Program-made: the position numbers and the translations under genes
Origin: Verrucomicrobiota bacterium
GTDB taxonomy: Bacteria; Verrucomicrobiota; Verrucomicrobiia; Limisphaerales; JAHDYP01
Reading direction: 5' to 3'
DNA length: 64,000 nt
Assembly (NCBI GenBank): GCA_023383055.1
Contig: JAHDYP010000013.1
Coordinates: 1-64,000 of the forward strand
The notes under the pieces: model-generated
What the model was told of the DNA's origin: nothing
The model's input: the letters and a program-made list of their open reading frames with translations, nothing else
Database searches by the model: none
In this document: positions 1 to 64,000 of the stretch, one piece after another
Numbering within the stretch: position 1 is the first letter of the stretch
Layout of the letters: each line of letters begins with the position of its first letter

Positions 1-125
1 GAGAGTTTCTTGGCCAGGCGGGTGGACCCGCAATGGGGGCACTTTGCGCCCTTCCAGTTCGAGGAACGAACCAGGATTTCGCTCTCTTTTTGGCACTTCT
101 CGCAATGAAACTCGTAAAGCGGCAT
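1..125 (-). CDS. FmdB-family zinc-ribbon protein (partial; 3' end of gene lies beyond window start)
   Basis: Reverse-strand translation from ATG at 125 reads MPLYEFHCEKCQKESEILVRSSNWKGAKCPHCGSTRLAKKL.... Two CxxC pairs and the MP(I/L)YE(F/Y)xCxxC opening are the hallmark of FmdB-type zinc ribbons. Confidence 0.55.
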   Translation of the reverse strand, partial: MPLYEFHCEKCQKESEILVRSSNWKGAKCPHCGSTRLAKKL

Positions 126-132
126 GGGCGGA

Positions 133-234
133 TCATAACGGCGTTGCGCCGCCGACGCAAGGTTCCCGCCGGTCACCGCGGTTCATCACGTGATAAATCG
201 CGCCGGGATCCTCCACTCTCAATTTGCGCGCCAT
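133..234 (-). pseudogene. Remnant of IS200/IS605-like (REP-associated tyrosine) transposase, N-terminal 33 codons only
   Basis: Reverse-strand ATG at 234 translates to MARKLRVEDPGAIYHVMNRGDRREPCVGGATPL*. The (L)R(I/V)E.PGA(I/V)YHV.NRG start is the conserved N-terminus of Y1 (IS200-like / TnpA-REP) transposases, but the ORF stops after 33 codons. Confidence 0.45.
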
Positions 235-349
235 GCCGGCAAAGGTAGCGGGCAACCCAAACTAGCCAATCATAAGAACCCTTTTCCGTTCTCGGTCATG
301 GGGCCGACGGCTCGAACCCGGGCTGAAGGAATCACCGCCCGACGATCGT

Positions 350-1135
350 TCACCAGACGGCAAAACAGCCGCCACTCCCCCAGAGTCGCGATCCGCGATA
401 GGACTTCATCTGTTCGATGGCCTTCCACCGCACCGCGCCGTCGAGCATGGCCACGTGGCCACCCTGCGCGCCCACTTCGCGACTGGTCAGGCCCGCCGCC
501 TCGGGATCCCCCTGTTCGCCATCGCGGATGACCGCCCCCCCTCGCATGTGCGCGGCGAAGGTCCTGCCATATCCCGGCGACCAGTCGTTGAGGTCCGTGA
601 AGAGGATCAAGCGCGGGTCATCCGTGCTTCTCTGGGGGGAAATCCAGCCTGCAAACTCGCGGAACTGCGGCCAGGGTGTATCCCGGTGCCCGCCGAGGTA
701 ATTGTATCCGATGACATATCCGTAATCCGGATAGACCCAGCCGCCTTCGCGCAGGAACGGCTTGGGCAAACCGGGACACTCGAGCAATCGCGGGTCACCG
801 GTGTAAGTCACGAAACTCGATCGCGTGTTGGTCGAGAGCACCGGAATATGCGCATCGTCGGGATTGCTGTTGTCGGACTTGCCGGTGGGCAAACGTTCCA
901 GAAAATCGCCGGCATACATCTGGGCACCCATCAAGAGTTGACGCAAGTTGCTCTGGCACGCCGCTCGCCGGGCGCGTTCGCGACCCATAGAAACCGCCGG
1001 CAGCAGCAGCGCCGTCAGGATCCCGATGATTGCGAGGACCACCAGGAGTTCGATCAAAGTGAACGCCAGACGGCTGTGTGCCACCCCCGGCGTTGGCCGT
1101 GCCAGACGATTGCACCGTGCCCGGAAGCGCTTCAT
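350..1135 (-). CDS. Prepilin-type N-terminal cleavage/methylation domain protein, DUF1559-like (H-X9-DG family)
   Basis: N-terminus [25 protein letters not shown] is the class III signal / pseudopilin motif. The C-terminus ([13 protein letters not shown]) has the DUF1559 flavour. Start taken at MKRF (ATG ending at 1135), which overlaps the stop of the upstream LRR gene (ATGA). Confidence 0.8.
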
Positions 1136-2436
1136 TCGAATTGCACAAGCACGGTCCGCATGCCACCGAACCATGATGTCCCGGCGGAAGCCACCGGCGC
1201 GCTCCCGGTTTCGTTCGTCACGCTGCCCATGACCGTCCAGCTCACCAGATCTTCGGTGCTTTGGATTTCGTGAATTCCCGGGGGACCTTCAAGAAGGCCG
1301 CGGAGAATTCCCTCGCTTACTCGGGGTTCCACCAGTCGCGGAGTCACCGGATAGCGGTAAACCGCCACGCCGCTCGCTTCGAATGCGGTCACCAGTGCAG
1401 CCAGTCGGTTGGTGGCCAACACGTCGGGCAAAACCACCGTTTGCACCGGGTTGAAGCGCAATTCCAGCACCTGCAGATTCGTCAGCGTGTGGGCAACGGT
1501 AAAGGAAGCAAGCAGGTTGATCCCCAGATCGAGGGCTTGAAGTCGCCCCATCCGCGACAGCGAGGGCGCCTCGGTGAAGCGATTATCGTCCAGATACAAC
1601 GCCAGCAGATTCGTCATGTCCTCCGGAAATGCCACCTCGGCCAACTCGTTCTCCCCCAGATTCAACCACGTCAAGCGGCTGAGCCCGGACGGGAAATGAA
1701 AACCGGTCGATCGGTTGGAGGCCAGCTCCAGCGTCTCCAGATTGGGCGCCTGCGCCAGAGAAGACAAATCGGTCAGCCGGTTCACGGCGAGACTCAGAAA
1801 CCGCAACTCCGGCATCGGGCCGGGCAACGACAATTCCGTCAAGCCGTTGTCGTCGAGCAGCAGCTTCTGCAGCCCGGGCAGAAGGCCAAGAAATGACAAG
1901 TCACGAATCCGATTGTACCCGAGATCAAGGATCTGAAGCGCCGGCCGCACGCCATCCAGCTCCACCGTCGCCAAATCGTTGGCTTGCAGGTTGACCGAGG
2001 TGAGTCCCGGCAGCTGCGCCAGAAATGCCGTGTCGGTGAGCAGACATTCCGCAGCGTTCAATTCGCGCAGCGCGGGCAATAAACCTGCCGCTGCAAGCCG
2101 GGTGATGGGGTTGCCCTGCAGATTCAAATACTCCAGGCTCGAGAGATCGTCCGGCAACTGCACATCCGTCAGCCGGTTGAACCCGAGATCCAGTTCCTTG
2201 AGATTGATTGCGCCCGCAAAGCCTTCCAGGGTCACAATGTCCCTCCGCCGAGCCGACACGATCTCCAGTCCGTGCATGTCGGCGCGCGTCAGTTCACCGT
2301 CAGGCAACTGGAGGATTTCGCGAATCACCATTTCCAGATTCGGATCGGCGAAATGCACCGGTTGCGCCTGCGCCAGCCCCGCCATCAGCACGCCCACCCC
2401 CAGCCGTGGGATCCAGCTGCAAAACGGCCACGCCAT
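1132..2436 (-). CDS. Secreted leucine-rich-repeat (LRR) protein
   Basis: Signal-peptide-like N-terminus [26 protein letters not shown]. Many ~22-aa LRR units follow (LxxLxLxxNxIxDLSxL...: [47 protein letters not shown]...). The in-frame upstream extension to 2547 looks non-coding. Confidence 0.75.
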
Positions 2437-2883
2437 CCGGGTCCACCGAGGATTTCCTGGCCGTAAGCCGCACGATAGCACATCTGAAATCTGGAGTTTA
2501 CGACCTCGGAAAGCAAGCGTACAACAGCCCGTCGGGCCGCCTCGCACCGGTGCCGGTCCGGCCTATGCTCCGTTCCTCGCTCAACGGGTATCCAGGGGTT
2601 GGCAGCTCCACAATTCGATCGGCATGCAATCAGACAAACCCATGGAGAACAGGTCAGCTCTTGTTATCAGCTACATTCTCCCCTGCCGCCATTGATACCG
2701 CCGCGTGTTCACATGGGCTACGCTGCCCCGCCGGCCGGCGGATTACGGAGCGGCGCGGGAATTATATTTGCCCGGGCATGCTGGTTTTGGTACCTCACTA
2801 GGCAATCCAGTCCGTCGGTTTACGCTTGGGTTAAGGCGCGGCCTACGGTCCGAAGGAAACAACCAACGTTCACCCGAAACCCT

Positions 2884-5055
2884 ATGCAAACGTTCCTTAT
2901 CGTGCTGGCGGTGATGGCCGCCCTGGTCGCCCTGGGCATCTCCATCCTCTGTATTCGCAAGATTCAGCCCGGACGCGCGGGGGTGAAGACCGGTTGGGGC
3001 GGGTTGAAGGTCTCGTTTGACTGGATGGTCCGGATCCCGATGGTCCAGACCTATCACATCGTCGATATCTCGGTGAAGAAGCTCGAGATCCAGCGGAAAG
3101 GCAAGGATGGCCTGGTCTGCAAGGACAACATCCGGGCGGACATCGCGGTGGCGTTTTACATCCGGGTGGACGCGACGGTGGAAAGCGTGCGGAAGGTGGC
3201 GCAGATGCTGACGCCGGAGCGGGTATCCGATCTGAACCAGCTGCGGGAGTTGTTCGAGGCGAAGTTTTCGGAGGCGCTCAAGACGGCGGGCAAACAGATG
3301 GAGTTCCACGAGTTGTTCACCGAACGGATCAAGTTCCGCGATCAGATCCAGGTGACGATCGGCAAGGACCTGGACGGATTCCTGTTGCAGGACGTGGCGA
3401 TCGATTATCTCGAGCAAACGCCGCTCGACCAACATGACCCGAGCAACGTCCTGGACGCCGAGGGCATCAAGAAAATCACCCAAATCACCCAGCGCGAACG
3501 CGTCCTCTCCAACGAATTCTCCCAGCGCGCCCAGGTGCAGGTCGAGAAGGAGAACGCCGACGCCGACATTGCGAAACGCGAGCAGCGCCGCCGCAACGAG
3601 GAGGACACCGCCAAGCAGGACCGCGCCATCACCGAAGCCAAGGCCAACGAGGAAGCCGAAGCCCGCAAGGTGATCGAAGCCCGCCGCCAGGAGGTCGAAG
3701 CCCGGCGGCTTCAAACCGAGGAATCGATCCGGCTGCGGACCGAAGACATGAACCGGGCGGTGCAGGAACGCGAGTTCACCGTCCGCAAAGAGAAACAACG
3801 GCTCGAGCAGGAAGCGGTTCAGGAGGGCGAAGAGGCCCGCGTGCGGCGCGAGCGCACGGTGTCGCTAGCCGAGATGGACAAGAACGTCAAGGTGGCCGAG
3901 GCGGGGGTCGAGGTGGAACGGAAGCGCGCCGTCGTGGTGGCCGAACAGAAGGCCGTAGTCCAGCAGGAGGAGGAGAAATTGAACATCGAGGCGCGGATGA
4001 CGGCCGAGCGGGTTCGCGAGGTGACGTTGATCGAAGCCGAGATGAACGCGAAACGCGACCAGGTGGAGAAGGTCGTGGCCGCCGAGGCCCAGAAGGAAGC
4101 CGACCGCCACCTGGCGGAGGCGGGGAAGATCAAGATTGTCACCGCCTCGGAGGCGACACGCGAGGCGGCGACGCGCGACGCCGAGCGGCTGCTGACGCTG
4201 GCCGAAGCCGAGGCCCGGGCTTCCGAGAAGAAACGGCATGCGATGGAACAGGAGGCCGAAGGCCGGGCGGCGCAGGAAGCGGCGGCGGGATTGGCGGAGG
4301 CCAAGGTGATCACGGCCAAGGCGGGCGCCAAAAAGATCGATGCGACCGCGGTCCGGGAGATGGGCCTGGCCGAGGCCGAGGTGATCAACGCGAAGGGCAA
4401 TGTGACGGCCGAGGTGACCGAGAAACAGGCCCAGGCCGAAGCCGAGGGACACAAGGACAAGGAGATGGCGTCGGCGGCGGGCATCGAGGCGCGCGGGGTG
4501 GCCGAGGCGAAGGGGATCGAGGAGAAGGCGAAGGCGATGAAGCTCCTGCACGAGGCGGGCCGGCAACACGAGGAATTCCGGCTGCAACTGGCGAAGGAAC
4601 GCGACGTCGAACTGGCCGCCATCCGGGTGGAGAAAGATGTGGCCGAGGCCCATTCGCGGATCGTGGGCGAGGCGCTTAAGCACGCGAACATCGATATTGT
4701 GGGTGGCGAGAACGACTTCTTCGAGAAGGTGGTGCGGGCGGTCGGGAGCGGGAAGGCCGTCGACCGGTTGATCGCGAACAGCGCGACGCTGGCGGACATC
4801 AAGGAGACGTTCTTCAACGGCGATCCCGAGCATTTCAAGGCGCAGTTGCGGCAGTGGGTGAAGGACTTCGGGATCGGCTCGGAGGACCTGAAGAACCTGA
4901 CCGTGGCGGCCCTGCTCGCCAGGCTGCTGGCGTCCACGAAGGATGCGTCGTTGCGGAACCTGTTGAAGTCGGCGCAGGCGATGGCCCGGGCGAGTGGCGT
5001 GGCGGACGTCCCCGCGGCGGCCGCGCTCGTGGCAACTCCAACGGTCGAGGCTTGA
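2884..5055 (+). CDS. Flotillin-family protein (SPFH/band-7 domain + long Glu/Ala-rich coiled coil)
   Basis: ATG at 2884 gives MQTFLIVLAVMAALVALGISILC (TM anchor). An SPFH core follows (VKTGWGGLKVSFDWMVRIPMVQTYHIVDISVKKLEIQRKGKDGLVCKDNIRADIAVAFYIRVD). After it comes a ~350-aa EA/K/R-rich coiled-coil 'flotillin' region and a conserved C-terminal tail. The upstream in-frame part of the 2599 ORF is junk. Confidence 0.85.
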   Translation: MQTFLIVLAVMAALVALGISILCIRKIQPGRAGVKTGWGGLKVSFDWMVRIPMVQTYHIVDISVKKLEIQRKGKDGLVCKDNIRADIAVAFYIRVDATVESVRKVAQMLTPERVSDLNQLRELFEAKFSEALKTAGKQMEFHELFTERIKFRDQIQVTIGKDLDGFLLQDVAIDYLEQTPLDQHDPSNVLDAEGIKKITQITQRERVLSNEFSQRAQVQVEKENADADIAKREQRRRNEEDTAKQDRAITEAKANEEAEARKVIEARRQEVEARRLQTEESIRLRTEDMNRAVQEREFTVRKEKQRLEQEAVQEGEEARVRRERTVSLAEMDKNVKVAEAGVEVERKRAVVVAEQKAVVQQEEEKLNIEARMTAERVREVTLIEAEMNAKRDQVEKVVAAEAQKEADRHLAEAGKIKIVTASEATREAATRDAERLLTLAEAEARASEKKRHAMEQEAEGRAAQEAAAGLAEAKVITAKAGAKKIDATAVREMGLAEAEVINAKGNVTAEVTEKQAQAEAEGHKDKEMASAAGIEARGVAEAKGIEEKAKAMKLLHEAGRQHEEFRLQLAKERDVELAAIRVEKDVAEAHSRIVGEALKHANIDIVGGENDFFEKVVRAVGSGKAVDRLIANSATLADIKETFFNGDPEHFKAQLRQWVKDFGIGSEDLKNLTVAALLARLLASTKDASLRNLLKSAQAMARASGVADVPAAAALVATPTVEA

Positions 5056-5085
5056 ACGGCGGCCCAGCGGCCCCGGGAGTGACGC

Positions 5086-10562
<5,477 letters not shown>

Positions 10563-10566
<4 letters not shown>

Positions 10567-11408
10567 AAAAAGTCATCCACCGGATCCAGGCCTTGGGCGA
10601 GAAAGCCGCCCAACTCAAACACGTGGTCGAGGGCGCTCCCGCGGTGGCGACGGGCATTCGCGATGCCGTGGCCGTGACCGCCGGCCAACTGCAGCAACTG
10701 CGGGCCGATGTCCAGGCCGGCGTGAGCGGCCTGCGCGTCGAGGACGAAGACCGGTTGCTCGCCGCGCTGCGCGAGGTCGGCACCAGCACCGAGCTCCTGG
10801 AAGAGGCCGGGTACGCGTTGGGCGGCGTGGATGTCGAACTGGGGCTGCTCCGGCGCATCGTGGTGCGACTCGAGAAGCTCGAGGACGTGGGGCTGGCGCG
10901 ACTCCGGGCGATCCACGCCTCGAGCGCGGGACGCTTCACCGTTCAGGCACTGTTGAACGCCCTCATCAAAGCGGAAGAGATGGCGGCGAAGGTCGACTTG
11001 CCCGACCTGACCTATCGGCAGTTGATCGTGGATGTCGGTCCGGCACCGACGGTCCGCGTTTGCTGGCGACCAGACGCGGTCGTGGTGGACGAGGAACCGG
11101 TGGCGACCAGACCCGCGGCGGCGGCGGCGACGGTGCCGCCGGTCTTGAGCGCCACCTCGTCGTTGCTGGGCAAGAGTTCCTTCTTTCAACCTCGCGAGGC
11201 TCCGCATTCGGAATCCGCTCCCGCGGTTCCCGCCGCGGCCGTGGTTCCCCCCGCCACGCCCGTCCCCGCATCGACCACGCTCGTTCCCGCCGCCGTTCCC
11301 GGGCTGTCCCTCACCACCGTCGAAGCAGAGTCGGCCCCCGGCGACTGGAAACGTGGCGCTTTGGATCGGTTCAAGCGCATGCCGGACCTCTCCAAATCCC
11401 GGCGTTGA
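10563..11408 (+). CDS. Hypothetical protein translationally coupled to the giant ATPase (281 aa; helical N-domain, Pro/Ala-rich C-terminal tail)
   Basis: Its ATG overlaps the giant gene's stop (ccATGAaaaaag, 10563-10566). The coding-strand codon bias is consistent with the neighbours. C-terminal third is Pro/Ala/Val-rich low complexity. No recognisable family. Confidence 0.6.
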
Positions 11409-11690
11409 GCCACAACAGGTCGTGCCTCGAGTGCCAGGACACGCGCAATCCGCACAGCGCCGCGACGAACGGGCTTGTTGGAATTGCGTCGGGTTCGGAT
11501 AGGCGGACCTCCGCCGCGGTGGCTGACCATCCCGACGCTTGCCTCATTGGGGACGAACAGGTCCAAGGTTCTGTGGTTGTGGAAGTCCCCCCCCCCATAC
11601 TCCTCCGAGCGTTGGACCGTAACAGGTTGCCATGAATCCATCGATCACTTTGGTGAAGGTCCCGCCACCAGTGTTGCGATGGCGACGATA

Positions 11691-11740
11691 GGGTGACAGG
11701 TTCGCGGTTTGAGGGCCCACGTCCAGTGAACCTGTCACCC
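11691..11740. other. Perfect 13-bp inverted repeat (GGGTGACAGGTTC ... GAACCTGTCACCC) with 24-nt loop; stem-loop / possible terminator or regulatory hairpin
   Basis: Read directly. Arms at 11691-11703 and 11728-11740 are exact reverse complements. It explains the mirrored MTGS..NLSPY ORFs on both strands. Confidence 0.5.
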
Positions 11741-12232
11741 TACATTGATCGAACGCGGAAGAAAGTCCGCAGCCACACCGGTGAACTCGAGTGGGACTGG
11801 GGCATGGGGAAACTCACTATCAACGCGCCCGCGGCACAAGGCGTCACCGGTTTTCTCAATGCGTTTGGGACCGTGGAGCTCGATGATATCCGTATCCAGT
11901 CTGGCCTGGATTACGGCTCGGTCTTGTTGGTCGCGATGGATGGCCAGCCCCTCGCCAGCTCGGCGAAGTTACTTCTCCAGGTCGCCAGCGAAGAGATTCC
12001 TTACGAATGAGCAACGAGCGGCCCGTCCGGAGTGCGTACGCTCACCCGTCGCGGGACCGTGCCGCTGCTGGTAAAGAACTTGAGCGGCACGGTCCAGCTC
12101 AAGCGGGCGGATGCGTCCGCACTGACGGTGACGCCGCTCGACTTCAACGGCTACCGCCTGAGCGTCACCCCGGCGGCGGCGACCCACATCGCGCTCCGGG
12201 CTGACGCACCCTACTGCATCATCGAGAAGTGA
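11693..12232 (+). pseudogene. Gene remnant (C-terminal fragment of an unknown beta-rich protein) interrupted by an in-frame TGA
   Basis: ORFs 11693-12010 and 12032-12232 are in the same frame, separated only by TGA at 12008-12010 (...LQVASEEIPYE*ATSGPSGVRTLTRRGTVPLLVKNLSG...). There is no credible N-terminus or signal, and the start coincides with the hairpin. Confidence 0.3.
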
Positions 12233-12290
12233 GAACCCCCCAGCCGCCGTTCCGATAGCGAACTGCCACCCTATTCTCAGCGCCGGGCGC

Positions 12291-12327
12291 ACAAAAAAAC
12301 AACCGGAGGGAAAACCCTCCGGTTGCG
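12291..12327 (-). terminator. Rho-independent terminator for the fasciclin-domain gene
   Basis: On the minus strand the sequence is CCGGAGGG-uuuu-CCCUCCGG followed by UUGUUUUUUUGUG, immediately 3' of the gene ending at 12351. Forward sequence is acaaaaaaacaaccggagggaaaaccctccggttgcg. Confidence 0.65.
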
Positions 12328-12350
12328 CGTGCTTCAACCAATACCCAGTC

Positions 12351-15300
12351 TTAATCGACGGCGATGCGATAGTACTTCGCACCGGCATCCATCGCGTCGC
12401 GGAAGCCGATCGGTTCTCCCGTTCCGGTCACCGGCTCGCCCACGTTCACCCATTCGATCGGGTTGGCCATGAGATCCGCCGTGGACTGCAGTTGATAACT
12501 CCGTCCCGCTTCGGTTGGCGTTTGAATGGCGATCTGCCCTTCTTCAATCCCCGCGACCAAAGTCGGTGCCTGCGGTGTCGGCGGCAGGAGCACTTGATCG
12601 ATGATGTGCGCCACGCCATTGGAGGCGAGCAGGTCGGCCTCGATCACCGTGGCCTCGTTGACCTTGACGGTATCGCCCGTGATGGTGATCTGGACATCCG
12701 CGCCGGCCACCGTGGTGAGCGGTCCGGTGGTCAGATCCGACGACAGCGCCCGGGCGGCCACCGCATGGTAGAGCAGAATGGCGGTCAACCTCTCCGGATC
12801 CTGGAGGAGCTCGTCGATGAGTTCCTGTCCCAAGGCCGCGAAGGCGGCGTTGTTGGGTGCGAAAACCGTGAGCGGTCCTTCACCGGCCAGCGCGTTGGTC
12901 AAACCGGCAGCCTGCACCGCCGCGACCAGGGTGCTCAGGTCCTCGCGGGAGGCCAGGAGCTCGACCAAATCGGGCTCGGTAACGGGCGCGATCAAGGGCA
13001 GCGGGTTCCGGACGCCCTCGTTGCTGAACACGTGATAGGCGGCCACGGCGGTCCAGTCGCCCGCCCAGTTGTAATCAGCGAACGCGCCGATATAATTGAC
13101 GGGGGTGTAGAAGCCGTCGGCGGGGGCGGTGCGCGGGCTATTCCAGGCGGGGCTGTCGGGCGCCAGGCGCGGATCCAGGCCTCCGTCGCCCACGCGGCTG
13201 ATGCCCAGCAGCTTGGGATCCTCGATGCGGTTGTTGCGGGCGGCGTCCTCGAACAGCACCGCAGCATTGGGCGTCACCGCCAGGTTGGCGACCGTGTTGT
13301 CGTTGTTGAATCCCCACCAGAGGTTGTCGCGGAAATCCAGCAGCCCGCTCTGCAAATGCGCGTCGGACCGGCTGTCGATCGAGATGCCCTGCCGCGAGAA
13401 ATCCGTGAAGATACTGTTGTAAAAGCGCGGGGCCGCATACCACCGCACGGTGAAGGCGTTATTGTTGGCGCCCTGACCGGCCGGCGCGTTCTGGCCCGCC
13501 CCGATGAAGGTGGCATTGTAAACCGTGAAGTTCGCAACCGGCTCCGCGCCCACACCGATGTCGTTGGGCTCGCCATTCAACTCCGCGCTCTTGTCCACTT
13601 TGCCCGGTTCCTGGATGACAAACACAAACTGATGTTTGCCCCGGAAACCCTGGTCGGTATCGAAGCTGTCGTCGTCGTTGAAGGCGCTGACCATGTACTT
13701 CGTGTTCACCTTGCCGCCGAAGAACTCGAACCCGTCGTCCGCCACCGCATACGCTTCGCAGAACTCGACCACCGTCCCTTCGCCCACCGCGCCGAAGGAA
13801 ATCCCGTTGAACTCCTTGTTGGCGGCAAACACCACCCCGGCGTGCCGCACCGACAAGTAGCGCAACACTCCCGAGCTGTCCTGGTCGTCGTCCCCACCAA
13901 GCCGATGCACATTCTGGCCATTGACCACGATGTCCTCCAACCCCTCATACACATCGTATTTCGGGGTGGCCGCGTCGCCCGCCACGTTGGACGAGGTGTT
14001 GATGCGGGCCCGACCCAGCAAGGTCAGCCCGCCCCACAGGCCCCGTTCGTAGATGCCCAGCGTTCCCGGGTTGTTCACGTCATCGTCAAGGGCCGTCATG
14101 ATGATCGGGTTCTGCGCGGTGCCGTTGGCGAAGATCTTCGCCCCCCGCGTCACCACCAGGGCGCCCACCGGGTCGGCCGTGCCTTTGATCACCGTGCCCG
14201 CCTCGATGTGCAATTCGGCCCCCTCCAGCGCATAGATGAACCCGTTCAACACATACTCGTTGGTCCGATACCACTGCACCACACCCGTCAGCGGCGCCGT
14301 CACCTGGATCGTATTCGCGGCGCGGGGCGCGACAATACCGTAGGCGGAAAGGGCGGTCCAATTGGCGATCCAGAGGTCGTTATCGTCGAACGCGCCGATG
14401 TAATTGACGGGGGTGTAGAAGCCGTCGGCGGGGGCGGTGCGCGGGCTATTCCAGGCGGGGCTGTCGGGCGCCAGGCGCGGATCCAGGCCTCCGTCGCCCA
14501 CGCGGCTGATGCCCAGCAGCTTGGGATCCTCGATGCGGTTGTTGCGGGCGGCGTCCTCGAACAGCACCGCAGCATTGGGCGTCACCGCCAGGTTGGCGAC
14601 CGTGTTGTCGTTGTTGAATCCCCACCAGAGGTTGTCGCGGAAATCCAGCAGCCCGCTCTGCAAATGCGCGTCGGACCGGCTGTCGATCGAGATGCCCTGC
14701 CGCGAGAAATCCGTGAAGATACTGTTGTAAAAGCGCGGGGCCGCATACCACCGCACGGTGAAGGCGTTATTGTTGGCGCCCTGACCGGCCGGCGCGTTCT
14801 GGCCCGCCCCGATGAAGGTGGCATTGTAAACCGTGAAGTTCGCAACCGGCTCCGCGCCCACACCGATGTCGTTGGGCTCGCCATTCAACTCCGCGCTCTT
14901 GTCCACTTTGCCCGGTTCCTGGATGACAAACACAAACTGATGTTTGCCCCGGAAACCCTGGTCGGTATCGAAGCTGTCGTCGTCGTTGAAGGCGCTGACC
15001 ATGTACTTCGTGTTCACCTTGCCGCCGAAGAACTCGAACCCGTCGTCCGCCACCGCATACGCTTCGCAGAACTCGACCACCGTCCCTTCGCCCACCGCGC
15101 CGAAGGAAATCCCGTTGAACTCCTTGTTGGCGGCAAACACCACCCCGGCGTGCCGCACCGACAAGTAGCGCAACACTCCCGAGCTGTCCTGGTCGTCGTC
15201 CCCACCAAGCCGATGCACATTCTGGCCATTGACCACGATGTCCTCCAACCCCTCATACACATCGTATTTCGGGGTGGCCGCGTCGCCCGCCACGTTGGAC

Positions 15301-15701
15301 GAGGTGTTGATGCGGGCCCGACCCAGCAAGGTCAGCCCGCCCCACAGGCCCCGTTCGTAGATGCCCAGCGTTCCCGGGTTGTTCACGTCATCGTCAAGGG
15401 CCGTCATGATGATCGGGTTCTGCGCGGTGCCGTTGGCGAAGATCTTCGCCCCCCGCGTCACCACCAGGGCGCCCACCGGGTCGGCCGTGCCTTTGATCAC
15501 CGTGCCCGCCTCGATGTGCAATTCGGCCCCCTCCAGCGCATAGATGAACCCGTTCAACACATACTCGTTGGTCCGATACCACTGCACCACACCCGTCAGC
15601 GGCGCCGTCACCTGGATCGTGTCGGCAAGCGTGCTGCCGGCCAGCATCAACATCGCCCCGATCGACCAGGAGCAGAACCGGAATGGAATTGTCCTTTTCA
15701 T
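12351..15701 (-). CDS. Secreted protein with a duplicated ~407-aa N-terminal module and a C-terminal fasciclin (FAS1) domain
   Basis: Signal peptide MKRTIPFRFCSWSIGAMLMLAGSTLA. The module beginning TIQVTAPLTGVVQWYRTNEYVLNGF... and ending ...PVNYIGAF occurs twice, identically. FAS1 motifs LTVFAPNNAAFAAL and GVAHIIDQVLLPP lie near the C-terminus. Confidence 0.8.
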   Translation of the reverse strand: MKRTIPFRFCSWSIGAMLMLAGSTLADTIQVTAPLTGVVQWYRTNEYVLNGFIYALEGAELHIEAGTVIKGTADPVGALVVTRGAKIFANGTAQNPIIMTALDDDVNNPGTLGIYERGLWGGLTLLGRARINTSSNVAGDAATPKYDVYEGLEDIVVNGQNVHRLGGDDDQDSSGVLRYLSVRHAGVVFAANKEFNGISFGAVGEGTVVEFCEAYAVADDGFEFFGGKVNTKYMVSAFNDDDSFDTDQGFRGKHQFVFVIQEPGKVDKSAELNGEPNDIGVGAEPVANFTVYNATFIGAGQNAPAGQGANNNAFTVRWYAAPRFYNSIFTDFSRQGISIDSRSDAHLQSGLLDFRDNLWWGFNNDNTVANLAVTPNAAVLFEDAARNNRIEDPKLLGISRVGDGGLDPRLAPDSPAWNSPRTAPADGFYTPVNYIGAFDDNDLWIANWTALSAYGIVAPRAANTIQVTAPLTGVVQWYRTNEYVLNGFIYALEGAELHIEAGTVIKGTADPVGALVVTRGAKIFANGTAQNPIIMTALDDDVNNPGTLGIYERGLWGGLTLLGRARINTSSNVAGDAATPKYDVYEGLEDIVVNGQNVHRLGGDDDQDSSGVLRYLSVRHAGVVFAANKEFNGISFGAVGEGTVVEFCEAYAVADDGFEFFGGKVNTKYMVSAFNDDDSFDTDQGFRGKHQFVFVIQEPGKVDKSAELNGEPNDIGVGAEPVANFTVYNATFIGAGQNAPAGQGANNNAFTVRWYAAPRFYNSIFTDFSRQGISIDSRSDAHLQSGLLDFRDNLWWGFNNDNTVANLAVTPNAAVLFEDAARNNRIEDPKLLGISRVGDGGLDPRLAPDSPAWNSPRTAPADGFYTPVNYIGAFADYNWAGDWTAVAAYHVFSNEGVRNPLPLIAPVTEPDLVELLASREDLSTLVAAVQAAGLTNALAGEGPLTVFAPNNAAFAALGQELIDELLQDPERLTAILLYHAVAARALSSDLTTGPLTTVAGADVQITITGDTVKVNEATVIEADLLASNGVAHIIDQVLLPPTPQAPTLVAGIEEGQIAIQTPTEAGRSYQLQSTADLMANPIEWVNVGEPVTGTGEPIGFRDAMDAGAKYYRIAVD
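13093..14312. repeat. Copy A of a perfect ~1220-bp tandem direct repeat (period 1308 bp) inside the fasciclin-protein gene
   Basis: Six-frame ORFs are duplicated exactly at a +1308 offset (e.g. 13129-13422 = 14437-14730; 13636-13860 = 14944-15168). Boundaries come from direct comparison: a mismatch at 13092 vs 14400, and divergence after 14312 vs 15620. Confidence 0.85.
14401..15620. repeat. Copy B of the perfect ~1220-bp tandem direct repeat
   Basis: See copy A. The two copies are identical at nucleotide level across all compared stretches. Confidence 0.85.
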
Positions 15702-15782
15702 GATTGGCTATTCGAATGTTACGTTGTTTGTCTTCTCGCGAAGCGCTGGCCATCGTGGACAGCGCAGGTTACGGAGAAATGC

Positions 15783-15799
15783 GGATTGAGTTACAATCC
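15783..15799. promoter_or_regulatory. 17-bp palindrome GGATTG-agtta-CAATCC ~80 bp upstream of the fasciclin-protein gene start (candidate operator)
   Basis: Read directly: ggattgagttacaatcc. Arms are exact reverse complements. It lies in the 120-bp upstream region of the gene starting at 15701 (minus strand). Confidence 0.3.
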
Positions 15800-15822
15800 C
15801 GTGAAAGCGGCCCGATTCCCGT

Positions 15823-16764
15823 TTAGCGTTTCCGCGGACGGGACACATGAACCGCCACCGGACCGGTGAAATCGAGGCCGGTCAGGCTGGCAGGCCCGGT
15901 GACGCCGGGTTTGCGGAAAGCGACCAGGGTGGGATAACCGTCGCGATGGACACGGGCGCCGATGGCCAGGGTGCCTTCCAGCCGCTTGAAGGCCAGCATG
16001 CGCCGCCGCGCGCCCGCCTCATGCGGCACCAACACCGTGAGCATGGCCAGGGCGCCTTCGGGTTTGGGGGTGACACCCTCGAGCGTCCAGCTCGGTCGAG
16101 CCTGGCTCTCTCCGGAGGCGGCATCGTCTTGCCGCTGTGAGAATTCGAGCGGCTGCGGGAATAGATGGCGCACCGTGGCACCGGCGGTCGGCAGTTCGAG
16201 AAGATGATGTTCCCTCGCGGCATCCCACTCGAAGCGATCCGCCGCCCGCAGCAGGAATCGGCTTGTCGCCGGCTCCGCCGGCAGCAGGAAGTCGCAGATC
16301 AAGATCAGGTCCGGCTCGACCCAAACCACATGACGCTCGGCGAGGTTTGACCCGGCGACGGTCTTCGCGCGCAGAGCTACGCCCAAGTAGCTCCAGCCTT
16401 CCGCTGCCACCGGCGCGAGCAACTCGCCGGTCCACAGTGCGGTGACCTCGGTTCCGAGTTGGGGCGGTGGCGCGTCGAGATGGATCCCAGGGAGCATCCG
16501 GATCCGAACGGTACCCGCGAGCGGTGAGGGATCGCCGTGACTGCCGCTCAGCAGGATCTGGAATCGTCCCGCAGGGTCCGCTCCCACCGGGGACCACGCG
16601 GCCGCTCCGGCGTGATTGGCCAGGGAGTCGGCCGCCAGGGCGTTGCTGGTGCAGACCAGAAGCGGCACTGCCAGCAGGAAGCTCCCGCAGAGGCGCCTAT
16701 GCAGTCGGAGCCCGGAGAGTGTGGTCGCAGGGGAACGGAGCGGTTTGCGTAAGGCGGGTTGCAT
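15823..16764 (-). CDS. Hypothetical secreted protein downstream of the TonB-dependent receptor
   Basis: Start chosen at MQPALRKPLRSPATTLSGLRLHRRLCGSFLLAVPLLVCTSNALA (signal peptide; ATG ending 16764). The longer ORF to 16992 overlaps the receptor gene. No family recognised. Confidence 0.5.
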   Translation of the reverse strand: MQPALRKPLRSPATTLSGLRLHRRLCGSFLLAVPLLVCTSNALAADSLANHAGAAAWSPVGADPAGRFQILLSGSHGDPSPLAGTVRIRMLPGIHLDAPPPQLGTEVTALWTGELLAPVAAEGWSYLGVALRAKTVAGSNLAERHVVWVEPDLILICDFLLPAEPATSRFLLRAADRFEWDAAREHHLLELPTAGATVRHLFPQPLEFSQRQDDAASGESQARPSWTLEGVTPKPEGALAMLTVLVPHEAGARRRMLAFKRLEGTLAIGARVHRDGYPTLVAFRKPGVTGPASLTGLDFTGPVAVHVSRPRKR

Positions 16765-16792
16765 GGGTCGAAATGATTCGGGCAGCTGGGCT

Positions 16793-19708
16793 TCACCAAT
16801 CGTAGGCCACCGTAAGGCCAAACGTTCGCCCCTTGGTGATACGGGTGTGCAGGTACTCGGTGCGTTCCTCGGAGTAGGTGCGTTCGTAGGGGGGATCCAG
16901 GAGGTTTTTCGCGGAAAACCGCAGTCGCCAGTGCTTGCCAAGCCGCTGGGAGAGCACGAAATCCAGCACGGGCACCGGTTGTTCATAGACATCCAACCCC
17001 TGCGGATCGGCGATGAAAATGCGCGGCCCGTAAATACCGAAGAGCACGGTGGCGACCGTGCCCCAGCGCGGATGTTCGTAGGTCAGGTCCGCATTCACGA
17101 CGTAGGGAGATTGATCGTACAGCTGGCGCGTGTCGTCGGCTCCGGGGTCGATCCGCCGCCGGGCGGTCAACTCCTCCGGAGTCAACGGCACCTCGGACTC
17201 GATCCAGGCGAAGTTGCCGCCCACGCTGAAGGGGGCCCATAGCGGCGAAACGAAGTCCAGACGCTGGCGCACCTCGAATTCGACGCCATAGATGCGGGCG
17301 CTTTCGCGATTCTCATAGCTCACGATGTCCCGCTGGAGATCGACGAAAGTCTTCTCGATCGGGTTTTCGAGATCTTTGTGGAAAAGACTCACGGCCAGGA
17401 GCGCGCTGGGGGTCGTGAACCATTCCCAGCGCAAATCGAAGTTCTGAATCGAGGTCATCTGGAGGTTCGGGTTGCCGTCCAGAAACTCGTTGAGCACAGT
17501 GTCGTACGAACGGATGGGCGACATCTCGCGGAACGTCGGCCGCGCCACCGTCTGGCTGTAGCTAAACCGGACGTTCATGTTGGTGATGACTTCAAGAATC
17601 AAGCTCGCCGCGGGCAACACGTCGAGCTGGTCGATTTCGCTTTCCACCGGCACCTCCCGGGCGCGGGCGCCGATCGTCAGGTCGGTGTGCTCGAGTCGGG
17701 CTCCGCCGATGAACCGGAGGCGCTCGAGCAGGGGCAGTTCGACCATCCCGTAGCCCGCCTGGAGATCCTGCTGGCCGTCATAGAAGCCTTGGGAGGTGCG
17801 TTCGGCACGGAGGTAGCGTCCCCAGTTGTAGGTGATCAGGCCGGCCGCGTTCGTCGTGGGGTGGTAGCCGAGATTCTCTTCGGTCAGGAAAGTGTTGGGA
17901 TTGCCGTCGAAGACGAATCCCGAGGTGTGGTAGTAGTAGTTCCGGTCAAAATAGCTGCGCGTGGTGCCGCTGAAATAGTAACCCAACTTGAACTCGGCTT
18001 CGCCCACATTCCAACTATCGAACGGCACGGTGACGTCGGTCTTGAAATTCCAGTTCTGCTCCTCCAGCTCGCGAAAGTACCGAGTGGGATTGCTCGGCTG
18101 CGGAATATTGTTCGCGCCCAGCGCGTAGGCGCCGCCGTTGGTTTCGACCAGGAAGTTGAAGTATCGCAGGTCGGGTTCGTCCTGCGTGGTGCGCGCCATC
18201 GACCCCAGCCAGTCCAGGCGGATGCCGCGCGCCTCCGGGAAGTCGTGGCGGCCGCGCAGTTGATAGCTCTGCAGATTGCGTTCGATGAAGTGCAGGGTGT
18301 TGAGGTCGAAATTGTGACCTTGCTCGCCCGGCCGGAGATCGGGACCGTAACGCCGCAGGGCAGTGTCTTCACTGTTCTGATTGTAAAGAAAGTTGAAACC
18401 CAGCTCATGGTCGGGACTGACCTGCCACGCCAGATTGACGACCGACCCCCAGAGCACTTCTTCCACGCCGCGCACCTCGTCGTACTGAAACTTCGGTGCC
18501 AAAGGCGGATTCTGGTCGATATTCAAGAGGTAACGATCTGACTTGCCATCGTCGTAGTACTGAAACTTGCGGCTATACGTCAGGCCCGCGAACATGCCAA
18601 AAGGCCGTTCGAGAAGTTGGATGGTGTCGCCGATGTTCAGCGAGAGATTGTGATCGAGCGGGGCGCGACTCGTGGTCGGCTGAAACTGCGTCACCCCGAG
18701 CTCCCGCGTCAACTCGTCCAGCCGATCGGCGCGGGCGATGAGCTCCGGCTGGTTCGGCCGCGCGGTGGTCGGAGCCCGCTGGACCAGTGCGGCGTCGAGT
18801 TCTGCGGTGTCGAGAGCGCTCGGCAAGGCACGCGTGCCGTCATCCATGCCCAGCCAGTCGCTCGAACCGCCTTCGTACGAGGCAAAGTCTCGGTTGAGAC
18901 TGGCCTGGGTGTTGTAACCCACCCCAACTGAAGACGAGAGTGTAAACCGCTCGGGAAAGGAGCGCGTCATGATGTTGATCCCGCCTCCGGTGAAGTTGCC
19001 GGGTTGATCCGGAGTGAACGTCTTATTGACGACCACCCGGTCGATCAAACCGGCGGGAAACAAGTCGAGCGGCGCCGTCTTGTAGTAGGGATTCGCGGAC
19101 GGCACCTCGGCTCCATTCAACTGCAAGCCCGTGTAACGCTCGTTCAAGCCGCGCACGACCGGAGTCTTGCTTTCCGCCACCGTGATGCCCGGCACCTTGC
19201 TGACGATGTCGGCGGCGTCGCTGGCACCCGCTCGGCTGAACTGGACCGAGCCGATCGCGTCCTGCATAGCCGCCGCCCGCTGCCGCAGTTCGAGTAGTTC
19301 GGCGGACTGCCCTTCCAGCACAGCCGCCGTTACTTCGTATTCCTCCATCTCGTAGAACTCGGGGCGCAAGCGCAGATTCACGGTCGAAGCCTGCCCGGGA
19401 CCGACCCGCACCTCGGTGACGACGGCCCGGGCGTAACCCGATTTCGAGAAGGCCACGGTCTGATCGCCCACCGGCACCCCCTCCAGCAGGTAACGACCAT
19501 CACTGCCGGTCGCCACCGCCAGCGTCGTGCCCCGCACGCTGACCACCACCCCCGCCAGCGGCACCCCGTGCCACTCGTCCATGACCGTTCCCGCCACCGC
19601 TCCGGCACTGGCGGAGTCTTGAGCCCGGGAAACGACCGTGCCGATGCCGAGGAATCCCGCCCAAATCAGGAGGGTAACCAGGACCCGGCGGCAAGGACTA
19701 CGGTTCAT
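16793..19708 (-). CDS. TonB-dependent outer-membrane receptor with N-terminal carboxypeptidase-regulatory-like domain
   Basis: Signal peptide. CarbopepD_reg-like beta-sandwich (GTVMDEWHGVPLAGVVVSVRGTTLAVATGSDGRYLLEGVPVGDQTVAFSKSGY). Plug domain (DAADIVSKVPGITVAESKTPVVRGLNERYTGLQLNGAEVPS...). 971 aa with an aromatic C-terminal beta-barrel end. Confidence 0.9.
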   Translation of the reverse strand: MNRSPCRRVLVTLLIWAGFLGIGTVVSRAQDSASAGAVAGTVMDEWHGVPLAGVVVSVRGTTLAVATGSDGRYLLEGVPVGDQTVAFSKSGYARAVVTEVRVGPGQASTVNLRLRPEFYEMEEYEVTAAVLEGQSAELLELRQRAAAMQDAIGSVQFSRAGASDAADIVSKVPGITVAESKTPVVRGLNERYTGLQLNGAEVPSANPYYKTAPLDLFPAGLIDRVVVNKTFTPDQPGNFTGGGINIMTRSFPERFTLSSSVGVGYNTQASLNRDFASYEGGSSDWLGMDDGTRALPSALDTAELDAALVQRAPTTARPNQPELIARADRLDELTRELGVTQFQPTTSRAPLDHNLSLNIGDTIQLLERPFGMFAGLTYSRKFQYYDDGKSDRYLLNIDQNPPLAPKFQYDEVRGVEEVLWGSVVNLAWQVSPDHELGFNFLYNQNSEDTALRRYGPDLRPGEQGHNFDLNTLHFIERNLQSYQLRGRHDFPEARGIRLDWLGSMARTTQDEPDLRYFNFLVETNGGAYALGANNIPQPSNPTRYFRELEEQNWNFKTDVTVPFDSWNVGEAEFKLGYYFSGTTRSYFDRNYYYHTSGFVFDGNPNTFLTEENLGYHPTTNAAGLITYNWGRYLRAERTSQGFYDGQQDLQAGYGMVELPLLERLRFIGGARLEHTDLTIGARAREVPVESEIDQLDVLPAASLILEVITNMNVRFSYSQTVARPTFREMSPIRSYDTVLNEFLDGNPNLQMTSIQNFDLRWEWFTTPSALLAVSLFHKDLENPIEKTFVDLQRDIVSYENRESARIYGVEFEVRQRLDFVSPLWAPFSVGGNFAWIESEVPLTPEELTARRRIDPGADDTRQLYDQSPYVVNADLTYEHPRWGTVATVLFGIYGPRIFIADPQGLDVYEQPVPVLDFVLSQRLGKHWRLRFSAKNLLDPPYERTYSEERTEYLHTRITKGRTFGLTVAYDW

Positions 19709-19728
19709 GCGCAGGTCGCCCGGGGCTG

Positions 19729-21123
19729 CTAGGAGCGGACACCGCGGGCCGCGGCGAGTTCGACCTTCTCGAGGTAGCGCTGGATATGATCGCGAGGGCG
19801 GAGCTTCTGCGCCTTGCGGAGCAGTTCCGCGGCTTCGGCGTAGTCGCGCGCCTGGACCCGGAGTTCCGCCTGTTTGATCCAGGCCTCGGCCCGGAACGCC
19901 TCGACGTTGGCGGCGGTCTGATAGCGAAAGTCCGCCTTCTCCCGTTGATCGTGGCGCGCGTAGTAATCGCCCGCCAGCATCAACGCCTCGGCGTCCAGGG
20001 GGTTGCTCCGGATGATCTCTTCAAGCATCGCGATCGCCCGCTCGCCGTCGCCCAGCCCCAACGCCGCCCGGGCCTCGAACCGCCGCAACTTCGCCAGATC
20101 CTCCTCGCCGAGCGTGGCGCCATAGGTGGCGCGAATGGTTTCGAACAAGGCCAATGCCTCCTGGAACGCCCCGCGCGTGACCAGGATCTCCGCGGTGCGC
20201 AACGCCCGGCCGCTCCGGCTGCCATCGTCCTGCTCCATCGATTCGCGGTAAGCCGACAGCGCCAGTGCCGTCGATTCCTGCGCCATGTAGAGATCCCCGA
20301 GGAGGGCCAGGTCCTGGGCCGTGGCCTGCCCCAGTCGCCGCACCGCCTCGAGATTGACCGCCGCCTGCAACGGTTGTTCCTGCTGGAGGTAGACGTTGGC
20401 TTGGAGCACCCAGAGGTTCGCCTTGTCCGGGTGACTCTGGATGAGTTCGTCGAGCAGTTCGGTCGCCGGGAGGTACTGGCCCACTTCGATGAAGCTCTTG
20501 ATCAACCCGAGTTTCCAATCGAGATTGGCCGGGTCGTGCAACACGGCGTTCTTGTAGGCCGCCTCGGCCGAAACGTGATTCCCCAGGTTCAGGTGGCAGA
20601 ATCCCAGCAACCCGTAAGTCACGGCTTCCGCCCCGCCCAACTCGATGGCTTTCGTCAGATGCGGACTCGCCTCGGCGTATCGGCCCTCGCGCGCCAGCAA
20701 CATCCCGAGACTCCGGTGCGCCCGCATGAACCGGGGGAATTTGGCCACCGCCACCTCATAGTGACGCACGGCATTTGTGGTGTCGCCTTCTCCCAACAGC
20801 AACGAAGCCACCGAGAAATCGAGCAGCGCGCTCGAGCTCGGTGTGATTTTTCCCGCCAGTTCCGCGGCCGCTTGACTTGGGTTCTCGGTGAACAACCGCC
20901 GTTCGTCCAGGCTGCGATACAGGGTCTGTTCCTCGAGGCTCAGCCTCGGCTCGACGCTGGCCTCGTATCCGAAGAACCGCCGGGCAAAATCAGGATCGTT
21001 CCAGATGGCGGCCAGGGGCCGCTCGTCCGGCGGCGGCGGAGCCTTGGGAGCCCGCGCGGCGAGGGCACTGCCCGCCAGGGTGATCGAAAGGAAGCAACCG
21101 AGAGTTCGCTGCAATCGCGTCAT
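19729..21123 (-). CDS. Periplasmic tetratricopeptide-repeat protein (TtpD-like partner of TonB systems)
   Basis: Signal peptide MTRLQRTLGCFLSITLAGSALAARA followed by multiple TPR-like helical repeats (AxxxYxxA..., LGxxxxAxxxY). Confidence 0.75.
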   Translation of the reverse strand: MTRLQRTLGCFLSITLAGSALAARAPKAPPPPDERPLAAIWNDPDFARRFFGYEASVEPRLSLEEQTLYRSLDERRLFTENPSQAAAELAGKITPSSSALLDFSVASLLLGEGDTTNAVRHYEVAVAKFPRFMRAHRSLGMLLAREGRYAEASPHLTKAIELGGAEAVTYGLLGFCHLNLGNHVSAEAAYKNAVLHDPANLDWKLGLIKSFIEVGQYLPATELLDELIQSHPDKANLWVLQANVYLQQEQPLQAAVNLEAVRRLGQATAQDLALLGDLYMAQESTALALSAYRESMEQDDGSRSGRALRTAEILVTRGAFQEALALFETIRATYGATLGEEDLAKLRRFEARAALGLGDGERAIAMLEEIIRSNPLDAEALMLAGDYYARHDQREKADFRYQTAANVEAFRAEAWIKQAELRVQARDYAEAAELLRKAQKLRPRDHIQRYLEKVELAAARGVRS

Positions 21124-21140
21124 GGTCTGTTCACTTGATG

Positions 21141-21212
21141 TTCAAATCCCAACTGGAAAATCCGAAATCCAAAGTCCGAAATGCGAAATCCCAAAACCGA
21201 AATCCGAACGCA
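21141..21212 (-). repeat. Degenerate tandem array of ~5 GGAUUUCGG-like units (9-12 nt period) in the 5' leader of the TPR gene, between tonB and the TPR gene
   Basis: Forward strand reads aaaatccgaaatccaaagtccgaaatgcgaaatcccaaaaccgaaatccgaacg. On the mRNA strand this gives repeated GGAUUUCGG / GGAUUU motifs ending ~18 nt before the ATG at 21123. Confidence 0.6.
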
Positions 21213-21291
21213 ACGCCAACGTCCGTGCCTGCCGCTGCTGCTGGCGATTGACAGGCTGTGCTTCATACGAATGGCCACGAAAAGCCGCGGG

Positions 21292-21948
21292 TTAGCTGGC
21301 CACCCGAAACCGGATCGGCTGGCGCATATAGGTCTTCACCGCCGCGCCATCCTTCATGCCGGCCTTGAATCGCCAGCGGCGGATCGCCTCGAGCGCGGGT
21401 CGCTCGAACTCGGAACGGCTCGAGGATTCGACTCGCGCGTCCTCGACCGCACCGTTCTCCGTCAGCAGGAACACCACCGAAACCACGCCCTCGATCCGCG
21501 CCTTCCGCAACTCGGGCGGGTAAGCCGGCGGCACCGCCGCAATTAACGTGGGCGGCTTGTCCAGGTCCGACACGTCGAGCGCCTGGGCGAGGTCCCGGGC
21601 GGCGTCGGCGCTGCCGCCGAACAGATTCATCGCCAGCGCGCCGCCGGAGCCGACCGCCACCTCGAGATCGACGGTGATCGCCATCGGCTGCGCGGTGTCC
21701 GAGAGCACCGGCGGCGGTTCGGGCGGCGGCTCGTCTTCCGGCGGTGGCGGCGGCGCCTCGTCCATCGACGGCGGAGCCTGCATCACGGTCGAGTCCACCT
21801 TGGTGATGAACAAATCGCGCTTGGCATAGCTCGAGACGAGCTGCGTCAGCGGCAGCACCAGGAACACCACCAGCGTGATCAAGACCGCGCCCGCCAATCG
21901 GACCCCGGTCCAGGCATTCGACGGCGGCGGTGAGTAGACTCGGCGCAT
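21292..21948 (-). CDS. tonB: Energy transducer TonB
   Basis: N-terminal TM (LAGAVLITLVVFLVLPL). Pro/Glu-rich spacer (EAPPPPPEDEPPPEPPPV). C-terminal TonB domain (ARIEGVVSVVFLLTENGAVEDARVESSSRSEFERPALEAIRRWRFKAG). Confidence 0.8.
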   Translation of the reverse strand: MRRVYSPPPSNAWTGVRLAGAVLITLVVFLVLPLTQLVSSYAKRDLFITKVDSTVMQAPPSMDEAPPPPPEDEPPPEPPPVLSDTAQPMAITVDLEVAVGSGGALAMNLFGGSADAARDLAQALDVSDLDKPPTLIAAVPPAYPPELRKARIEGVVSVVFLLTENGAVEDARVESSSRSEFERPALEAIRRWRFKAGMKDGAAVKTYMRQPIRFRVAS

Positions 21949-21995
21949 GCGCTCGGGCTCTTGGCTGGTTCACGTGCCGACGACCCGATCGTCGC

Positions 21996-22418
21996 TCACG
22001 CGCCCGACGCGCGGGCCGCCAGGCTCACGTTCTTGGCGCCGCCCAGTTTGGATTCGTCGATCACGCGCAGCACGGTGTCGGCTTCGGCGGTGCGGTCCAC
22101 CTGGATGATCACCGGCATCGGCTGTTGTTCGACCAGGCGTTTGACCAGCGGACGCACGCCGCCCACGCCGATTTCCTCCCCGCCGTAGACGACCTGGCCC
22201 TTCGCGGTGACCGCCAGCAGGATGCTGTTCTTGTCCAGCGCGGTGGCGGAGGCCGCGGAGGGTTTGTCGATTTCGACCCCGGTCTCCTCGACGAAGGTCG
22301 TGGTCACAATGAAAAAAATCAGGAGAATGAACACCATGTCGATCAACGGCGATATGTTGATGTCGGTGACCTCCTCGGTATCGGTGATGGCGCGACGGTA
22401 CTTCATATTGACCCGCAC
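21996..22418 (-). CDS. exbD: Biopolymer transport protein ExbD/TolR
   Basis: INISPLIDMVFILLIFFIV TM segment and ExbD periplasmic domain. The alternative start MKYRR lies 12 nt downstream, at 22406. Confidence 0.85.
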   Translation of the reverse strand: MRVNMKYRRAITDTEEVTDINISPLIDMVFILLIFFIVTTTFVEETGVEIDKPSAASATALDKNSILLAVTAKGQVVYGGEEIGVGGVRPLVKRLVEQQPMPVIIQVDRTAEADTVLRVIDESKLGGAKNVSLAARASGA

Positions 22419-22475
22419 ATCGCTGGTGTTGGCGCTTCCATGGCTGCGGCTTTGCTGCGGTGCGAAACGCGCGGG

Positions 22476-23144
22476 CTAGGCCGGCACCAGGCTCGCCCCC
22501 ACCGGCGCCACCGCTTCCGACCGCGCCGGGATCGCGACCGGCGCGACCGTGAAACTGCGCCGGAAATGCTGCACCGTTACACTCTCCAATCGGGCGAGGA
22601 ACGCCTCGTACTCCGCGCGCTTGCGTTTGATCAAATAGACCATCGCCAGGCCCGGCAGGGCGACGCACAAGCCGACTTCGGGCGGGAAGAGCGCCTGGGA
22701 AATCCCGGCGGACATCATTTCGGACATCTGCCCGCCACCCAGCGCGATGGACTGGAAGGTCACCAGCATGCCCAGCACCGTGCCCAGCAGCCCGATCAGC
22801 GGCGCGGCGGTGATCAGGATGTTCAGGAACACCAGCCGCCGATCGATGACCGGCAGCTTGGTCGCCACGACCTCGGCAAAGCGATTGTGAATGTCCCCCA
22901 GCGAACGGACTTCGTCCTGGGTGTAGCGAATGATCTCACCCACTTCGCCCTCGGCCTCCTGGGGCCGGCTCACCCAACGGCGCCAGGTATCGCGCGGCAA
23001 CTGGCGATGCTGCCGGGCGGAGAAATAGAGCAACAGCCGGAGGGCCTGGCTGTAGATCAACAGGCTCAGTATCGCCAACGGGATCATGGTCCAGCCCCCG
23101 GCCAGCCACACGTTCCATACCTTTTCGATGAATAGCTCGATCAT
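22476..23144 (-). CDS. exbB: MotA/TolQ/ExbB proton-channel protein
   Basis: Three TM helices with LNILITAAPLIGLLGTVLGMLVTFQSIALGGGQMSEMMSAGISQALFPPEVGLCVALPGLAMVYLIKRK, the ExbB/TolQ signature region. Confidence 0.85.
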   Translation of the reverse strand: MIELFIEKVWNVWLAGGWTMIPLAILSLLIYSQALRLLLYFSARQHRQLPRDTWRRWVSRPQEAEGEVGEIIRYTQDEVRSLGDIHNRFAEVVATKLPVIDRRLVFLNILITAAPLIGLLGTVLGMLVTFQSIALGGGQMSEMMSAGISQALFPPEVGLCVALPGLAMVYLIKRKRAEYEAFLARLESVTVQHFRRSFTVAPVAIPARSEAVAPVGASLVPA

Positions 23145-23147
23145 GAC

Positions 23148-24544
23148 TCAACTCCTCTCCGGTTCCGGGGCCGGCGCCCCGTTGATAAAAGCCACCGTGG
23201 TCTGCTCCATACTTCCCAAGACCCCCTTCACTTTCCGCGAAAGAAACGCGTGGATCAGCAGCGCCGGAATCGCCACGATCAAACCGAACTCGGTCGTGAT
23301 CAGCGCCTCCGATATGCCGCCCGACAACGTCCGCGGATCTCCCGCGCCGAAGATCGTGATCATGTTGAAGGTGTTGATCATGCCCGTGACGGTGCCCAGC
23401 AATCCCAGCAACGGCGCGCAGGCGGCCGTCAGCGCGATGATCGGGAGCAGGGCCTCGAGCTTCGGTTTCGTGTCGAGCAGTTTCTCGTAGAGCACTTCCT
23501 CGATGTATTCCTTGGGCTCTTCCACATGCTCGACGGCGGTGGTCAGCAGCTCGCCCACCGGACCGGGAATCGCCTGCGCTTGTGCCAGCGCATCCTGGCT
23601 TTGACCCTTGCGCAAGTGCCCCAGCAAGCCCTGCAGGTCCATCGGTGTGACCAGGCGGATCTTCGAGATCTGCGACCATTTGATGGCGCAGATCGCCAAA
23701 GCGGCCAGCCCCAGCAACAAGATCGGCGCCATCACCGGCCCGCCTTTGCGGATGTGTCCCCAGAGGGTGTCTTTCGTGGCCGCAATCTTCAGCGCGTTCC
23801 CGCTCGTGGCATCGAAAGGAAGCTCCCCGCGCCCGTCGGCCAGCAACTGGCGAATCGCCGGCGGATGCTGACGGCCGATCTCGATCGCCCGCGGCTTGGG
23901 CGAGCCCACGCGCAGCTCCGCCATTCCCGCCGCATCGCTCTCGTCGCTTGCGAACAACGCCAACGGCCCCGCCAAAAGATACTTCCCCGATTCCATCCGC
24001 CCCGCGGCGGTCAGGGCTTTGCCCTCGAAAATCTCGCCGCCGATCACCCGCTCGAGTCGGTCGAGTGACGCATCCAGCAGCTTTGCCTGGCGCTCGAACC
24101 GTTCGACGGGCGTCAGATCCGGCTTGGTGGGCGCCGCCTTGAGCTCCGCCAGCAGGGTGGCGTACCGATCCACCTCGCTGATGTGCACCCGGGTTTCGAA
24201 TCGGCTCAGGTATTCCCCCAACAACGCCCCCACGAATTTCTGCTCTTCCCGCGCCCGCTCGACTTCCTTGCGCAAGACGCCCAGATCGACGAGTTGATTG
24301 TCCTGGGCACGCTGAGCCCGCTCGTACTCGACCCGGCGGGTCAGCACCTGATCCTCGAGCCGGCTCAACTCCCGGGCCAAGGGGACTTTCTCCCCGCCCA
24401 CTTCCTCCTGGACCGCGGCCAGTTCTCCGAGGGCCTGTTTCAGTTCGCCCTGCACGGAGACGCTCAAACCCTCCAGCGTGTCCGCCCCCAACAGGCGTCC
24501 CGCCAGCAACATCGCCATCCATCCCACTGTAATCCGCGGTCGCA
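23148..24544 (-). CDS. Long MotA/TolQ/ExbB-family protein with ~250-aa N-terminal periplasmic coiled-coil extension (TtpC-like)
   Basis: Start at MRPRITVGWMAMLLAGRLLGADT (signal/anchor; ATG ending 24544). The C-terminal third has the ExbB motif (LGLLGTVTGMINTFNMITIFGAGDPRTLSGGISEALITTEFGLIVAIPALLIHAFLSRK). Confidence 0.8.
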
Positions 24545-24552
24545 TGGTTCGC

Positions 24553-25311
24553 TTACCTGACTTCAAACGGCACCACCAAAAGGGCCGCGGGCGACTGGTT
24601 CCGATACATCGCGATCGCCCGGGTAATCGTCGGCCCCAGCTCGTTCCGGGGCGTCGTCTGCCAGCCCGTGTCTCCCGGCTGTTCCACGCCGGCAAACTCG
24701 CCTCCTTCGCCGACAAAGTACGCCTGGGCCAGGCCCACGTACAGGGTCTCGACTTGCACCTCCCGGCCGGCGGCGTTCGTACGAATCTCGCTCTCGACCG
24801 AGACGCCGCTGTTGAACTTGTCGATCTCGTTCAACACGCCGACCAGGTTCTGGAGTCGCTCGGCCACCGACATCCGCGTCGAGTCCGGATCCTCCGGAAA
24901 GCGCTCGAGCAACGGCGCGATCCGTCGCCGCAGCGGCGCGGGCAATCGCTCATTCAAGGCCTTGATCCGCTGTTCATACCCGGTCGCCAGTGCCCGGGCG
25001 CGGGCCGTTGCCTGTCCCAGCGCTTCCTGCTCGGTCTCCAATCCCTGGCGTTCCCGCGCCACCTGCCCGCTGGCCTCCCCCAATCCAGCCACCTTGGCGT
25101 CCAAATCTTTTAACTCCCGCTCGAACATCCGTGCCGATGCCTCGAGCACATCCTTCTCCGCCGCCCAATCCGACCGGGTCTTCGCCACCAGTTGCCGCGT
25201 TTGGACCCACTGCTCGAGGGCGGACCGCGCCTCAGCGAGCGGGTTTTCCGCCGCCCAAGCCAGGCCGGCAAAACCCAAGCAGACCGTCATCGACAGCAGT
25301 CGGACTCGCAT
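24553..25311 (-). CDS. DUF3450-like periplasmic coiled-coil protein (TtpB-like), first gene of the TonB cluster
   Basis: Signal peptide MRVRLLSMTVCLGFAGLAWA. Coiled-coil middle. It sits immediately upstream of the long MotA/TolQ gene, as in Vibrio-type TonB2 systems. Confidence 0.65.
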   Translation of the reverse strand: MRVRLLSMTVCLGFAGLAWAAENPLAEARSALEQWVQTRQLVAKTRSDWAAEKDVLEASARMFERELKDLDAKVAGLGEASGQVARERQGLETEQEALGQATARARALATGYEQRIKALNERLPAPLRRRIAPLLERFPEDPDSTRMSVAERLQNLVGVLNEIDKFNSGVSVESEIRTNAAGREVQVETLYVGLAQAYFVGEGGEFAGVEQPGDTGWQTTPRNELGPTITRAIAMYRNQSPAALLVVPFEVR

Positions 25312-25460
25312 AACTGTCCCACTCTGACGGTTTCATGTGACGGCTTGTCGGCGAATACGTGACGATTCGGTGACACGTTGGCAGCAACGGTGTCGCCGGT
25401 CCGCGACCCGCCCGGTCCACGTGAGACTCCACAACAATTTGGGGAACCGACAGTTGCGAT

Positions 25461-25477
25461 GTAACCCAATCGTAACA
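25461..25477 (+). promoter_or_regulatory. Pho-box-like site GTAACCCAATCGTAACA (two GTAAC(A/C) half-sites at 11-bp spacing), copy 1
   Basis: A near-identical 17-mer recurs at 40315-40331 (GTAACCCAATTGTAACA) and 41806-41822 (GTAACCTGAATGTAACA). All three are 30-66 bp upstream of start codons. Confidence 0.5.
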
Positions 25478-25526
25478 AATGGCGGCTTGCCGCCCGCCAT
25501 CGTCGGCACATACTGGCTCCCCCGTA

Positions 25527-25930
25527 TGAGACTGGAGCGACAGTGCGCACGGTGCTGCGATTCCCTGAGTCTCCTATGCCATGCGCTGGTTGATTCACCC
25601 GCCAGGACGCGAGCGCTCTGGCTGCTCACGCGCGTGGCCGATTTCCTCCTCAAAGTCCACAGCGGCGAATGGAAGACCTACCATCCTCTGCGGCAACGGG
25701 TCTTTTTCCGCCAGTTGGCCGCCGACATTGCCGGGGCGCTGCACGGCGACTTGGCCGGGTCCGTTCCGGACCCGCTGCGGACTGAATGCGAGACGGTCAT
25801 TCGGGAGTTCCTGACGGAGTTGCAGGCTGCGCGCCATTACCCCGGGAAACACGAAGACTTTCCCGAGACGAAGGGGTATCCGGCAGGCGGCGCAGTTTCG
25901 TCCGACCAGTTCATGTCCCAGCGGATGTGA
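25527..25930 (+). CDS. Hypothetical protein (~134 aa)
   Basis: High-GC3 ORF (MRLERQCARCCDSLSLLCHALVDSPARTRALWLL...) downstream of Pho-box-like site 1. No family recognised and the start is uncertain. Confidence 0.25.
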
Positions 25931-25962
25931 ATAGAATTTAACCTGGCCGTCACAGACGCGCC

Positions 25963-28065
25963 ATGCCGCTTGCTTACAAGCGGGGTATGGCGAACAAGGT
26001 CTTGATTCTCACCGCCAGCTATGGCGAAGGCCATAACGCGGCGGCCCGCAACCTGCACGATGCCCTCGAGTGTCTCGCCGCCGAAGTCGAGGTGGAAGTC
26101 ATCGACGTTCTGCAGCAGAGCTACCCGCGCTGGAATGCCCTCGCGCAAAAGACGTATTTGAGCCTGGTGCGCTACGCCCCCATCTTGTGGCGGGGGCTCT
26201 ACACGCTGCTCGATCATTCCCGCTGGACCCGCGCCCATTACCCGCACTTGCGCACACTCCAGCAGGTGCTCCGGTCTTTGTTGGCGGAACATGAACCCGC
26301 CTGCGTGATCTCCACCTTTCCGCTTTACGCCCACGCCATCGCCGGTCTTTATCCGGAACCGCGGACGCGGCCTTTCCGACTGATCACCGTGGTGACCGAT
26401 TCGATCTCGATCAACTCAGCCTGGGTGGGAGCCGCGAACGACTGGTGGGTCGTGCCCAACACGGCCACCGGCCAGGTGCTGGCGGCCGCCGGGGTGCCGG
26501 CCGCCAGAATCCAGCCGCTCGGTTTTCCGGTGAGCCTCCAGTTCGCCGATCCGGTTGAAGAGGAGCTCGGGGCCCCCGAGCCCGGTCTGCCTCGCCGCGT
26601 GCTTTACCTGATCAACACCGGCAAGAAAAAGTCCGGCAAAACCATCGATCGCCTGCTCCGGCTGCCGGATCTCCACCTCACGATTGCCGTGGGCCGCGAC
26701 GGTATGCTCCGCGAAAAGCTGGCGCGCCGCCTGGCCGCCCATGGCGACCGGGTGCGGCTGATCGGCTGGACCAACGAGATGCCCCGCCTCTTGCGGAAAA
26801 GCCATCTGCTGATCGGGAAGGCCGGCGGCGCCATCGTCCAGGAAGCCATCGCTGCCCGCTGTCCGATGATCGTGAATCAGATCATTCCGGGCCAGGAAGA
26901 GGGCAACGCCGAACTGATCCGCCAGCTGGGGATCGGGGCCGTCGCCCCGAATCGGCAGGCCGTGATCGAGTCCGTCAAAGGCGCCTTCGCCCATTGGGGC
27001 CGCCTCTGGCAGCAATGGCGGGCGCGGTTGTCTGAGATCAGCCGGCCGGACGCTTCCCTGCGCCTGGCCGAGCTCGTGCTGGCCGAGTGCGACCTCCCGC
27101 GGCCGCGGTCCAAGCGCAACGGATTTGGGTTGCTGCGGCCCGGCGTGGCGACCGCCAAACCGCCCCCGCCGCGCCCCCGTGGCCCGGGACTGCTCTGCGA
27201 TTTCCACACGCATACGAATTACTCCGATGGCAAGCTTTCGTTGCCTGAACTGGTCGACTTCTACGGGCAACGCGGGTTCGACTGTGTCTGCGTGACCGAT
27301 CACCTGGCCGACCCCCGGCGCTTGATTGGCCGGGTGCAGCAATTGTCGCGGTTGACGCTCAGCCCCCATCAGATCGACGAGTATTTTGCGGTGCTGCGGC
27401 GGGAACGGCAGCGGGCCTGGCGACGGTACGGCATGATTCTCCTGACCGGACTCGAGTTCAACAAGGACGGCTACACGCGCAAGGCCTCGGCGCATCTGCT
27501 GGGAATTGACCTGCGATTTCCGATCGACGCGGCCCTCGATCTGCCGGAAACCATCGAGGCGATTCATGCCCAGGGCGGCCTGGCGGTAGCGTCGCACCCG
27601 CACATCATGCGGTCCGAGTGGGGACATAATACGCTATACTTGTGGGAGAACTGCGACCGGTTCGCGCCGCTGCTGGACGCCTGGGAAATTGCCAACCGCA
27701 ACAATCTCTTCGCCCCGATCAGCCTCAAACGCCTGCCGTTCATCGCGAACAGCGACTTTCACAAGCCGAAACATATCTACTCCTGGAAGACGCTGCTCCA
27801 TTGCGAGAAGGATCCCGAGGCGATCAAGCAGTGCATTCGTCGCAACGAACACATTTCGATCACGCTTTACCGTGACGAAATGCCCGCCGCGCTGGCCGTG
27901 CCGGTTTCGCCGGCCGTTCCCACCGCCCCGGCGACGCTCGAGCCCGCCCAAGCAAGCTGCACAGTCGTTCGGCAAAAAGTGTCGCGACACGGGCTTACTT
28001 TGATAAGCTCCCGCCATGACGGCGAAGCAGTTCTACGATTGGCAGACCGCCGGCGGCACGGATGA
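25963..28065 (+). CDS. Fusion protein: GT28-family diacylglycerol glycosyltransferase (UgtP/MGDG-synthase-like) + C-terminal PHP-domain phosphoesterase
   Basis: N-terminal KVLILTASYGEGHNAAARNL and HLLIGKAGGAIVQEAIAARCPMIVNQIIPGQEEGNAELIRQLGIGAV match the UgtP / MGDG-synthase fold. The C-terminal half has the PHP motif LCDFHTHTNYSDGKLSLPELVDFYGQRGFDCVCVTDHL plus downstream His-rich segments (ASHPHIM). The alternative start MANKVLIL is at 25987. Confidence 0.8.
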   Translation: MPLAYKRGMANKVLILTASYGEGHNAAARNLHDALECLAAEVEVEVIDVLQQSYPRWNALAQKTYLSLVRYAPILWRGLYTLLDHSRWTRAHYPHLRTLQQVLRSLLAEHEPACVISTFPLYAHAIAGLYPEPRTRPFRLITVVTDSISINSAWVGAANDWWVVPNTATGQVLAAAGVPAARIQPLGFPVSLQFADPVEEELGAPEPGLPRRVLYLINTGKKKSGKTIDRLLRLPDLHLTIAVGRDGMLREKLARRLAAHGDRVRLIGWTNEMPRLLRKSHLLIGKAGGAIVQEAIAARCPMIVNQIIPGQEEGNAELIRQLGIGAVAPNRQAVIESVKGAFAHWGRLWQQWRARLSEISRPDASLRLAELVLAECDLPRPRSKRNGFGLLRPGVATAKPPPPRPRGPGLLCDFHTHTNYSDGKLSLPELVDFYGQRGFDCVCVTDHLADPRRLIGRVQQLSRLTLSPHQIDEYFAVLRRERQRAWRRYGMILLTGLEFNKDGYTRKASAHLLGIDLRFPIDAALDLPETIEAIHAQGGLAVASHPHIMRSEWGHNTLYLWENCDRFAPLLDAWEIANRNNLFAPISLKRLPFIANSDFHKPKHIYSWKTLLHCEKDPEAIKQCIRRNEHISITLYRDEMPAALAVPVSPAVPTAPATLEPAQASCTVVRQKVSRHGLTLISSRHDGEAVLRLADRRRHG

Positions 28066-28546
28066 CGTCATGCGCCTCGTGGACTGTCTGGAACGTTCCG
28101 ATATCCTGTGGTGCGCCATTGGCGGGGTCGCCGTCAACCATTGGGCTGCGGAACCGATGGTGACCTAGGACGTTGACTTCGTGGTAGCGACGGATGCCAT
28201 CGAGCGTGCCGTCACCGCCATGGAGGCCGCAGGGTTCACTGCCGAACGGTTTCAGTGGTCCATTAACTTCAAGGGGCGGTCGAAAGTGAGCATCCAGTTG
28301 AGCACCGAGGAGTGCTATCGCGATTACCCTGAGCGCTCCGTCGCGGCCGATGTCCACGGCATTCTGCTGCGCGTCGCGTCGCTGGAAGACACCCTGAAGG
28401 GCAAGATGAAGGCTTGGGCCGACCCAAAAGGGAGGCAGAGCAAGCGGATCAAGGATCTGGGTGATGTAGCGCGACTCATCGAGGCCCACCCCGAGCTCTG
28501 GGCGCTCCTCTCGGATGACCTGAAGGCGCAATTGGAGCAACCGTGA
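28016..28546 (+). pseudogene. Nucleotidyltransferase-fold protein gene interrupted by an in-frame TAG
   Basis: ATG 28016 gives MTAKQFYDWQTAGGTDDVMRLVDCLERSDILWCAIGGVAVNHWAAEPMVT*DVDFVVATDAIERAV.... TAG at 28166-28168 sits inside the h-G-G-x-A...T-x-D-x-D nucleotidyltransferase motif. The downstream part is ORF 28181-28546 in the same frame. It overlaps the 3' end of the GT28-PHP gene by 50 nt. Confidence 0.45.
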
Positions 28547-28547
28547 T

Positions 28548-28657
28548 CCCCTCGAGGGGTCAGATCCGTTTATTGTATAATGCCGCCCACCGGCCGTATT
28601 GCAGGCAATGGGTCCATCAACCGTTGGGCCGCAGCTAACCTTAAGCGGATCTGACCC
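28548..28657. repeat. Small inverted-repeat element: 12-bp palindrome CCCCTCGAGGGG, then 12-bp inverted repeats GGGTCAGATCCG / CGGATCTGACCC flanking an AT-richer core with a consensus-like TATAAT
   Basis: Read directly: palindrome 28548-28559, left arm 28557-28568, right arm 28646-28657 (exact reverse complement), tattgTATAATg at 28571-28582. It lies between the nucleotidyltransferase-like gene stop (28546) and the 5'-nucleotidase fragment end (28667). Confidence 0.5.
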
Positions 28658-28666
28658 GAATGGCCC

Positions 28667-30234
28667 TTACGGCAGGCAGGCACAGCCCGGCAGGGCGAAT
28701 GTCGCCAGGCCGGCGTCGGCGAGGACATCACGCAGGTTGACGCGATCGCTGGCCAGGGCCGGGAAGGGATAACCGTCGCCACCGAGACCTGGGCTGGCGC
28801 TTTGGGCGTTGGCAAGGAAATCGAGGGTGACGATGCGGATCGAACGGGTGGGGTCGCCCACCACAACGCCGTTGGAGACGACAAGATCAGTAATGGCACC
28901 GAGGGCGTCCGCGATGCCGAGATGCCGGATGCGGGTGCCGGGAGTAACCACCACGCCATTGGTGTCGAACCGGATGGCGGTGCCGTTGGTGTCGAAGACG
29001 AACCAAAGTCCGGCGACCTGAGGGAACTGGCCGGGGGTCAGGGTTGGTCCGGTGGCGGCGACGCCATGTTCCATGATATCCTTGAGACCGGCGGCGGAGA
29101 CGGTGAGCAGGCTCAGGTTGTTGTTGAAGCGGAGGCTGTTTTCGACGTCGAGCTGAGAGATTTCGCCCTCGGCCTTGCCGGCGAGGGGATTGGCTACCGG
29201 TGGTCTCAGCTCGCCGGTGTAACCATCCACGAGCCCGATTTCGGCGCGGATGCCGCCGCCGTTTTTGATCGATGCAACCACCGTGGGATCGTGCAGCCGT
29301 GCCACCGCCAGGTTGGCGTCGGCGGTGAGGTTGCCGAGGGTGGTTTCCTCGGTGCGCACGAGGGCGCGCCGGCCTTCGATGAAGACCGAGGTTTGGCGCT
29401 GAGATACGGGAATTGGGCGCCAAGCCAGCGCACGGTGTTGGGGGTGGCTCCTCGGATATCAGGAAGGATGAGTTCACGGATAACCGCCGTGCCGCTGTCG
29501 AACTCGTGATTGCCCAGGCAGGAAGCGTCGAACCCGATGATGTTCATCAGGGAGAGATCGGCGCGACCGACGCCTTCGCGGATGTCCAGGCCGGGCAGAC
29601 CGAACAAGGATTCGTTGACGGTGTCGAGGGTTGAGCGTAGCGAGGCATCGCCGGCGGCGGAGAAGAAGGGGCCGGGGATGTAGCTGTCGCCGGCGTTGAG
29701 GATCAGGGTGTTGGTCTCCGCGGTGAGAAAGTAATCCACCATGGCGGCGAAGTTGGGCGCGTCGACAATGGCGTCCACGCCGCCTTCAAGATCGGATGAA
29801 TGAAGGAGCTGAAGCCGGATGTGGGCTGCGCTGGACTCCTGTTTTTCGAGCGTCAGTCCGGTGGCGCCAAACGCGGTGGTGAAATCGGAGGTTTGGGCCA
29901 GGGCATCCAGGAGCTCGGTGAAGCGGCCGCCGGTGTAATCGTAAGCCACGTTGCCGGGTTCGAGCAGCACATAGCGGGCGCGGAGTTCGAGGTCGCTGGT
30001 TTCGACCACGACGTAGCCCTGGGCGGCGGTGTTGAGATCCACCAGATCGGCTTCGGGCAATCGGCTGACGGCATCGCGAATCAAGAGATCGGTGTTGGCT
30101 ACGAGTTGGTCGAGACCGGGGATTCCCGCGAGGGCGGGATTGCTGGCCGCCTGTTCGGCGATGGCGGCGCGGAACGTTTCCGAGGAGACGGAAGGTCCGG
30201 TGAATTCGGGCACGATCCGTCCGTTCGGGGTCAA
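28667..30234 (-). pseudogene. 5'-nucleotidase/UshA-like metallophosphoesterase, disrupted by a frameshift; N-terminally joined to a PhoD C-terminal-like segment
   Basis: ORF 29206-30234 has LHSSDLEGG ... GNHEFD (calcineurin-like N-domain). ORF 28667-29359 has the 5'-nucleotidase C-domain (LGNLTADANLAVARL...) in a different frame, with a 154-bp overlap. The first ~140 aa (…AQGYVVVETSDLELRARYVLL) resemble the C-terminus of PhoD. Confidence 0.55.
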
Positions 30235-30368
30235 GTGCCGGGTGATGAAGGAACCGTGGATATCGCCCGAAATAATGGCGGCGTTGTGTGCGGCGAGCAG
30301 TTCGAGGACTTGTTGTTTGGCCTGGGGGAAACCGTCCCAGTGATCGGCGTTGAGCTGAAGGCGGAGCT

Positions 30369-31004
30369 TCAGTTCGTCCGGGAAACCAGGCGTTCGGGAT
30401 CGAGTTCGTTGGTCCTCCCGTCGCGATACGTGCCGTGAGCTCCATGGCGGTCGTTGGAGTACTCGTGGTCGTCCCAGATGACCAGCATCGGAAACAGCTC
30501 ATGCAGTCGCTGCAGGATCGGGTCGGTGCGATAAATCCGATAAAGCTCACGGTAATTGTCGAGGCTGGCGGCGGCCTGGAATCCGCCGAGGTCGATGGCG
30601 CCGGCGTCGTCTTGAAACGCGATCGAACGATCGCCACTGGTGGTTTGGAAGCCGGGATCACCGGTGGTTTCGTAAATGTAATCACCGAGATGCACGATGA
30701 AATCGAGGGAATCGGCCTCGTGCTCGACGAGGTGGGACAGCGTATTGTAGTAGCGCCCCACATAGTCCTGGCAATTCAGGAAAGCGAAGCGCACGGCCAC
30801 GGACTGATCAGGCGCGGGCGCGGTCTTGGTGCGGCCGACCGGCGAGAATTGTGTGTCCTGGTAAACGAAGCGATACCAGTAGTGGGTCGCCGGTTGCAGG
30901 CCGGCGGCGGCCACTTTGACACAGCCGTCGTGGGCCGCGCGGGCCACGAGATCCTCGCGGACGAGCACAACCGCGGAGAAGTCGGGATCACTGGCCAGTT
31001 CCAA
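30369..31004 (-). pseudogene. PhoD-like alkaline phosphatase fragment (N-terminal and first catalytic motifs only)
   Basis: Motifs YRFVY, FAFLNCQ, HLGDYIYE and VIWDDHEYSND are present. The ORF terminates ~25 aa after WDDHE, whereas full PhoD proteins continue for ~300 aa. The upstream N-terminus is also broken across frames. Confidence 0.5.
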
Positions 31005-31192
31005 TTTCAGGCCCAGATCGAGGTCCGGTTGCGCCGCATCAACCAGACGTGTCCAGAGAATGACGCTGTCAGGCCGGGGATCGCCGGAGGCGACGGATTG
31101 TGGGAAGTGGTCAGTGGACGCGGCGCCGGTTCAGAAACAGCGCCTGAGATTATCGAGGACTTGTGACGATCCCGTGGGGGTTCGGTCAATTT

Positions 31193-31210
31193 GCGGAAAC
31201 TTATTTCCGC
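31193..31210 (-). terminator. GC stem-loop GCGGAAA-ctta-TTTCCGC 7 nt after the DUF1559 gene stop (no U-tract)
   Basis: Read directly: 7-bp perfect inverted repeat with a 4-nt loop. It may be a terminator or attenuator between the prepilin-like gene and the phosphatase fragments. Confidence 0.3.
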
Positions 31211-31216
31211 GCCGGA

Positions 31217-31630
31217 TCAGCGTTCCGCGGTGGTGCGTTCCTGGAGCCAGGTGACGTCGGGATTGTTCGGGGTGCTGATGTGCTGGGCAATGGACTTTTC
31301 CGTCACTCGAGGTTTAGTGCGCGGATCGATCCAGGCGCGGATCTCGGCGTGGCCGTCGGCGAAGTTCAGGGCGCCGGCGCCGCCATGGTAGCTGGCGGGG
31401 ACGTCGTTGAGCATCTGACGGGCGGGGTTGTCGCGGTAGCCAGCCATGTCGACGACGAAGAAGCTGTCGTTGAAGCATTGGATGCCCTGGGCCTTGGTCT
31501 TGGCCCGGCCGAGCGCGGGCAGCAGCATGCCGGCGAGGATGGCGATGATGGCGATGACGACGAGCAACTCGATCAGCGTGAAGGCGCGCTTGGGCCGGGT
31601 GGCGGCCGGGAGCGGGGCTCGCGTTGGCAT
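31217..31630 (-). CDS. Prepilin-type N-terminal cleavage/methylation domain protein, DUF1559 (H-X9-DG)
   Basis: From ATG ending 31630: [52 protein letters not shown].... The C-terminus has an exact H-X9-DG ([13 protein letters not shown]). The longer ORF to 31981 has an implausible N-terminal extension. Confidence 0.7.
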
Positions 31631-31907
31631 TTTGACCTTGCGCGAGGAGCCGCCGGTGGGCATGGGGACAGGGGTCGAGGAACGGGCGTTCAGATTGGCT
31701 GGGCGTGCGCCCACCCCGATGACCGAGCGGGCGGTGGGGATGGGTGTGTGGCCCTGGATCCTGGCTTGCATCGCGCTGGAGTGTGCCATGGTCGTGGAGA
31801 ATTGAGAGGTTATGGTGGGGCGGGGGAGGGTCAAGCGGAAGAGACCGAACTTGCGTCCGGTCTCTTCCTGGATTGTCGGAAGGATGGATTCGTCCGCGCG
31901 GTAACGA

Positions 31908-32246
31908 TCAGTTCGTACCCGTCCGGATGCGTTTGAACAGGAGGTTCGCCGTGGGCGTGAAGGTGTAGGGACTGGTGGCACCCTCGACCCGTTGCCAGTC
32001 GGGGTTCGTGAGGTTCTGGGAGATCTCGAGCACGCCCGCCCCCGTCCAGGTCACCGTGATGCTGCCGTCGACATTATTGACGATGGAAGTGAACTCCGCC
32101 GGTTCGCTGGCCGGGAGTTCCGGCTCGGGGACGGTGCGGGTGCGGAAGGCTTTGAGGGCGCCGGTCTGTTCGCCATTGACCAGTGCGGCGCTGCCGTCGG
32201 CATTGACCGTGAACCACTCGACGCGGGTCGAGTTTGTTTGGACCAA
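31908..32246 (-). CDS. Hypothetical small protein (112 aa)
   Basis: High-GC3 ORF with no signal peptide and a beta-strand-like composition. Candidate first gene of a minus-strand unit that continues into the DUF1559 and phosphatase genes. It may be a fragment. Confidence 0.3.
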
Positions 32247-32305
32247 CCAACCGTTGCGCGGCCGAGACTAGGTGGGCGTGGGGTTGCCGACAAGCGACAG
32301 ATATG

Positions 32306-32325
32306 CAACTAATTTGTTACGAATG
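32306..32325 (-). promoter_or_regulatory. Weaker Pho-box-like direct repeat (minus-strand reading ATTCGTAAAGCATTCGTAAC; CGTAA half-sites 11 bp apart) ~60 bp upstream of ORF 32246
   Basis: Forward gttacgaatgctttacgaat. It has the same half-site core and 11-bp periodicity as the three strong sites, at a similar distance to a start codon. Confidence 0.3.
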
Positions 32326-32456
32326 CTTTACGAATCATCCAAGCCCTTCCTCGGCAATTCTTTCGGGCAGGATTCGGCGGGCTCCAGGGGCGTACGATTC
32401 GGCGCGGGCCGGCGAAGTGGCTCCAGCTCCGACGACCGGCGGAGGCAGGCTCGATG

Positions 32457-32789
32457 TTACTCCGGTCGGGCCAACTGCTCCGCCAGGGCATACAACCGGC
32501 GACCGGAAACGCGAACGCTCAATCCGGTTCTGAGCCAGTGCCGGTTGAGGCGGTTGACATAGGCCAGGTCCTTGACTATCGCGCGGACCTGGTTGAGCTC
32601 GGTCGCGATGCCGAGCTGTTCGATGGCCCGGCGGTCCTCCGCGAAGAGAGCGGCATGCAATCGCCCCATGAGCAGGGCGAGCGGGACGGCGTGGCGGTAG
32701 AGGCACCGAAGAAACACGGCTTCGGCAAACCGATCGGTGGGGCAATCGAACCGCTCGCAGAAAAGGGTCTTGAAGGGTCTGCCAGCCAT
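32457..32789 (-). CDS. Hypothetical protein (~110 aa)
   Basis: Start at MAGRPFKTLFCERFDCPTDRF... (ATG ending 32789). The codon bias is consistent with the neighbours. No family recognised. Confidence 0.4.
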   Translation of the reverse strand: MAGRPFKTLFCERFDCPTDRFAEAVFLRCLYRHAVPLALLMGRLHAALFAEDRRAIEQLGIATELNQVRAIVKDLAYVNRLNRHWLRTGLSVRVSGRRLYALAEQLARPE

Positions 32790-33095
32790 AGTCGGCCCGC
32801 TGCCTAACACCGCCGGACGGGCCAGCCAAGAAGATCTTGGTTACAAATCGTCGTCAAGCGAGCGCCGCTCCGGGCTCGCGGAGGGAAGAAGGGCGCCCAC
32901 CCGGGTGGTGGGGTGGACGCCCAGAGCGGCCTCGGCGGTAGTCATAGCCCAAGTCCTCCTTTTGCGTAACGCGAATCCTTTAGCACAACCGCCGCGCCCG
33001 GCCAAGTTACGTAATGCCGCGCCCGGCAACGTTTCGGTCACAGCCGTTCTCCACCGCGCGGCCCTGTGCGCATCTGATGGAGGTCAGGTGAAAAC

Positions 33096-33689
33096 TTGGT
33101 GAACTTCGGCCTGTGCCGTCACCGAAACGTAACTTACAAGCGCACGGTCCAATTGGTGCGGGAGCACAAACCGGATGTGGTTATCACGGAGATTCAATTG
33201 CCAGACTGCACCGGGGTCGAACTGACCCGCCGACTCCTCAAGCTGCAACCCGGCCTGCGGGTTCTAGTCTTCACGGGACTCGAAGATCCCGTCTCCCTGC
33301 AGGCCATGCTGGCCGCGCGGGCCGGGGGGTACCTGCTAAAGCGTGCTTCCCGCAGTGAATTGGTCGAAGCCATTCGCCGGGTCTGGGCCGGCGAACGTTA
33401 TTGCGATCCGCTGTTGGCCGGTCAGTTGTTGGGCCGGCAGGCCTTGGGCAGAGACCCGCGCGGTGAATGGCACTCGGCTCCGTTGAGCGAGCAGGAAGCC
33501 AGCGTCCTGCGGCTCGTTGCCTGGGGTTATACCAGCAAGGAAACCGCCGCACGCTTGCAACTCAGTGTCAAAACCGTCGAGACCTACCGCGCCCGACTGC
33601 GGCGCAAGCTGCAAATCGACGATCATCCGACGCTCGTGCGCTACGCATTGCTTCAAGGCTGGCTCAAGCTTTCCAGTCCGCCAGCGTAG
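33096..33689 (+). CDS. NarL/LuxR-family response regulator with N-terminally truncated, Asp-to-Glu receiver domain
   Basis: C-terminal LuxR HTH (SEQEASVLRLVAWGYTSKETAARLQLSVKTVETYRARLRRKL). The receiver aligns to NarL from its beta3 onward (KPDVVITEIQLPD; conserved K at GGYLLK). The phospho-acceptor position is Glu, and the first ~35 residues (DD pocket) are absent. The ORF can only start at TTG 33096, since a stop lies at 33075-33077 in frame. Confidence 0.65.
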   Translation: MVNFGLCRHRNVTYKRTVQLVREHKPDVVITEIQLPDCTGVELTRRLLKLQPGLRVLVFTGLEDPVSLQAMLAARAGGYLLKRASRSELVEAIRRVWAGERYCDPLLAGQLLGRQALGRDPRGEWHSAPLSEQEASVLRLVAWGYTSKETAARLQLSVKTVETYRARLRRKLQIDDHPTLVRYALLQGWLKLSSPPA

Positions 33690-33846
33690 CCTTGGCTCGG
33701 CGGCCGACGGTTGACGAAGCACGGGGTCCGGCCGCCGGGATTTCCCCTACATCGGAGCTGGGTTATGCCTGACAAGACTTGCATCTCACCTTGCCGTAGA
33801 CTCTCTTTTCCGAGACACTTCGGGCCAACTCAATCACCACCAAACC

Positions 33847-34422
33847 ATGAAAGTCGAAGCTCTGGAAAAATCGGTCGCGTCCGCTCGCAAGCAAGCGCTG
33901 AACCTCAAGTGCAAAGCCGACATGTTGGCCCAGGTTGCCGTGGGCACCAAGGACCAGGCCCGACTCGCCAAACGCAAGCTCAAGGTGGCAAAGCGGCAAG
34001 CCAGGCAGGCCCGCAAGGTCGCCAAGGACGCCAAGCGAGCCTCGGCCGATGCCTCGCGAGCGTTCGAAAAGGCCAGTGCCGAGGTCGCCCGACTGGAAGC
34101 ACAACTCGAGAAAGCCCGCAAGACAGCAAGCAAGGAGCGCAAAGGCTCCGGTCAGCCCCAGCAACCCGCGGCTCGGAAAGGAGCGTCGAAGAAGCCCTCC
34201 GCCCCGGCCACTAAAGCCAAGGCCGTCAAGGCTGCCGGCAAACAGCTGTCGTCCAAGCCAAAGCATCAACCCAAACCGGCGCGGCCGGCGGTGGCCCCCC
34301 CGGTGAATGGCGCTTCGCCGGTGGCACGGGTTATCGCCACGCCGAGTCCAGTGGCCGGGAGGCAAGACACCTCGCTTCGTGGCACGCCGGGCGTTACGGC
34401 TCCAAGCGCGACCAACGAATAG
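33847..34422 (+). CDS. Lys/Ala-rich basic protein, histone-H1-like / coiled-coil (191 aa)
   Basis: MKVEALEKSVASARKQALNLKCKADMLAQ.... AKR/K repeats (KRKLKVAKRQARQARKVAKDAKRA) then an AKKP/ATKAKAVKAAGK tail. Preceded by a lower-GC promoter-like region. Confidence 0.5.
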   Translation: MKVEALEKSVASARKQALNLKCKADMLAQVAVGTKDQARLAKRKLKVAKRQARQARKVAKDAKRASADASRAFEKASAEVARLEAQLEKARKTASKERKGSGQPQQPAARKGASKKPSAPATKAKAVKAAGKQLSSKPKHQPKPARPAVAPPVNGASPVARVIATPSPVAGRQDTSLRGTPGVTAPSATNE

Positions 34423-35428
34423 ACTGCCGCTCACCGAAGAGGTTTACCGGGACGGGAATACTCACGCCGCGGGCACTGAACTCGCCGCTGATCCAAGCTC
34501 CCCACGACGGCAGATCGGTCGAAGCTTCGACCGTGTAACGACGGTGCGGCGCAATCTCGAGCCGCAAGTCCGCCTCAACGGCGAGATGATCGGAGAGCCG
34601 GTCCTCGGGTCGATCGGCGTCCATCGCCGGAGCCACGGAGGCCGTGCAGCTGACGTGGGACTGGCGCAGTCGCAGGAATACATAGTCCAGCGTTCGCGCG
34701 TCGGCCGCGTCCGACCGGCAGCCGTCGTAGGTGACGAAGTGCGGTTGGGATTCGGGCGGGTGTGCGTCCGTGCCCAACAGCCGCGTCAGTTGCCGGTATT
34801 CCTCGCTGTCGGGCGTGCAATTGAAGTCACCCGCGATAATATCCGCCCCCTGACCCTGCTCGGCCTGCCGCACCCAGGCGGCCAACTCGGCAATCTGGCG
34901 CAAGCGGATGTCGCGCGCGTCACCCGCTTGGAGATGCACATTCCAGACATTGAGCCGGAGCGAGCCGGCGAGTTCCACGGTAATCCGGAGTGCACCCTTG
35001 CCGACCAGGGAATCCGGCCAGGTGCCCGCGCGAAAGGCGTGGAACTCGGCGTCCACGATCGGATGGCGCGACAGCGTGACCAGTCCACTGCGGCGCAAGA
35101 AGAGGTTCCTGGCCGGACTGCTGGCCACCGACCATCCGGCTTCGGCGGGCACCGCCTCCCTGGCGTGCTCGGACCAGACCTCCTGCAGCAGGATGAATTC
35201 GGGAGCCCGCGCTTCGAGTTCCCGGGCAATCCTCGCATAGCGGCTGGGATTGGCGCCGTTGATCCAGGCGGGCAGACCCCAAATGTTGTAGGTCAGGACG
35301 CGCAGTTCGGTCTGTCCCTCCTGCCCCGGTCCGGACCGCGCGGCTGTCGCCGCATGACGGATTTGGACGTTACTCGAGTTGGGGGAGACGCAGCCCCAGA
35401 GGACCAACAAGAGGCCGGGGAGAAGCAT
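34394..35428 (-). CDS. Endonuclease/exonuclease/phosphatase (EEP) family lipoprotein
   Basis: Start MLLPGLLLVLWGC (lipobox-like LWGC; ATG ending 35428). LRVLTYNIWGLP, FILLQEV, GDFNCTP and SDHLAVEA are the EEP catalytic motifs. Confidence 0.8.
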   Translation of the reverse strand: MLLPGLLLVLWGCVSPNSSNVQIRHAATAARSGPGQEGQTELRVLTYNIWGLPAWINGANPSRYARIARELEARAPEFILLQEVWSEHAREAVPAEAGWSVASSPARNLFLRRSGLVTLSRHPIVDAEFHAFRAGTWPDSLVGKGALRITVELAGSLRLNVWNVHLQAGDARDIRLRQIAELAAWVRQAEQGQGADIIAGDFNCTPDSEEYRQLTRLLGTDAHPPESQPHFVTYDGCRSDAADARTLDYVFLRLRQSHVSCTASVAPAMDADRPEDRLSDHLAVEADLRLEIAPHRRYTVEASTDLPSWGAWISGEFSARGVSIPVPVNLFGERQSIRWSRLEP

Positions 35429-35637
35429 TAAAGGCCTCCTGGCGAGCCAGTGCGAACGCGGGTGAGAGGGAGAAGCGGGGGTGCGGGTGGGTAGCCCGTT
35501 CGTTTTTTGGCGGCCCATGGCGGTGAACGTCATGCGGGTGCACCCAGCGTAAGCGAAGCGCGACCGAACACCAGTGAGGGTCTGGTGAAGAGTGGGTGAC
35601 AGGCGGTTGACAACCGCGAGGCGGAACCGGCACGAAC

Positions 35638-35674
35638 TTGACACAATTGTCATCGACCTGACATCGGGATGTCA
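35638..35674. promoter_or_regulatory. Twin palindromic operators TGACA-caat-TGTCA and TGACA-tcggga-TGTCA upstream of the LysE-family gene
   Basis: Read directly: ttgacacaattgtcatcgacctgacatcgggatgtcacc. Half-sites recur every 9-12 bp, 42-78 bp upstream of GTG 35716. Confidence 0.4.
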
Positions 35675-35715
35675 CCTCGGTCTGCGAAGGCAGCCTGATG
35701 CGAGAGGATTTCGCG

Positions 35716-36335
35716 TGCTGACCTTTCAGGTGGTGTTGATCAAAGCCTTTCTGGCCGGCGGGGTGGCCGCTCTGCCGCTGGGGCCGATGGGGATTTGGTG
35801 CCTCCAGCGCACGGTGGGGCATGGTCGCCGCGCCGGCCTGCTTGCCGCGGCGGGAATCGCCGCCGCGCTGGGTCTGTGGGGTTGGGTGGTTGTCCACGGC
35901 CTGGAGTTTGTGTCCGGCTGGCTCGTGGCCGGGACACCCTGGGTGCGCTACGGCCTGGGGATTGCCCTGCTCACGGCCGGCGCCAGCGGGATTCGGCGCC
36001 CACCGCCTCGGACAGCGATTCCGTCCGCCTCCGCCTCGGATTGGGGAGGGTTCGCCATGACGTTCTGTGGCGTGGCGACCAACCCCGTCACTTTGGTCAC
36101 GCTCGCCGCGGTCTTTGGCGCGATCGGTCTGGTGCGCGTCGAGTTGGATGCGATGCGAGCCGTGGGGTTCGTGACGGCGATCGGACTGGGCGCGATGACG
36201 CTGTGGATCGGGCTCGCCGAATTGCTGCTGCGACTGCGCCAGCGCTGGGGTGACGTGGCAACCTCCCGCGTCAGCCGGGCGTTAAGTGGACTGCTGGTGC
36301 TCTTGGGAGCGAGCTACCTGCTGGCGGGTGGTTAG
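35716..36335 (+). CDS. LysE/RhtB-family amino-acid exporter-like membrane protein
   Basis: From GTG 35716: MLTFQVVLIKAFLAGGVAALPLGPMGIWCLQRTV.... ~206 aa with six hydrophobic segments, the typical LysE translocator N-terminus. Confidence 0.55.
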
Positions 36336-37423
36336 GCCGAGCGTGTGTCCGCCGGAAGATGTTGCCACAGGTCTCCCGTGTAGAACGCATTGGGCAATAC
36401 TTCACATTCGGCCCAGCAACCCGGGCACTTCCGCACCCAATCGCGCTGGGCGCCGATCGCGGCGCCGAACCACACTTCCCGGAAGGACTGTTGGCGCAGG
36501 TTGCCCACCTTGCGGGTGTTGAACTGGCATGTGGGCACGTCGCCGTTCGGAAGGATGCGCAGGTGCGCGTTAAGCGCCACGCAAGGGGGGTTGGGGGATC
36601 CGCGGCCAAGCAGGACCCGATCGCGAATGCCGCGGATATAATAGCGTTTGGCGAGTCGCTCCGGCCAGGGCCACGTCGCCACATCGCGTTCGACCTCATC
36701 CCACAAAGCGGCGATCTGCCCGTTTCGGAAGTCGCCGAAAGTGGCGAAGTCGCCGATGGCCTTGGGGGCCGCGTCCATCTCGGCTTTCAGGCTGTACGTG
36801 GCGCTGAGATCGTAGGCCAGCACCACGTGATGCCGAATGCCGAGCGGTCTGAGGAAGGCATTGAGCCGGCGGTAATCCGCCGCACCCTCGGCATCCACGA
36901 TCGTCTGGTTCACCGCCAGCTCCAGGCGAAGCTCGCGGCGACGCGGGGCCAACGCCTTCAGCGTGGCGGTGGCCGCGGCCCAGGCCGTGTCGCGTCCACG
37001 AACCTGGTTGTGCTTGGCCTCCATGCCGTCGAGGGAGATCAGGAGCTGCAGGGGAACCCGCGTCCGCCGCTGCTCGCAAAAGCGCGCGATGCGGTCGGTT
37101 AAAATCCCGTTGGTGGTCACATGCAACCGCAGGGGCCGAAGGTGATCCTGGGCCAGGTGCGCAATCTCGAGCAGAACCGGCCGCGCAAACGGTTCGCCTC
37201 CGCTCAAGCGCACGAAATCGAGGGCTGGCAATTGGCGGAAGATGCGTTCGATCTCCGCCAGCGTCAGCTCGTCGGGCGACGGCTTCTTCCAGCTGTCGCA
37301 CATCACGCAGCGCGCGTTGCATGTGAAACTGACGATATAGGTCAGATAACGCGGCATCCCGGCCTCGAACCGGCGCCGGGCCCGGGCGCCCGCCAGCGCG
37401 CCAAGTAATCGCAACGCCCTCAT
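36332..37423 (-). CDS. Radical SAM protein with C-terminal SPASM/twitch Cys cluster
   Basis: CNARCVMCDSW (CX3CX2C) near the N-terminus and a GGEPF glycine-rich SAM motif. C-terminal CVALNAHLRILPNGDVPTCQFNTRKVGN...CPGCWAECEV. Its start ATG overlaps the stop of the upstream glycosyltransferase (ATGA). Confidence 0.8.
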   Translation of the reverse strand: MRALRLLGALAGARARRRFEAGMPRYLTYIVSFTCNARCVMCDSWKKPSPDELTLAEIERIFRQLPALDFVRLSGGEPFARPVLLEIAHLAQDHLRPLRLHVTTNGILTDRIARFCEQRRTRVPLQLLISLDGMEAKHNQVRGRDTAWAAATATLKALAPRRRELRLELAVNQTIVDAEGAADYRRLNAFLRPLGIRHHVVLAYDLSATYSLKAEMDAAPKAIGDFATFGDFRNGQIAALWDEVERDVATWPWPERLAKRYYIRGIRDRVLLGRGSPNPPCVALNAHLRILPNGDVPTCQFNTRKVGNLRQQSFREVWFGAAIGAQRDWVRKCPGCWAECEVLPNAFYTGDLWQHLPADTRSA

Positions 37424-38535
37424 GCGATCGCGGGTTGCGGTTGCCGCGTGCCCGTCGGGATCCCGTCGGTCGCCAGCCCCAGATGCGGACGCAACGCGGC
37501 GAGCGCCGCCGGCAGTCCGTTCATACGCGCCGGCGGCACGTCCGACCGCAACTGTGGCGCACGTTCCAGAAACTGGCGGACGCGCTCGACGGTGAAATCG
37601 TGGGACGCCATCCAGGTGCCGGCCCGCATTTGGGCGAGGAAATGGGCGTTGACCAACTGTTCGTAGTTGCCCGGTTCCGGAATGGCCAGAACGGGCTTGC
37701 GCAGATAAATCGCCTCGCCCACCAACTGGTTGCCGGCGGTGCAGACGAGCGCCGCGCAGGAGGCCAGATCCGCAACGAAGCGCTCCTCGTCGGCGGCCTG
37801 GAACCGCAGTGGACCGCGGGATTCCTGTTGTCCAAGACCGTAAACGCGCACCTCACGCCGCAGTTGGGCGAGGGCGTCCAGGGCGCCGGGCGGCGCCTGG
37901 CGGCGCCAATAGACGACCACGTGGGATTGGCTCGAGGGTTCCGCCGCGAGCACCGCCGGGCGCAAGAGCACCCCCGTCTGAGTGACGTGCTTGCAACCCC
38001 TTCGCAACGGCGGGAAGTAAAACGAGGAAACGACCCGCGCCACGGCCGGACTATCGTAAGCGCGCACCACCAGGCCCATGTAAAGGGTGTGCAGCCGCAG
38101 CCAGCCGGGCAGCGACCGCAGATCATAGGTCAACAGGAAATGCTGATGGTCCAAACTGACATGCGGGATCCCTAGCTGCCGCGCCGCCCACGGCAGGGCG
38201 GGCTCGAAATCGCCGATCACCAGCTCGGGCTGTTCCACCGCCAGGCTTACGCGCAGCCGAGCCAGCAACGCGGGCAACCGATGAAGGTATCGCGCCGTCT
38301 CGCGGAGCGTCGCACCGAGACGCACGTTTCCTTCGGCGCCATAACCGAAGTGCAGCCCCGGTATTCGCCGGACTTGCACCTCCGTGCCGGCATACGCCCG
38401 CGCCAGGAAGTCATAGCCCTGACCGGAAGTGTGGATGACGACGGTGTGCCGTTCGCGCAGGCGCTCGGTCAAAGCCCGCACCCGTGTGGCGTGCCCCCGG
38501 CCATCGCCCGACAGGCTGATGAAGATCCTCGCCAT
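37420..38535 (-). CDS. GT-B glycosyltransferase (GT28/MGT/UDP-glucuronosyltransferase-like)
   Basis: Start MARIFISLSGDGRGHATRVRALTERL (ATG ending 38535), the G-rich GT-B N-terminal motif. C-terminal VCTAGNQLVGEAIYLRKPVLAIPEPGNYEQLVNAHFL is the nucleotide-sugar binding half. Confidence 0.75.
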   Translation of the reverse strand: MARIFISLSGDGRGHATRVRALTERLRERHTVVIHTSGQGYDFLARAYAGTEVQVRRIPGLHFGYGAEGNVRLGATLRETARYLHRLPALLARLRVSLAVEQPELVIGDFEPALPWAARQLGIPHVSLDHQHFLLTYDLRSLPGWLRLHTLYMGLVVRAYDSPAVARVVSSFYFPPLRRGCKHVTQTGVLLRPAVLAAEPSSQSHVVVYWRRQAPPGALDALAQLRREVRVYGLGQQESRGPLRFQAADEERFVADLASCAALVCTAGNQLVGEAIYLRKPVLAIPEPGNYEQLVNAHFLAQMRAGTWMASHDFTVERVRQFLERAPQLRSDVPPARMNGLPAALAALRPHLGLATDGIPTGTRQPQPAIA

Positions 38536-39129
38536 GACGTTCGCCTCGCTTATCACCGCGAGGGGAAGGGCACGGCAAGCGCAACCTCGCGTCGAAGCCG
38601 AATTGTTGCCGCGCTGTCACGGGGCCGACACTTGCGACGCCCGCGAGGTCTCAGCTCTCCACCGTCTCGTGAATGCGCAGGTCGCGACGCTCGAGCTCGG
38701 CAAAGACCGTCGTGGGATCGAAGGCCTCCTCCGGAGTCAGCACGCCGGCCAGCCGCACCGCCCCGTCGGCGAGCAATTGAGCGCCGATCAGGACGGTGCC
38801 GTCCGACGGGGGATGGGCGTGCACCAGGGTGTGCTGTCGGCGTTGCCCGTTGCGAAACCCGATCACCTCGACATGGAGGGCGTAACCGTACAGCTCGGTT
38901 TCGGTCCCTTCCCGGGGACACACGCGCGGTGGTGCGCGCGAAACACGGGATCCGAGGCTTCCTCCTCACCAAAGCCGTTGAGATTGATCCCATGACAGCC
39001 GGCGGCCGCGATGGCTGCGGTCGTAATGCCGTTCAACTTGATCGTGGTCCCGTCCATGAACTCGAAAACCGGACCGCATCCAGAGCGGCTTCGCGACAAA
39101 TGCGGCCGGCGCCGCCGAGACACAAGATC

Positions 39130-39460
39130 TTCATAAGGAGGGAGGGAGTTGGGCGGCGGCGCGACCGAGGCGTTCGGAAAATTGGTTCAAGGCGTTCTCG
39201 TCATGGGCCAGCGACAAATAGAGCTTGGTCCCCATCGGATGCCGATCCCCAGGCCATGGTCAAATCGAGATATTCCCGGCCATCGGTGTCCCACACCTGA
39301 CAACCCCGGCCGCGGGCCAGGACCGGAAGCAGCTCGGGAGGGAGCCCGAATTCGCCGTTCGAACCTCCGGGAAAGAGACGGAGGGCGCGGTCGCGCAACG
39401 AGGGAGCGGGCGGAGGTGGCCCGCTCAAGGGGCCGGCGGAAGGCGGATCTTGCGGTTGGT
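39130..39460 (-). pseudogene. Class-III aminotransferase (HemL-like) remnant, N-terminal ~110 codons with a frameshift
   Basis: LRLFPGGSNGEFGLPPELLPVLARGRGCQVWDTDGREYLDLTMAWGS matches the start of the PGGVNSPVR...DVDG.YIDY..SWG aminotransferase-III family. The frame breaks at ~39215 and the ORF ends at ~39130. The rest of the ~430-aa enzyme is missing. Confidence 0.45.
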
Positions 39461-39601
39461 TTGAAGATGTGACGGCGTTCACCCCGACGATTGATGCCGG
39501 TTCCAACCTCGGTTGGCAAGCCGCGGACGCTTCCGGGCAATCGGGATTGGTGTTGATCCCGGAACAGTCCAGGACGCACGTCCGCGGGGCTGCTGCCCGG
39601 G

Positions 39602-40177
39602 CTACACGTCCAACGCCATCGAGTCGGCAAGGATGGCTTGCTGGATCTGCTGCTCGGCGACGGCAGCGAGCCGATAGGTGCAGCGGTCGTCGTGGCCGCC
39701 CTCGGCGCGCGCGAACTCCGCCGAACCCCCACCCCCGCGGTCGAGGCGTCCAAAGCGGTGCCACCACGCTCGCCGCAGCAGGCTGGTCAGGCAGGAATGC
39801 AATAAAGCGCGGTGAACCCGGCGGAAGCGCCGGATGGCACTGCTCGTCACGAAGTGTTTCGCGCAGAGGTAACGAATGGTAATGTCCGTGGCCGTGGCCG
39901 ACTCGATTTCGTCGAACCCGTAACGCGCGGTGGCATAGCAATAGGTCAGCACCGTAAGCATCGTGGCGACCGGCGGGCCATTCTCACTCGGCGAAAGCGC
40001 CGGGCAATGGCCATCCAGGGCATCGGCCACCTCTTCCAGGACCCACCCGACCAGCGTGGGCTCGCTCACCCACTGCCGCAGATCGGCAGGCAGCGTGGCC
40101 AAAGTGGTGCGGGGCGGCAAGGCGGGTCCCGCGGCTGCCCGGTACCTCTGATTCATCAGCATGAGATTCGCATTCAT
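39602..40177 (-). mobile_element. DDE-transposase N-terminal-domain fragment (IS1182/IS5-like), truncated IS remnant
   Basis: LPADLRQWVSEPTLVGWVLEEVADAL and LTVLTYCYATARYGFDEIESATATDITIRYLCA...AIRRFRR resemble the conserved N-terminal region of IS1182/IS5-type transposases. The ORF is 191 aa and no DDE catalytic domain follows. Confidence 0.4.
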
Positions 40178-40314
40178 ATCCTATGATCATCATGACCCCA
40201 GCCATGTGGCGAACGTGTGACGGCCAGGTGAAGAGTGTGTTCCTTTGAGCGGGCGGTGTGAGTCAGGGAGCGCCGGGTCCCACCAGAGGCGTCGAAGCCG
40301 GGCCGGTCCTGCTC

Positions 40315-40331
40315 GTAACCCAATTGTAACA
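40315..40331 (+). promoter_or_regulatory. Pho-box-like site GTAACCCAATTGTAACA (copy 2), 66 bp upstream of the phosphate-porin gene; third inverted half-site GTTAC at 40348-40352
   Basis: 16/17 identical to the site at 25461-25477. Direct GTAAC(A/C) half-sites with 11-bp periodicity, as in PhoB/PhoP-type Pho boxes. Confidence 0.55.
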
Positions 40332-40396
40332 TGAAAGACACATGAACGTTACGCCCCGCGCTCAGCTTCAGGAGAAATCATGGACCTTGAATTGAC

Positions 40397-41761
40397 ATGA
40401 ATCTACCCCCTGCCACCCGTGCGACGCTCACGCTGCTTGCCGCCGCTGCCAGCCTCTCCTTGACCACCGGCAGTCAGGCCCAATCCGCCGATGCCCTAAT
40501 CGACAAGCTGCTCGATAAAGGGATTCTCACGCTGGACGAAGCCAACGAACTCCGGGAAGAGACGGACAAGAACTTCACCACGGCATACCAGGTCAAGAGC
40601 GGCATGCCGGAATGGGTGACTTCCTTGAAGATCAACGGCGATTTCCGCGGGCGTTTCGAGGGTTTTTACTCGGACAACCCCGCATTCGTGGATCGCAACC
40701 GGTTTCGCTACCGCCTGCGCCTCGGAGTTACCGCCGTGATGAAAGACCAGCTTGAAGTCGGTCTGCGTCTCGGCTCGGGAGATCTCGAAGGCATCCGCGA
40801 CCTGCGGACCGGCACCGACCCGATTTCCAGCAATCAGTCCTTGCAGAACAACGCCTCCAAGAAGGGAGTGTTTATTGATCTCGCCTACGCCAAATGGGCG
40901 CCGCTCAACACCCCCGATTGGTCCGGCAGCCTTACCATTGGCAAAATGGAGAACCCTTTTGTCTTTTCCGACGGCGTCTTCGATCGGGATTACACGCCCG
41001 AAGGCGCCGCCCTGGGCCTCACCCACGCAATCAATGAACAACACGCGCTGGTCCTGATCGCCGGCGGCTATGTCCTCGATGAAATCAGCGCCGACAGCGA
41101 CGATCCCCATCTGGCTGGCGCGCAACTCCGCTGGAATGCCGCGTGGTCGCCCAAGCTTGCCACCACGGCCGGCGTGGCCGGCCTGGTCATCGGCGGGAAG
41201 GAAAACCTCAAGAACTCCGATGTCCCCAACATCAACGCCGGCAATACCCGCACGCCGCTGCCGGAGGGCGCCCTCGCTTACCACTACAACCCCATCGTGG
41301 CCGACGCCGCCGTCACCTATACCTTGCCCCATTTTCCCTTCCACAATGCTCCGTTCCCCATCCAGCTGAGCGGCGATTACATCTACAACCCGGGCGCGCC
41401 CGACCGCAACCGGGCCTACTCGGTCGGCATCTCCTTCGGCAAATCCGGCAAGCGCGGGCTCTGGGATCTTTCCTATCGCTACAAGTATCTGGAGGGCGAC
41501 GCCTGGTATGAGGAATTCGTCGATTCGGATTTCGGCGCTTACTACGCCGCGGCCGCCGAAGGGATGGGATTCAGCGGTTATGGCGCCGGCACCAACACCA
41601 AAGGTCACGTGGCCAAGGCCGCTTACAGCCCGCACGACGCGGTGACACTGACGCTCACCGCCATCATCACCGAGCTCATCGATCTCCCCACGGTGGCGGT
41701 CGGCACGGATCCGGACAGCCAAATGATCCGGATCCAGGCCGATGCCGCCTTCAAATTCTGA
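40397..41761 (+). CDS. Outer-membrane porin, phosphate-selective porin O/P-like
   Basis: Signal peptide MNLPPATRATLTLLAAAASLSLTTGSQAQS. Alternating beta-strand pattern and a C-terminal ...AAFKF. Position immediately upstream of pstSCAB-phoU. Confidence 0.65.
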   Translation: MNLPPATRATLTLLAAAASLSLTTGSQAQSADALIDKLLDKGILTLDEANELREETDKNFTTAYQVKSGMPEWVTSLKINGDFRGRFEGFYSDNPAFVDRNRFRYRLRLGVTAVMKDQLEVGLRLGSGDLEGIRDLRTGTDPISSNQSLQNNASKKGVFIDLAYAKWAPLNTPDWSGSLTIGKMENPFVFSDGVFDRDYTPEGAALGLTHAINEQHALVLIAGGYVLDEISADSDDPHLAGAQLRWNAAWSPKLATTAGVAGLVIGGKENLKNSDVPNINAGNTRTPLPEGALAYHYNPIVADAAVTYTLPHFPFHNAPFPIQLSGDYIYNPGAPDRNRAYSVGISFGKSGKRGLWDLSYRYKYLEGDAWYEEFVDSDFGAYYAAAAEGMGFSGYGAGTNTKGHVAKAAYSPHDAVTLTLTAIITELIDLPTVAVGTDPDSQMIRIQADAAFKF

Positions 41762-41805
41762 CCCGAGCCAACCCGGGCCCGCGATTCACTCAAACGGAAC
41801 CCGGC

Positions 41806-41822
41806 GGTAACCTGAATGTAAC
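41806..41822 (+). promoter_or_regulatory. Pho-box-like site GTAACCTGAATGTAACA (copy 3), 32 bp upstream of pstS
   Basis: Same GTAACC-N5-TGTAACA architecture as copies 1 and 2. Confidence 0.55.
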
Positions 41823-41853
41823 AGTCAACCCGTTCACTCAAGACAGACACATT

Positions 41854-42705
41854 ATGAAAGCCAAGAACCTGATCACCCGAATCGGCCTGTGCCTCGGCAC
41901 CGCCGCCCTGCTGCTGCCCGCGCGCGCGGACATCACCGTCAAAGGCTCGGATACCATGGTCATCCTCGCCCAGAAATGGGCCGAAGTTTACATGGCCAAT
42001 AACCCCAGCATCAAAATCCAGGTCACCGGCGGCGGTACCGGCACCGGCTTCGCCGCCCTCCAGAACCAGCAGACGGACCTCTGCAACGCCTCCCGGAAAA
42101 TCCGGGCGAAAGAAATCGAAACCTGCATCCGGGCCTTCGGCAAACGCCCGACGGAATACCGGGTGGCTCTGGACGGCCTGTCGGTCTACGTCAACGCAGA
42201 GAACCCGGTCAGCGAACTGACCGTGGAGCAGCTCGAGTTGATCTTCACCGCGAAGATCCGGAACTGGAAAGAGCTCGGCGGACCGGACCTGCCGATCACC
42301 GTTTACAGCCGTGAGAACAGCTCCGGCACCTATGAGTTCTTCAAGGAACACGTGCTGCAGGGCAAAGACTTCGCCGCGAGCGCGCAAACCATGCCCGGAA
42401 CCGCCGCCGTGCTCCAGGCCGTGGCCAAGGACCCCAAGGGGATTGGCTATGGCGGTGCCGCCTACGGCGCGGGCGCCAAGCATCTCAACATCAAGAAGGA
42501 CGAGGCTTCCCCGGCCTTTGAACCCACCGAGGAAAACGTCGTGAACGGCGCTTATCCGATCTCCCGTCACCTCTTCATCTACGTGAATCCCGCGCTCGAC
42601 AAAGGCGACGTCGCCAACTATCTGAAGTGGATTCGCAGCGATGAAGGCCAGGCCGTTGTCAAAGATGTCGGGTATTTCCCCCTGCCGGCAAACCTCCGGC
42701 GTTGA
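41854..42705 (+). CDS. pstS: Phosphate ABC transporter substrate-binding protein PstS
   Basis: Signal peptide. ITVKGSDTMVILAQKWAEVYMANNPSIKIQVTGGGTGTGFAAL (PBP-like SGT/GGG motifs). TVYSRENSSGTYEFF. Confidence 0.9.
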   Translation: MKAKNLITRIGLCLGTAALLLPARADITVKGSDTMVILAQKWAEVYMANNPSIKIQVTGGGTGTGFAALQNQQTDLCNASRKIRAKEIETCIRAFGKRPTEYRVALDGLSVYVNAENPVSELTVEQLELIFTAKIRNWKELGGPDLPITVYSRENSSGTYEFFKEHVLQGKDFAASAQTMPGTAAVLQAVAKDPKGIGYGGAAYGAGAKHLNIKKDEASPAFEPTEENVVNGAYPISRHLFIYVNPALDKGDVANYLKWIRSDEGQAVVKDVGYFPLPANLRR

Positions 42706-42725
42706 TTTCAGACGCCCCGCCGGCG

Positions 42726-42765
42726 CCCCGGCCGCAAGGCTCATCCCGGCCGGGGCCCGCGCGGG
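42726..42765 (+). terminator. Intercistronic GC hairpins between pstS and pstC (CCCCGGCCG-N11-CGGCCGGGG, then palindrome CCCGCGCGGG); candidate attenuator
   Basis: Read directly at 42726-42755 and 42756-42765, 21 bp after the pstS stop. Confidence 0.45.
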
Positions 42766-42833
42766 CGTTCGAAGTCTCTTGGCCTGCGGCGTGATCCGCC
42801 TCGCGATGTTTTAGACATACGCCGTAATCAACC

Positions 42834-44024
42834 ATGCCATCCTCAGTTCCAACCCCCAGCAAGCGGACGGCAGGATGGATGGGGATCCAGCGCGGACACC
42901 GCGCCCGTCCGCTCGAGTGGCTGGCCGAGCGCGTGATCTTCACGATCTCGCTCTCGGCCATCATGCTGATCCTCCTGATTTTCATCTTTGTGGGGCGCGA
43001 GGCGTTGCCGATCTTCCTGGGCCGAATGGACAGCGCCCTGATCCAGGAGACCATTCCGCCCGAGCGGATGAACGAGCTCGATCCGGAGGAACTGCGGGTG
43101 TATCTTGATCTCAGCCCCCGGCAGTTCGCCGGGATGGATCGTGATACCCTGCAGATGCTCATGGAAGTCAGGCAGGAAGCTCTCGAGGAGATTCCACCGG
43201 AGCAGCTCAACGACCCGGACGCCCATGCCAACACCACGGCCTGGCGCTACCTGCTGTTCCCTCACCAATGGTCGGATTACGACCGCCCCCGCTACATCTG
43301 GCAGCCGATCGGTAACATCCATAAATACAACATCGTCCCCCTCATCGTCGGCAGCCTCAAAACCACCCTGATCGGCCTGTTCTTCGCCGTTCCCATCTCG
43401 GTTGGCGCCGCCATTTATGTCTCCCAGCTTGCCCGCCCTCGCGTGCGCGAGATTGCCAAACCGACGATCGAACTGCTCTCAGGGATTCCTTCCGTGGTGG
43501 TGGGCTTCTTTGCGCTACTGGTGATGGCCTCCGTGTTTCAGGCGGTGTTCCAATACGAAACCCGGCTCAACGCGTTCGTCGCCGGCATCGCCCTCGGATT
43601 CGCCGTGATCCCGGTAGTCTTCTCGATCGCCGAAGACGCCCTGACCAGTGTCCCCCGCAGCTACACCCAGGGCGCACTGGCGCTCGGCTCCTCGAAATGG
43701 CAGGCGGCCTGGCATATCGTCCTCCCCGCGGCATTGCCCGGGGTGTTCGCCGCGGTGGTGCTCGGCTTTGGCCGGGCCATTGGCGAAACCATGATCGTGC
43801 TGATGGTCTGTTCGGCCAGTGTCATGTCCTGGAGCATCTTCGACTCCGCCCGCAGCATCACCACCACCATTGCCGCGGAAATGGCGGAAGCCGTCGCGGG
43901 CGGGCATCACTATCGCATGCTGTTCATGCTTGGCGCCGTGCTGTTCGCGGTCACCTTCGTGGCGAACCTCGTCGGAGACATCGTCATCCACCGGCTCAAG
44001 CGCAAACTCGAAGGGCGATCGTGA
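42834..44024 (+). CDS. pstC: Phosphate ABC transporter permease PstC (with ~90-aa periplasmic loop insertion)
   Basis: PstC signature ([60 protein letters not shown]; EAA-like loop). An extra segment [73 protein letters not shown] follows TM1. Confidence 0.9.
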
Positions 44025-44986
44025 ACCGTCCGCCGAATCCCGCTCCCCCCGATTCCGCGAAGAGCTTTCGCTCGGAACGCTTCGATTTCGCGTCGTTCTT
44101 CTTCACGGGACTCACCGGCTTCGCCACCCTGCTCATCGTCGCGATCCTCGCGGTGATTCTCCTGAACATCGTGGTGCAAGGATGGGAGAGTCTCTCCTGG
44201 CGTTTTATCTCCACCATACCCAAGGACAATTTCTTCGACCCCGCGTCCACGGGCGTCCTGCCCATGATCGTCGGCACCACCGGGCGTGTCTTCGTCATGA
44301 CAATCTTCGTCCTGCCTGTCGGCGTCATCACCGCCATCTACCTTACCGAATACGCCCCCAGCACCTCGCCGCTCACCCGTTTCATCCGGGCCGCGGTCAA
44401 CAACCTCGCCGGTGTGCCTTCGATCGTGTTCGGTCTGTTCGGTCTCGGCTTTTTCATCAACTTCGTCGGACGCAACCTGGATGCGCTGCTGGATTCGCCC
44501 GGGCCCACCTGGGGGCAACCCGCGATTCTCTGGGCTTCGCTGACCCTCGCCGTGATGACCCTGCCGGTGGTCATCGTTGCCACGGAAGAATCGTTGCGGG
44601 CCATCCCGCCGGGACTGCGCGAGGCCAGCCTGGCCCTCGGCGCCACCAAACTGCAAACGATCCTGCGCGTCGTGCTGCCCCAGGCGCTGCCGGGCATCAT
44701 GACCGGCGGCATTCTGGCCGTGAGCCGGGCTGCCGGCGAAGTCGCCCCGATTCTCTTCACCGGGGTCGCGTATTACATGGCGAACCTGCCTTCGAAGCTC
44801 ACGGACCAATTCATGGACCTTGGCTACCACGTTTACGTGCTCTCGACCCAGTCGCCCAACATCGAACAAACCCGGCCCATCCTGTATGCCACCGTCCTCG
44901 TCCTGCTCATGTTGACCTTTGCCCTGAATTTCACCGCCATCCTGATCCGCGCCCGCATGCGGAAGAAACTGCGCGCCCTGGGCTAG
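44021..44986 (+). CDS. pstA: Phosphate ABC transporter permease PstA
   Basis: GTG 44021 overlaps the pstC TGA (cGTGAac). PstA motifs [45 protein letters not shown]. Ends with TAG at 44984-44986. Confidence 0.85.
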
Positions 44987-45003
44987 CTCAGAACCTTGAA
45001 TCC

Positions 45004-45822
45004 ATGCCTGCTGCACCTCTGAAGAATGTGACGGTTTCGGCCCCCGACGGTCCCGACGACTCCGCGAAGGAGACCCTGATCGAGGTCCGCGATCTTTCGC
45101 TTTATTACGGCGCCACCCGGGCCCTGACGCAGATCACCCTGCCGATCTGCCCCCGTCTGGTCACCGCGTTCATCGGCCCGTCGGGTTGCGGCAAGTCCAC
45201 GCTGCTGCGCTGTTTCAACCGGATGAACGATTTGATCGACAATGTCCGGATCGAAGGGGCGGTCCGGATCAGCGGGTACGATATCTACAGCCGGGACGTC
45301 GATGTCATCGAACTCCGCAAACGGGTCGGCATGGTCTTCCAGAAATCCAATCCCTTCCCCAAATCCGTCTACGAGAATATCGCCTACGGCCTGCGGCTCC
45401 AGGGCCATCGCAACCGCGCCGACCTCGATCAGATTGTCGAACAGAGCCTCCGCAGCGCCGCCCTCTGGGATGAAGTCAAGGACCGGCTCCATTCCAGCGC
45501 GCTGGGACTCTCGGGGGGCCAGCAGCAACGCCTCTGCATCGCCCGGGCCATCGCCATCAAACCCGAGATCATCCTCATGGACGAGCCGGCCTCCGCGCTG
45601 GATCCCATCGCCACCGCCCGGATCGAGGACCTGATCCTCGATCTCAAAAAGCAATTCACCATCGTCATCGTCACCCACAACATGCAACAGGCCGCCCGGA
45701 TCTCGGACTACACGGCTTTCTTTTACTTGGGCCAGCTGGTCGAGCACGATCGGACCCGGAAGATTTTCACCAACCCAACCCAGAAGCAGACCGAGGATTA
45801 CGTGACCGGCCGCTTTGGTTAA
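45004..45822 (+). CDS. pstB: Phosphate ABC transporter ATP-binding protein PstB
   Basis: Walker [10 protein letters not shown], signature [16 protein letters not shown], Walker [13 protein letters not shown]-loop VIVTHNM. Confidence 0.95.
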
Positions 45823-45833
45823 ATTCCCTGATT

Positions 45834-46562
45834 ATGCAGCACCTGGAATCCGAACTTCACCAGCTCAAACAGCGGCTCCTGACGATGGCGGGCACCGCCG
45901 AACAGGCCGTCAACCAGGCCGTCAAAGCCCTCGTCGACCGCGATGACGACCTCGCCCGCGGCGTGCGCGAACGGGATTCGGTCCTCGATCAGCTCGAAAT
46001 GGAGCTGGACGATTCCGCCATCCAGCTCCTCTCCAAAGCCCCGCTGGCCACCGATCTGCGGCTGATCACGGTGGTCATGAAGATCTCCCGGGACCTCGAG
46101 CGCATCGGCGACGAAGCCACCACCATCGCCCGGCGCACCATTGAGCTCGGCCAGGAACCCCAGCTCAAACCCTACGTCGATATCCCCAGAATGGCCGGCA
46201 TCGGCCTCGAAATGCTCAGGGACGCGCTCGATGCCTTCGTCACCCGCGACACCGAGAAAGCCCGCGCCGTTGTCCTCCGGGACAAGGAAGTCGACCAGAT
46301 CAACAAACAACTCCACCGCGAGCTCTCCAGCTTCATGGTCGAACGCCCCAGCACCATCACCCGGTGCCTGAATCTCATGGTCATCTCGAAGAGCCTCGAG
46401 CGCATCGCCGACCACGCCGCCAACATCGCCGAGGATGCCGTCTACCTCCACGAAGCCCGCGATATCCGCCACTCCGGCCTGCCCCGAAATCAATCCAGCT
46501 CACCATCCCCGGACTTGACCGGAGCGCCGGGGCGGATCCCCGCTACCGGTCAGACTCCGTGA
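45834..46562 (+). CDS. phoU: Phosphate-transport system regulator PhoU
   Basis: Two PhoU repeats: DLRLITVVMKISRDLERIGDEATTIARR and ITRCLNLMVISKSLERIADHAANIAEDAVY. Confidence 0.9.
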   Translation: MQHLESELHQLKQRLLTMAGTAEQAVNQAVKALVDRDDDLARGVRERDSVLDQLEMELDDSAIQLLSKAPLATDLRLITVVMKISRDLERIGDEATTIARRTIELGQEPQLKPYVDIPRMAGIGLEMLRDALDAFVTRDTEKARAVVLRDKEVDQINKQLHRELSSFMVERPSTITRCLNLMVISKSLERIADHAANIAEDAVYLHEARDIRHSGLPRNQSSSPSPDLTGAPGRIPATGQTP

Positions 46563-47733
46563 TTCGCGCGAGGCTCTCCAGCACGGCGGTGACCTCAATG
46601 CCCCGCATGCAGCGAAAATCGATCGGGCACGCCCTCCGGAAACAAGGCGCGCACGGAACGCCAGCCCGGAGCCAGGCGTGACGGGTGTCACCCGGGAGAC
46701 CGGGCCCGGTCAACTCGGGGGAAGTGCTGCCAAACGGCACCACCACCGGCGTGCCGACCGCCGCCGCCAGGTGCATCGGGCCGGTGTCGTTCGTGAGCAC
46801 CACCCGGCAGAGCTTCAGAACGGCGCAGAGTTCGCGCAGGGAGGTGCGTCCCGCCAGAACCAGCGGCGGGATTGCCGGGGCGCCGCCTGAATCACGCCGA
46901 CTCTCGCGCAGGATCTGTCCGGCGATATCCTCCGCCACCGCCACATCGCCCGCGCCCCCCAGGATCACCCATCGGCAATGCCATCGCCGCTGGGCCGCCA
47001 CCGCCACCGCCGCGAAGCGCTCCGCCGGCCAGCGTTTCGCGGGACCGTATTCCGCCCCCGGGTTCAATCCAAACCAGCGAGGGCCATCCAGGCCAAAACG
47101 CGACCGGGCGGCCGCCAGCTCCACCTCGGTCACCGACAGAAACGGCGCCAGTGGCTCGGGCGAGGCCCCGGCGGCGGCGGCCAGGTGCAGATAATGATGA
47201 ACGTGATGCGCGCGGGTGGGCGGGACCAAGCCCGGGTGCCTCAAGGGATCGGCCAGTCGGGCGCGGATTTCGTGAAGGGAACGCTTTACCATGGGAGTCG
47301 CGTCTGGCATCGCCGGCACCGCATCGGTCAGGAACACACTCCGAAACGGGTGCGCGAGGCCAATCCGGCGCGATACCCGGCCCAGCCAAAGCTCGAGCGC
47401 GGACCGTGGGGAATTGGGGAGAACCAGGCCCAGATCGAAGTGCCCCTGGCGCACGCGCTGCCCGAGGGTCCAGACCCCGTCGGCAGGGGTAAAGGCGGCG
47501 ATCTCATCGAGGGCGGGATGACCCTGGAACAACTCCGCGAGTTTGGCCGCGGTCAGCAGGGTGATGCGCGCCTGGGGATGGGCCTCGCGCAGACGCATCA
47601 GGGCCGGCGTGCTCATGACCGCGTCACCCAGCCAGTTGACGCCGCGGACCAGGATCCGGCCGGGCGTTCGTCCGCCGGGCGGGTGCTGGATTGGCGCAGC
47701 GGGTTTGGGGTCCGGGCCGGGCATGGGCTTCAA
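46543..47733 (-). CDS. ADP-heptose:LPS heptosyltransferase (GT9, WaaF/RfaF-like)
   Basis: ILVRGVNWLGDAVMSTPALMRL near the N-terminus. C-terminal NDTGPMHLAAAVGTPVVVPFGSTSPELTGP, the GT9 signature. 20-bp convergent overlap with phoU. Confidence 0.8.
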   Translation of the reverse strand: MKPMPGPDPKPAAPIQHPPGGRTPGRILVRGVNWLGDAVMSTPALMRLREAHPQARITLLTAAKLAELFQGHPALDEIAAFTPADGVWTLGQRVRQGHFDLGLVLPNSPRSALELWLGRVSRRIGLAHPFRSVFLTDAVPAMPDATPMVKRSLHEIRARLADPLRHPGLVPPTRAHHVHHYLHLAAAAGASPEPLAPFLSVTEVELAAARSRFGLDGPRWFGLNPGAEYGPAKRWPAERFAAVAVAAQRRWHCRWVILGGAGDVAVAEDIAGQILRESRRDSGGAPAIPPLVLAGRTSLRELCAVLKLCRVVLTNDTGPMHLAAAVGTPVVVPFGSTSPELTGPGLPGDTRHAWLRAGVPCAPCFRRACPIDFRCMRGIEVTAVLESLARITESDR

Positions 47734-48696
47734 GTCGAGGTGAGCGTTGATTCGACGGACGGTCGCGGGGTGCCGCCGGCTTTCAGGCGCCGCTGTTTCC
47801 AGCGGTTGTGCACCCAGAACCAGTTGGCGGGGTCGCGACGGATGGCGGCTTCAAAGGCGCGGTTGATATCGGCCGTGATGTCGGCGACGGATCTTCGTTT
47901 TCCCTCAACCCGGGTGGGGATCTCGTCGCCCACCTCGATCCGCCATCGGGCCAGGCCGGCGCGATAGCAGATCGCGGTGAACAGCGGACAACGATAACGC
48001 AAAGCCATGACCGCCGGCGCCGGCGTCGTCGAACAACGTCGCCCAAAGAACGGTCCCCAGACGCCGCTGCGCCCGGCGTGCTGATCCGCCAGCAAACCGA
48101 GCAGCAGCCCGCCCCGGCTCATCGCCGCCCTCAGCATGTCGCCCTGGAGCCGGCGCTCGAAGAACTCGCAACCGGATTTTTCGCGCAGGTCTTGCATCAA
48201 CCGATTCAAAGCCGGCTGGCGCAACGCGCGATACGTGGTGGCAAACCGGTAGCCGGGCGCGAATCCAAAGGCCGAAGCAAACAGCTCGAAGTTGCCGAAA
48301 TGACCGATCGCCACCACGCGGCTGGGGGGCGGTTGCACCTCGGGATGCGGCAGGATCTTTTCCGACCCCACGACTTCGAGGATGTCGCGCACCTCGGCGG
48401 CGGACATGTCAGCGGTGCGCACGGCGCAGGCGAAGTTCTCGCCGATGCGCCCGAAGTTTTCCCAAACCGTCCGCCGGATTGCCCTCGGGGTGAGTTCGCC
48501 GCCCAGGGCCTGCTCGAGGTTGCGCCGCGCCATGCGGCGATGGCGGAGATCCAGGCATCCGACCACCCGGCCGACCCAACGCCCCAACCGGGCGACCGTC
48601 CGCAGGGGCAGCGCGCGGATCAACCCGATGACGGTGTGCGCCAGACCGTTCAGGAGCGGGTCGACGATCGAACGCGGATGATTCATTCCCTTCGAG
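47730..48696 (-). CDS. Lipid A biosynthesis late acyltransferase (LpxL/HtrB family)
   Basis: Start MNHPRSIV (ATG ending 48696). VAIGHFGNFELFA (HxGNWE-like motif). ~322 aa. Its stop overlaps the heptosyltransferase start (ATGA). Confidence 0.75.
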
Positions 48697-48736
48697 ATTC
48701 GATTCACAAGGCGCTCTGACCCATGGGCAATCCGGC

Positions 48737-49909
48737 CTAGCGGAAACAGATCTGCCGGACGCAGTCCTGGAAATCCTTGGCGCCGCTGATGATTTTGATT
48801 TCGACGCGCATGAAGTAGATCGGCAGATCGCGCCGGTCGATCTTCGGGAAGCGCACGGCATCTTTCTGGGTGGTGATGATGACCTCGGCCTGTTTCTTCT
48901 TGCTCCGGTTGATCACGTTCAGGATTTCCTGCTGGCTGAACCGATGGTGATCCGCAAACCGCCGCGAATAGACCATCTCCGCACCCAGGTTCGTCAGGCT
49001 GCGCTCGAAGCTCTCCGGCTGGGCAATCCCGCTGAGGGTGGCGATTTTCCGGCCCTGCAGCGCCTCCAACCCGAACCGGTCGCCGGTGAACACATCCTCG
49101 AAATAGAGCGGATGATGCACGCATTCGACGATCCGGGCGGCCGGATTGAACGCCGCGATCCGTTTCCGCAGCTCGGACAGGTCCCCCTCGCTTTTGGTGA
49201 TGAACACCGTGTTGGCCCGGGCCAGGTGCGAGGGCGGTTCGCGCAGCGTGCCGCGCGGCAGGAGATGCTGGTTGCCGAACGGCTGCTGGCAATCGATCAA
49301 CACCACATCCATCCGCCGGCCGCGCAGCCGCCAGTATTGAAAACCATCGTCCAGCAGCAACGTGTCGCAACCGAACTTCTCGATCGCATACCGTCCGCTC
49401 TTCACCCGGTCCTTGTCGACCAGGACAATGACGTCCTTCAGGTTCGAGGCCAGCATGTAAGGTTCATCCCCCGCCGTCTCGGAATCCAACAGCAGCGATT
49501 TGCCGTCGGAGACCACCCGCGGCGGCGTCGTGTCCTCCCGGAACAGCAACTTGTTCATCACCCGGCGCGTGAGCGGCGGCGGCTTGGACCGATAGCCGCG
49601 CGACAGTATCGCCACCGTCCGGCCCTGGTCTTTGAGCTCGCGCGCGAACTTCTCGACCACCGGTGTCTTGCCGGTTCCGCCCACGGTGAGATTCCCGATC
49701 GCGATCACCTGCACCCCCAGGGTCCGATCCCGCAGGATCCGGAAGTTGTACAGGAACTGGCGTCCCTTCACCGCCACGAGAAACACCTTCGAAAGGCTCA
49801 GCAACAGGCCGCGCACCACCGCCGCGCGTTTCCCCCGCCATTGCCCGAAGATCACTTCGAGCACGAACGTTTCCAGGGATTCTGTCCAGGCTCGAACCCG
49901 ATCGCTCAT
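48737..49909 (-). CDS. lpxK: Tetraacyldisaccharide 4'-kinase
   Basis: [39 protein letters not shown], the LpxK P-loop region. 390 aa. Confidence 0.85.
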
Positions 49910-50045
49910 CCGGGGTCAGTCTGCCAACCGTATGGCACCGAAGCAAGGGAGTTGGGGAAATGCCTCCAACACCGCTGCACGCGCATGCGCACGTTCGATT
50001 CTCCATTGTCGGAATCACCGTGACCGGGCATGCTCGCCTTCGTTT

Positions 50046-51377
50046 ATGCCAAACGCCGCCTCCACCGCCGCCGGTTCCCGGCTGTTCACCACCAACCGCC
50101 AACGGCTGAGCCAACTGCTGCAACCGCGGTCCCTGGCCGTGCTCAACGCGAACGACGTCCAGCCCACCAACGCGGACGGCACCCGGCCGCACGTTCAAAA
50201 TGCCGATTTGTATTATCTCACCGGCATCCGACAGGAAGAGACCCTGCTGGTGCTGGCGCCGGACGCCTTCGAGCCCGGCCACCGCGAGATCCTGTTCCTG
50301 CGCGAGCCCAACGAGCACCTGACCACCTGGGAGGGCCACAAGCTGAGCCAGGCCGAAGCCACGCGGATCTCCGGCATCCGCAACGTCCGGTGGCTTTCCC
50401 AGTTCCCGACGGTCTTCCGTCAGCTCATGTGCGAAATGGACCGCGTCTATCTCAACTCGAACGAGCACCCTCGCGCCACCGTCCAGGTGGAATCGCGCGA
50501 TCTCCGCTTCATCCGCCAGGTTCAGGCGGAATACCCCCTCCACCAATACCATCGCCTGGCCCAGCTCATGCACCAGCTGCGGGTGGAAAAGGCCCCCGCC
50601 GAGATCGAACTCATTCGAGCCGCCTCCGACCTGACCGGCCGCGGCCTTCGACGCGTGCTGAAGTTCGTTCGCCCGGCCGTGACCGAAGCCGAAGTCCAGG
50701 CCGAGTTCGCCCACGAATTCACCCGGCACGGCGGGGATTTCGCCTACCCTCCGATCATCGCGGCCGGGGCGAACAACTGCATTCTGCATTACATCGTCAA
50801 CGATCGGATCTGCCGGTCGGGCCAACTGCTGTTGCTGGACGTGGCCGCCGCGAAGGATGGTTACATGTCCGACCTCACTCGAACCATCCCGGTCAACGGC
50901 CGGTTTACCCGGCGCCAGCGTCAGGTCTATGACGCCGTGCTGCGCGTGTTCCGCGAGATGGTCAAACGCATGATCCCCGGCAAGACCACGCGTGATCTCC
51001 GGCGGGAATGCGAGGCCCTGATCACCGAGGAATGTCTGGAGCTCGGCCTCCTGACGCGGGCCCAGGTCCGCCGGCAAGACCCGGATCACCCGGCTGTCGG
51101 CGCCCACTTCATGCACGGGGTGTCGCACCCGATCGGGCTCGATGTCCACGACGTCACCTACAATCATTACGTGATTCAGCCGGGCTGGGTCCTGACCTGC
51201 GAACCGGCCATCTACATTCCCAAGGAAGGTTTCGGAGTTCGCCTCGAAAACACCGTCGCGATCACCGGGAACGGCCCCGTCGATCTCATGGCGGATCTCC
51301 CGCTCGAGGCCGACGAGATCGAGGAATTCATGAGCCGGGGCCGGGCAGGCCGGCGCAGGCGCGGAGCGGGAAAATGA
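50046..51377 (+). CDS. pepP: Xaa-Pro aminopeptidase (M24 family, PepP-like)
   Basis: ATG 50046 ([21 protein letters not shown]...). Creatinase-like N-domain. M24 metal ligands in [31 protein letters not shown] and [17 protein letters not shown]. Confidence 0.8.
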
Positions 51378-51664
51378 AGCTGTCCTCCAACCTGGCAACC
51401 GTTATGACGCAAAAGGAAATATTGGACCTCTATTTCGTCGAGGCCCGGAGCAAATTGATCGAGGTGGCCGCTTTCCTGGACCGGGTGGACCGTGGATCGG
51501 GCGAGGCGGATTTCCGGCGGGACGCCCTCCGGCAGGCGCTGCGGGCGCTCGAAACCGAGGGTCCGGACCGGGCGCGGCAGGTGTTGCTGGCCTTGAGCGA
51601 TCCGACCGTTGAACCAATTGCCGCCGCACCGGGCAAGGGCGCGATGGGAGCCTACGGAGGTTGA
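51374..51664 (+). CDS. Hypothetical small protein (96 aa) coupled to pepP
   Basis: ATG overlaps the pepP stop (aATGa). [41 protein letters not shown].... No family recognised. An alternative start MTQKEIL is at 51407. Confidence 0.4.
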
Positions 51665-51668
51665 GCGT

Positions 51669-52469
51669 ATGCGCTACATCGAACCTCACGCTCACATGGT
51701 CAGCCGGGTGACCGACGATTACCGCAACATGATGGCCGCCGGGTGCGCGGCGGTTTGCGAGCCCGCGTTTTGGGCCGGGTTCGATCGATCCTCGGCGAAT
51801 GGGTTTTACGATTACTTCTGTCAACTCACCGAACACGAGCCGCGGCGCGCGGCGAAGTTCGGGCTGCCGCACTTCAGTTGGCTCTGCATCAACCCGAAGG
51901 AATCCGAGGATGTCCGGCTGGCGGAAGAGGTGATCGCGTTGATTCCGCAATTCCTGGATCGGCCCAACGTGCTGGGGATTGGCGAGATCGGGCTGAACAA
52001 GAACTCGCGCAACGAGGTGCGGGTGCTCGAGATGCACGTCGACCTGGCGGCACGCCACGATCAATTGATCCTGGTGCATACCCCGCACCTCGAAGACAAG
52101 CTGAAAGGTACCCGCCTGACCCTGGACGTGCTCAAGAACGACCCGCGAATCCGGCCGGAACGTGTGATCATCGATCACGTCGAGGAACACACCATCAAAC
52201 TGGCGCTCGATGGGGGGTTCTGGGCGGGTCTGACCCTCTATCCGGACTCGAAGTGCAGCCCGGCGCGCGCGGTGGACATGTTCGAAGTCTACGGCCCCGA
52301 GCGGTTGTGGATGAACAGCGCCTGCGATTGGGGGGTGAGCATCCCCTTGAATGTGCCGTACACGGCCCTGGAGATGAGCCGCCGCGGCCATCCGCCGGAC
52401 GCGATCGACCGCTTCATCTATCGCAACCCGGCCGAGTTCCTAAGCCAGTGCCCCAAGTTCAGACTCTGA
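51669..52469 (+). CDS. TatD-related metal-dependent hydrolase
   Basis: [10 protein letters not shown] (His-x-His metal site), [16 protein letters not shown] and IIDHVEE match the TatD/amidohydrolase-fold motifs. Confidence 0.7.
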
Positions 52470-52485
52470 GCAGCCTGCGAAACAG

Positions 52486-53475
52486 CTACGGTTGGGCTGC
52501 CGGCGGGCTTGCCTTGTGGCCAGCGACCATCGCCGCTTCCGCGAATGGCCCGGTGTCGTTTGACGGTTTCGAAAACCGGTAATAGAGCCAATTGCCGATG
52601 GGGACGAGCACCGCCGCGGTCATCATCCCGGCCACCACATCCACCACGTAGTGGTAGCGGCAGTAAACGGTGGAAATACAGAGGAGAATCACGTCCGCCA
52701 GATGCCAGTACCGGATGCGCGGCAAATACAGGAAGGAAAACCAAACCGTCACGATCGCAATGGTCACGTGGCTGCTCGGAAACGCCGCGCCGGGCGCCTC
52801 CAAGTGATGGTAGATCTGGCGCATGACCTTGAAAAACGGCCCCTTTTGAACGGCCTCCGGGTAAGGCGGAACATGCTCCGGCATGACCTCGGCGGGGACG
52901 TCATATCCCATCGACCCGCCGTTGAACGCCCGCGGTCCCATCACCGGCAGGATGATGTAGGTCAGGTAACAAACGTAAAACACAAAGGAGACCACCGAAA
53001 TGTAATGAAAAAATTGGGTCCGGTTCCGGATGAACAGGGCGATCCCAATGCCCAGAATCATGAGGTAATAACTGAAATAGGCCGCATAAAGCAGCTCACT
53101 CAACGCCAAATACGGCAGGCGATGCATGAACTCGAGGCTCGGTTGCATGCCGAAAATCCATTCCTCGAGCCGGATCAGCCAGGGATCCAGAAAATCGGCG
53201 AAAAACATGTGATGCAGCAAACCCGTCTCGCGATAGAACCCCGTGAACAACAGGATCGGGTAGAAATACCTCAGAAAATCCAGCACCCGGCCCGGCGGAC
53301 GGGAGGCATGCCGGCGGATCAGAGCGTGGATCAACACCAGCGCGATGCCGTGCGCGGCCACCAGGTATGGCCCCATCGGCGTCCGCTCGTTGTGAAACAC
53401 GAGCACCAAAAGCGCAACCACCAGCAGATAACCCTGGGTCGCGTAATCAACAAATGTATAGTTCTTCATTCCCAT
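52486..53475 (-). CDS. PAP2-superfamily (type-2 phosphatidic acid phosphatase / lipid phosphotransferase) membrane protein
   Basis: Multiple TM helices. PAP2 motifs KxxxxxxRP-like region, PSSHV, and YCRYHYVVDVVAG (SRxxxxxHxxxD). Confidence 0.8.
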   Translation of the reverse strand: MGMKNYTFVDYATQGYLLVVALLVLVFHNERTPMGPYLVAAHGIALVLIHALIRRHASRPPGRVLDFLRYFYPILLFTGFYRETGLLHHMFFADFLDPWLIRLEEWIFGMQPSLEFMHRLPYLALSELLYAAYFSYYLMILGIGIALFIRNRTQFFHYISVVSFVFYVCYLTYIILPVMGPRAFNGGSMGYDVPAEVMPEHVPPYPEAVQKGPFFKVMRQIYHHLEAPGAAFPSSHVTIAIVTVWFSFLYLPRIRYWHLADVILLCISTVYCRYHYVVDVVAGMMTAAVLVPIGNWLYYRFSKPSNDTGPFAEAAMVAGHKASPPAAQP

Positions 53476-53511
53476 CGCCGTTTAAACACGCCGGCCACTT
53501 CACCGCACCCG

Positions 53512-54501
53512 TCATGGCCGCAACCATCCCTGGGCACGATACCAGGCCAGCGTCCGCCCAATCCCCTCTTTCAACCCCGTCTCACAAACGAAACCCAGCT
53601 CCCGCCGCAGACGATCCGTCCCGGACACCCAGCCGGGGGCGACCACTTCGGCGAATTTCTGGCGACTGAGAATGTGAGGCCGGCCGGTCAGCCCGGATAC
53701 CAGATCGCGTCCGGCGCAGATCAGCCATAACAGCGGACGAGGCAGCGGCGGGATGAGGGGGCGCACGCCCATCTGGCGGGCGATTTCCTCGACCAGCCCG
53801 CGCGAGGTCACGACCTGCGGCTCCGCCACATGATAAACGCCGCCCGCTCCGCGGGGATGTTCCAGGCCCAGCGCAACCGCGTCCGCCAGATCACGCACGT
53901 AAACCAGGCTCAGCTCCTGCCGACCCTTCCTGACCAGGGGCGTCACCCGGCTGCCAACCGCCTTGAACAGGTTCAGAAAGTCGGGGTCGCGCGGTCCGTA
54001 GACCGCCGCCGGCCGCAGGATGCCGTAGGGCACGCGGCAGTGCTCCTGGATTTCCCGTTCGCCAGCCAGCTTGCTGCGTCCGTAAATCGTGACCGGTGCC
54101 GAGGCCATCTCTTCGGTGGCAGGTTCCGCCGACGTTGCCGGACGGGAGGCGGCCAGGCTGGAGATGTAGATCAAGCGGTCGAGCTTGGGCGCGTGTTGGT
54201 TGATGGCATCGACGAGTTGGCGCGTTCCCGCCTGATTGGCCTGGAAATAGTCCTTCGGGTTGACCGCCTTGGTGCAGCCGGCGCAGTGGACCACGTGGGT
54301 CACATCTTTCAGGGCGGTTTCGAGAACGGCGGGATCGGTCAGGCTGCCCGCCCGCACCTCCACCTGATCCAGCTGCTCCTGGATCCAGTGCCGGCGGGCG
54401 GTGGGCCGGAGCAGAATCACCAGGCTCATCCCGCGAGCCAGCAGCACATCCAGGATATGGCTCCCCACAAACCCATTCGCCCCGGTCAGGAGGACCTTCA
54501 T
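53512..54501 (-). CDS. NAD-dependent epimerase/dehydratase-family SDR (CerR-like candidate)
   Basis: MKVLLTGANGFVGSHILDVL (Rossmann GxxGxxG), catalytic YxxxK-type region (YGRSKLAGE). 329 aa, in an operon with the SPT-like and PAP2 genes. Confidence 0.8.
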   Translation of the reverse strand: MKVLLTGANGFVGSHILDVLLARGMSLVILLRPTARRHWIQEQLDQVEVRAGSLTDPAVLETALKDVTHVVHCAGCTKAVNPKDYFQANQAGTRQLVDAINQHAPKLDRLIYISSLAASRPATSAEPATEEMASAPVTIYGRSKLAGEREIQEHCRVPYGILRPAAVYGPRDPDFLNLFKAVGSRVTPLVRKGRQELSLVYVRDLADAVALGLEHPRGAGGVYHVAEPQVVTSRGLVEEIARQMGVRPLIPPLPRPLLWLICAGRDLVSGLTGRPHILSRQKFAEVVAPGWVSGTDRLRRELGFVCETGLKEGIGRTLAWYRAQGWLRP

Positions 54502-54522
54502 CGCGCCCGAGCCCGCACGGGC

Positions 54523-55830
54523 TCAAATCAGGCCCAACTCTTTGCCCACCTCACCGAGTTTATCGAGCGCGAAATCGATCTGACGGTCGGTGTGGGTGGC
54601 CATGAGGCTGATCCGGATCAGCTCGCGCCCGGGGTTGACGCCCGGTGAAACGACCGGGTTGACGAACACGCCCTCCTGCTCGAGCCGTTTGCACATCCGG
54701 AAGGTCAGCATCAGATCGCGAACGTAGACCGGCAGGATCGGGGTCTCGGAGACGCCCAGGTCAAAGCCGAGCGACTGCAGGCCCCGTTTCATCCGCTCGG
54801 TATTGTGCCAGAGGTTGGCGATGCGCTCCGGCTCGCGGATCATGATCTCCAGGGCCGCCAGCACCGCCGCCGCGTTTGCGGGACTCATGCTGGCGCTGAA
54901 AATCAACGCCCGCGAGTGGTGCTTCAAATAGTCTATCGTCTCGAAGTCAGAGGCGACGAACCCGCCCAGGCTTGCCAATGACTTGCTGAAGGTGCCCATG
55001 ATCAGGTGCACGTCGTCGGTCAAACCGAAATGACTGGCCGTGCCCGCTCCTTGTCGACCCAGGACCCCGATGCCGTGGGCATCGTCCACCATCACGGCAG
55101 CCTGGTGCTTCCGCGCCAACTGGCATAGCTCGGGCAGTTGGATGATGTCACCCTCCATGCTGAACACGCCGTCCACGACGATCAGTTTGCCGGCTTCGGG
55201 AGCCAGCTTCTGGAGCCGGCTTTCGAGCGCCCCGAGATCCTTGTGCGGGAACCGGATAAACTCGCCCTGGGCAAGATGGCAACCGTCAACAATCGAAGCG
55301 TGATTGCTCTTGTCCCCCAGGATGTATTCATCCCGTCCCACCAGGGCGCTGATCACCCCAAGATTGACCTGGAACCCGGTGCTATAGAGGAGCACCGACT
55401 CTTTTTGGACCCAACGCGCAAGAGCTTCTTCCAGCTCGAGGTGGATCTGCAGGGTCCCGTTCAGAAAACGGGATCCGGCGCAGCCAGTCCCATATTTATC
55501 AACGGCTGCCCGGGCTGCTTCCTTGATCTTGGGATGGTTCGTCAGCCCCAGATAACTGTTCGACCCCAACATCAACACCTTCTTGCCCTCAATGATCACT
55601 TCCGTGTCCTGGGCGGAGGAAATCGTCCGAAAGTAAGGATAGAGCCCCAGGGACCGCACTTGGGCCGCACTCCGAAACGCCCGCGCCTTTTCGAGCAGCG
55701 GCACACCGCCGGCCGACGCCGCATGCTGCCCCGGACCGGCTGCGGCTGGACGGGCGGCCTGTGGGGCCACGCCCTTCTTAGGTGGCTCCTTAGGTTGTGC
55801 AAGGGTTTCAACCCGCTCAGTTATGTTCAT
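54523..55830 (-). CDS. Alpha-oxoamine synthase family PLP enzyme, serine palmitoyltransferase-like (alternatively BioF-like)
   Basis: Start [16 protein letters not shown] (ATG ending 55830). PLP-lysine motif [21 protein letters not shown] and [10 protein letters not shown] are typical of SPT/KBL/BioF. Confidence 0.8.
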
Positions 55831-55954
55831 ATTTGAGCTGCCAAAAGAATGGCGGCTAGGGCGTTTTAGGGCAAACCATTTAAAAATGCCATGGAAACTT
55901 GCCCCCTCGATTTGGATGCTGACCTGGTAACCGTCCCTGCTACGATCCAAGGGC

Positions 55955-56566
55955 ATGGACCTGTCGACCGCCCTCAAGACCTCCCTGGTCCTAACCGCCG
56001 CTTACGCCCTCGGTTGCTTTGCAACCGGTTACTACCTCGTCCGGCTCCGGACTACCCGCGATATCCGCCAAACCGGCAGCGGAAGCATCGGCGCCACCAA
56101 CGTGTCACGGGTCCTGGGCTGGCCCGGCTTTGTCGTCACCCTGATCCTGGACGCGGGCAAGGCCGCGCTCACGGTGTTCCTCGCCCGCCACTGTCAACTG
56201 GATTCCTGGGCCATCTGGCTGGCCGTCCTCGCCGTGGTCGCCGGCCACGTCTGGCCAGTCCAACTCCGTTTCCGGGGCGGGAAAGGGGCCGCAACCTACC
56301 TCGGTGCGGTGCTTACGTTCGACTGGAGGTTCGGACTGGTTCTGGTTCCCCTGACGCTGGCCGGTTATCTCATCGCCCGACATCCAACCCTGGCCGGTCT
56401 GGTCGCGGTGGCGGTCCTGCCCGCGGTCCTCTGGATGGTTGGCTTTCCGCGGGATGTCAACCTCGGTCTGGCCGCCCTGGCGACGCTGATTCTCTTCGCC
56501 CATCGCACCAACATTCGTGCGGGAATATGCCAAATCAGACTGGACGAAGGATTGGGCAGGGAATAG
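55955..56566 (+). CDS. plsY: Glycerol-3-phosphate acyltransferase PlsY
   Basis: [14 protein letters not shown] and RGGKGAATY motifs. Five hydrophobic segments. 203 aa. Confidence 0.8.
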
Positions 56567-56592
56567 AACGCTCCAGCCAATTCCAACTGCGC

Positions 56593-58206
56593 ATGACTGA
56601 TGGCTCCCTGACGTTCAAGATCGCATCGACCGAATCCGAGTTTGAGCAGATCTTCAGGCTCAATTACCGGACGTTCGTCGAAGAGATACCCCAGCACCCG
56701 CCCAATGCCGAGCGGCGGCTGGTGGACCGGTTTCATCACCAGAACAGCTATCTGATCGCCCTCAACGACGATGAGTTGGTGGGCATGATGGCCGTGCGCG
56801 ATCAACGCCCCTTCTCGCTCGACGAGAAACTGGGCAGCATTGACACCTACCTTCCACCCGGCCGCAGTGTCTGCGAGATCCGGCTGCTCTCCGTCATCCC
56901 CACCCACCGGACCGGCTCTGTCTTTCAGGGACTGCTCAAGCTCCTGCTGGATTACGGCATCAAAAAGCGATACAACCTCGCCGTCATCTCCGGCACGGTC
57001 CGGCAACAGAAGCTCTATAAGCACCTTGGCTTCACTCCGTTCGGTCCGCTCGTGGGGCCGCCCGAAGCCCAATACCAACCGATGTACCTCACCATCGAGG
57101 GCTTCCGGGAAAATGCCGCCCCCATACTGAACGATGTCTCAGCCGCCGAACGCTCGTTGAATCCCATCAGCCTGTTGCCTGGCCCCGTCAGTATCCGAGA
57201 GGAAGTCCGACAGGCATTGATCGCCCCGGCCACCTCGCATCGGGCTGAACCGTTCAAGGTACAACTGGCCCAGACCCAACAGCATCTTTGTCAACTCGTT
57301 CAAGCTAAACATGTTGAAATCATGCTCGGCTCGGGCACCCTCGCCAATGACGCAATCGCCGCCCAGCTCTCCCTCCAACCGGCTCCCGGTCTCGTCCTAA
57401 GCAACGGCGAGTTCGGCTCACGCCTGATCGACCATGCCCGAAGATTTCGGCTAACCTTCACTCCGGTCGAGCTGGAGTGGGGACAACCATTTGACCCCCA
57501 GCAACTAACAAAGATTCTCGATTCGCGGCCCGAGACAGGCTGGCTCTGGACCACAGCCTGTGAAACTTCAACGGGCGTGCTGAACGACCTCCCGCTACTC
57601 CAGGAACTCTGCGTCGCCCGAGGGATCAAGCTCTGCCTCGACGCTATCAGCGCGATCGGCGTCATCCCGCTGCGGCTTGACCGCGTTTACCTCGCTTCCG
57701 GCGTCAGCGGCAAGGGCTTGGGCGCTTTCCCGGGTCTTTCGATGGTTTTTTACCAGCACGATCTTGAACCACGTCCGGACCGGTTGCCGCGATACCTCGA
57801 CCTCGGTTTCTACGCCCGTCACGGCGGAATCCCTTTCACCCAGTCCTCGAACCTGCTCATGGCCCTGTGGACGGCGCTCAAGCGCTATGATTCCCCGCAA
57901 CCCTTTGCCGAAGTTCGCGAACTCTCCGCCTGGCTTCGTCCCCGGCTACGGGAGCTGGGCCTGCGAATTCTGGCGCCGGACGAACATGCCGCCCCGAACA
58001 TTATTACGCTGGTGCCGCCCCCTTCGCTGAGTGCCGAGGCCCTTGGGGATCAACTCCTGGAAGCGGGCTTTCTGGTCAGCTACCAGAGCGACTATTTGCG
58101 CAATCGGAACTGGCTGCAGATTTGTCTGATGGGCGAATGCTCGAGAGCCGTTCTGGTTGGCTTGCTGACCGAGCTCAAGAACCGGCTGACCAACTTTCGA
58201 AGCTGA
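56593..58206 (+). CDS. Fusion: GNAT-like N-acyltransferase domain (OlsB / bacterial-ceramide-synthase-like) + class-V aminotransferase domain
   Basis: ATG 56593 (MTDGSLTFKIASTESEFEQIFRLNYRTFVEEI...). The N-terminal ~170 aa have the OlsB/hemolysin-like GNAT pattern (FRLNYRTFVEEI, IALNDDELVGMMAVRD). The remaining ~360 aa resemble serine-pyruvate/AGXT-type fold-type-I aminotransferases. Confidence 0.7.
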   Translation: MTDGSLTFKIASTESEFEQIFRLNYRTFVEEIPQHPPNAERRLVDRFHHQNSYLIALNDDELVGMMAVRDQRPFSLDEKLGSIDTYLPPGRSVCEIRLLSVIPTHRTGSVFQGLLKLLLDYGIKKRYNLAVISGTVRQQKLYKHLGFTPFGPLVGPPEAQYQPMYLTIEGFRENAAPILNDVSAAERSLNPISLLPGPVSIREEVRQALIAPATSHRAEPFKVQLAQTQQHLCQLVQAKHVEIMLGSGTLANDAIAAQLSLQPAPGLVLSNGEFGSRLIDHARRFRLTFTPVELEWGQPFDPQQLTKILDSRPETGWLWTTACETSTGVLNDLPLLQELCVARGIKLCLDAISAIGVIPLRLDRVYLASGVSGKGLGAFPGLSMVFYQHDLEPRPDRLPRYLDLGFYARHGGIPFTQSSNLLMALWTALKRYDSPQPFAEVRELSAWLRPRLRELGLRILAPDEHAAPNIITLVPPPSLSAEALGDQLLEAGFLVSYQSDYLRNRNWLQICLMGECSRAVLVGLLTELKNRLTNFRS

Positions 58207-58271
58207 AGTTGTCCTCGAGATCTAACCTGGGCTGGAGGGACGAGACCGCTAGTCCGACCCGATCATGCCCC

Positions 58272-59645
58272 TCAGGCGTCATCCAACGCCCAGACCTTCT
58301 TGCCGGCCACGATCGTTGCGATCGCCCGGCCTTTCAATGGCCATCCGTAAAAGGGATTGTTCAGCGAGCGACTCGCCGTTTCCTCCCGTTGGAATACCCA
58401 CTCCCGCTCCGGATCGATCACGGTCACATCTCCGTCGGCACCGACGCTGAGCGTCCCTTTCTTCATCCGTAGCACCCGGGCCGGGCCGGTGGTGAACCGG
58501 CTGATCACGTCCGGCAGCGACAAGCGCCGCGTGTGGTGGAAGGTCATCAAGGAGAGGGCCAGTTCGGTTTCGAGGCCGGTGACTCCGAACGGGGCATAGT
58601 CGAACTCGACTTCCTTCTCGTAGTTACAATGCGGGGCGTGGTCGCTGGCAATCATCTCGAGCGTGCCGTCCACCACCCCTTCGATCACCCGGTCGCGGTG
58701 CTCCGGGGAACGCAGCGGCGGGTTCATCTTGAAACTGGCATCATAGGAGGGCCAGACCGGGAGTTGCCCCGCCTCCAGACCCGCGTAAAACGAGCGGCCA
58801 TCCTCGGCCCAGAATTTCGCGCTCCCCGCCACCGCGGCATCGGTCAGCACAAAATGATGCGGACAAGCCTCGCCCGAGATGGGCAAACCCCGGGCGCGCG
58901 CTTCGCGGAGCAGCCGGACGCTCTCGCCGGAGCTGATGTGCTGACAGTGAATATGTCCTCCGGTCAGTTCGGCCAACTGGATGTTGCGCGCCACAATCAG
59001 CTCTTCGCCGGCGGCGGGCCAGCCGCGCAAACCGAGCACCGTGCTCCATAGCCCCTCGTGCATCACCCCGTCGGTCACCAGGGTGTAATCCTGGCAATGA
59101 TCCATCACAGGCAGGTTGAACATCGAGGCGTACTCCAGCGCCCGCCGCATCAGCTCATTGTTCTGCACACAATGGCCATCGTCCGTGATCGCCACCACCC
59201 CGGCTTGCGCCAGCAACCCAACCGGCGCCAACTCTTCACCGGCCAGGCCCCGGCTGATGGCGCCGGTCACGTAGACATTGACCCGCGCCTCACGCGCCGC
59301 CTTCTCCCGGATCAACGCCACCGTTCCCGGGTTGTCGATGGGAGGCGAGGTGTTCGGCATGCAGACCAGCGTGGTAAAACCACCCCTGGCGGCGGCGGCG
59401 GTGCCGGTGGCAATGGTTTCCTTGGCCGACTGGCCCGGCTCGCGCAGATGCACGTGACCATCGATAAGCCCCGGACAAACGATCTTCCCGGAGGCATCCA
59501 GTCGCTCCACACCCGTCGGCGCACGCTTGACGGCCTCAGCCCCAAGAACCGCGACCTGCCCATCCAGAATCAGCAGATCAGCAAGGGTATCGACGTTATT
59601 GGCGGGATCGATGACCCGCCCTCCAACGATAAGAAGCGAACTCAT
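58272..59645 (-). CDS. pyrC: Dihydroorotase
   Basis: Start MSSLLIVGGRVIDP (ATG ending 59645). DGHVHLREPG metal site, DHAPH, and the multifunctional-type dihydroorotase fold. 457 aa. Confidence 0.85.
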   Translation of the reverse strand: MSSLLIVGGRVIDPANNVDTLADLLILDGQVAVLGAEAVKRAPTGVERLDASGKIVCPGLIDGHVHLREPGQSAKETIATGTAAAARGGFTTLVCMPNTSPPIDNPGTVALIREKAAREARVNVYVTGAISRGLAGEELAPVGLLAQAGVVAITDDGHCVQNNELMRRALEYASMFNLPVMDHCQDYTLVTDGVMHEGLWSTVLGLRGWPAAGEELIVARNIQLAELTGGHIHCQHISSGESVRLLREARARGLPISGEACPHHFVLTDAAVAGSAKFWAEDGRSFYAGLEAGQLPVWPSYDASFKMNPPLRSPEHRDRVIEGVVDGTLEMIASDHAPHCNYEKEVEFDYAPFGVTGLETELALSLMTFHHTRRLSLPDVISRFTTGPARVLRMKKGTLSVGADGDVTVIDPEREWVFQREETASRSLNNPFYGWPLKGRAIATIVAGKKVWALDDA

Positions 59646-59973
59646 GCGCGCGCAGCATAGACACACCCACTTCCTGTGGCAAGCAACGTCCGGAGACGGC
59701 ATTGCGCCTGCTCCCACTGGCCGAGCTTACACAGCGCAACATGCCCGCACGAAAATACTCGCTCAGTCTGGACCGAATCGCCGCTCTGGAACGTCCTGTC
59801 CGTCAGGGCGTTCGATTGCCCACCACTCCCCCGGGAGCCGGTTTGCCACCCAAGGTCGTGCGGTATCTGAGGGACTTCAACTCTCACAAACAGGGCAGGA
59901 ACAAACAACACTCGTGGCGTTTGCCTGGCTACCGGATTCTGTCGCAGGAGGATCTGCTCCGCCGTTGAGGCTC

Positions 59974-62289
59974 TCACCTCCCCGCCGATCGACCGAGTCG
60001 TTCGATCATGCGGGCCACCTGGTCCCGGCGCTCTTCGATAGGCTCACCGTCCGGGGTGAACTCGGTGAGGCTGGCCGTGATGCTGGCGGGCACGATCAAC
60101 AACTGACGCGCCTCGGACTCGAGGGCCGCCGGGATCCGGCCCGCATGGGCGTCGAGGATCCGTCGCAGCATGGCCAGATATTCGTAATCCTCGAGTCCAT
60201 CACGCAGGTGTTCCCATCGGATGCTGTCGACCGGGCCGTCAAGCACGGGACCGGCGCTGTCGGCGTTGGCGGCGGCCATGGGCGGGTAAAGGAAGCGTCC
60301 GTCGCCATTGCCCCAGGGACGTTTGTCACCCGCGGGCGTGCTGTAACCGGAGGTCCAGCTCATCGGATCGGTGTACGGATTCTGGGGACGTTGCGGGTCG
60401 GGGTAGGCCGCGTCGCTGGTCCAATAGGTTGATTCCCACACCAGGATGCCTTCGATGTTCCGCTGGAAGGTCTGCCAGAGCCAAATGCGCAGTTCCGGCG
60501 CGGGATGATCGATGAAAAGGCCGGCGTAGGGTGCTTTGGGGCCGGTGCAGACGTACCACCAGAACTTTTCGCCGAACTTGCGCCGGGCCTCGGCACGCTC
60601 GTGATCGTAGGCGTCGCTGATGCTGCACCAGATGTTCGGGCCGCCGATCAGGCCCGGCTCAACCTGTTCGGTCAGCATGCGGGCGATGCCGGGGCTGGAG
60701 CGTTTGAGTTTGTTGAAGCCGTTTTGGACAAACGGATACTGGTCGGGGCTCGGCTCATCGAACCAGTAAACAAAGGCGGCATCCAGCCAGCCGCGTGCCT
60801 TGAGATGTGCCTCGAGCTGCCGACAGTACGAATCGAACAGGACCGGGTACTCGGGCGTATCCTCAGCGAACCCGAGCAGGCTCGGTTCGGAGATGGCGTG
60901 AAACGTTCCGCCGCCGATGCCGGGAATGTGCACCTGGAACGAGTTGAAATGGTATTGGCTCATGGCCCGGTCCATGGCCCGGTCCCAGGCGGCAAAATCG
61001 AGGCGCACCTCGAGCTGGTCGAGCGGGAGGACCGGCTCGGTCCGGCGCGCGGGTTCGAAATCGCCTCCTTGTACCAGCGCCACGCCCGTGTCGGCATCGA
61101 CAATCGCGATGTCGTCGAACCAGACCAAACCGATCCCTTCCCCGGCGTCGGTCCAGGTCGTGGCGCGGGCATGGAACTGGACGAACCGGGCACCGGGCGG
61201 GAAGCCGGTGATCAGTTCATCGATCTGCTGCCAGGCGCCACTGCCCCGCAACGTGATGTCGTTGTTCCGACCGGACATCCATTTCCGGTCGGCATCGAAG
61301 TGATTGATCGAGACCATGAACCGGTGGCCGGGCACGGCGGTGCGGTGCCAGGCGGAGACGCGCAGACCTTTGGCCGGGATCGGGATCAACGGTTCGTAAG
61401 TCACGGTGACATTCCGATCGGACCGGTCGTCATAAATCAGCAGCGCCCCCGCGCCGCTGTGGGTCTCGTTCGTCTCAATGCGCAGGCCCAGCCAGGGCGA
61501 CGCCGCCCCTTGCGGCGGACGCGCGTCCGGCCATTGGACACGGATGGGATCAAGCGGGGCGGGGTTGTAGGGGGAGATGCGATGAGCGGCGAGGTTCGCC
61601 CAGTACTTCTCGAGCACCGTTCGTTTATCGGCCTCGGTCTGGAGCCGGTGATAGCGAAAGACGTTGTTGGGCGAAAACCCGAAGGCCGTGGTGCACGTCA
61701 TCCGGTCGGGAAGCGTGAAGTCGTAAACCGTCAATTCAAGAGGAGCGACGGCCGCCCAATCCCGGGCGCGCAGCCGCAGTTCTCCCCGGTAAACCCCCGG
61801 GCGCGCATCCGGGGGCGCGTGGATCCGGATCCAGAAGGCATGGTTGGCGTTGGCTGACAGGTCGAGCGGCGCGCTGATGGGGAAGAGCGGGTCCGGCCAT
61901 GGGCCCGGTGCACCGGCGCGATCGGTCGGTTGCGCGATCTGGACCTGGCCCACCTCGAGGATCTCGATCTGTCCGGGCGCGATGGTGGCGCCATCCCGGC
62001 CGACCAGCGGCGCGGGCTCGATCACGAATCCGACCAACGCTCCGGCAGGTCGGACGATGAGTTGCGCGGCGTCGGTTTCGCTCCGCGCGCAGCGGATGCG
62101 AATGGCCTCGTCCCGGCGCGCCGGCGGGGTTTGCCCGGGACGGATCTTGGCGGCACTGGACCACGCCCACCAGAGTTGGGCGTTGGGCGGTTGCTCGGGA
62201 AGCAACGCGCCGGCCGCGACCTGGGCATCGGCATGGACGGTTGCCAGGACGGCACCGGCCAGCAGGAACCACCGCGGAACCGGTTTCAT
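59974..62289 (-). CDS. Secreted DUF4091-type glycoside-hydrolase-like protein
   Basis: Signal peptide MKPVPRWFLLAGAVLATVHADA. C-terminal region (FWWYVCTGPKAPYAGLFIDHPAPELRIWLWQTFQRNIEGILVWESTYW...GDGRFLYPP) is characteristic of DUF4091 / GH-like proteins. Confidence 0.6.
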   Translation of the reverse strand: MKPVPRWFLLAGAVLATVHADAQVAAGALLPEQPPNAQLWWAWSSAAKIRPGQTPPARRDEAIRIRCARSETDAAQLIVRPAGALVGFVIEPAPLVGRDGATIAPGQIEILEVGQVQIAQPTDRAGAPGPWPDPLFPISAPLDLSANANHAFWIRIHAPPDARPGVYRGELRLRARDWAAVAPLELTVYDFTLPDRMTCTTAFGFSPNNVFRYHRLQTEADKRTVLEKYWANLAAHRISPYNPAPLDPIRVQWPDARPPQGAASPWLGLRIETNETHSGAGALLIYDDRSDRNVTVTYEPLIPIPAKGLRVSAWHRTAVPGHRFMVSINHFDADRKWMSGRNNDITLRGSGAWQQIDELITGFPPGARFVQFHARATTWTDAGEGIGLVWFDDIAIVDADTGVALVQGGDFEPARRTEPVLPLDQLEVRLDFAAWDRAMDRAMSQYHFNSFQVHIPGIGGGTFHAISEPSLLGFAEDTPEYPVLFDSYCRQLEAHLKARGWLDAAFVYWFDEPSPDQYPFVQNGFNKLKRSSPGIARMLTEQVEPGLIGGPNIWCSISDAYDHERAEARRKFGEKFWWYVCTGPKAPYAGLFIDHPAPELRIWLWQTFQRNIEGILVWESTYWTSDAAYPDPQRPQNPYTDPMSWTSGYSTPAGDKRPWGNGDGRFLYPPMAAANADSAGPVLDGPVDSIRWEHLRDGLEDYEYLAMLRRILDAHAGRIPAALESEARQLLIVPASITASLTEFTPDGEPIEERRDQVARMIERLGRSAGR

Positions 62290-62290
62290 C

Positions 62291-63070
62291 TCATTCCTCG
62301 AGTTTGAGCAGTTCGACTTTGCGGAAATGGACCGGGTGACTTTCGGACTGGAGGGAGATGGTGCCGCCGGAGAGCATTTTATCGGCGCCCTGGGCGAGCA
62401 ACCGCCGGGCGCTGGCGTCGCTTTCGTCCAGTTGCGGCTGGGTGTATTCGAGAATCGTCTCGCCGTCGATGAGGTGTTTGATGATCCGGTTGCCGCGGAC
62501 TTCGAGTTCGACGGTGACCCATTGGTCGCCGTGGTAGGTCTTGGATTTTGAATTGGTGCAATGCTGCGTGTGGAGCTTGCCGTTCATGACCACATGCGTG
62601 CCCGGAGTGCACAGGTTCGCTGTCTGCCGCTCGCCAGTTCCGGGCCCGCCGAGCAACTGGACTTCGATCGACGCCGGAAAATCCTGGTCTTTCGTCATCG
62701 TGTCCGGAGCCTGGCCATGGATCATGATGCCGCTGTTGCGGAAAGCCCAGCCGGGGCCGCCGGAGACCTGTTCGCCCACGAACCGGTATTCGACCCGCAG
62801 GCGGTAGTGCGAGAATGGAGTTTCATAGAAAAGGTGGCCGAAACGCTCGTTGAACGGGCCGTAGTTCTCGTAAACCACCTTGAGGAGACCGTCCTCGACG
62901 CGGAACGTCTGGTTGAAGTTATCCCCCAGATCGCAGCCCCGGATCTTCGGAGTCCAACCATCGAGGTTCTTGCCGTTGAACAACTGGATCCACTGGCCTT
63001 CCGCGGCCGACGCGGCGGTTGCGACCAGAATGGCGAGAAGCGAGGGAATGATGCGTGTCAGGATTTTCAT
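62291..63070 (-). CDS. DUF1080-family (3-keto-disaccharide hydrolase-like, LamG jelly-roll) secreted protein
   Basis: Signal peptide. WIQLFNGKNLDGWTPK is the DUF1080 hallmark. 259 aa, immediately upstream of the DUF4091 gene (1-nt gap). Confidence 0.8.
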   Translation of the reverse strand: MKILTRIIPSLLAILVATAASAAEGQWIQLFNGKNLDGWTPKIRGCDLGDNFNQTFRVEDGLLKVVYENYGPFNERFGHLFYETPFSHYRLRVEYRFVGEQVSGGPGWAFRNSGIMIHGQAPDTMTKDQDFPASIEVQLLGGPGTGERQTANLCTPGTHVVMNGKLHTQHCTNSKSKTYHGDQWVTVELEVRGNRIIKHLIDGETILEYTQPQLDESDASARRLLAQGADKMLSGGTISLQSESHPVHFRKVELLKLEE

Positions 63071-63266
63071 AGGAACAGGCAGACCCTACAGGCGGACGAC
63101 GGTCAAATGCAACTCCGCATGCGATCCAGCAGTGCCTGGCGTCGCGAACGGTGCGGGTTGGCAGAGGCCGCGGTAGGCGGATCTCCGCATTCGACCATTG
63201 CATGTTGGCGGAAGGTGTAACCGTCCGACGGCGAACGGCGTCATAAATCACGAATCCAGAGAGATC

Positions 63267-64000
63267 ATGATGACCTATCGCCCCGTGACTTTTGTCGCTG
63301 CAGCCACGCTGCTGACCGCCCTGATGTTCAACTCAGCCGCCCAGGCCCAACCCCGGGGCGGTCCGCGGGTGGTCTCACCCGAACTGGCGGACGGCAAGGT
63401 CAGCTTCCGCATCCTGGCGCCCAAGGCCGCGACGGTTCGCTTGACCGGATCGGATATTCCGGCGATTGGGCGCGGGCTGGACCTGACGAAGAACGAGGAG
63501 GGCGTGTGGGAGCTGACCCTGGAGGTGGCGCCGGGGTATTATCGATACAAGTTCGAGGTGGACGATGTGCCGGTCATCGATCCGCGGAATCCGGCGACCA
63601 GTGAGTCGAATGCAACCGCCTGGAGCCTGGTCGGCGTGCCGGGCGCCGCGTGGATGGACACCCGGGACGTGCCGCACGGCGGGGTGGCGGAGGTTACCTA
63701 TTATTCCACGGCGCTCAAGAAGTTCCGGCGGATGCACGTTTATACGCCGCCGGGCTACGAGAAAGGCGAAGGGAAATACCCGGTGTTTTACCTGTTGCAC
63801 GGAGCGGGCGACAGCGACGACTCCTGGACCTCGGTGGGCCGTGCCGGTTTCATTCTGGACAACCTGATCGCGGACCGGCAAGCCAAGCCGATGGTGGTGG
63901 TCATGCCGGCGGGCCACACCGGTGCGTTCAACTTCGGCGGCGCGCGACCGACGGTGGACGAGTTCGCCCAGGATTTTCTGAACGACCTGCTGCCCTGCGT
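63267..64000 (+). CDS. Putative esterase (PF00756-like) with N-terminal Ig-like/CBM48-like domain; 3' end beyond window
   Basis: ATG 63267 (MMTYRPVTFVAAATLLTALMFNSAAQAQ signal). E-set-like domain (GVWELTLEVAPGYYRYKFEVDDVPVIDPRN). VFYLLHGAGDSDDSW esterase motif. The gene runs off the end of the window. Confidence 0.7.
   Translation, partial: MMTYRPVTFVAAATLLTALMFNSAAQAQPRGGPRVVSPELADGKVSFRILAPKAATVRLTGSDIPAIGRGLDLTKNEEGVWELTLEVAPGYYRYKFEVDDVPVIDPRNPATSESNATAWSLVGVPGAAWMDTRDVPHGGVAEVTYYSTALKKFRRMHVYTPPGYEKGEGKYPVFYLLHGAGDSDDSWTSVGRAGFILDNLIADRQAKPMVVVMPAGHTGAFNFGGARPTVDEFAQDFLNDLLPC

What the first reader, a model, noticed from the sequence alone, without database searches (positions are those of the whole stretch)
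12351..15701. Perfect 1.2-kb tandem duplication inside a secreted fasciclin-domain protein gene
Two ~1220-bp copies (13093-14312 and 14401-15620; period 1308 bp) are identical at nucleotide level. This gives a protein with two identical ~407-aa modules ahead of a FAS1 adhesion domain. 100% identity implies very recent duplication, ongoing gene conversion, or an assembly artefact (mis-resolved repeat). Such repeats recombine readily, so module copy number may vary and change the length or valency of a probable surface adhesin.
Basis: seen in the sequence. Interest (0 to 1): 0.6.

Follow-up and report, generated by a model that had tools for sequence, protein, structure and literature searches.

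The report
Homogenised twin beta-helix modules, TonB operon
The perfect 1.2-kb repeat is real in the sequence, but it is an old pair of beta-helix domains that recombination keeps copying onto each other, as happens throughout this widespread, uncharacterised protein family linked to outer-membrane TonB-dependent transporters.

Summary
Window 13093-14312 and 14401-15620 are 1220 nt, 100% identical, with an in-frame period of 1308 nt, inside one minus-strand ORF (12351-15701, 1116 aa).

The protein reads: signal peptide, Beta_helix_4 (PF28492) module, a second Beta_helix_4 module, FAS1, then a ~70-aa C-terminal domain. It is the last gene of a TonB2-type operon: DUF3450, ExbB-like, ExbB, ExbD, TonB, TPR, TonB-dependent transporter (TBDT), a 313-aa ORF, then this gene and a strong terminator.

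The repeat is not a fresh duplication. The ~26 residues after each module ("tails") are only 31% identical to each other, yet each has closer counterparts in other genomes. Tandem arrays of 2-5 modules are common in the family. In all 25 multi-module proteins/loci examined, every module's nearest relative lies in the same protein or adjacent gene (62-97% aa, against 45-78% between proteins). Seven other genomes carry perfect tracts of 440-1235 nt with differing boundaries.

The best reading is concerted evolution by intragenic recombination (gene conversion or unequal crossing-over). The caveat is that short-read assembly could have turned ~97-99% identity into exactly 100%, and could hide extra copies. 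The biochemical function is unknown. The most likely role is a secreted partner of the transporter that binds or processes a polymer. This is a new member of a known kind, of moderate interest.

The parts
12351..15701 (-). Whole gene, 1116 aa: signal peptide, Beta_helix_4 module 1, linker tail, Beta_helix_4 module 2, terminal tail, FAS1, C-terminal domain
   Evidence: ORF list, translation, Pfam FAS1, PF28492 on homologues. GC3 0.85, like the neighbouring TBDT gene.
15623..15701 (-). Predicted signal peptide (aa 1-26, MKRTIPFRFCSWSIGAMLMLAGSTLA | DT)
   Evidence: Read from the translation. This is inference; no signal-peptide predictor was run. No lipobox cysteine at the cleavage site.
14401..15620 (-). 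Module 1 core (aa 28-434), perfect copy
   Evidence: 1220 nt identical to 13093-14312. AlphaFold2 right-handed beta-helix, pLDDT 93.9.
14313..14400 (-). Tail 1, the inter-module linker (…YIGAF-DDNDLWIANWTALSAYGIVAPRAAN). It escapes homogenisation.
   Evidence: 31% aa identity to tail 2 of the same protein, but 17 of 26 residues match tail 1 of L007 (counted by hand from the listing). The tail type is conserved in other genomes.
13093..14312 (-). Module 2 core (aa 464-870), perfect copy
13005..13092 (-). Tail 2, the terminal tail (…YIGAF-ADYNWAGDWTAVAAYHVFSNEGVRN)
   Evidence: Matches the 'NWAxDWTALGxYGV' type found after the last module in relatives and in most single-module relatives.
12582..12941 (-). 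FAS1 (fasciclin) domain, aa 921-1040
   Evidence: PF02469 E 2.7e-35, 121.7 bits. PDB sequence hits to TGFBIp, periostin and bacterial FAS1 proteins. Among ~290 family proteins in hand it is found only here and in P0078.
12354..12578 (-). C-terminal ~70-aa domain shared with most verrucomicrobial family members. Possibly a sorting or anchoring domain; function unknown.
   Evidence: phmmer hits to the C-termini of about 100 relatives. No NCBIfam or Pfam hit.
12299..12326 (-). Intrinsic-terminator-like hairpin (12-bp stem, 8 GC pairs, T-run) 25 nt after the stop codon; marks the operon end
15823..16764 (-). 313-aa secreted-looking ORF inserted between the TBDT gene and the beta-helix gene (KJ072_04040, MCL4176903.1); near-orphan
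   Evidence: Coding-like GC3 and a start 29 nt after the TBDT stop. Only 3 distant homologues. Absent from the 81 related loci. No family or PDB hit.
16793..19708 (-). TonB-dependent transporter, 971 aa, with an N-terminal CarboxypepD_reg domain
   Evidence: Pfam Plug, barrel and CarboxypepD_reg. Best NCBIfam is TIGR01782 TonB-Xanth-Caul, below its cut-off. Homologue adjacent on the same strand in 55 of 81 related loci.
19729..21123 (-). TPR protein, 464 aa, in the position of TtpD
   Evidence: Pfam TPR. Conserved upstream of the TBDT gene in 9 loci and in L082 and L084.
21292..21948 (-). TonB, 218 aa
   Evidence: 48% identical over full length to the PF03544-bearing TonB of L082.
21996..22418 (-). 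ExbD
   Evidence: PF02472 E 2.3e-27
22476..23144 (-). ExbB
   Evidence: PF01618
23148..24716 (-). Large ExbB-like protein, in the position of TtpC. The true start is probably downstream of 24716.
   Evidence: PF01618 in the C-terminal part. Overlaps the DUF3450 ORF by 164 nt.
24553..25311 (-). DUF3450 protein, in the position of TtpB; first gene of the operon
   Evidence: PF11932 E 2.9e-29. TtpB2 of Vibrio is a DUF3450 protein and the first gene of the six-gene tonB2 operon (PMC6957404).

Best explanation
The gene encodes a secreted protein made of two tandem ~436-aa right-handed beta-helix modules (Pfam Beta_helix_4), a FAS1 domain and a small C-terminal domain. It is the last gene of a dedicated TonB2-type energising operon that also carries a TonB-dependent outer-membrane transporter.

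The two modules are an old pair, not a new duplication. Their short C-terminal tails belong to two anciently diverged types, a linker type and a terminal type.

The 1220-nt perfect identity of the cores is the footprint of a very recent homogenisation by homologous recombination between the two direct repeats. This could be gene conversion or a cycle of unequal crossing-over. The tract runs as far as usable homology allows. It starts at the first codon after the signal-peptide or linker junction and stops at the 'YIGAF' motif, where the tails diverge.

The same process acts throughout the family, which therefore shows concerted evolution of modules and variable module number.

Shown here: the anatomy, the operon context, the old tails with identical cores, and the family-wide pattern. 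Inferred: the recombination mechanism, secretion, and the role as a polymer-binding or polymer-processing partner of the transporter (probably for a glycan, given the pectin-lyase-like fold and the Xanthomonas/Caulobacter-type transporter).
For: Anatomy:
- 1220 nt at 100% identity, period 1308 nt, in frame.
- The two-module model has both modules folded: pLDDT 85, pTM 0.65.

Old tails, young cores, in seven verrucomicrobial two-module proteins:
- Cores are 96% identical within a protein but 55% between proteins, whatever the position.
- Tails are 38% identical within a protein.
- Tails are 47% (tail 1 vs tail 1) and 54% (tail 2 vs tail 2) identical between proteins, and 35% across types.
- The tail motifs are visible directly.
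- Family-wide, a tail's nearest tail in another protein tends to be of the same positional class (odds ratio 4.3, p = 7e-7, 213 tails from 108 proteins).

Concerted evolution across the family:
- In 25 multi-module proteins/loci (57 modules), every module's nearest relative lies in the same protein or, in L008 and L066, the adjacent gene (62-97% vs 45-78%).
- Of 144 cluster representatives (clusters at 50% identity), 92 have at least 2 complete modules. Adjacent-module identity has a median of 79%, and 22% of pairs are at least 90% identical.

Mosaic perfect tracts with different boundaries in independent genomes: L007 1235 nt, L003 1170, L038 1133, L016 993, L004 934, L012 771, L021 440. L016 sits on a 502-kb contig whose naming suggests a long-read assembly. 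Pairs in chromosome-level or isolate genomes are 65-88% identical at nucleotide level (L015, L027, L032, L064), so the pattern does not depend on short-read collapse.

Copy number differs between fairly close relatives: L008 has 3 modules and L009 has 2 at 77-78% identity; L011 has 3 and L016 has 2 at 75%.

Context:
- Operon genes and terminator in the window.
- The order DUF3450-ExbB-ExbB-ExbD-TonB-TPR-TBDT-Beta_helix_4 recurs in L082, and TPR-TBDT-Beta_helix_4 in L084.
- A TBDT gene of this type is adjacent on the same strand in 55 of 81 loci from several phyla.
Against: - No reads are available. Exact 100% identity, and exactly two copies, could come from a de Bruijn-graph assembler collapsing near-identical copies and walking the loop once.
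- L003 (SPAdes-style contig) shows a 1170-nt perfect run. Its ~97%-identical relative L001 shows scattered differences between module cores (96-100% per 100-nt bin outside one patch around a frameshift).
- Tail type is not strictly positional. 24 of 85 complete single-module relatives carry the linker-type tail. So the pair may have arisen by fusion of two old paralogues rather than by one old in-place duplication. Either way the tails are old.
- The family-wide positional signal is weaker than in the verrucomicrobial subset.
- The gene's product is not in the protein collection under any start tried, so how the depositor annotated it is unknown.
Confidence: 0.75

Rival explanations
1. Assembly effect on exactness. 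The two modules really exist but differ at a few percent of sites, or there are more than two copies. A short-read graph assembler merged the variants and traversed the repeat node twice, giving two artificially identical copies. This is compatible with the best explanation and only weakens 'perfect' and 'two'.
For: L003 (NODE-style contig) has a 1170-nt perfect run. The closely related L001 assembly shows scattered mismatches between its module cores. Of the eight perfect tracts of at least 440 nt, five are on NODE_-named contigs, L016 is on a contig_-named contig, and the contig naming of L021 and of the window gives no hint of the assembler. Many database relatives are fragments that end inside a module, which shows these repeats do break assemblies.
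Against: L016, on a 502-kb 'contig_' contig (naming suggests a long-read assembler; this is inference), has a 993-nt perfect tract flanked by 66-73% identity. The boundaries of the window's tract coincide with the natural limits of homology. Differences in L001 may partly be long-read errors, since it also carries a frameshift.
Confidence: 0.35
2. A very recent, lineage-specific tandem duplication of a single-module gene.
For: 100% identity over 1220 nt. Single-module relatives are as close to the window's module (62-63%) as two-module ones.
Against: A simple tandem duplication gives identity over the whole period. Here 88 nt per period are diverged (64-67% nt, 31% aa). The internal tail matches internal tails of other species far better than it matches its own terminal tail. 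The two-module layout with the same tail order occurs in relatives whose cores are ~55% identical.
Confidence: 0.06
3. A false duplication: the genome has one module and the assembler duplicated it.
For: None specific. It is a generic risk for MAG contigs.
Against: The second copy is joined through a unique, in-frame 88-nt linker encoding the family-typical internal tail. The ORF stays open over 3.35 kb. Two to five modules are common in this family.
Confidence: 0.04
4. Independent recent duplications in each lineage, with the internal tails converging on a similar linker sequence under selection. There would be no long-term gene conversion.
For: Module number changes often (1 to 5 near-complete modules), so duplications do occur. 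The linker tail must meet a structural need.
Against: It needs repeated convergence on the same ~26-aa motif. The linker-type tail also exists in single-module proteins, where it is not a linker. Mosaic pairs with perfect tracts embedded in 50-90% identical flanks (L004, L016, L012, L021) are what conversion produces, not whole-unit duplication.
Confidence: 0.05

Closest known systems
Periscope proteins (SasG, Aap, Rib, Sgo_0707 SHIRT arrays, Esp, CdrA; Whelan et al. 2021, PMC8201768)
   Same: Tandem arrays of folded domains encoded by near-identical DNA. High DNA identity is proposed to drive intragenic recombination and repeat-number variation. Adjacent near-identical domains break the usual rule that neighbouring domains diverge.
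   Different: By my recollection the repeats in those proteins are small domains of about 100 residues (not checked in the paper). [quoted passage not shown] Here the unit is a whole 436-aa beta-helix that is itself the conserved, presumably functional part. There are only two copies and no distal N-terminal domain. The gene sits in a TonB-dependent transporter operon of an uncultured verrucomicrobial MAG. Strain-level length variation and rod geometry were not shown here.
Long-lasting concerted evolution of prokaryotic paralogues (Wang & Chen 2018, PMC6053082)
   Same: Copies within one genome are more alike than orthologues in other genomes, recurrently across lineages.
   Different: That survey concerned separate paralogous genes (26 genes, described as rare). 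Here the units are domains within one ORF, with position-specific ends that escape homogenisation.
Multi-module Beta_helix_4 (PF28492) proteins of Verrucomicrobiota, Bacteroidota, Rhodothermales, Ignavibacteria, Zixibacteria and others
   Same: Same module (50-63% identity to the best hits). Same layout of signal peptide, 1 to n modules and C-terminal domain. Often the same TBDT neighbour.
   Different: The window's protein adds a FAS1 domain, seen elsewhere only in P0078. A 313-aa near-orphan ORF lies between the TBDT gene and this gene. Its perfect tract (1220 nt) is among the longest; only L007's is longer (1235 nt).
Vibrio TonB2 operon ttpB-ttpC-exbB-exbD-tonB-ttpD (PMC6957404)
   Same: Same gene order for the six energising genes. 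DUF3450 comes first, and the paper describes TtpB2 as a DUF3450 protein.
   Different: In the window the operon continues with a TBDT gene and the beta-helix gene. Iron regulation and substrates known for Vibrio cannot be transferred. That TtpD is a TPR protein is my recollection; the term 'tetratricopeptide' does not occur in that paper.
TBDT loci with surface glycan-binding or glycan-degrading partners (Bacteroidota SusC/SusD PULs; Xanthomonas CUT loci). From general knowledge.
   Same: An outer-membrane TonB-dependent transporter encoded next to a secreted protein with a carbohydrate-enzyme-like fold. The transporter's best model is the Xanthomonas/Caulobacter subfamily.
   Different: No SusD gene is present. 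The transporter is not a SusC family member: the TIGR04056 match covers only the N-terminal domain at 29 bits against a cut-off of 368. No CAZyme family could be assigned to the module.
Oar, a CarboxypepD_reg-type TBDT needed for secretion of protease PopC in Myxococcus (PMC6434023)
   Same: A TBDT of this kind has been reported as required for protein export (abstract; the paper uses the term CarboxypepD_reg). The export role offers an alternative role for the pair.
   Different: The link is only a lead.

Membership tests
Pfam PF28492 Beta_helix_4 | Significant match to the family model | tested here: met
   Indirect. The local Pfam copy lacks this model (no hit). All 120 listed homologues (E 1e-217 to 1e-124, mostly 50-63% identity) carry precomputed PF28492, named Beta_helix_4.
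Pfam PF28492 Beta_helix_4 | Right-handed parallel beta-helix fold | tested here: met
Fasciclin / FAS1 (PF02469) | Match above the Pfam gathering score | tested here: met
   121.7 bits against a cut-off of 22, aa 921-1040, full-length model match. PDB FAS1 hits.
Periscope proteins | Tandem, highly identical (DNA-level) folded-domain repeats | tested here: met
   Two modules, 1220 nt at 100%.
Periscope proteins | Repeat-number variation between strains of a species | not testable with these tools
   No second genome of this species was found. Between more distant relatives the number ranges from 1 to 5 near-complete modules.
Periscope proteins | The repeat array acts as a rod projecting a distinct N-terminal ligand-binding domain from the cell surface | tested here: not met
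   The modules start directly after the signal peptide, so there is no separate N-terminal domain. The inter-module geometry is uncertain (pTM 0.65).
Concerted evolution (paralogous units closer within a genome than orthologous units between genomes) | Within-protein identity exceeds between-protein identity, with evidence that the units pre-date the divergence | tested here: met
   cores 96% vs 55%; tails 38% within a protein vs 47-54% between same-type tails; p = 7e-7; mosaic tracts.
T9SS cargo (C-terminal sorting domain, TIGR04183 type) | Match to a T9SS C-terminal domain model | tested here: not met
   No NCBIfam hit at E <= 0.1 for the window's C-terminal 109 aa. No hit either for relatives that NCBI names 'T9SS C-terminal target domain'. 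The window's C-terminal domain is homologous to theirs.
SusC/SusD-type polysaccharide utilisation locus | SusC-family TBDT plus an adjacent SusD gene | tested here: not met
   TIGR04056 matches only the N-terminal domain (29 bits vs a cut-off of 368). No SusD-like gene lies between 11.4 and 25.3 kb.
TonB2-type energising operon (TtpB-TtpC-ExbB-ExbD-TonB-TtpD) | Six genes in this order, with DUF3450 first and an accessory gene after tonB | tested here: met
   DUF3450, large ExbB-like, ExbB, ExbD, TonB, TPR. The order is as in PMC6957404 and in L082.
Polysaccharide lyase / glycoside hydrolase beta-helix enzymes (PL1/3/6/9, GH28 and similar) | Family-specific sequence match or conserved catalytic residues | tested here: inconclusive
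   No Pfam or NCBIfam family match. Only fold-level similarity at 6-15% identity. Invariant acidic residues recur about every 22-26 residues (D145, E167, D192/D193, D218/D220, E244), but they could not be mapped on the model.

The most novel reading that the evidence does not exclude
The TonB2-operon, TBDT and Beta_helix_4 cassette may be a widespread, undescribed kind of TonB-dependent system spanning at least six phyla. Its accessory protein would be a multivalent array of beta-helix modules. Recombination would keep the module sequences identical and tune their number, and this would be maintained by selection (for example, equal binding sites for a repetitive polymer) rather than being a neutral by-product. 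A bolder version has the Oar-like transporter exporting the beta-helix protein to the surface.
Probability: 0.3. Interest if true: 0.6.

Novelty: new member of a known kind. Interest (0 to 1): 0.42.

Why it matters
For this window, the result replaces 'freak recent duplication or artefact' with a specific, testable account. An old two-module protein has had its cores freshly homogenised, within a family where this happens again and again.

More generally, it flags three things:
- A large family (at least 5,870 clusters at 50% identity) of uncharacterised beta-helix proteins is tied to TonB-dependent transporters in environmental bacteria.
- The family is a clean natural example of domain-level concerted evolution with 1.3-kb units and position-specific ends. 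It is useful for studying conversion tract limits and the tolerance of adjacent identical large domains.
- There is a practical annotation problem. These genes break or collapse in short-read metagenome assemblies, so databases are full of fragments and module counts are unreliable.

Cultured carriers exist for experiments: Haloferula luteola (L064), Luteolibacter pohnpeiensis (L054), Pontibacter diazotrophicus (L037) and Geofilum rhodophaeum (L075).

Tried and rejected
- TRF and the repeat finder under-reported the repeat because of period and size limits, so the exact comparison was scripted.
- The plus-strand 1125-aa ORF was rejected as a shadow ORF.
- The '389-aa' ORF upstream was re-cut to a 313-aa ORF. 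Its N-terminal part overlaps the TBDT gene and has non-coding composition.
- The 236-aa ORF first taken for TonB is a wrong frame. The 218-aa ORF is TonB.
- Exact look-ups of the 1116-aa product and three alternative starts found nothing.
- Two metagenome scans for the linker (an exact 36-mer and a degenerate codon pattern) found nothing, so there is no independent assembly of this species.
- The third homology search (FAS1 plus C-terminal domain) was swamped by multi-FAS1 proteins. It found neither the depositor's protein nor further FAS1-bearing family members.
- PDB sequence searches for the TBDT and for the 313-aa ORF gave nothing useful.
- Foldseek against PDB gave only weak generic hits. 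The afdb50 library was unavailable.
- The two-module AlphaFold2 model folded both modules but left their mutual orientation uncertain (pTM 0.65), so no claim about a continuous rod is made.
- The synonymous-site test on the tails was uninformative. Only 7 aligned codons keep the same residue, and one of them differs synonymously.
- The idea that tails are strictly positional was rejected after finding linker-type tails in complete single-module proteins.

Full report
OBSERVATION

Comparing every base of the region with the base 1308 nt further on gives one unbroken identical run: 13093-14312 equals 14401-15620, 1220 nt at 100%. Identity outside the run is at random level. A self-BLASTN extends the match to 1234 nt with a single mismatch and shows no other long repeat in the 64-kb window. 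The period of 1308 nt is 436 codons, so the repeat is in frame.

The coding strand is the minus strand: ORF 12351-15701, 1116 aa, GC3 0.85. The long plus-strand ORF over the same DNA translates to Arg/Gly/His-rich sequence that does not look like a protein.

One detail turned out to be decisive. The identical span is 88 nt shorter than the period. Those 88 nt (14313-14400 against 13005-13092) are homologous but strongly diverged.

ANATOMY OF THE PROTEIN

- aa 1-26 look like a signal peptide. This is my reading; no predictor was run.
- aa 28-434 and aa 464-870 are the identical cores.
- Each core ends in 'YIGAF' followed by a ~26-aa tail. Tail 1, the inter-module linker, is DDNDLWIANWTALSAYGIVAPRAAN. 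Tail 2 is ADYNWAGDWTAVAAYHVFSNEGVRN. They are 31% identical.
- FAS1 follows at aa 921-1040 (PF02469, E 2.7e-35).
- A ~70-aa C-terminal domain closes the protein. It is homologous to the C-termini of about 100 relatives but matches no Pfam or NCBIfam model.
- Relatives that NCBI labels 'T9SS C-terminal target domain' also match no NCBIfam model.

GENOMIC CONTEXT

The gene is the last of a minus-strand row:
- DUF3450 (24553-25311)
- large ExbB-like protein (23148-24716)
- ExbB (22476-23144)
- ExbD (21996-22418)
- TonB (21292-21948)
- TPR protein (19729-21123)
- a 971-aa TonB-dependent transporter with an N-terminal CarboxypepD_reg domain (16793-19708)
- a 313-aa secreted-looking ORF (15823-16764)
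- the beta-helix gene

A 12-bp-stem terminator follows 25 nt after the stop codon.

The first six genes have the order of the Vibrio TonB2 operon ttpB-ttpC-exbB-exbD-tonB-ttpD (PMC6957404). The same row ending in TBDT and Beta_helix_4 occurs in L082, and TPR-TBDT-Beta_helix_4 occurs in L084. A homologue of the transporter lies next to the module gene on the same strand in 55 of 81 related loci. These come from Verrucomicrobiota, Bacteroidota, Rhodothermales, Ignavibacteria, Zixibacteria and Gemmatimonadales. The pairing is not universal: L001, L003 and L083 lack it.

The transporter's best NCBIfam model is the Xanthomonas/Caulobacter subfamily, below its cut-off. It is not a SusC, and there is no SusD gene.

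Exact protein look-ups identify the source as an NCBI MAG, 'Verrucomicrobia bacterium', locus tags KJ072_, on a 73.6-kb contig.

THE REPEAT IN THE LIGHT OF THE FAMILY

The family is large: 5,870 cluster representatives at E <= 1e-3. Tandem arrays are common.
- Of 144 new representatives in the top-scoring list, 92 have two to five complete modules. The list is biased towards multi-module proteins because domain scores add up.
- Twenty-two genome loci carry 2-4 modules in a single ORF. L008 and L066 carry modules in adjacent genes.
- Many of the first search's hits are contig-end fragments of two-module proteins.

In all 25 multi-module proteins/loci examined (57 modules), the nearest relative of every module is another module of the same protein or adjacent gene. 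Identities are 62-97% aa within, against 45-78% for the best module elsewhere. Among the representatives, which come from clusters at 50% identity, adjacent modules have a median identity of 79%, and 22% of pairs are at least 90% identical.

OLD PAIR OR NEW DUPLICATION?

For seven verrucomicrobial two-module proteins:

| Region | Same protein | Between proteins, same position or type | Between proteins, across types |
|---|---|---|---|
| Cores | 96% | 55% | 55% |
| Tails | 38% | 47% (tail 1), 54% (tail 2) | 35% |

The motifs can be seen by eye. Internal tails read 'N-D-L-W-I-x-x-W-T-A-L-S-x-Y-G-x-L-x-P'. Terminal tails read 'N-W-A-x-D-W-T-A-L-G-x-Y-G-V-x-T-x-x-G'. Across 213 tails from 108 proteins, the nearest tail in another protein is preferentially of the same class (odds ratio 4.3, p = 7e-7).

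So the two ends are older than the divergence of proteins whose cores differ by 45%, while the cores are identical. That is concerted evolution, not recent duplication.

One correction to a too-simple picture is needed. Complete single-module relatives carry either tail type: 61 terminal-like and 24 linker-like, for example P0009 and P0012. The two tail types are therefore ancient module variants. The pair may have begun as a fusion of neighbouring paralogues. L008 shows such a neighbour arrangement, with 93% identity between modules of adjacent genes.

FOOTPRINTS OF RECOMBINATION

Nucleotide profiles of module pairs show long perfect tracts with different boundaries in independent genomes:

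| Genome | Longest perfect tract (nt) |
|---|---|
| L007 | 1235 |
| window | 1220 |
| L003 | 1170 |
| L038 | 1133 |
| L016 | 993 |
| L004 | 934 |
| L012 | 771 |
| L021 | 440 |

The tracts in L004, L016 and L012 are embedded in flanks of 50-98% identity. Other pairs are uniformly 65-90% identical. Perfect identity at synonymous sites cannot be explained by protein-level selection, so recombination is required.

In the window the tract spans the maximum possible. At the 5' end, homology stops at the signal-peptide or linker junction. At the 3' end, it stops at the diverged tails.

Module number differs between fairly close relatives: L008 has 3 and L009 has 2; L011 has 3 and L016 has 2. L027 has a four-module array built from a duplicated two-module unit, with m1 close to m3 and m2 close to m4. 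Unequal crossing-over therefore also operates. Internal modules of the three-module L011 carry linker-type tails and its last module the terminal type, as that mechanism predicts.

CAVEAT ON '100%' AND ON 'TWO'

I have no reads. In a de Bruijn-graph assembly, a tandem repeat with a unique spacer forms a loop. Small differences between copies can be merged, and the loop can be walked once. That would give two exactly identical copies whatever the truth is.

L003 (NODE-style contig) has a 1170-nt perfect run. L001 is about 97% identical to it and probably comes from a long-read project; that is my inference from the accession batch. L001 shows scattered differences between its module cores, 96-100% identity per 100-nt bin outside one patch around a frameshift. 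That could reflect true biology, collapse in L003, or long-read errors in L001.

Against a pure artefact:
- L016, on a 502-kb 'contig_' contig, has a 993-nt perfect tract.
- Chromosome-level and isolate genomes still show 65-88% nucleotide identity (72-91% aa) within proteins.

I therefore consider the two-module structure and recent homogenisation secure. Exact identity and the exact copy number remain unverified.

FUNCTION

Nothing here establishes biochemistry. The operon position and the conserved pairing with the TBDT gene argue that the protein works with the transporter. The fold, together with the carbohydrate-associated TBDT subfamily, makes a polymer-binding or polymer-processing role the most likely. 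A glycan is the most probable substrate.

FAS1 is a rare accessory, found only here and in the single-module P0078, which shares 57% identity over FAS1 plus the C-terminal domain. An Oar-like export role for the transporter (PMC6434023) is a speculative alternative. The two-module model does not fix the relative orientation of the modules (pTM 0.65).

COMPARISON WITH WHAT IS KNOWN, AND NOVELTY

Mechanistically, this resembles Periscope proteins, which have highly identical tandem domains, intragenic recombination and variable number (PMC8201768). It also resembles the long-lasting concerted evolution described for a few prokaryotic paralogues (PMC6053082).

It is not a Periscope protein in the defined sense. 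There is no projected N-terminal domain, the unit is a 436-aa beta-helix, and strain-level length variation was not shown.

The domain family exists in Pfam, and multi-module members are common. I found no paper describing its concerted evolution or its link to TBDTs, but my literature search was limited.

VERDICT

This is a real feature and an ordinary mechanism, in a new member of a known kind. It has a family-wide pattern that is tidy and probably unreported. Interest is moderate (0.42).

Noticed in passing
window 15823-16764 (-): A 313-aa ORF with a signal-peptide-like start is wedged between the TBDT gene and the beta-helix gene. It has coding-like GC3. Besides itself it has only three distant homologues (35-40%). 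It has no family or PDB match and is absent from all 81 related loci, so it looks like a lineage-specific insertion into a conserved gene pair.
   Followed up: partly
L027 5890-11655 (Verrucomicrobiales, 1.28-Mb contig): A four-module protein with alternating similarity: m1-m3 82%, m2-m4 82%, other pairs 72-75%. This indicates duplication of a two-module unit, that is, a higher-order repeat.
   Followed up: partly
L008 1421-7853: A single-module gene is followed by a gene with two modules that runs off the contig end. The module of the first gene is 93% identical to the first module of the second gene, so homogenisation also crosses gene boundaries.
   Followed up: partly
L001 7118-10064 (GCA_016713365.1): The first module is split by a frameshift into a 296-aa gene and a 687-aa gene (P0002). 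This is either a long-read error or a pseudogene. The near-identical L003 has one intact 997-aa ORF.
   Followed up: partly
proteins P0001-P0120: Over twenty of the 120 listed 'proteins' are contig-end fragments that start or stop inside a module. The repeats break metagenome assemblies, and public databases under-represent the multi-module architecture.
   Followed up: yes
P0009, P0012, P0021 (complete single-module relatives): These carry the linker-type tail directly before the C-terminal domain. The 'internal' tail type is therefore an ancient module variant and not strictly a positional feature.
   Followed up: yes
window 12354-12578 (-), and relatives P0028, P0049, P0086, P0002: The NCBI name 'T9SS C-terminal target domain-containing protein' given to verrucomicrobial relatives is not backed by any current NCBIfam hit. 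The shared ~70-aa C-terminal domain is unclassified.
   Followed up: partly
window 5086-11408 (+): An 1826-aa protein with DUF3686 ('ATPase involved in DNA repair'), DUF7902 and an AAA domain is followed, with overlapping stop and start, by a 281-aa protein with no family hit (KJ072_04020). It might be a two-gene module of unknown role.
   Followed up: no
window 25963-28065 (+): A 700-aa ORF combines an MGDG-synthase-like glycosyltransferase N-terminal part with a PHP domain, which is an unusual fusion. It is divergently oriented from the TonB2-type operon.
   Followed up: no
window 21263-21973 (-) versus 21292-21948 (-): Two overlapping minus-strand ORFs cover the TonB position. The longer one (236 aa, GTG start) is a junk frame. 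The 218-aa ATG ORF is the real TonB, 48% identical to the TonB of L082. Pfam was run only on the junk frame and gave no hit.
   Followed up: yes

Follow-up and report, generated by a model that had tools for sequence, protein, structure and literature searches.

Predicted Pho boxes upstream of porin, pstS and GT28-PHP fusion genes in a verrucomicrobial locus

A stretch of 64,000 nucleotides from a Verrucomicrobiota bacterium (GCA_023383055.1, JAHDYP010000013.1:1-64000; hereafter the window) carries three near-identical 17-bp direct repeats, which lie upstream of a porin gene, of pstS and of the region of a GT28-PHP lipid gene. Are these elements Pho boxes, and which protein would read them? 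The host is a Limisphaerales/Pedosphaera-like verrucomicrobium with 64% G+C.

A repeated GTAAC motif in the window

A sequence-only reading of the window had listed the three 17-mers and judged their chance recurrence to be negligible. All are present as written, but the third lies at 41807-41823 rather than 41806-41822. The judgement on chance was sound: GTAACC-N5-GTAACA has three exact matches in the window against 0.00 expected from 100 dinucleotide-preserving shuffles, and eight against 0.91 when up to two mismatches are allowed. The proposed geometry was likewise recovered, with a half-site period of exactly 11 bp in each copy (25461-25477, 40315-40331 and 41807-41823) and distances of 48, 65 and 30 nt from the end of the motif to the start codons ATG 25526, ATG 40397 and ATG 41854. 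The half-sites run head to tail as direct repeats, in keeping with the 10-11 bp period of PhoB-type Pho boxes. Comparison of the flanks of the three copies found no similarity, the 17-mer alone being common to all, so the three are not copies of one duplicated segment. The repeated GTAAC motif is a real, non-chance element.

A matrix built from sites in related loci (the clade matrix) was used to scan the window and gave 10 matches that score over 12 bits, where shuffled sequence gave 0.56. A matrix scan had been suggested as a check; run with the relatives' matrix, it added at least five window sites to those first listed, and the motif is predicted to mark at least eight promoters within the window as Pho boxes (Table 1). 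All predicted arrays are oriented towards their gene, and those at the porin, GT28-PHP, TonB-cluster, EEP (endonuclease/exonuclease/phosphatase) and fasciclin-protein promoters contain three or four half-sites in strict 11-bp phase.

Table 1. Predicted Pho boxes and principal target genes in the window
Feature	Position	Strand	Half-sites or content	Score (bits)
Fasciclin-protein array	15767-15805 (matrix match 15787-15808)	-	TTCACG/GTAACT/CGCATT/GTAACC	15.5
TonB-cluster array	25336-25374 (matrix match 25356-25377)	-	GTCACC/GTCACG/GCCGAC/GTCACA	21.2
Site 1 (original first copy)	25461-25477	+	GTAACC/GTAACA	30.8 (top score in window)
GT28-PHP proximal array	25927-25954	+	GTGAAT/TTAACC/GTCACA; overlaps stop codon of upstream hypothetical gene	8.8 (weak)
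Fourth site, corrected	32293-32331	-	GTAAAG/GTAACA/GTTGCA/GTCGCT	23.1
Response-regulator-ORF site	33118-33134 (matrix match 33115-33136)	+	strong, clade-consensus-like, GTCACCGAAACGTAACT	22.9
EEP-gene array	35573-35611 (35582-35614 by matrix; matches at 35603 and 35614)	-	GTCAAC/GTCACC/TTCACC/CTCACT	
Porin promoter array	40315-40353	+	GTAACC/GTAACA/GACACA/GTTACG; first two are the original second copy	29.7
pstS promoter box	41796-41823	+	GGAACC/GTAACC/GTAACA; includes the original third copy	17.0
Secreted fasciclin-domain protein gene	12351-15701	-	1118 aa (Pfam)	
TonB cluster	16793-25311	-	DUF3450-ExbB-ExbB-ExbD-TonB-TPR-TonB-dependent receptor (Pfam)	
GT28-PHP fusion gene	25987-28065	+	Pfam MGDG_synth + PHP: GT28 diacylglycerol glycosyltransferase-like and PHP phosphoesterase domains	
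Porin operon	40397-46562	+	porin (Porin_5), pstS, pstC, pstA-pstB, phoU (Pfam)	

In the porin operon, pstA and pstB have no intervening stop codon in the window, and the gene order is kept in 57-80 related loci. The porin (40397-41761) had been called OprP-like, which was not borne out: its sole Pfam match at E <= 0.001 is Porin_5 (PF16930, 3e-31), the OprO/OprP family (Pfam Porin_O_P) was rejected on that ground, and NCBIfam gave no match for it. Because only Porin_5 was matched, a phosphate-porin role would rest on the conserved adjacency of porin and pstS and on the Pho box.

Site 1 precedes a gene for a conserved 134-aa hypothetical protein, which is followed by GT28-PHP. Homology with L081, the closest relative, backs the start codon of the hypothetical gene; it does not extend to the DNA upstream of 25525, and site 1 is therefore lineage-specific. 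On the opposite strand, the same intergenic region carries the box of the TonB/ExbBD/receptor cluster, which is transcribed divergently. Boxes accompany genes of that cluster in relatives as well, adjoining pstS in L004 and at an ExbB gene in L118. Fasciclin-protein orthologues in L037 and L011 are boxed, with the pst operon and a gene for a TonB-dependent receptor as neighbours. The EEP gene (Pfam Exo_endo_phos), which in fact starts at ATG 35533 or lower, has a counterpart in L081 with an orthologous box 49 nt upstream.

A weaker fourth site had been placed at 32306-32325, ahead of PhoD-like and 5'-nucleotidase-like genes. The site is real and has the third-best clade-matrix score in the window, but its core lies at 32315-32331 on the minus strand (GTAAAGCATTCGTAACA), and the two phosphatase-like genes, which do lie behind it, are broken or partial. 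Its L081 orthologue, at 15593-15625, stands 5' of a gene for a 749-aa protein. Of that protein, the window retains no more than the C-terminal ~105 aa (31908-32267), which leaves the promoter largely orphaned. Several target genes in the window are degraded, PhoD and 5'-nucleotidase among them. The site at 33118-33134 shares its core, base for base, with the pstS boxes of L035, L036 and L046 and lies where a truncated NarL/LuxR-type response-regulator ORF begins; the receiver domain of this ORF is without ~31 N-terminal profile positions, and none of the upstream frames supplies them.

Conservation of the motif at phosphate genes of relatives

The motif GT[AC]AC-N6-GT[AC]AC occurs 114 times in 80 related loci (1.18 Mb), while eight permuted half-sites gave 0-11 occurrences. 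Of 59 related porin promoters, 51 carry a box in the form of a four-half-site array (GTCAC/GTAAC/GNC/GTAAC). The pstS gene has one 5' of it, immediately past the porin stop, in 30 of 79 relatives under strict matching and 42 of 79 with one mismatch allowed; a recognisable box directly 5' of pstS is thus found in only ~40-50% of relatives. Three related loci have one 5' of pstC. More broadly, the motif is kept at orthologous porin, pstS, pstC, phoB-phoR and GT28-PHP promoters across more than 100 related loci, with a fixed orientation 5' of pst and other phosphate-acquisition genes (and of EEP and CHAD genes) across species. Orthologous boxes are retained in L081, whose overlapping aligned segments show 66-76% identity. 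The consensus for the clade reads TGTCAC(A/C)CAAT(T/C)GTAACA (from 93 sites: TTGTCACACAATTGTAACA).

For an independent test, a matrix derived from the porin and pstS boxes was applied to 732 kb of metagenome loci selected solely for GT28-PHP. It gave 102 matches scoring over 13 bits; controls, whether reversed or shuffled, gave 10-12. Strong matches other than those at GT28-PHP lie 5' of OmpR-type regulators, a porin, ExbB and CHAD-domain proteins.

Neither phoB nor phoR is encoded within the window. In relatives, OmpR-type regulators (Response_reg + Trans_reg_C) have boxes of their own (L023, L115, L121 and L147), and a PhoR-like kinase follows the boxed regulator in L023, L121 and L147. Such strong boxes 5' of phoB-phoR operons imply autoregulation in relatives. 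The L023 regulator is encoded after phoU; its top NCBIfam match is PhoB (TIGR02154) at 252 bits, below the equivalog cut-off of 296 bits. With E. coli PhoB it shares 45% identity and a nearly identical recognition helix (RTVDTHMRRLR against RTVDVHIRRLR in E. coli).

The regulator that would read the boxes

The GTAAC(C/A)-N5-GTAAC(A) elements are, with a probability of roughly 90%, Pho boxes, most likely sites for phosphorylated PhoB of the OmpR family. Conservation at promoters in more than 100 loci, the 11-bp phase and the resemblance of the clade consensus to the E. coli half-site favor this reading, which agrees with the one first proposed. A different OmpR-family or tandem-binding regulator, responding for example to envelope or nutrient stress and with a regulon that merely overlaps phosphate genes, is an unlikely alternative. 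The sub-threshold PhoB score speaks for it, and YycF, MtrA and RpaB models score almost equally; single-domain response regulators, too, are found behind boxes, and the targets include TonB/ExbBD and pilin-like genes, which fall outside the classic Pho set. Other bacteria, however, are known to place TonB-dependent uptake under Pho control, and the core targets in most loci are pstSCAB-phoU and the adjacent porin. The place of the boxed L023 regulator directly after phoU, the PhoR-like kinase next to the regulator where checked, the near-identical recognition helix and a half-site equal to that of E. coli also argue against a different regulator.

It is very improbable that the sites are promoters of alternative (ECF-type) sigma factors with GTAAC as the -35 element. 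GTAAC/GGAAC does resemble ECF -35 motifs, and the sites lie at fixed distances 5' of start codons. What follows them in relatives, however, is a sigma-70-like -10 (CATAAT, TATAAT), and up to four copies repeat with an 11-bp period in place of a single -35 with a CGT-type -10 at 16-17 bp; the ECF promoter was rejected on these grounds, and none of the loci examined has an associated ECF sigma gene. Chance recurrence, or remnants of dispersed repeats or mobile elements without a regulatory role, has a probability close to nil. Fragments of genes of mobile or defence origin do occur in the neighbourhood (an AbiEii fragment, a weak IS1182-like match), but the expectation of zero matches, the unrelated flanks, the retention of the motif at orthologous promoters while the surrounding DNA diverges, and the excess over controls in both relatives and metagenome loci effectively refute this explanation. 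A dispersed repeat or MITE was rejected for the same flanks and for the boxed orthologous promoters in other species.

If the elements are Pho boxes, one winged-helix domain of PhoB would sit on each half-site (T/C)GT(C/A)AC(A/C), and the three or four in-phase half-sites of most promoters would take two tandem PhoB dimers. Under phosphate limitation, PhoR would phosphorylate PhoB, which, oligomerised on the array where a -35 element would otherwise lie, would recruit RNA polymerase. Downstream of the fourth half-site comes a -10-like hexamer with A as its second and T as its sixth base, which suggests that the array may stand in for the -35 element. Such hexamers after the relatives' arrays read CATAAT, TATAAT or CAnnnT; the window pstS box, so near its ATG, has scant space for a -10 element plus leader. 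We infer that PhoB is the protein that binds, that it activates rather than represses, and that phosphate starvation induces the genes. The predicted regulon would comprise the porin-pstSCAB-phoU operon, which has a further box inside it ahead of pstS; the DUF3450-ExbB-ExbD-TonB-TPR-TonB-dependent-receptor cluster, the fasciclin-domain secreted protein and the EEP phosphoesterase; the small hypothetical gene with the GT28-PHP fusion; and a largely deleted gene followed by the broken PhoD-like and 5'-nucleotidase-like genes.

The proteobacterial Pho box, the PhoB site of E. coli, has the consensus CTGTCAT-A(A/T)A(T/A)-CTGTCA(C/T) and is found 5' of pstS and phoB, with a -10 but no -35 element and with four half-sites at pstS. 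The clade consensus likewise has a TGTCA-related half-site and an A/T-rich spacer, and it shares the direct repeat, the 11-bp period and often the four half-sites. It differs in that its second half-site is usually GTAAC, not GTCAC, and in the window's motif both half-sites are GTAAC. Regulon content differs as well, with the Porin_5 porin, GT28-PHP fusion, DUF3450-TonB cluster and CHAD proteins. PhoP boxes of Bacillus subtilis are TT(A/T/C)ACA repeats, and cyanobacterial SphR/PhoB boxes consist of three PyTTAAPyPy(T/A) repeats 11 bp apart. Both share with the present motif head-to-tail hexamers or octamers at ~11-bp spacing, and the half-site TTAACC of the GT28-PHP arrays matches the cyanobacterial core. 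Unlike them, the motif has a dominant first base G and a first half-site GTCAC, and the regulators are only distantly related.

The GT28-PHP fusion gene

The true start of GT28-PHP is likely ATG 25987. The protein matches the NCBIfam diglucosyl-DAG synthase model below its cut-off, its PDB relatives are 9WDE, 4WYI and 2ANU, and the H-x-H motif of its PHP domain (CDFHTHTN) is conserved. More than 2000 homologues of the same architecture, about 665 aa long, are widespread in Verrucomicrobiota and annotated only generically. Site 1 had been read as the box of the GT28-PHP region. It does precede the hypothetical gene and then GT28-PHP, but the conserved box is the array at 25927-25954, orthologous to L081 9936-9968 and to the metagenome arrays (GTGAAT-TTAACC-GTCACC-GTAACA). 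In this independent metagenome set, a box lies directly 5' of GT28-PHP in 60 of the 73 homologues with sufficient upstream DNA, which makes the fusion a predicted core member of the Pho regulon. Together with its position after phoU in L050 and L082, this four-half-site box supports a role in phosphate starvation.

In the PlcP-Agt operon, a phosphoesterase and a diacylglycerol glycosyltransferase behind a predicted Pho box serve phosphate-starvation lipid replacement (Sebastian et al. 2016, PMC4796936). GT28-PHP resembles it in combining a PHP phosphoesterase with a GT28 DAG-glycosyltransferase homologue behind a conserved predicted Pho box, but both predicted activities are fused in one polypeptide. 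Unlike PlcP, its phosphoesterase is PHP-type, with TM0559 (2ANU), of unknown function, as the closest structure; unlike Agt, its glycosyltransferase is MGDG-synthase/UgtP-like. We tentatively propose, at somewhat less than even odds, a single-polypeptide, PhoB-controlled lipid-remodelling enzyme, in which the PHP domain would free diacylglycerol from phospholipid or phosphatidate and the fused MGDG-synthase/UgtP-like GT28 domain would glycosylate it.

A Pho box is a control element of an ordinary kind; here it also marks the promoter of a widespread GT28-PHP fusion that may swap phospholipids for glycolipids. If this is true, GT28-PHP would be functionally analogous to the PlcP-Agt pair of genes, with an unrelated phosphoesterase fold.

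Phased half-sites in the window and its relatives

Three 17-mers had been proposed from the sequence alone as a putative Pho box, a PhoB site with direct-repeat half-sites in 11-bp phase, before the hypothetical and GT28-PHP genes (site 1), the porin gene (site 2), and pstS (site 3). All three are present as described apart from the third coordinate, which was one base off and is corrected in the table. Their half-site starts lie 11 bp apart, as claimed, and the motif ends 48 nt (ATG 25526), 65 nt (ATG 40397), and 30 nt (ATG 41854) before the start codons of sites 1 to 3. GTAACC-N5-GTAACA is matched exactly three times in the window versus 0.00 expected from 100 dinucleotide-preserving shuffles, in line with the claim that chance recurrence is negligible, and eight times with up to two mismatches versus 0.91 expected.

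Sites and genes in the window, with boxed single-domain regulators of related loci (L numbers); genes were mapped with Pfam and NCBIfam
Feature	Position	Strand	Sequence, score or source
Site 1	25461-25477		GTAACCCAATCGTAACA
Site 2	40315-40331		GTAACCCAATTGTAACA
Site 3	41807-41823		GTAACCTGAATGTAACA
"Weaker fourth site," corrected	32313-32334	-	23.1 bits
Site at truncated response-regulator gene	33115-33136	+	22.9 bits
Site facing DUF3450-TonB cluster	25356-25377	-	21.2 bits
Site before fasciclin-domain protein	15787-15808	-	15.5 bits
Site before EEP gene	35582-35614	-	matrix match
Weaker matches	11700 and 40224	both -	matrix scan
Porin_5 porin, PstS, PstC, PstA-PstB open reading frame, PhoU	40397-46562	+	Pfam/NCBIfam
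Small hypothetical gene, then MGDG-synthase/UgtP-like GT28 + PHP phosphoesterase fusion	25526-28065	+	Pfam/NCBIfam
DUF3450, two ExbB, ExbD, TonB, TPR protein, TonB-dependent receptor	25311 down to 16793	-	Pfam/NCBIfam
Fasciclin-domain protein, 1118 aa	12351-15701	-	Pfam/NCBIfam
Endonuclease/exonuclease/phosphatase (EEP) family gene	34394 to ~35533	-	Pfam/NCBIfam
Boxed single-domain response regulators	L082 9531-9935; L085 ~250-660; L026 ~17180-17590; L037 ~15160-15570

A one-genome-per-species scan with the window's PstS yielded 80 related loci at 67 to 83% identity, nearly all from Verrucomicrobiota labelled Limisphaerales, Pedosphaera, or "subdivision 3." The pattern as first proposed, [GT]TAAC-N6-[GT]TAAC, precedes pstS in just 6 of these 80. 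Because the first half-site before pstS is mostly GTCAC in the relatives, as upstream regions read by eye revealed, the idea that the motif is not conserved at pstS was dropped and the half-site relaxed to GT[AC]AC. GT[AC]AC-N6-GT[AC]AC occurs 114 times in 1.18 Mb of related loci, versus 0 to 11 times for eight permuted half-sites. A box lies about 60 nt 5' of the porin gene in 51 of the 59 loci with enough upstream DNA; the pstS box directly follows the porin stop codon in 30 of 79 loci (42 with one mismatch), and pstC is preceded by a box in 3 loci. Ninety-three sites give the consensus TTGTCAC(A/C)CAAT(T/C)GTAACA. Retention of the motif at the porin, pstS, and GT28-PHP promoters of relatives supports and extends the Pho-box reading.

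Porin promoters of relatives follow a four-half-site plan (GTCAC, GTAAC, a weaker G-N-C element, and GTAAC) in strict 11-bp phase, and the hexamer after the fourth half-site has A as its second and T as its sixth base. The porin promoter of the window conforms, with GTAACC, GTAACA, GACACA, and GTTACG at 40315-40353. Its pstS promoter has three half-sites (GGAACC, GTAACC, and GTAACA at 41796-41823), and site 1 has only two. Directly 3' of site 1, a G+C-rich hairpin (25482-25499, plus strand; GGCGG-CTTG-CCGCC within ATGGCGG...CCGCCAT) occupies the expected place of the third and fourth half-sites. Between site 2 and the porin gene, a six-codon upstream ORF, MDLELT (40380-40400, plus strand), is preceded by AGGAGA, and its stop overlaps the porin start as ATGA; it may point to translational coupling or an alternative start.

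A 22-nt matrix built from the relatives' porin and pstS sites alone gave 10 matches above 12 bits in the window versus 0.56 in shuffles. The weaker fourth site of the sequence-only reading is among them, with its position and strand amended. Four in-phase half-sites, read on the strand of the promoter, are present before the TonB cluster, the fasciclin protein, and the EEP gene, and at 32334. Both the EEP box and the one at 32334 are kept at orthologous positions in L081, a metagenome contig and the closest long relative found, which aligns to 25525-37718 of the window in segments at 66 to 90% nucleotide identity. The fasciclin protein also has its own box, at the orthologous position, in L037 and L011, and in L004 the entire DUF3450-to-receptor cluster, with its box, adjoins pstS.

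Predicted target genes and their state

Domain searches agree with the glycolipid-synthase-phosphoesterase fusion proposed downstream of site 1. In an independent set of 80 metagenome loci picked solely for a GT28-PHP homologue (57 to 62% identity, 732 kb), the matrix found 102 matches above 13 bits versus 10 to 12 in reversed or shuffled controls, and of the 73 loci in which the upstream DNA is long enough, 60 have a match immediately 5' of the gene. Alignment of the promoters gives GTGAAT-TTAACC-GTCACC-GTAACA in 11-bp phase, then a -10-like element and an MKKILILTAGFGDGHN start, which indicates that the window's true GT28-PHP start is probably ATG 25987. L081 has a strong box (9936-9968) directly 5' of the gene, the window counterpart of which is a weak array, GTGAAT / TTAACC / GTCACA, at 25927-25954. 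Site 1 itself is where it was described, and its DNA has no homologue in L081, where the small hypothetical gene has no box upstream and its upstream DNA is not homologous to the window. GT28-PHP lies directly 3' of phoU in L050; in L082 it comes after porin-pstSCAB-phoU, with a boxed single-domain response regulator immediately 5' of it.

The fusion architecture is found in more than 2000 database proteins, the names of which are merely generic. Its GT domain is related to a solved processive diacylglycerol glucosyltransferase (9WDE) and plant MGD1 (4WYI), and its PHP domain to TM0559 (2ANU), itself of unknown function. GT28-PHP behind a Pho box parallels the lipid-remodelling operon PlcP-Agt (PMC4796936), although here one fused protein with an unrelated phosphoesterase fold is encoded. 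GT28-PHP is a candidate enzyme of phosphate-starvation phospholipid-to-glycolipid remodelling; we found no description of the fusion in the literature searched.

Porin and pst/phoU genes are present as the sequence-only reading had them, but "OprP-like" is a functional guess, since the porin has no match to the OprO/P profile and Pfam gives Porin_5. PstA and PstB share a single uninterrupted ORF (43819-45822, plus strand), the permease part running into the ATPase part without a stop codon, and a Pfam search of the PstA part gave no BPD_transp_1 match; L082 has PstA and PstB as separate genes.

Several genes in the window look degraded. The PhoD-like and 5'-nucleotidase-like genes do lie behind the fourth site, as proposed, in broken or partial form. 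The PhoD-like gene (28667-31130 region, minus strand) has profile positions 1-105 in frame 30369-31130 and 226-302 in another frame, 29206-30498, with the middle absent; in the adjoining 5'-nucleotidase-like ORF, Pfam detects the C-terminal domain alone. These are either pseudogenes or assembly errors. In L081, the orthologous 32334 box precedes a 749-aa secreted protein (13256-15505) without a Pfam match, of which the window keeps only the last ~105 aa (31908-32267, minus strand), without a good start codon and with ~2 kb missing relative to L081. Because the genes behind it are degraded, the fourth site would have few intact genes to control in this genome. In L102, a 729-aa secreted protein stands behind a box, divergent from a prepilin-type (N_methyl) gene. 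An AbiEii toxin-like ORF after GT28-PHP (28169-28546, plus strand) gives a partial match only; the same neighbour, there 184 aa, occurs in the 96%-identical relative L164 (1944-2498). The ORF divergent from the porin (39602-40177, minus strand) has a weak N-terminal IS1182 transposase match.

The 1118-aa protein is secreted, and a C-terminal fasciclin domain is its sole recognised domain. Its gene, a TonB-dependent receptor, and the pst operon adjoin repeatedly (window, L011, L028, L037, and L065), and it is a candidate organophosphate-capture protein. At 2488-10566 (plus strand) there are two very large genes that have no bearing on the Pho motif. One encodes an 855-aa protein that has no match in Pfam, and the other an 1827-aa protein in which Pfam finds DUF3686 ("ATPase involved in DNA repair"), DUF7902, and AAA domains.

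Regulators and competing explanations

Pfam searches of about 50 ORFs in the window found no PhoB/PhoR pair (OmpR-type regulator and PhoR-like kinase). The window's sole response regulator (33096-33689, plus strand) is of NarL/LuxR type; its receiver domain is without the first ~31 profile positions, and no upstream frame supplies them. By our interpretation, the phospho-acceptor position has Glu instead of Asp (VVITEIQLPD). The 5' end of this gene contains or closely follows a strong box (33118-33134), the core of which recurs imperfectly and in inverted orientation at ~33029-33045.

Putatively autoregulated phoBR operons are present in relatives. A box precedes an OmpR-type response regulator 3' of phoU in L023, and in L023, L121, and L147 the gene next to the regulator, directly 3' of it, encodes a PhoR-like kinase that has transmembrane segments and an H-box (FVANVSHELRTPLSLIKGY). 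The best NCBIfam model for the L023 regulator is PhoB (TIGR02154; 252 bits, below the 296-bit cut-off). It is 45% identical to E. coli PhoB, and its recognition helix reads RTVDTHMRRLR versus RTVDVHIRRLR. This fits a half-site nearly the same as TGTCA of E. coli.

The remaining strong boxes of the metagenome set precede 228-231-aa OmpR-type regulators (Response_reg + Trans_reg_C), single-domain receivers, a porin, ExbB, and CHAD-domain proteins, CHAD being a polyphosphate-associated family. One 29.7-bit box (L120, ~2373-2394, minus strand) precedes a protein with the Pfam CHAD domain, and a 23.9-bit box precedes a similar protein in L154 (~3140-4240). Single-domain receiver proteins also stand behind a box in L026 and L037. 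This conserved regulator of 134-137 aa is receiver only, PhoB-like in sequence, and has its own box; it may be a starvation-induced phosphate sink or a modulator of PhoR-PhoB signalling.

We consider the elements to be, with a probability of about 0.9, classical PhoB-dependent promoters active under phosphate limitation. Two PhoB dimers would occupy tandem head-to-tail half-sites one helical turn apart, in an array that lies 5' of a -10 element and substitutes for the -35, and the occupied array would activate transcription when phosphate is limiting. The analysis establishes the sequence, statistics, phasing, orientation, and conservation of the sites and the boxed phoBR operons of relatives; we infer binding by PhoB, activation, and phosphate dependence. 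In every testable respect the clade's element is of the PhoB type of Pho box, and it would work alike. Its main difference from the E. coli consensus is GTAAC in the second half-site, and the TTAACC variant of the GT28-PHP arrays resembles cyanobacterial boxes. That a different OmpR-family regulator binds these elements is unlikely. An ECF-type promoter is more improbable still, and a chance or dispersed repeat scarcely credible, as phasing, copy number, and conservation across species tell against both. Sites 1 to 3 are not copies of a duplicated segment because their flanking DNA is unrelated; such a segment, a MITE, and an ECF promoter were rejected because flanks, phasing, and conservation speak against them.

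Meaning for the clade

Soils, peat, and freshwater, habitats in which phosphorus is often in limiting supply, harbour abundant Verrucomicrobiota of the Limisphaerales/Pedosphaera type. The literature searched described neither a Pho box in Verrucomicrobiota nor a Pho regulon in these bacteria. Conceptual novelty is small because the element would work as textbook PhoB sites do. It would give a large uncultured clade its first usable Pho-regulon motif, and it points to non-obvious regulon members: a Porin_5 porin coupled to pstS, a TonB/ExbBD/receptor uptake system, CHAD proteins, and the GT28-PHP fusion as a testable lipid-remodelling candidate. If validated, the motif would let the phosphate-starvation regulon be read directly from many uncultured genomes of the clade.

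Follow-up and report, generated by a model that had tools for sequence, protein, structure and literature searches.

Where phosphate is scarce, be it in oceans, lakes, soils or infections, the exchange of phospholipids for glycolipids is a major bacterial adaptation, and the surrogate glycolipids leave lipid biomarkers that are used by geochemists. The PlcP–Agt route to such lipids is known mainly from Proteobacteria and Flavobacteria. Its genes are described in the order plcP, then the glycolipid synthase gene agt (PMC4796936, PMC8528852). The PA3219–PA3218 pair of P. aeruginosa is laid out in this way. In other systems a lipid is glycosylated and a radical SAM enzyme then reworks the sugar, as in HpnI→HpnK→HpnJ, which leads from bacteriohopanetetrol glucosamine to the cyclitol ether, and in the step from glucosyl-GDGT by Cds; for this calditol route a phosphatase acting before the glucosyltransferase has been postulated (PMC13459092). 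Glycosylation also precedes the radical SAM step in blasticidin S biosynthesis, where BlsD acts before BlsE (PMC3715490).

Our analysis concerns a glycosyltransferase (GT) and a radical SAM enzyme (rSAM) encoded in a 64-kb stretch of verrucomicrobial DNA, which as a whole we call the window. As the original prediction had it, positions 36332-38535 correspond exactly to two minus-strand open reading frames, with the GT stop overlapping the rSAM start. The pair and its principal motifs are as follows:

37420..38535, minus strand: GT-B glycosyltransferase, 371 aa, matching PF13528 (Glyco_trans_1_3), of an MJ1255/VC2487-like clade with a GT1/GT28-like fold
38482..38508, minus strand: Gly-rich loop SGDGRGHATR, residues 10-18 of the GT, from invariant columns among 54 homologues
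37420..37423, minus strand: ATGA, overlap of GT stop and rSAM start (translational coupling), from sequence reading
36332..37423, minus strand: radical SAM enzyme of 363 aa; its SPASM/twitch domain, at the C-terminus, is shortened, and an N-terminal RRE is lacking
37298..37321, minus strand: CX3CX2C motif C35-N-A-R-C39-V-M-C42 of the rSAM, from the translation; C35, C39 and C42 do not vary among 52 homologues
36404..36583, minus strand: auxiliary-cluster region of the rSAM, C281-X12-G294-X4-C299...C333-X2-C336-X3-C340, from invariant columns

The GT frame runs from the ATG at 38535 to the stop at 37420, and the rSAM frame from the ATG at 37423 to the TAA at 36332. We place the GT start at ATG 38535 and not at GTG 38556 because all homologues open with MA(K/R)IF. 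On the plus strand, positions 37420-37423 read TCAT, i.e. ATGA on the coding strand, and the two genes share these 4 nt; a start giving the same overlap is available at about 40 of 75 homologous loci, or about half. Pfam upholds both predicted domain assignments, the GT matching Glyco_trans_1_3 at E=1.5e-58 and the rSAM matching Radical_SAM at 1.1e-14 and SPASM at 9.8e-8.

The GT shows the features of a GT-B enzyme of GT1/GT28-like fold, namely two Rossmann-like domains, a Gly-rich loop with a catalytic-type His, and a C-terminal nucleotide-sugar motif. Its N-terminal loop carries the putative catalytic His15 together with Arg13 and Arg18, which are invariant in 54 homologues, and by analogy with GT1 enzymes H15 and D109 would form a catalytic His-Asp dyad. 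The protein aligns over the full length of both the TIGR00661 (MJ1255/VC2487 family) and the Glyco_trans_1_3 profiles, but at 115.9 bits it falls below the curated TIGR00661 cut-off of 195.9, and on this sequence evidence we regard it as a separate clade related to the MJ1255/VC2487 family. Our literature searches found no characterised member of the MJ1255/VC2487 (TIGR00661)/PF13528 family, and a sequence search of the PDB returned no match to the GT. In a plasmid collection we noticed a 27%-identical GT homologue in Fibrella, in an uninformative gene context; the same collection held no rSAM homologue.

The CX3CX2C motif, which in this superfamily binds the [4Fe-4S] cluster that cleaves SAM and lies in a partial TIM-barrel core, places the rSAM in the Radical SAM superfamily (PF04055). 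The full SPASM motif is CX9-15GX4C–gap–CX2CX5CX3C–gap–C, and it binds two auxiliary [4Fe-4S] clusters. The SPASM profile (PF13186) is covered end to end in our enzyme (positions 1-67) and scores 32.6 bits over a cut-off of 21.5, but the auxiliary region, CX17C...CX2CX3C, has five Cys against seven in the full motif and no Cys after C340. The SPASM domain of the earlier description is therefore incomplete, and its residues suggest a twitch-like or a reduced SPASM domain. In its CX3CX2C core, its C-terminal Cys-rich auxiliary-cluster domain and its overall fold the rSAM resembles the SPASM/twitch subfamily (anSME, BtrN, MoaA, SkfB, AhbD/NirJ), from which it differs in the incomplete seven-Cys signature and in reaching only 10-20% of the cut-offs of the curated models. 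One further cysteine, C116, recurs in at least 90% of the 52 homologues compared.

Membership in described families was considered and rejected in several cases. The heme-type SPASM enzymes (AhbC/AhbD/NirJ) score 45-55 bits against cut-offs of 500-650, with no heme genes nearby. A prokaryotic viperin or other defence role was dismissed, since PADLOC reports no system for the pair, only a weak pVip core match to the rSAM (E=3.9e-9, 34 bits) and no match to the GT. The RiPP maturases (MftC, PqqE, SkfB, sactisynthases) do not fit either, as the Cys motif starts as early as residue 35, an RRE is lacking, and MftC scores 54.5 bits against 265. One could nevertheless suppose that the pair matures a peptide or protein, either as a RiPP or by glycosylating and crosslinking a protein target, given that the nearest structural neighbour of the rSAM is SkfB, a peptide maturase. 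We give this almost no credence: all curated maturase models lie far under cut-off, the genomic partners are glycosyltransferases and phosphoesterases, and across 76 loci the only conserved small open reading frames are shadow frames that lie within the genes for GT, rSAM and PlcP, so that the predicted absence of a precursor peptide stands. No NCBIfam model matches the GT, the rSAM or its distant relatives above cut-off; a sequence search of the PDB gives rSAM-core matches only and no close relative; an exact-sequence look-up of the window's rSAM returned no identical entry on record; and literature searches found no paper on either protein or on a radical SAM enzyme together with PlcP. The pair thus fits no named pathway, as had been supposed from its sequence.

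The two genes are nonetheless strongly tied to each other. The GT lies directly upstream of the rSAM on the same strand in 76 of 80 species-level reference genomes, and the same adjacency is found at 42 of 48 evaluable metagenome loci. The pairing spans at least ten phyla, with carriers in Verrucomicrobiota, Planctomycetota, Poribacteria, Sumerlaeota, Eremiobacterota, Acidobacteriota, Myxococcota, Gemmatimonadota, Chloroflexota and Moduliflexus, and at one locus (L035) a single 745-aa open reading frame joins an N-terminal GT to a C-terminal rSAM. No other neighbour is conserved across phyla as a third partner. The pairing is far beyond chance, and GT and rSAM are one conserved functional unit.

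What surrounds this unit in the window is summarized here:

29206..31004, minus strand: PhoD-like alkaline phosphatase (Pfam PhoD_N and PhoD; NCBIfam PhoD 2.4e-32)
34394..35653, minus strand: EEP-family (neutral-sphingomyelinase-like) phosphodiesterase (Exo_endo_phos 3.6e-22), with lipoprotein signal LWGC
35592..36335, plus strand: LysE-like membrane protein, convergent with the pair (Pfam LysE 24.6 bits, just under cut-off), syntenic in the relative L001
40397..41761, plus strand: porin (Porin_5, Pfam 3.1e-31), head of the pst cluster and divergent from the GT
41854..45822, plus strand: pstS (41854-42705), pstC (42834-44024), pstA (~44021-44986) and pstB (~45004-45822), a high-affinity phosphate ABC transporter by Pfam (PBP_like_2 1.3e-44, BPD_transp_1, ABC_tran)
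45834..46562, plus strand: phoU, phosphate-uptake regulator (Pfam PhoU 3.1e-45)

The pair had been called an isolated unit with convergent or unrelated flanks. The convergent neighbour is there, the LysE-like gene overlapping the rSAM 3' end by 4 nt. The flanks are not unrelated, however, because phosphate-starvation genes lie on both sides: porin-pstSCAB-phoU (40397-46562) begins 1.9 kb away and PhoD (~29206-31004) lies at 5 kb. According to a three-frame reading, the PhoD-like gene is apparently frameshifted, a second frame leading on into a region that resembles 5'-nucleotidase. The EEP phosphodiesterase also has a weak match to the TIGR03395 sphingomyelin phosphodiesterase model, and its homologues occur near the pair at L001, L002, L051 and L117, with weaker ones at L010, L011 and L027. 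The pst adjacency is not kept in the closest relatives (L001, L002, L051), there is no recognisable Pho box upstream of the GT nor any motif common with the porin and pstS promoters, and the 64-kb window contains no PlcP homologue.

In other lineages the connection to phosphate is closer. A PlcP-type metallophosphoesterase lies directly upstream of the GT at 14 of the 17 evaluable Planctomycetota loci, and one is encoded beside the GT at 16 of 80 genome loci overall. Compared with the experimentally validated enzymes PA3219 and SMc00171, the planctomycetal proteins reach 32-55% identity (E 1e-36 to 1e-92), but only 22-30% when compared with E. coli LpxH, and we rejected the LpxH identity on this ground. 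Another 16 metagenome loci have an adjoining PlcP or PlcP-like gene, one of them in the order GT-rSAM-PlcP, and at two loci (L126 and L133) pstS-C-A-B, a PlcP-like gene, GT and rSAM all lie on one strand. In Poribacteria, phosphonate oxygenases of PhnY-like (359 bits) and PhnZ-like (261 bits) type flank the pair, as does a 584-aa metallophosphoesterase, which comparison with PlcP excluded as a homologue. None of the sampled Verrucomicrobiota, Sumerlaeota and Eremiobacterota loci, this window included, shows PlcP adjacency. The pair is thus linked, in three lineages, to PlcP and to genes of the Pho regulon or of phosphonate use, and the earlier view of a pair without context does not hold.

These arrangements invite comparison with the PlcP–Agt operon of S. 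meliloti (SMc00171), P. aeruginosa (PA3219–PA3218), SAR11 and Phaeobacter. There too a PlcP homologue lies on the same strand directly upstream of a glycosyltransferase, so that in Planctomycetota our GT takes the place of Agt; phosphate-starvation genes are associated with both; and by analogy the expected product would likewise be a phosphorus-free glycosyl-diacylglycerol. The differences lie in the enzymes. Our GT is a PF13528 protein of inverting, GT1/GT28-like type, whereas Agt1 belongs to GT4, and BLASTP against PA3218 Agt1 gives E=0.36, i.e. no detectable similarity, so the GT could be a non-homologous replacement for Agt. Moreover, a radical SAM enzyme has been added and is the more conserved partner, while PlcP does not adjoin the pair in many lineages.

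How could a glycosyltransferase and a radical SAM enzyme together serve a cell that is short of phosphate? Our best reading of the gene neighbourhood is that they form a self-contained, widespread cassette for a modified glycolipid tied to phosphate scarcity. More specifically, the GT would add a sugar to diacylglycerol, or else to a different membrane lipid, after which the rSAM would tailor this sugar head group, an assignment to which we give slightly less than an even chance. In the proposed scheme a phospholipase C would first act on membrane phospholipids, stripping off their phosphate head group so that diacylglycerol remains. At loci with an adjoining plcP gene this enzyme would be PlcP; in the window's genome it would presumably be encoded elsewhere. 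The GT is taken from its fold, conserved residues and operon position to be an inverting GT1/GT28-like enzyme, in which His15 and Asp109 would form the dyad, the C-domain (E274, E292-Q293) would bind the UDP-sugar and the N-domain is very basic. Working at the cytoplasmic face, it would then take a hexose from a UDP-sugar and attach it to a free hydroxyl, either that of diacylglycerol or that of some other membrane lipid. Finally, the rSAM would cleave SAM at its CX3CX2C cluster and abstract a hydrogen from the sugar head group, and with one twitch-like auxiliary cluster, and possibly Cys116 as hydrogen donor, would turn the sugar into another head group. The product might be an epimer or, as has been proposed for HpnJ and Cds, a cyclitol ether formed by ring contraction; a sugar that has been oxidised or decarboxylated, as by BtrN and BlsE, is a further candidate. 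The original prediction, in which a lipid, a cofactor or a cell-envelope glycan is the target, pointed in the right direction.

The order of the two reactions deserves separate consideration. HpnJ is a radical SAM enzyme with a B12-binding domain and HpnI is a GT2 enzyme; the HpnJ model is absent from the NCBIfam matches of our rSAM, and no hopanoid genes lie near the pair. The likeness of HpnI–HpnK–HpnJ and Cds to our pair is thus one of pathway logic only, the same order of glycosylating and then reworking being proposed here. Alternatively the rSAM, like DesII, could turn a common nucleotide sugar into an unusual one which the GT then transfers. The closest folds include enzymes of DesII and BlsE type, whose substrates are nucleotide or nucleoside sugars, and a common soluble sugar donor would easily explain why rSAM relatives pair with unrelated GT folds (GT-B PF13528, GT2 and GT4). 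We still think this sequence of events distinctly unlikely, on three grounds of which none is decisive: the GT comes first both in gene order and in the fusion, where it forms the N-terminal part; the nearest precedents glycosylate first, by HpnI→HpnK→HpnJ, glucosyl-GDGT→Cds and BlsD→BlsE (PMC13459092, PMC3715490); and a YdjC deacetylase beside an rSAM relative mirrors HpnK, which acts on a lipid-bound sugar. The relative in question is 34% identical to our rSAM and lies in a YdjC–rSAM–GT2 operon with an LPG_synthase_TM gene, matching the HpnK/J/I/L domain set. By analogy, and with the reservation that gene order cannot fix reaction order, we favour glycosylation first and radical tailoring of the sugar thereafter; the C-C or C-S bond formation before glycosylation that had been suggested is without support, as gene order, the fusion and the same precedents favour the reverse.

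A lipid could also enter as a carrier. The GT might, as MurG does, act on an acceptor of polyprenyl-(di)phosphate-linked or lipid A/LPS type, the rSAM modifying the lipid-linked sugar before it enters an envelope polymer; the rSAM relatives that lie beside GT2, GT-C and flippase-like genes do point to polyprenyl-phosphate-linked sugars and not to diacylglycerol. However, flippase, GT-C and other polysaccharide genes are never found in the core cassette (80+61 loci), the recurrent partners are PlcP and phosphate-acquisition genes instead of envelope-polymer genes, and in the window LpxK and GT9 genes lie 8-11 kb off, beyond the pst operon. An envelope or carrier-lipid role thus appears unlikely to us.

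The acceptor might not be a lipid at all. The pair could make a soluble small molecule, such as a cofactor, a compatible solute or a nucleoside-type metabolite like that of BlsD and BlsE (cytosylglucuronate synthase and radical SAM decarboxylase), unrelated to membranes. Indeed BlsE is the second-best match to the rSAM by both fold and profile, the GT1-fold neighbours of the GT are mostly small-molecule glycosyltransferases, and structure models show no transmembrane segments in either protein. Yet BlsE is only 17% identical to our rSAM and sits in a multi-gene antibiotic cluster of actinomycetes, whereas the pair stands alone across phyla, and a natural-product pair would not normally be retained in ten phyla, at 57-80% identity, unless further tailoring genes came with it. 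Moreover, the linkage to PlcP argues for a lipid acceptor of the GT. The fold neighbours of the GT include enzymes with lipophilic or lipid acceptors (sterol GT, MurG and MGDG synthase), and its basic N-domain fits membrane association, the median pI being 9.7 for the GT family and 10.1 for the N-domain, although GC-rich genomes may account for part of these high values. On this balance a soluble product seems very improbable.

If the membrane-lipid reading is correct, it can be carried one step further, to an undescribed phosphorus-free lipid class in which a diacylglycerol-bound sugar is remodelled in place by the rSAM and which replaces phospholipids when phosphate is scarce. The head group might be a carbocyclic, glycosidase- and acid-resistant cyclitol ether, for example, or a rare epimer, and its users would include Planctomycetes, Verrucomicrobia, Poribacteria, Sumerlaeota, Eremiobacterota and others. 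We regard this extension as doubtful, but if true it would bring radical SAM chemistry for the first time into the renovation of glycerolipid head groups in bacteria, and would imply a head group not yet seen in lipidomes, made by a different GT family together with the radical step. It would also extend the theme of surrogate lipids to phyla that are abundant in the environment but have been little cultured, namely the PVC group, Eremiobacterota, Sumerlaeota and the sponge-associated Poribacteria. The pair is also present in a cultured organism, Schlesneria paludicola, which makes a direct test feasible.

The same reading, if true, would give a first functional context to the orphan SPASM/twitch clade around the rSAM, which comprises 405 representative clusters at E<1e-30 and most of whose sampled members adjoin glycosyltransferases. 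A clade at 47-48% identity to our rSAM has no adjoining GT at all; an apparent fusion there (L156) was rejected, the upstream in-frame stretch being low-complexity non-coding sequence. Among relatives at 23–45% identity, four of the five sampled adjoin glycosyltransferases.

Our analysis places a glycosyltransferase (GT) and a radical SAM enzyme (rSAM) in one coupled unit, with the following genes.

37420-38535, minus strand: GT gene, ATG 38535 to stop 37420, 371 aa
36332-37423, minus strand: rSAM gene, ATG 37423 to TAA 36332, 363 aa

The GT has an alternative in-frame GTG at 38556; since every homologue begins with MA(K/R)IF, we take ATG 38535 as the start. The plus-strand TCAT at 37420-37423 is ATGA on the coding strand, which gives a 4-nt overlap between the stop codon of the GT and the start codon of the rSAM, just as the original prediction had read. 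The GT matches Pfam Glyco_trans_1_3 (PF13528, E=1.5e-58) and the rSAM matches Radical_SAM (1.1e-14) and SPASM (9.8e-8). The window has a G+C content of 61-68%, and a protein of a Verrucomicrobia MAG matches its rSAM at 100% identity.

When one genome per GTDB species was scanned with a pattern, rSAM relatives turned up in at least 430 species; the best 80 of these (rSAM 57-77% identical) form our locus set.

Loci per group among the 80, grouped by record title
Planctomycetota: 20
Verrucomicrobiota: 18
Poribacteria: 14
Sumerlaeota: 8
Eremiobacterota: 5
Myxococcota: 3
Acidobacteriota: 2
Moduliflexus: 2
Gemmatimonadota: 1
Chloroflexota: 1
'proteobacterium': 1
Unclassified: 5

By tblastn the GT is present in 76/80 loci, directly upstream of the rSAM and on the same strand in 75 of the 80 and downstream of it in one (L002); contig ends cut two of the four loci that lack it. 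In an independent metagenome scan the GT adjoins the rSAM in 42 of 48 evaluable loci. The 4-nt overlapping start is available in about 40 of the 75 loci, the remainder having mostly gaps below 50 nt, and in an unclassified MAG (L035:4831-7077) a single 745-aa ORF carries the GT at its N-terminus and the rSAM at its C-terminus, which may be either a true fusion or a sequencing frameshift. All-against-all clustering of the ORFs of the 80 loci gave no cross-phylum neighbour besides these two genes. The pair is therefore a conserved module rather than a chance neighbourhood, within which the rSAM is more conserved than the GT (57-81% versus 40-75% identity).

What could such a module act on? The AlphaFold model of the rSAM is confident (pLDDT 92.9), and at least 90% of homologues share C116. 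The C-terminal cysteines, C281-X12-G-X4-C299 and C333-X2-C336-X3-C340, are invariant and leave the seven-Cys SPASM signature incomplete. All scores on curated NCBIfam models fall far under the cut-offs (best 55 bits versus 500), in line with the original view that no pathway could be named. Membership tests failed for RiPP maturases, for heme SPASM enzymes and for viperin, where PADLOC pVip gave a weak core match. With the motif C35-X3-C39-X2-C42 just 35 residues in from the N-terminus, there is no space for an RRE, the peptide-recognition domain of peptide-maturing radical SAM enzymes. Moreover, within 1.5 kb of the pair the ORFs of 20-89 aa cluster only as shadow frames of GT, rSAM or PlcP genes, so that the earlier statement that no precursor-like ORF lies nearby holds, and peptide maturation is hardly credible.

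The GT is modelled as a GT-B enzyme of the GT1/GT28 type (pLDDT 92.5). Its invariant residues (loop G10-x-G12-R13-G14-H15-x-x-R18; D109; E274; E292-Q293-x-x-N296) fit an inverting GT1-type mechanism, with residue roles taken by analogy. Family members are basic (median pI 9.7 overall, 10.1 in the N-domain), as peripheral membrane GT-B enzymes likewise are. On TIGR00661 (MJ1255/VC2487) the GT scores 115.9 bits against a cut-off of 195.9, and the literature searched describes a function for no member of that family.

The wider rSAM family is large: when 1.84 billion representatives were searched with a profile, 405 clusters matched at E<1e-30. Ten distant members all score below every NCBIfam cut-off.

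Gene neighbourhoods of distant rSAM relatives, with identity to the window rSAM
P0248, 45%: rSAM–GT2
P0261, 38%: GT2–rSAM–methyltransferase–GATase
P0257, 35%: GT2 and MBOAT genes nearby
P0396, 34%: LPG_synthase_TM–PMT_2 (GT-C)–YdjC–rSAM–GT2, genes overlapping
P0296, 30%: DegT, epimerase, sulfotransferase, GT2, LPG_synthase_TM, two rSAMs, PMT_2, flippase
P0351, 23%: polysaccharide cluster with four GT4, FemAB, Phosphodiest/PglZ, PS_pyruv_trans

Another relative, P0365, is a 2163-aa GT2–GT2–GT4–rSAM fusion whose rSAM-SPASM domain is 26% identical to the query. A glycosyltransferase is thus the common denominator of the clade, which points to a sugar or glycoconjugate as rSAM substrate. The exception is a clade at 47-48% identity (L144, L147, L148, L153, L156) without an adjacent GT, its neighbours being DAO oxidoreductase, QRPTase, lipoate ligase and flagellin. 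A carrier-lipid or envelope-glycan route for the pair is, in our view, rather unlikely.

In the same family, L086:2357-8102 (also L087 and L088) holds a tight operon, LPG_synthase_TM–PMT_2–YdjC–rSAM–GT2, with an rSAM 34% identical; the domains parallel those of hopanoid HpnL/HpnK/HpnJ/HpnI, except that the rSAM is of the SPASM type and a GT-C is added. L094:3868-9927 has two tandem rSAM-SPASM genes with GT2, DUF2304, LPG_synthase_TM, PMT_2, sulfotransferase and DegT aminotransferase.

A metallophosphoesterase adjoins the GT in 16/80 loci, including 14 of the 17 Planctomycetota loci that could be evaluated. Thirteen loci have it immediately upstream of the GT in the same orientation, at spacings of −92 to +290 nt. 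NCBIfam gives it a sub-threshold LpxH match and nothing else. By tblastn, relatives of it came up in P. aeruginosa and S. meliloti within a plasmid collection that also contains some mis-filed chromosomal sequence. The S. meliloti relative adjoins sinR and sinI, presumably the position of SMc00171. The P. aeruginosa relative is followed by a GT gene and then a convergent adenylate cyclase, matching the published PA3219 (plcP)–PA3218 (agt1)–cyaB layout (PMC8528852). The cassette-adjacent enzymes share 32-55% identity (E 1e-36 to 1e-92) with these two relatives, both validated PlcP phospholipases C, as against 22-30% with E. coli LpxH, and we reject an LpxH reading. Under phosphate stress PlcP makes diacylglycerol from phospholipids, and the glycolipid synthase gene agt comes next after plcP in more than 25% of analysed isolates (PMC4796936). 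In the cassette loci the PF13528 GT takes agt's position; Agt1 and the cassette GT are not homologous (E=0.36), and this GT is not an Agt. PlcP or PlcP-like genes occur in 16 further loci of the metagenome set, where L136 has the order GT–rSAM–PlcP; none was found within the 64-kb window. At L035 a PlcP homologue lies 290 nt upstream of the GT-rSAM ORF.

Given these enzyme classes, the coupling, conservation and fusion of the genes and their PlcP, Pho and Phn neighbourhoods, we tentatively favour, at slightly under an even chance, a route from diacylglycerol release through GT glycosylation to rSAM tailoring of the lipid-bound sugar. PlcP, or an equivalent phospholipase elsewhere in the window's genome, would release diacylglycerol, the GT would glycosylate it from a UDP-sugar donor, and the rSAM would take a hydrogen from the lipid-bound sugar and convert it. 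The cassette would then work like a PlcP-Agt operon with an added tailoring step of the HpnJ or Cds kind, although the rSAM falls in no curated family. HpnI/HpnK/HpnJ and calditol synthase are precedents for adding a sugar first and tailoring the head group by radical chemistry afterwards (review PMC13459092). For a soluble glycoside the precedent is BlsD/BlsE (PMC3715490), and a soluble product of the pair strikes us as improbable. A donor-first route, with the rSAM acting ahead of the GT, is unlikely. The original prediction had proposed a lipid, cofactor or envelope glycan as target, and this class stands, while its C-C or C-S bond formation and the order of bond formation before glycosylation are unsupported. 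Candidate chemistries for tailoring a lipid-bound sugar are epimerisation, with C116 as possible hydrogen donor, ring contraction to a cyclitol ether, and oxidation or decarboxylation, among which our data do not discriminate. No paper in the literature searched names both PlcP and a radical SAM enzyme. The cassette is widespread, highly conserved and uncharacterised, and it is directly testable in Schlesneria paludicola.

Once the PlcP idea had arisen we looked for Pho-regulon genes in the window, and they are present, a context that the original prediction had missed together with the PlcP genes beside relatives.

40397-41761, divergent from GT: porin
41854-42705, divergent from GT: pstS
42834-44024, divergent from GT: pstC
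~44021-44986, divergent from GT: pstA
~45004-45822, divergent from GT: pstB
45834-46562, divergent from GT: phoU
~29206-31004, minus strand: PhoD-like alkaline phosphatase, split over two reading frames
34394-35653, minus strand: EEP-family, neutral-sphingomyelinase-like phosphodiesterase with lipoprotein signal …LLVLWGC

The divergent porin–pst–phoU cluster lies 1.9 kb upstream of the GT. The PhoD-like gene, either a pseudogene or an assembly frameshift, runs on into a segment that resembles 5'-nucleotidases and carries the motif GNHEFD. Related Verrucomicrobia (L001, L002, L051, L117) retain EEP-family homologues in the vicinity of the pair, and some Poribacteria (L010, L011, L027) have weaker ones there. 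In L126 (1-11068) and L133, of a different lineage with 50% G+C and genes typical of Planctomycetes, one strand carries pstS–pstC–pstA–pstB–DUF1559–small ORF–PlcP-like–GT–rSAM; pst adjacency is absent from the window's closest relatives. In Poribacteria a 584-aa metallophosphoesterase flanks the pair, and a gene pair upstream of GT–rSAM scores 359 bits on methylphosphonate hydroxylase (PhnY) and 261 bits on hydroxymethylphosphonate dioxygenase (PhnZ), both slightly below the model cut-offs. Within phyla, these PlcP, Pho and Phn associations may partly be inherited synteny. No promoter motif common to the GT upstream region and the pst promoters was found.

Several smaller observations concern the same neighbourhoods. 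PstC and PstA of L126/L133 are unusually long (846 and 727 aa), and in the Poribacteria locus L082:9100-13732 the pair is immediately followed by four more PhyH-family dioxygenase genes and a Pec_lyase gene. The upstream regions of the porin (40178-40396) and pstS (41762-41853) both carry GTAAC(A/C)TGAA and TGTAACA words, perhaps a lineage-specific Pho box; these words are not seen upstream of the GT. In the kilobase preceding the GT (38650-39600, minus strand) there is nothing but decayed gene pieces: an aminotransferase class-III N-terminus at ~39201-39470 and saccharopine-dehydrogenase-like N- and C-terminal fragments with a stop near 38654. Between this region and the porin/pst cluster, a 191-aa ORF (39602-40177, minus strand) with a weak match to the transposase domain DUF772 may be a mobile-element remnant.

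Follow-up and report, generated by a model that had tools for sequence, protein, structure and literature searches.

An SPT-type operon and a divergent plsY–acyltransferase-aminotransferase gene pair in a Verrucomicrobiota bacterium: two probable lipid modules

Gene organization

The window, that is, the whole stretch of 64,000 nucleotides that was analysed, carries five genes between positions 52486 and 58206, three on the minus strand and two on the plus strand:

52486..53475, minus strand: AUR1-like integral membrane protein of the PAP2_3 family, last of the three genes in the sphingolipid operon
53512..54501, minus strand: extended SDR of the NAD-dependent epimerase/dehydratase family (Pfam Epimerase)
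54523..55830, minus strand: SPT-type alpha-oxoamine synthase (AOS), 435 aa (NCBIfam and PDB scores)
55831..55954, no strand: divergent intergenic region of 124 bp separating the SPT operon from plsY and the fusion gene (sequence reading)
55955..56566, plus strand: PlsY-family acyl-phosphate-dependent acyltransferase, 203 aa (Pfam G3P_acyltransf)
56593..57150, plus strand: fusion protein, N-terminal NAS GNAT domain, approximately residues 1-185 (FeeM and Acetyltransf_5)
57151..58206, plus strand: fusion protein, C-terminal fold-type-I class-V (AGXT/PhnW-like) PLP domain (Foldseek, phmmer, invariant residues)

Pfam and NCBIfam searches confirmed all five genes as they had been described in a sequence-only reading of this DNA. 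The AOS begins with MNITERV, the listed ORF of 484 aa being over-extended. The fusion gene occupies 56593-58206 and encodes 537 aa, a 100% match to a protein (P0001) deposited from a Verrucomicrobia MAG; a 771-aa ORF at 55891-58206 was rejected as an over-extension, its frame differing from that of plsY. The minus-strand genes are 36 and 21 nt apart, and on the plus strand 26 nt separate plsY from the fusion gene; this spacing is compatible with two divergent operons 124 bp apart. No sigma-70 consensus was found in the 124-bp intergenic region, this consensus being uninformative for the Verrucomicrobial phylum.

The SPT operon

The AOS possesses a Pro/Ala-rich N-terminal extension of approximately 44 residues and the PLP-lysine motif GTFSKS (residues 279-284). 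It scored 611.5 bits against NCBIfam SerpalmtaseCFB (cut-off 640) versus 391 against each of BioF and KBL. Among PDB entries, the biochemically characterised SPT of Sphingobacterium multivorum gave 482 bits, Thermus BioF/KBL 307, and the solved cysteate acyltransferases 230 (cysteate-C-fatty acyltransferase) and 219. Both profile and PDB scores place the protein much closer to SPT of known function than to BioF, KBL or CapB, in agreement with its original classification in the SPT/alpha-oxoamine-synthase family. Homologues with 75-89% identity are widespread across the Verrucomicrobia.

The SDR matches Pfam Epimerase with 115.7 bits and has the motifs GxxGxxG (residues 7-13) and YxxxK (residues 140-144); no signal peptide was found at its N-terminus. 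Its top NCBIfam matches are the lipid-acting HpnA and OleD, with scores well under their cut-offs. Its placement in the SPT operon is borne out by related operons, in which the SDR gene always lies directly after SPT, or after SPT and a gene, X, described below. We regard it as a candidate for the 3-keto reduction step, either as a CerR-like enzyme or as a KDS reductase.

The membrane protein scored 62.4 bits against Pfam PAP2_3 (cut-off 27), and also matches PAP2 and, weakly, PAP2_C. Its catalytic motifs, PSSH (His236) and RYHYVVD (His275, Asp279), retain an intact His-His-Asp triad, and the motif residues are invariant in 17 homologues. When the family profile was compared with the PDB, the sole match was yeast AUR1, the IPC synthase, with an E-value of 2e-4 and an alignment spanning the catalytic motifs. 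BT_1522 of Bacteroides thetaiotaomicron, a bacterial AUR1 homologue, has been shown experimentally to be a PI-dihydroceramide synthase (PMC9246714). The PAP2_3 protein is thus a candidate ceramide phospho-head-group transferase, and the resemblance to AUR1 renders plausible the earlier suggestion that it transfers a head group.

Of 80 metagenome loci, 36 have SPT, SDR and PAP2 in colinear order; most of the remaining SPT loci are truncated at contig ends or fall in a more distant group without PAP2. The same order is found among unrelated flanks in three further loci (L090-L092). This colinearity in dozens of related loci gives good support to a sphingolipid operon, and the view of the minus-strand genes as a sphingolipid-type cluster therefore stands, in the form of a tight SPT-SDR-PAP2_3 operon with its order kept in relatives.

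Gene X, a separate GNAT-like gene of 371 aa, lies within or beside the SPT operon of relatives. It separates SPT from SDR in L135-L139, in L142 and in Bacteroidota-like loci with an SPT above the NCBIfam cut-off (756.7 against 640); in 12 Verrucomicrobial loci it is convergent and 3′ of PAP2. An HMM search of the 64-kb window gave no match to X. Its product is probably bCerS, an assignment for which, as regards identity with the bCerS of Caulobacter or B. fragilis, the basis is gene position and GNAT fold only.

The PlsY-like protein and the fusion protein

The PlsY-like protein matches Pfam G3P_acyltransf over its full length (136 bits) and scored 118.9 against the NCBIfam PlsY equivalog, under the cut-off of 137.2, as did all seven fusion-associated PlsY-like proteins tested. 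It is one of a slightly divergent group of PlsY-like proteins whose genes accompany that of the fusion. Its catalytic and binding motifs are shared with E. coli and Aquifex PlsY, and no active-site change pointing to an acceptor other than G3P was seen in these proteins.

The architecture of the fusion protein is not rare: a search of other genomes found it encoded in at least 585 species genomes. The NAS domain scored 40.9 against Pfam FeeM (cut-off 27) and 33.1 against Acetyltransf_5/PF13444 (cut-off 22.4), and both families were matched by 14 of 14 fusion-family members tested. The AF2 model of this region has a pLDDT mostly between 80 and 90. No relationship between this GNAT domain and the X family was detectable by hhalign (probability 2%).

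For the aminotransferase domain, the top Foldseek match is an AEP transaminase (7e7g; E 4e-28, TM 0.86), and the NCBIfam PhnW-AepZ score is 144.6, under the cut-off of 360.8. The PLP residues Lys374 (in SGKGLG) and Asp350 are kept and invariant. A transaminase must bind a carboxylate-bearing amino donor, and the domain here is without the canonical Arg. Within a SerC-like SHRxxxF motif at residues 215-221, His216-Arg217-x3-Phe221 is likewise invariant and aligns, weakly (hhalign E 0.019), with His41/Arg42 of SerC, a pair known from structural work to bind phosphate. Alignment with 2yri reveals that the canonical substrate-carboxylate Arg of AGT, PhnW and SerC is replaced by an invariant Gln509 (WLQICLMG); this replacement is in keeping with a phosphorylated ketone that has no carboxylate, for example dihydroxyacetone phosphate (DHAP).

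Linkage of the two gene groups

Of 80 genome loci with the fusion gene, 59 have a PlsY-like gene adjoining it, and the two often overlap by 4 nt; in 19 of the 78 assessable loci no PlsY lies within 8 kb of the fusion. Single PlsY-NAS-aminotransferase polypeptides occur in at least two lineages: P0258, from a Nibricoccus MAG and verified on the DNA, and P0245/P0391. The pair is also found, at 42-46% identity, in Bacillales, namely in Cytobacillus spongiae and on a conjugative plasmid of Bacillus toyonensis. SPT was found near none of the 80 fusion loci, and neither PlsY nor the fusion near any of the 80 SPT loci. The conserved partner of the fusion across phyla is the PlsY-like gene, not SPT.

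The juxtaposition of SPT with the plsY-fusion pair is confined to one small subclade. In L090, with an SPT 86% identical to that of the window, a DHOase gene directly adjoins SPT with no plsY-fusion pair between them. The divergent five-gene block itself is present in the window and, with different flanks, in at least three further lineages (L081, L083 and L084); two of these, L083 and L084, have both X and the fusion. Such recurrence amid different flanks indicates that the arrangement is not due to chance, and its retention in at least four lineages despite flank turnover hints at a functional or regulatory link.

Proposed pathways and alternative explanations

The substrates and products that follow are inferred from the gene identities, families, conserved residues and linkage observed above. 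We favour, with moderate confidence, two independent lipid modules, A and B, which are neighbours in one Verrucomicrobial subclade, B being a two-gene serinol-lipid unit. In module A (52486-55830, minus strand) SPT would join serine and an acyl thioester to form 3-ketosphinganine, the cytoplasmic SDR would reduce the 3-keto group on the free or N-acylated base, and the AUR1-like PAP2_3 protein would move a phospho-head-group from a glycerophospholipid onto (dihydro)ceramide; N-acylation would most likely be performed by X, located outside the 64-kb window in the source organism. Module B (55955-58206, plus strand) is a self-contained, cross-phylum unit of the PlsY-like protein and the NAS-aminotransferase fusion. 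Its PLP domain would transaminate DHAP (or 1-acyl-DHAP) to serinol phosphate, the NAS domain would N-acylate the new amine, and the PlsY-like enzyme would O-acylate the free hydroxyl. The predicted products are N-acyl-serinol(-phosphate) lipids, amide-linked analogues of lyso-phosphatidic or phosphatidic acid. The plsY-fusion pair probably makes a separate amide-linked lipid of this sort, and not ceramide.

The fusion might instead make an N-acyl amino-acid lipid of the OlsB, GlsB or FeeM type, its aminotransferase making or remodelling the amino-acid head group; its linkage to PlsY would then reflect shared membrane-lipid regulation only. The families FeeM and PF13444 comprise N-acyl amino acid synthases, the usual substrates of the AGXT family are amino and keto acids, and there are the 19 fusion loci without PlsY; but the loss of the carboxylate-binding Arg to an invariant Gln, and the covalent PlsY-NAS-aminotransferase proteins and cross-phylum pairing, which point to a mechanistic rather than a regulatory link, make this unlikely.

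Another possibility is that all five genes serve a single route to ceramide, with the NAS domain acting as ceramide synthase, analogous to bCerS, and the aminotransferase altering the long-chain base or providing a precursor. Sphinganine is a C-alkylated serinol, and a NAS acylating a 2-amino-1,3-diol could by inference accept it; with the five-gene block kept amid different flanks and no X/bCerS-like gene anywhere in the 64-kb window, the source organism may be without X and use the fusion's NAS domain on sphinganine. We consider this quite unlikely: L083 and L084 carry both X and the fusion, the GNAT domain of the fusion shows no detectable relationship to X, linkage or covalent fusion to PlsY extends across phyla and onto Bacillus plasmids without a nearby SPT, the fusion is absent from the 80 SPT loci surveyed, and the adjacency is missing in L090. 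Of the single ceramide cluster proposed from the sequence, the SPT-SDR-PAP2 sphingolipid operon survives, and the bCerS-like role of the fusion is not supported, given a separate X in relatives and PlsY as the conserved partner.

That the minus-strand operon makes some other alpha-oxoamine-derived lipid, either a capnine-like sulfonolipid or an amino alcohol derived from acyl-glycine or acyl-alanine, is very doubtful. The SPT score falls slightly under the equivalog cut-off and sequence gives no certain substrate specificity for an AOS; against this stand the margin of SPT over the cysteate acyltransferases in the PDB comparison, the orthology of the operon to Bacteroidota SPT-X-SDR operons with SPT above the cut-off, and the co-transcribed putative AUR1-like ceramide head-group transferase. 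It is highly improbable that the aminotransferase is a 2-aminoethylphosphonate (AEP) transaminase, the module making N-acyl-AEP or feeding phosphonolipid or ceramide-AEP synthesis, for while PhnW/AepZ-type AEP transaminases head both the NCBIfam and the PDB matches and the PDB holds a PntC-AEPT fusion (6pd1), the score lies far below the equivalog cut-off, the phosphonate/carboxylate-binding Arg is missing, and PEP mutase or phosphonopyruvate decarboxylase adjoins the fusion in none of approximately 90 loci inspected.

Comparison with known systems

The bacterial ceramide pathway consists of Spt, bCerS and CerR, as in Caulobacter crescentus and in B. fragilis (BF9343_4218, BF9343_4240). The window operon resembles this pathway, and the BT_1522 system, in its CFB-type SPT with an epimerase-family SDR directly downstream, and its relatives do so in having a GNAT-like gene within the operon or next to it; the window itself contains no X, the putative bCerS. 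Caulobacter CerR is periplasmic (PMC11087976), whereas the window SDR is without a signal peptide. The AUR1-like PAP2 protein, with its His-His-Asp triad, is like BT_1522 a likely head-group transferase, but BT_1522 lies within an inositol cluster and the window PAP2_3 gene is co-transcribed with SPT. Unlike the Proteobacteria, the window SPT is accompanied by neither a dedicated ACP nor an acyl-ACP synthetase.

Compared with the PlsX/PlsY/PlsC system, the PlsY-like protein retains every conserved PlsY motif and is similar over its full length to the Aquifex and E. coli enzymes. It differs in its sub-cut-off equivalog scores, in that the B. toyonensis copy is an extra, plasmid-borne one, and in having an N-acyltransferase/aminotransferase as partner instead of PlsC. 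The fusion has the fold-type-I class-V architecture and the PLP Lys and Asp of AGXT, PhnW and SerC, the GSGT, NGxxGxR and CETSTG motifs of PhnW and the SHR..F motif of SerC, but it carries Gln for their carboxylate/phosphonate Arg and reaches no family cut-off. Cj1437, a DHAP aminotransferase yielding serinol phosphate, is likened to the fusion, as is RtxA, by proposed function. In RtxA this activity resides in the N-terminal domain (PMC3222319).

The N-acyl serinol synthase of Gemella haemolysans is reportedly a two-domain enzyme (Cohen et al. 2017), with an aminotransferase domain that may be homologous to that of the window fusion. It is grouped with the N-acyl synthases of the PF13444/FeeM type, as is the NAS domain at the N-terminus of the fusion; the fused PLP aminotransferase domain could supply the amine, and full-length fusion homologues occur in Bacillales, the order of Gemella. 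A single Gemella nas gene yields N-acyl serinols in E. coli (PMC13012048). The window fusion gene differs in being paired, and elsewhere sometimes fused, with a PlsY-like acyltransferase, which suggests an O-acylated or phosphorylated membrane lipid and not a free N-acyl serinol signal.

Gene organization

The five genes form two divergent units separated by a 124-bp intergenic region, and were assigned with Pfam and NCBIfam as follows:

52486-53475, minus strand, PAP2_3 protein
53512-54501, minus strand, extended SDR
54523-55830, minus strand, alpha-oxoamine synthase (AOS), serine palmitoyltransferase (SPT) type
55955-56566, plus strand, PlsY-family gene
56593-58206, plus strand, NAS-aminotransferase fusion

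Every domain named in the sequence-only reading was recovered with these databases. The minus-strand genes are spaced by 36 and 21 nt, while 26 nt lie between the PlsY stop codon and the fusion start. A promoter scan of the divergent 124-bp region did not find a sigma-70 consensus, which is uninformative for this phylum. The fusion product from 56593 (537 aa), in which a GNAT-type NAS domain is joined to a class-V aminotransferase (AT) domain, matches a deposited Verrucomicrobia MAG protein (P0001) at 100% identity. A longer 771-aa ORF (55891-58206, plus strand) is artefactual: the frame upstream is open but is not that of plsY, and the first ~230 codons are a non-coding alternative frame over that gene. 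ORF length alone is misleading here, because true in-frame PlsY-NAS-AT fusions of 734-768 aa exist elsewhere.

A run of LPS genes (46543-49909, minus strand), encoding a GT9 heptosyltransferase, a lipid A lauroyl-type acyltransferase (LpxL-like) and LpxK, lies 3-6 kb from the SPT operon, with an Xaa-Pro peptidase and a TatD-like hydrolase standing between. On the other side, 1.8 kb past the fusion and beyond dihydroorotase, is a gene (59974-62289, minus strand) whose 771-aa product has a GH123-type catalytic domain. GH123 is a family of N-acetylgalactosaminidases acting on glycosphingolipids; the proximity of this gene is probably a coincidence.

The sphingolipid-type operon

Whether the AOS enzyme groups with SPT, BioF or KBL had been raised as a question, and the scores answer it as SPT-type. 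The protein carries a fold-type-I AOS domain (Pfam Aminotran_1_2, 190 bits), and its GTFSKS PLP-lysine motif aligns with the corresponding motif of the Sphingobacterium multivorum SPT. In a PDB search it scores 482 bits with the latter, characterised enzyme (3a2b/8guh), followed by 307 with Thermus BioF/KBL, 278 with KBL, 230 and 219 with solved cysteate acyltransferases of the CapB type, and about 200 with BioF (201); by bit score it is nearer characterised SPTs than BioF, KBL or cysteate acyltransferase. The NCBIfam model SerpalmtaseCFB gives 611.5 bits, narrowly under its cut-off of 640 and some 200 bits over any non-SPT model, BioF and KBL both being at ~391. A biotin (BioF) assignment is rejected on the NCBIfam and PDB scores together. 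Homologues with 75-89% identity are abundant in Verrucomicrobia, and earlier work had already described Spt-like genes in MAGs of Verrucomicrobiota (PMC11334938). Residues 1-44 of the window SPT (54523-55830, minus strand) form a Pro/Ala/Gly-rich N-terminal extension, which is absent from the Sphingobacterium SPT. Verrucomicrobial homologues (434-440 aa) keep the extension length, and its role could be membrane association.

The SDR, which comes after SPT (or after SPT and a further gene, X, discussed below) in related loci, matches Pfam Epimerase with 115.7 bits; its GxxGxxG occupies residues 7-13 and its YxxxK residues 140-144. Its nearest curated NCBIfam families are the lipid-acting HpnA and OleD, with scores far under their cut-offs. 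By inspection the protein has no signal peptide and opens straight with the NAD-binding motif MKVLLTGANGFVGS, whereas the CerR of Caulobacter is periplasmic (PMC11087976). The suggested CerR-like class holds as far as the extended SDR motifs and the position adjoining spt are concerned, and fails for a periplasmic location.

The PAP2 protein scores 62.4 bits with PAP2_3 (Pfam cut-off 27). Residues His236, His275 and Asp279, which align with the catalytic motifs of AUR1, do not vary among 17 homologues. The AF2 model (mean pLDDT 55) was too poor for fold comparison, and a sequence profile of the 17 homologues was searched against the PDB instead; the sole match was AUR1, the catalytic subunit of yeast inositol-phosphorylceramide synthase, spanning both catalytic motifs. 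In B. thetaiotaomicron, knockout showed that a bacterial AUR1 homologue, BT_1522, is the PI-dihydroceramide synthase (PMC9246714). Because of this exclusive match and the BT_1522 precedent, and in keeping with the operon context, the PAP2_3 protein is a reasonable candidate for transferring a head group onto ceramide, as had been proposed.

A metagenome scan with the window SPT found SPT-SDR-PAP2 colinear in 36 of 80 loci, most of the remainder being cut by a contig edge or derived from a more distant group. On three long contigs (L090-L092) the order is kept with unrelated flanks. The SPT scores, this colinearity and the AUR1-like PAP2 bear out the earlier view of the minus-strand operon, and argue for a genuine sphingolipid-type cluster. 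It adds a compact Spt/CerR-like/AUR1-like (+X) locus for Verrucomicrobiota, a phylum flagged only lately as a potential sphingolipid producer, and offers a candidate bacterial ceramide phosphotransferase co-transcribed with SPT.

Gene X

In more distant SPT loci a gene for a protein of 371-372 aa, here called X, lies between SPT and SDR. The order is SPT-X-SDR-PAP2 in L135-L139 and L142, and SPT-X-SDR in Bacteroidota-like loci such as L144, whose SPT (756.7 bits) is over the NCBIfam cut-off. X is GNAT-like, with weak Acetyltransf_1 and FemAB-like matches and no NCBIfam model. The bacterial ceramide synthase gene, bCerS, often clusters with spt and cerR (PMC11334938); from its gene position and GNAT fold, we infer that X is a putative bCerS.

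Among the Verrucomicrobial loci nearest the window, PAP2 is directly followed by a convergent gene for a full-length homologue of X with 37-39% identity (L090, L097, L098, L102, L112, L115, L117, L120, L125, L126, L128 and L132). X is also present in L083 and L084, both of which carry the plsY-fusion pair, so X and the fusion coexist in one locus. Neither tblastn (E<1e-3) nor an HMM of 30 X sequences searched against the six-frame translation (E<=10) found X in the window, where the position it holds in relatives is occupied by the TatD-like gene and the Xaa-Pro peptidase. The TatD-like gene (51609-52469, plus strand) is convergent with PAP2, and its positional counterpart in L083 (1-1098) and L084 (4540-5718) is X. 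TatD and PepP lie ~9 kb off on the other side in L081, which points to a local rearrangement.

The fusion family and its linkage to PlsY

The N-terminal NAS half of the fusion matches FeeM (40.9; cut-off 27) and Acetyltransf_5 (PF13444; 33.1; cut-off 22.4), and all 14 fusion family members tested have the two matches. A word-indexed search returned 6,244 matches to the fusion, and when 1.84 billion representatives were searched with a profile, 7,871 matched at E<=1e-3, 956 of them at E<=1e-30. The architecture is not unusual in occurrence: it is encoded in at least 585 species genomes, mostly Verrucomicrobiota of the Limisphaerales and Pedosphaera, with cultured Limisphaera among them, and in thousands of metagenome proteins. 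Carriers with complete or near-complete genomes include the Verrucomicrobiae chromosome OY969416.1, Limisphaera sp. 4302-co and VF-2, and Pedosphaera parvula Ellin514. Other MAGs with the fusion are labelled Planctomycetota, Methylomirabilota, Desulfobacterota, Acidobacteriota and Dehalococcoidia, some of these labels appearing unreliable. Among loci L004-L006, L010, L012, L013, L033, L045, L049 and L054, several MAGs are labelled Dehalococcoidia, Bifidobacteriaceae or Bifidobacterium and have proteins 54-59% identical to Verrucomicrobial ones; the labels of these records look unreliable.

Neighbours were counted within 8-10 kb on either side of each match. The sole recurrent one is a PlsY-like gene directly upstream of the fusion on the same strand, in 59 of 80 genome loci (59 of the 78 assessable), often with a 4-nt overlap. 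The 19 loci without it have only unrelated neighbours (GlgC, KDO8P synthase, PtsI and a metallophosphoesterase). The three domains also occur in single PlsY-NAS-AT polypeptides, namely P0258 (768 aa; Nibricoccus MAG; verified on its contig) and P0245/P0391 (734/749 aa, four sources). In Bacillales the two-gene unit (42-46% identity over the full length) is found on a replicon of Cytobacillus spongiae and on a 290-kb conjugative plasmid of Bacillus toyonensis (strain Puebla_S2), the PlsY-like gene being immediately upstream in both; the plasmid-borne copy is presumably an extra, dedicated one. The single polypeptides and the Bacillales unit tie the fusion mechanistically to PlsY.

The window PlsY-like protein has a full-length G3P_acyltransf domain (Pfam, 136 bits) and keeps GSGxxGATN, DxxK, GHxxP, GGKG and HR.N in common with the E. 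coli and Aquifex enzymes. On TIGR00023 it scores 118.9, under the cut-off of 137.2, as do all seven fusion-linked PlsY-like proteins tested, the window's included (95.5-123.9). These seven retain every conserved PlsY motif.

Some loci have further genes nearby. In Cytobacillus spongiae (L176; NZ_CP089998, 4637-9461) a TMEM164-family membrane protein is encoded upstream of the pair and an LtaS-like sulfatase-family protein overlaps it downstream, with an alpha/beta hydrolase and a glycerophosphodiester phosphodiesterase near by; these surroundings suggest a larger island related to lipids or teichoic acid. In L086/L087 (4394-7744), where the pair is away from SPT, the stretch 2-5 kb upstream of plsY encodes a short PAP2_3 protein of 196 aa, a B12-binding radical SAM enzyme and a member of the fatty-acid hydroxylase family, and may be another lipid-modification cluster.

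Adjacency to SPT is by comparison restricted. Across the 80 genome loci, the 8 kb around the fusion never includes an SPT operon, and neither PlsY nor the fusion was found in the 80 SPT loci. The two units adjoin in one subclade only (the window, L081/L082, L083 and L084/L085; SPTs 77-86% identical). In L090, with an SPT 86% identical, the plsY-fusion pair is absent and DHOase abuts SPT, while in the window the pair stands between DHOase and SPT.

On the model drawn from the sequence-only reading, all five genes form one ceramide pathway with the fusion NAS domain as its ceramide synthase. Conservation of the five-gene block in its subclade would agree with this or with some residual link, as would the missing X in 64 kb of window and the fact that sphinganine is a substituted serinol; however, X and the fusion stand together in L083 and L084, and the fusion is linked with PlsY across genomes and with SPT in a single subclade. 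We consider this model decidedly improbable. Comparison of the fusion GNAT domain with X showed no specific relationship (hhalign probability 2%; no HMM match), and with no general linkage to spt either, a bCerS-like step for that domain finds no backing. Judged on these comparisons, the fusion is not the ceramide synthase of the SPT/SDR/PAP2 pathway. Its place is with PlsY, the two making up a separate, uncharacterised module that crosses phyla. The earlier interpretation was half right, in its sphingolipid-type operon, and not in linking the fusion with that pathway. As a lesson for annotation, a GNAT gene beside spt should not be called a ceramide synthase unless the linkage has been checked in other genomes.

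The aminotransferase active site

The AT domain has an AGXT/PhnW-type fold (AF2 pLDDT >90 across most of the domain), and Foldseek matches it to the AEP transaminase 7e7g (E 4e-28, TM 0.86). No variation is seen in the PLP lysine (Lys374), the pyridine-N aspartate (Asp350) or the PhnW-like motifs GSGT, NGEFGxR and CETSTG, even among the Bacillus proteins and the standalone ones. AGT, PhnW and SerC hold the carboxylate or phosphonate of their substrate with an Arg on the "(F/L)R(I/L)G" strand; here Gln509 takes its place, without exception among 14 + 9 diverse members. An invariant SHRxxxF (His216, Arg217, Phe221) aligns with SHRGKEF of SerC, although the alignment is weak, local hhalign having aligned the N-terminal motif region alone. 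In SerC, His41 and Arg42 of this motif bind the substrate phosphate.

A role in AEP or phosphonolipid metabolism is rejected as unlikely: the score on the PhnW/AepZ equivalog (144.6) is under the cut-off (360.8), the substrate-binding Arg is missing, and genes for PEP mutase (Ppm) or Ppd were seen in none of the fusion neighbourhoods inspected.

Standalone proteins of ~360 aa (P0340, P0348, P0353 and others) match the AT half only, scoring ~400 bits, with both Lys374 and Gln509 retained. In the one context examined (L094, 8001-9086), neither a GNAT nor a PlsY gene is adjacent.

A proposed amide-lipid pathway

The phosphate-binding dyad and the lost carboxylate clamp lead us to expect DHAP as the substrate. 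DHAP is phosphohydroxypyruvate with CH2OH replacing COO-. The Gemella N-acyl serinol synthase of Cohen et al. (2017) reportedly carries an aminotransferase domain, on which literature searches returned nothing explicit. Gemella (Bacillales) makes N-acyl serinols, and a lone nas gene is enough for this in E. coli (PMC13012048); DHAP aminotransferases yielding serinol phosphate are known, e.g. RtxA (PMC3222319). Because of the SHR dyad, Gln509 and these two precedents, we propose a pathway whose chemistry is inferred throughout: the PLP domain would convert DHAP (or acyl-DHAP) to serinol phosphate, the NAS domain would N-acylate the amine, and the PlsY-like enzyme would O-acylate the product.

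In its full form the proposal is that the PlsY-like, NAS and AT activities build 1-O-acyl-2-N-acyl-2-amino-2-deoxyglycerol-3-phosphate, an amide-linked analogue of phosphatidic acid, from DHAP, co-regulated with sphingolipids in the subclade. We advance this tentatively, since as a whole it is rather unlikely to hold in each particular. Such co-regulation would mean that two kinds of amide-linked lipid are made from one divergent promoter region. The module is widespread in Verrucomicrobiota, is found in further soil phyla as well, and is mobile on Bacillus plasmids.

Of the two units, the PlsY-NAS-AT module is the more interesting and is worth following up. It could reveal an amide-linked glycerophospholipid analogue; such a backbone, if true, is previously undescribed. 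If the products are N-acyl-serinol-type lipids, a class known until now as gut-bacterial GPR119 agonists would gain a setting in the environment and in membrane lipids. Set beside the known enzymes of glycerolipid synthesis, the amide-lipid backbone reading would have the AT domain substitute for GpsA and the NAS domain for PlsC.
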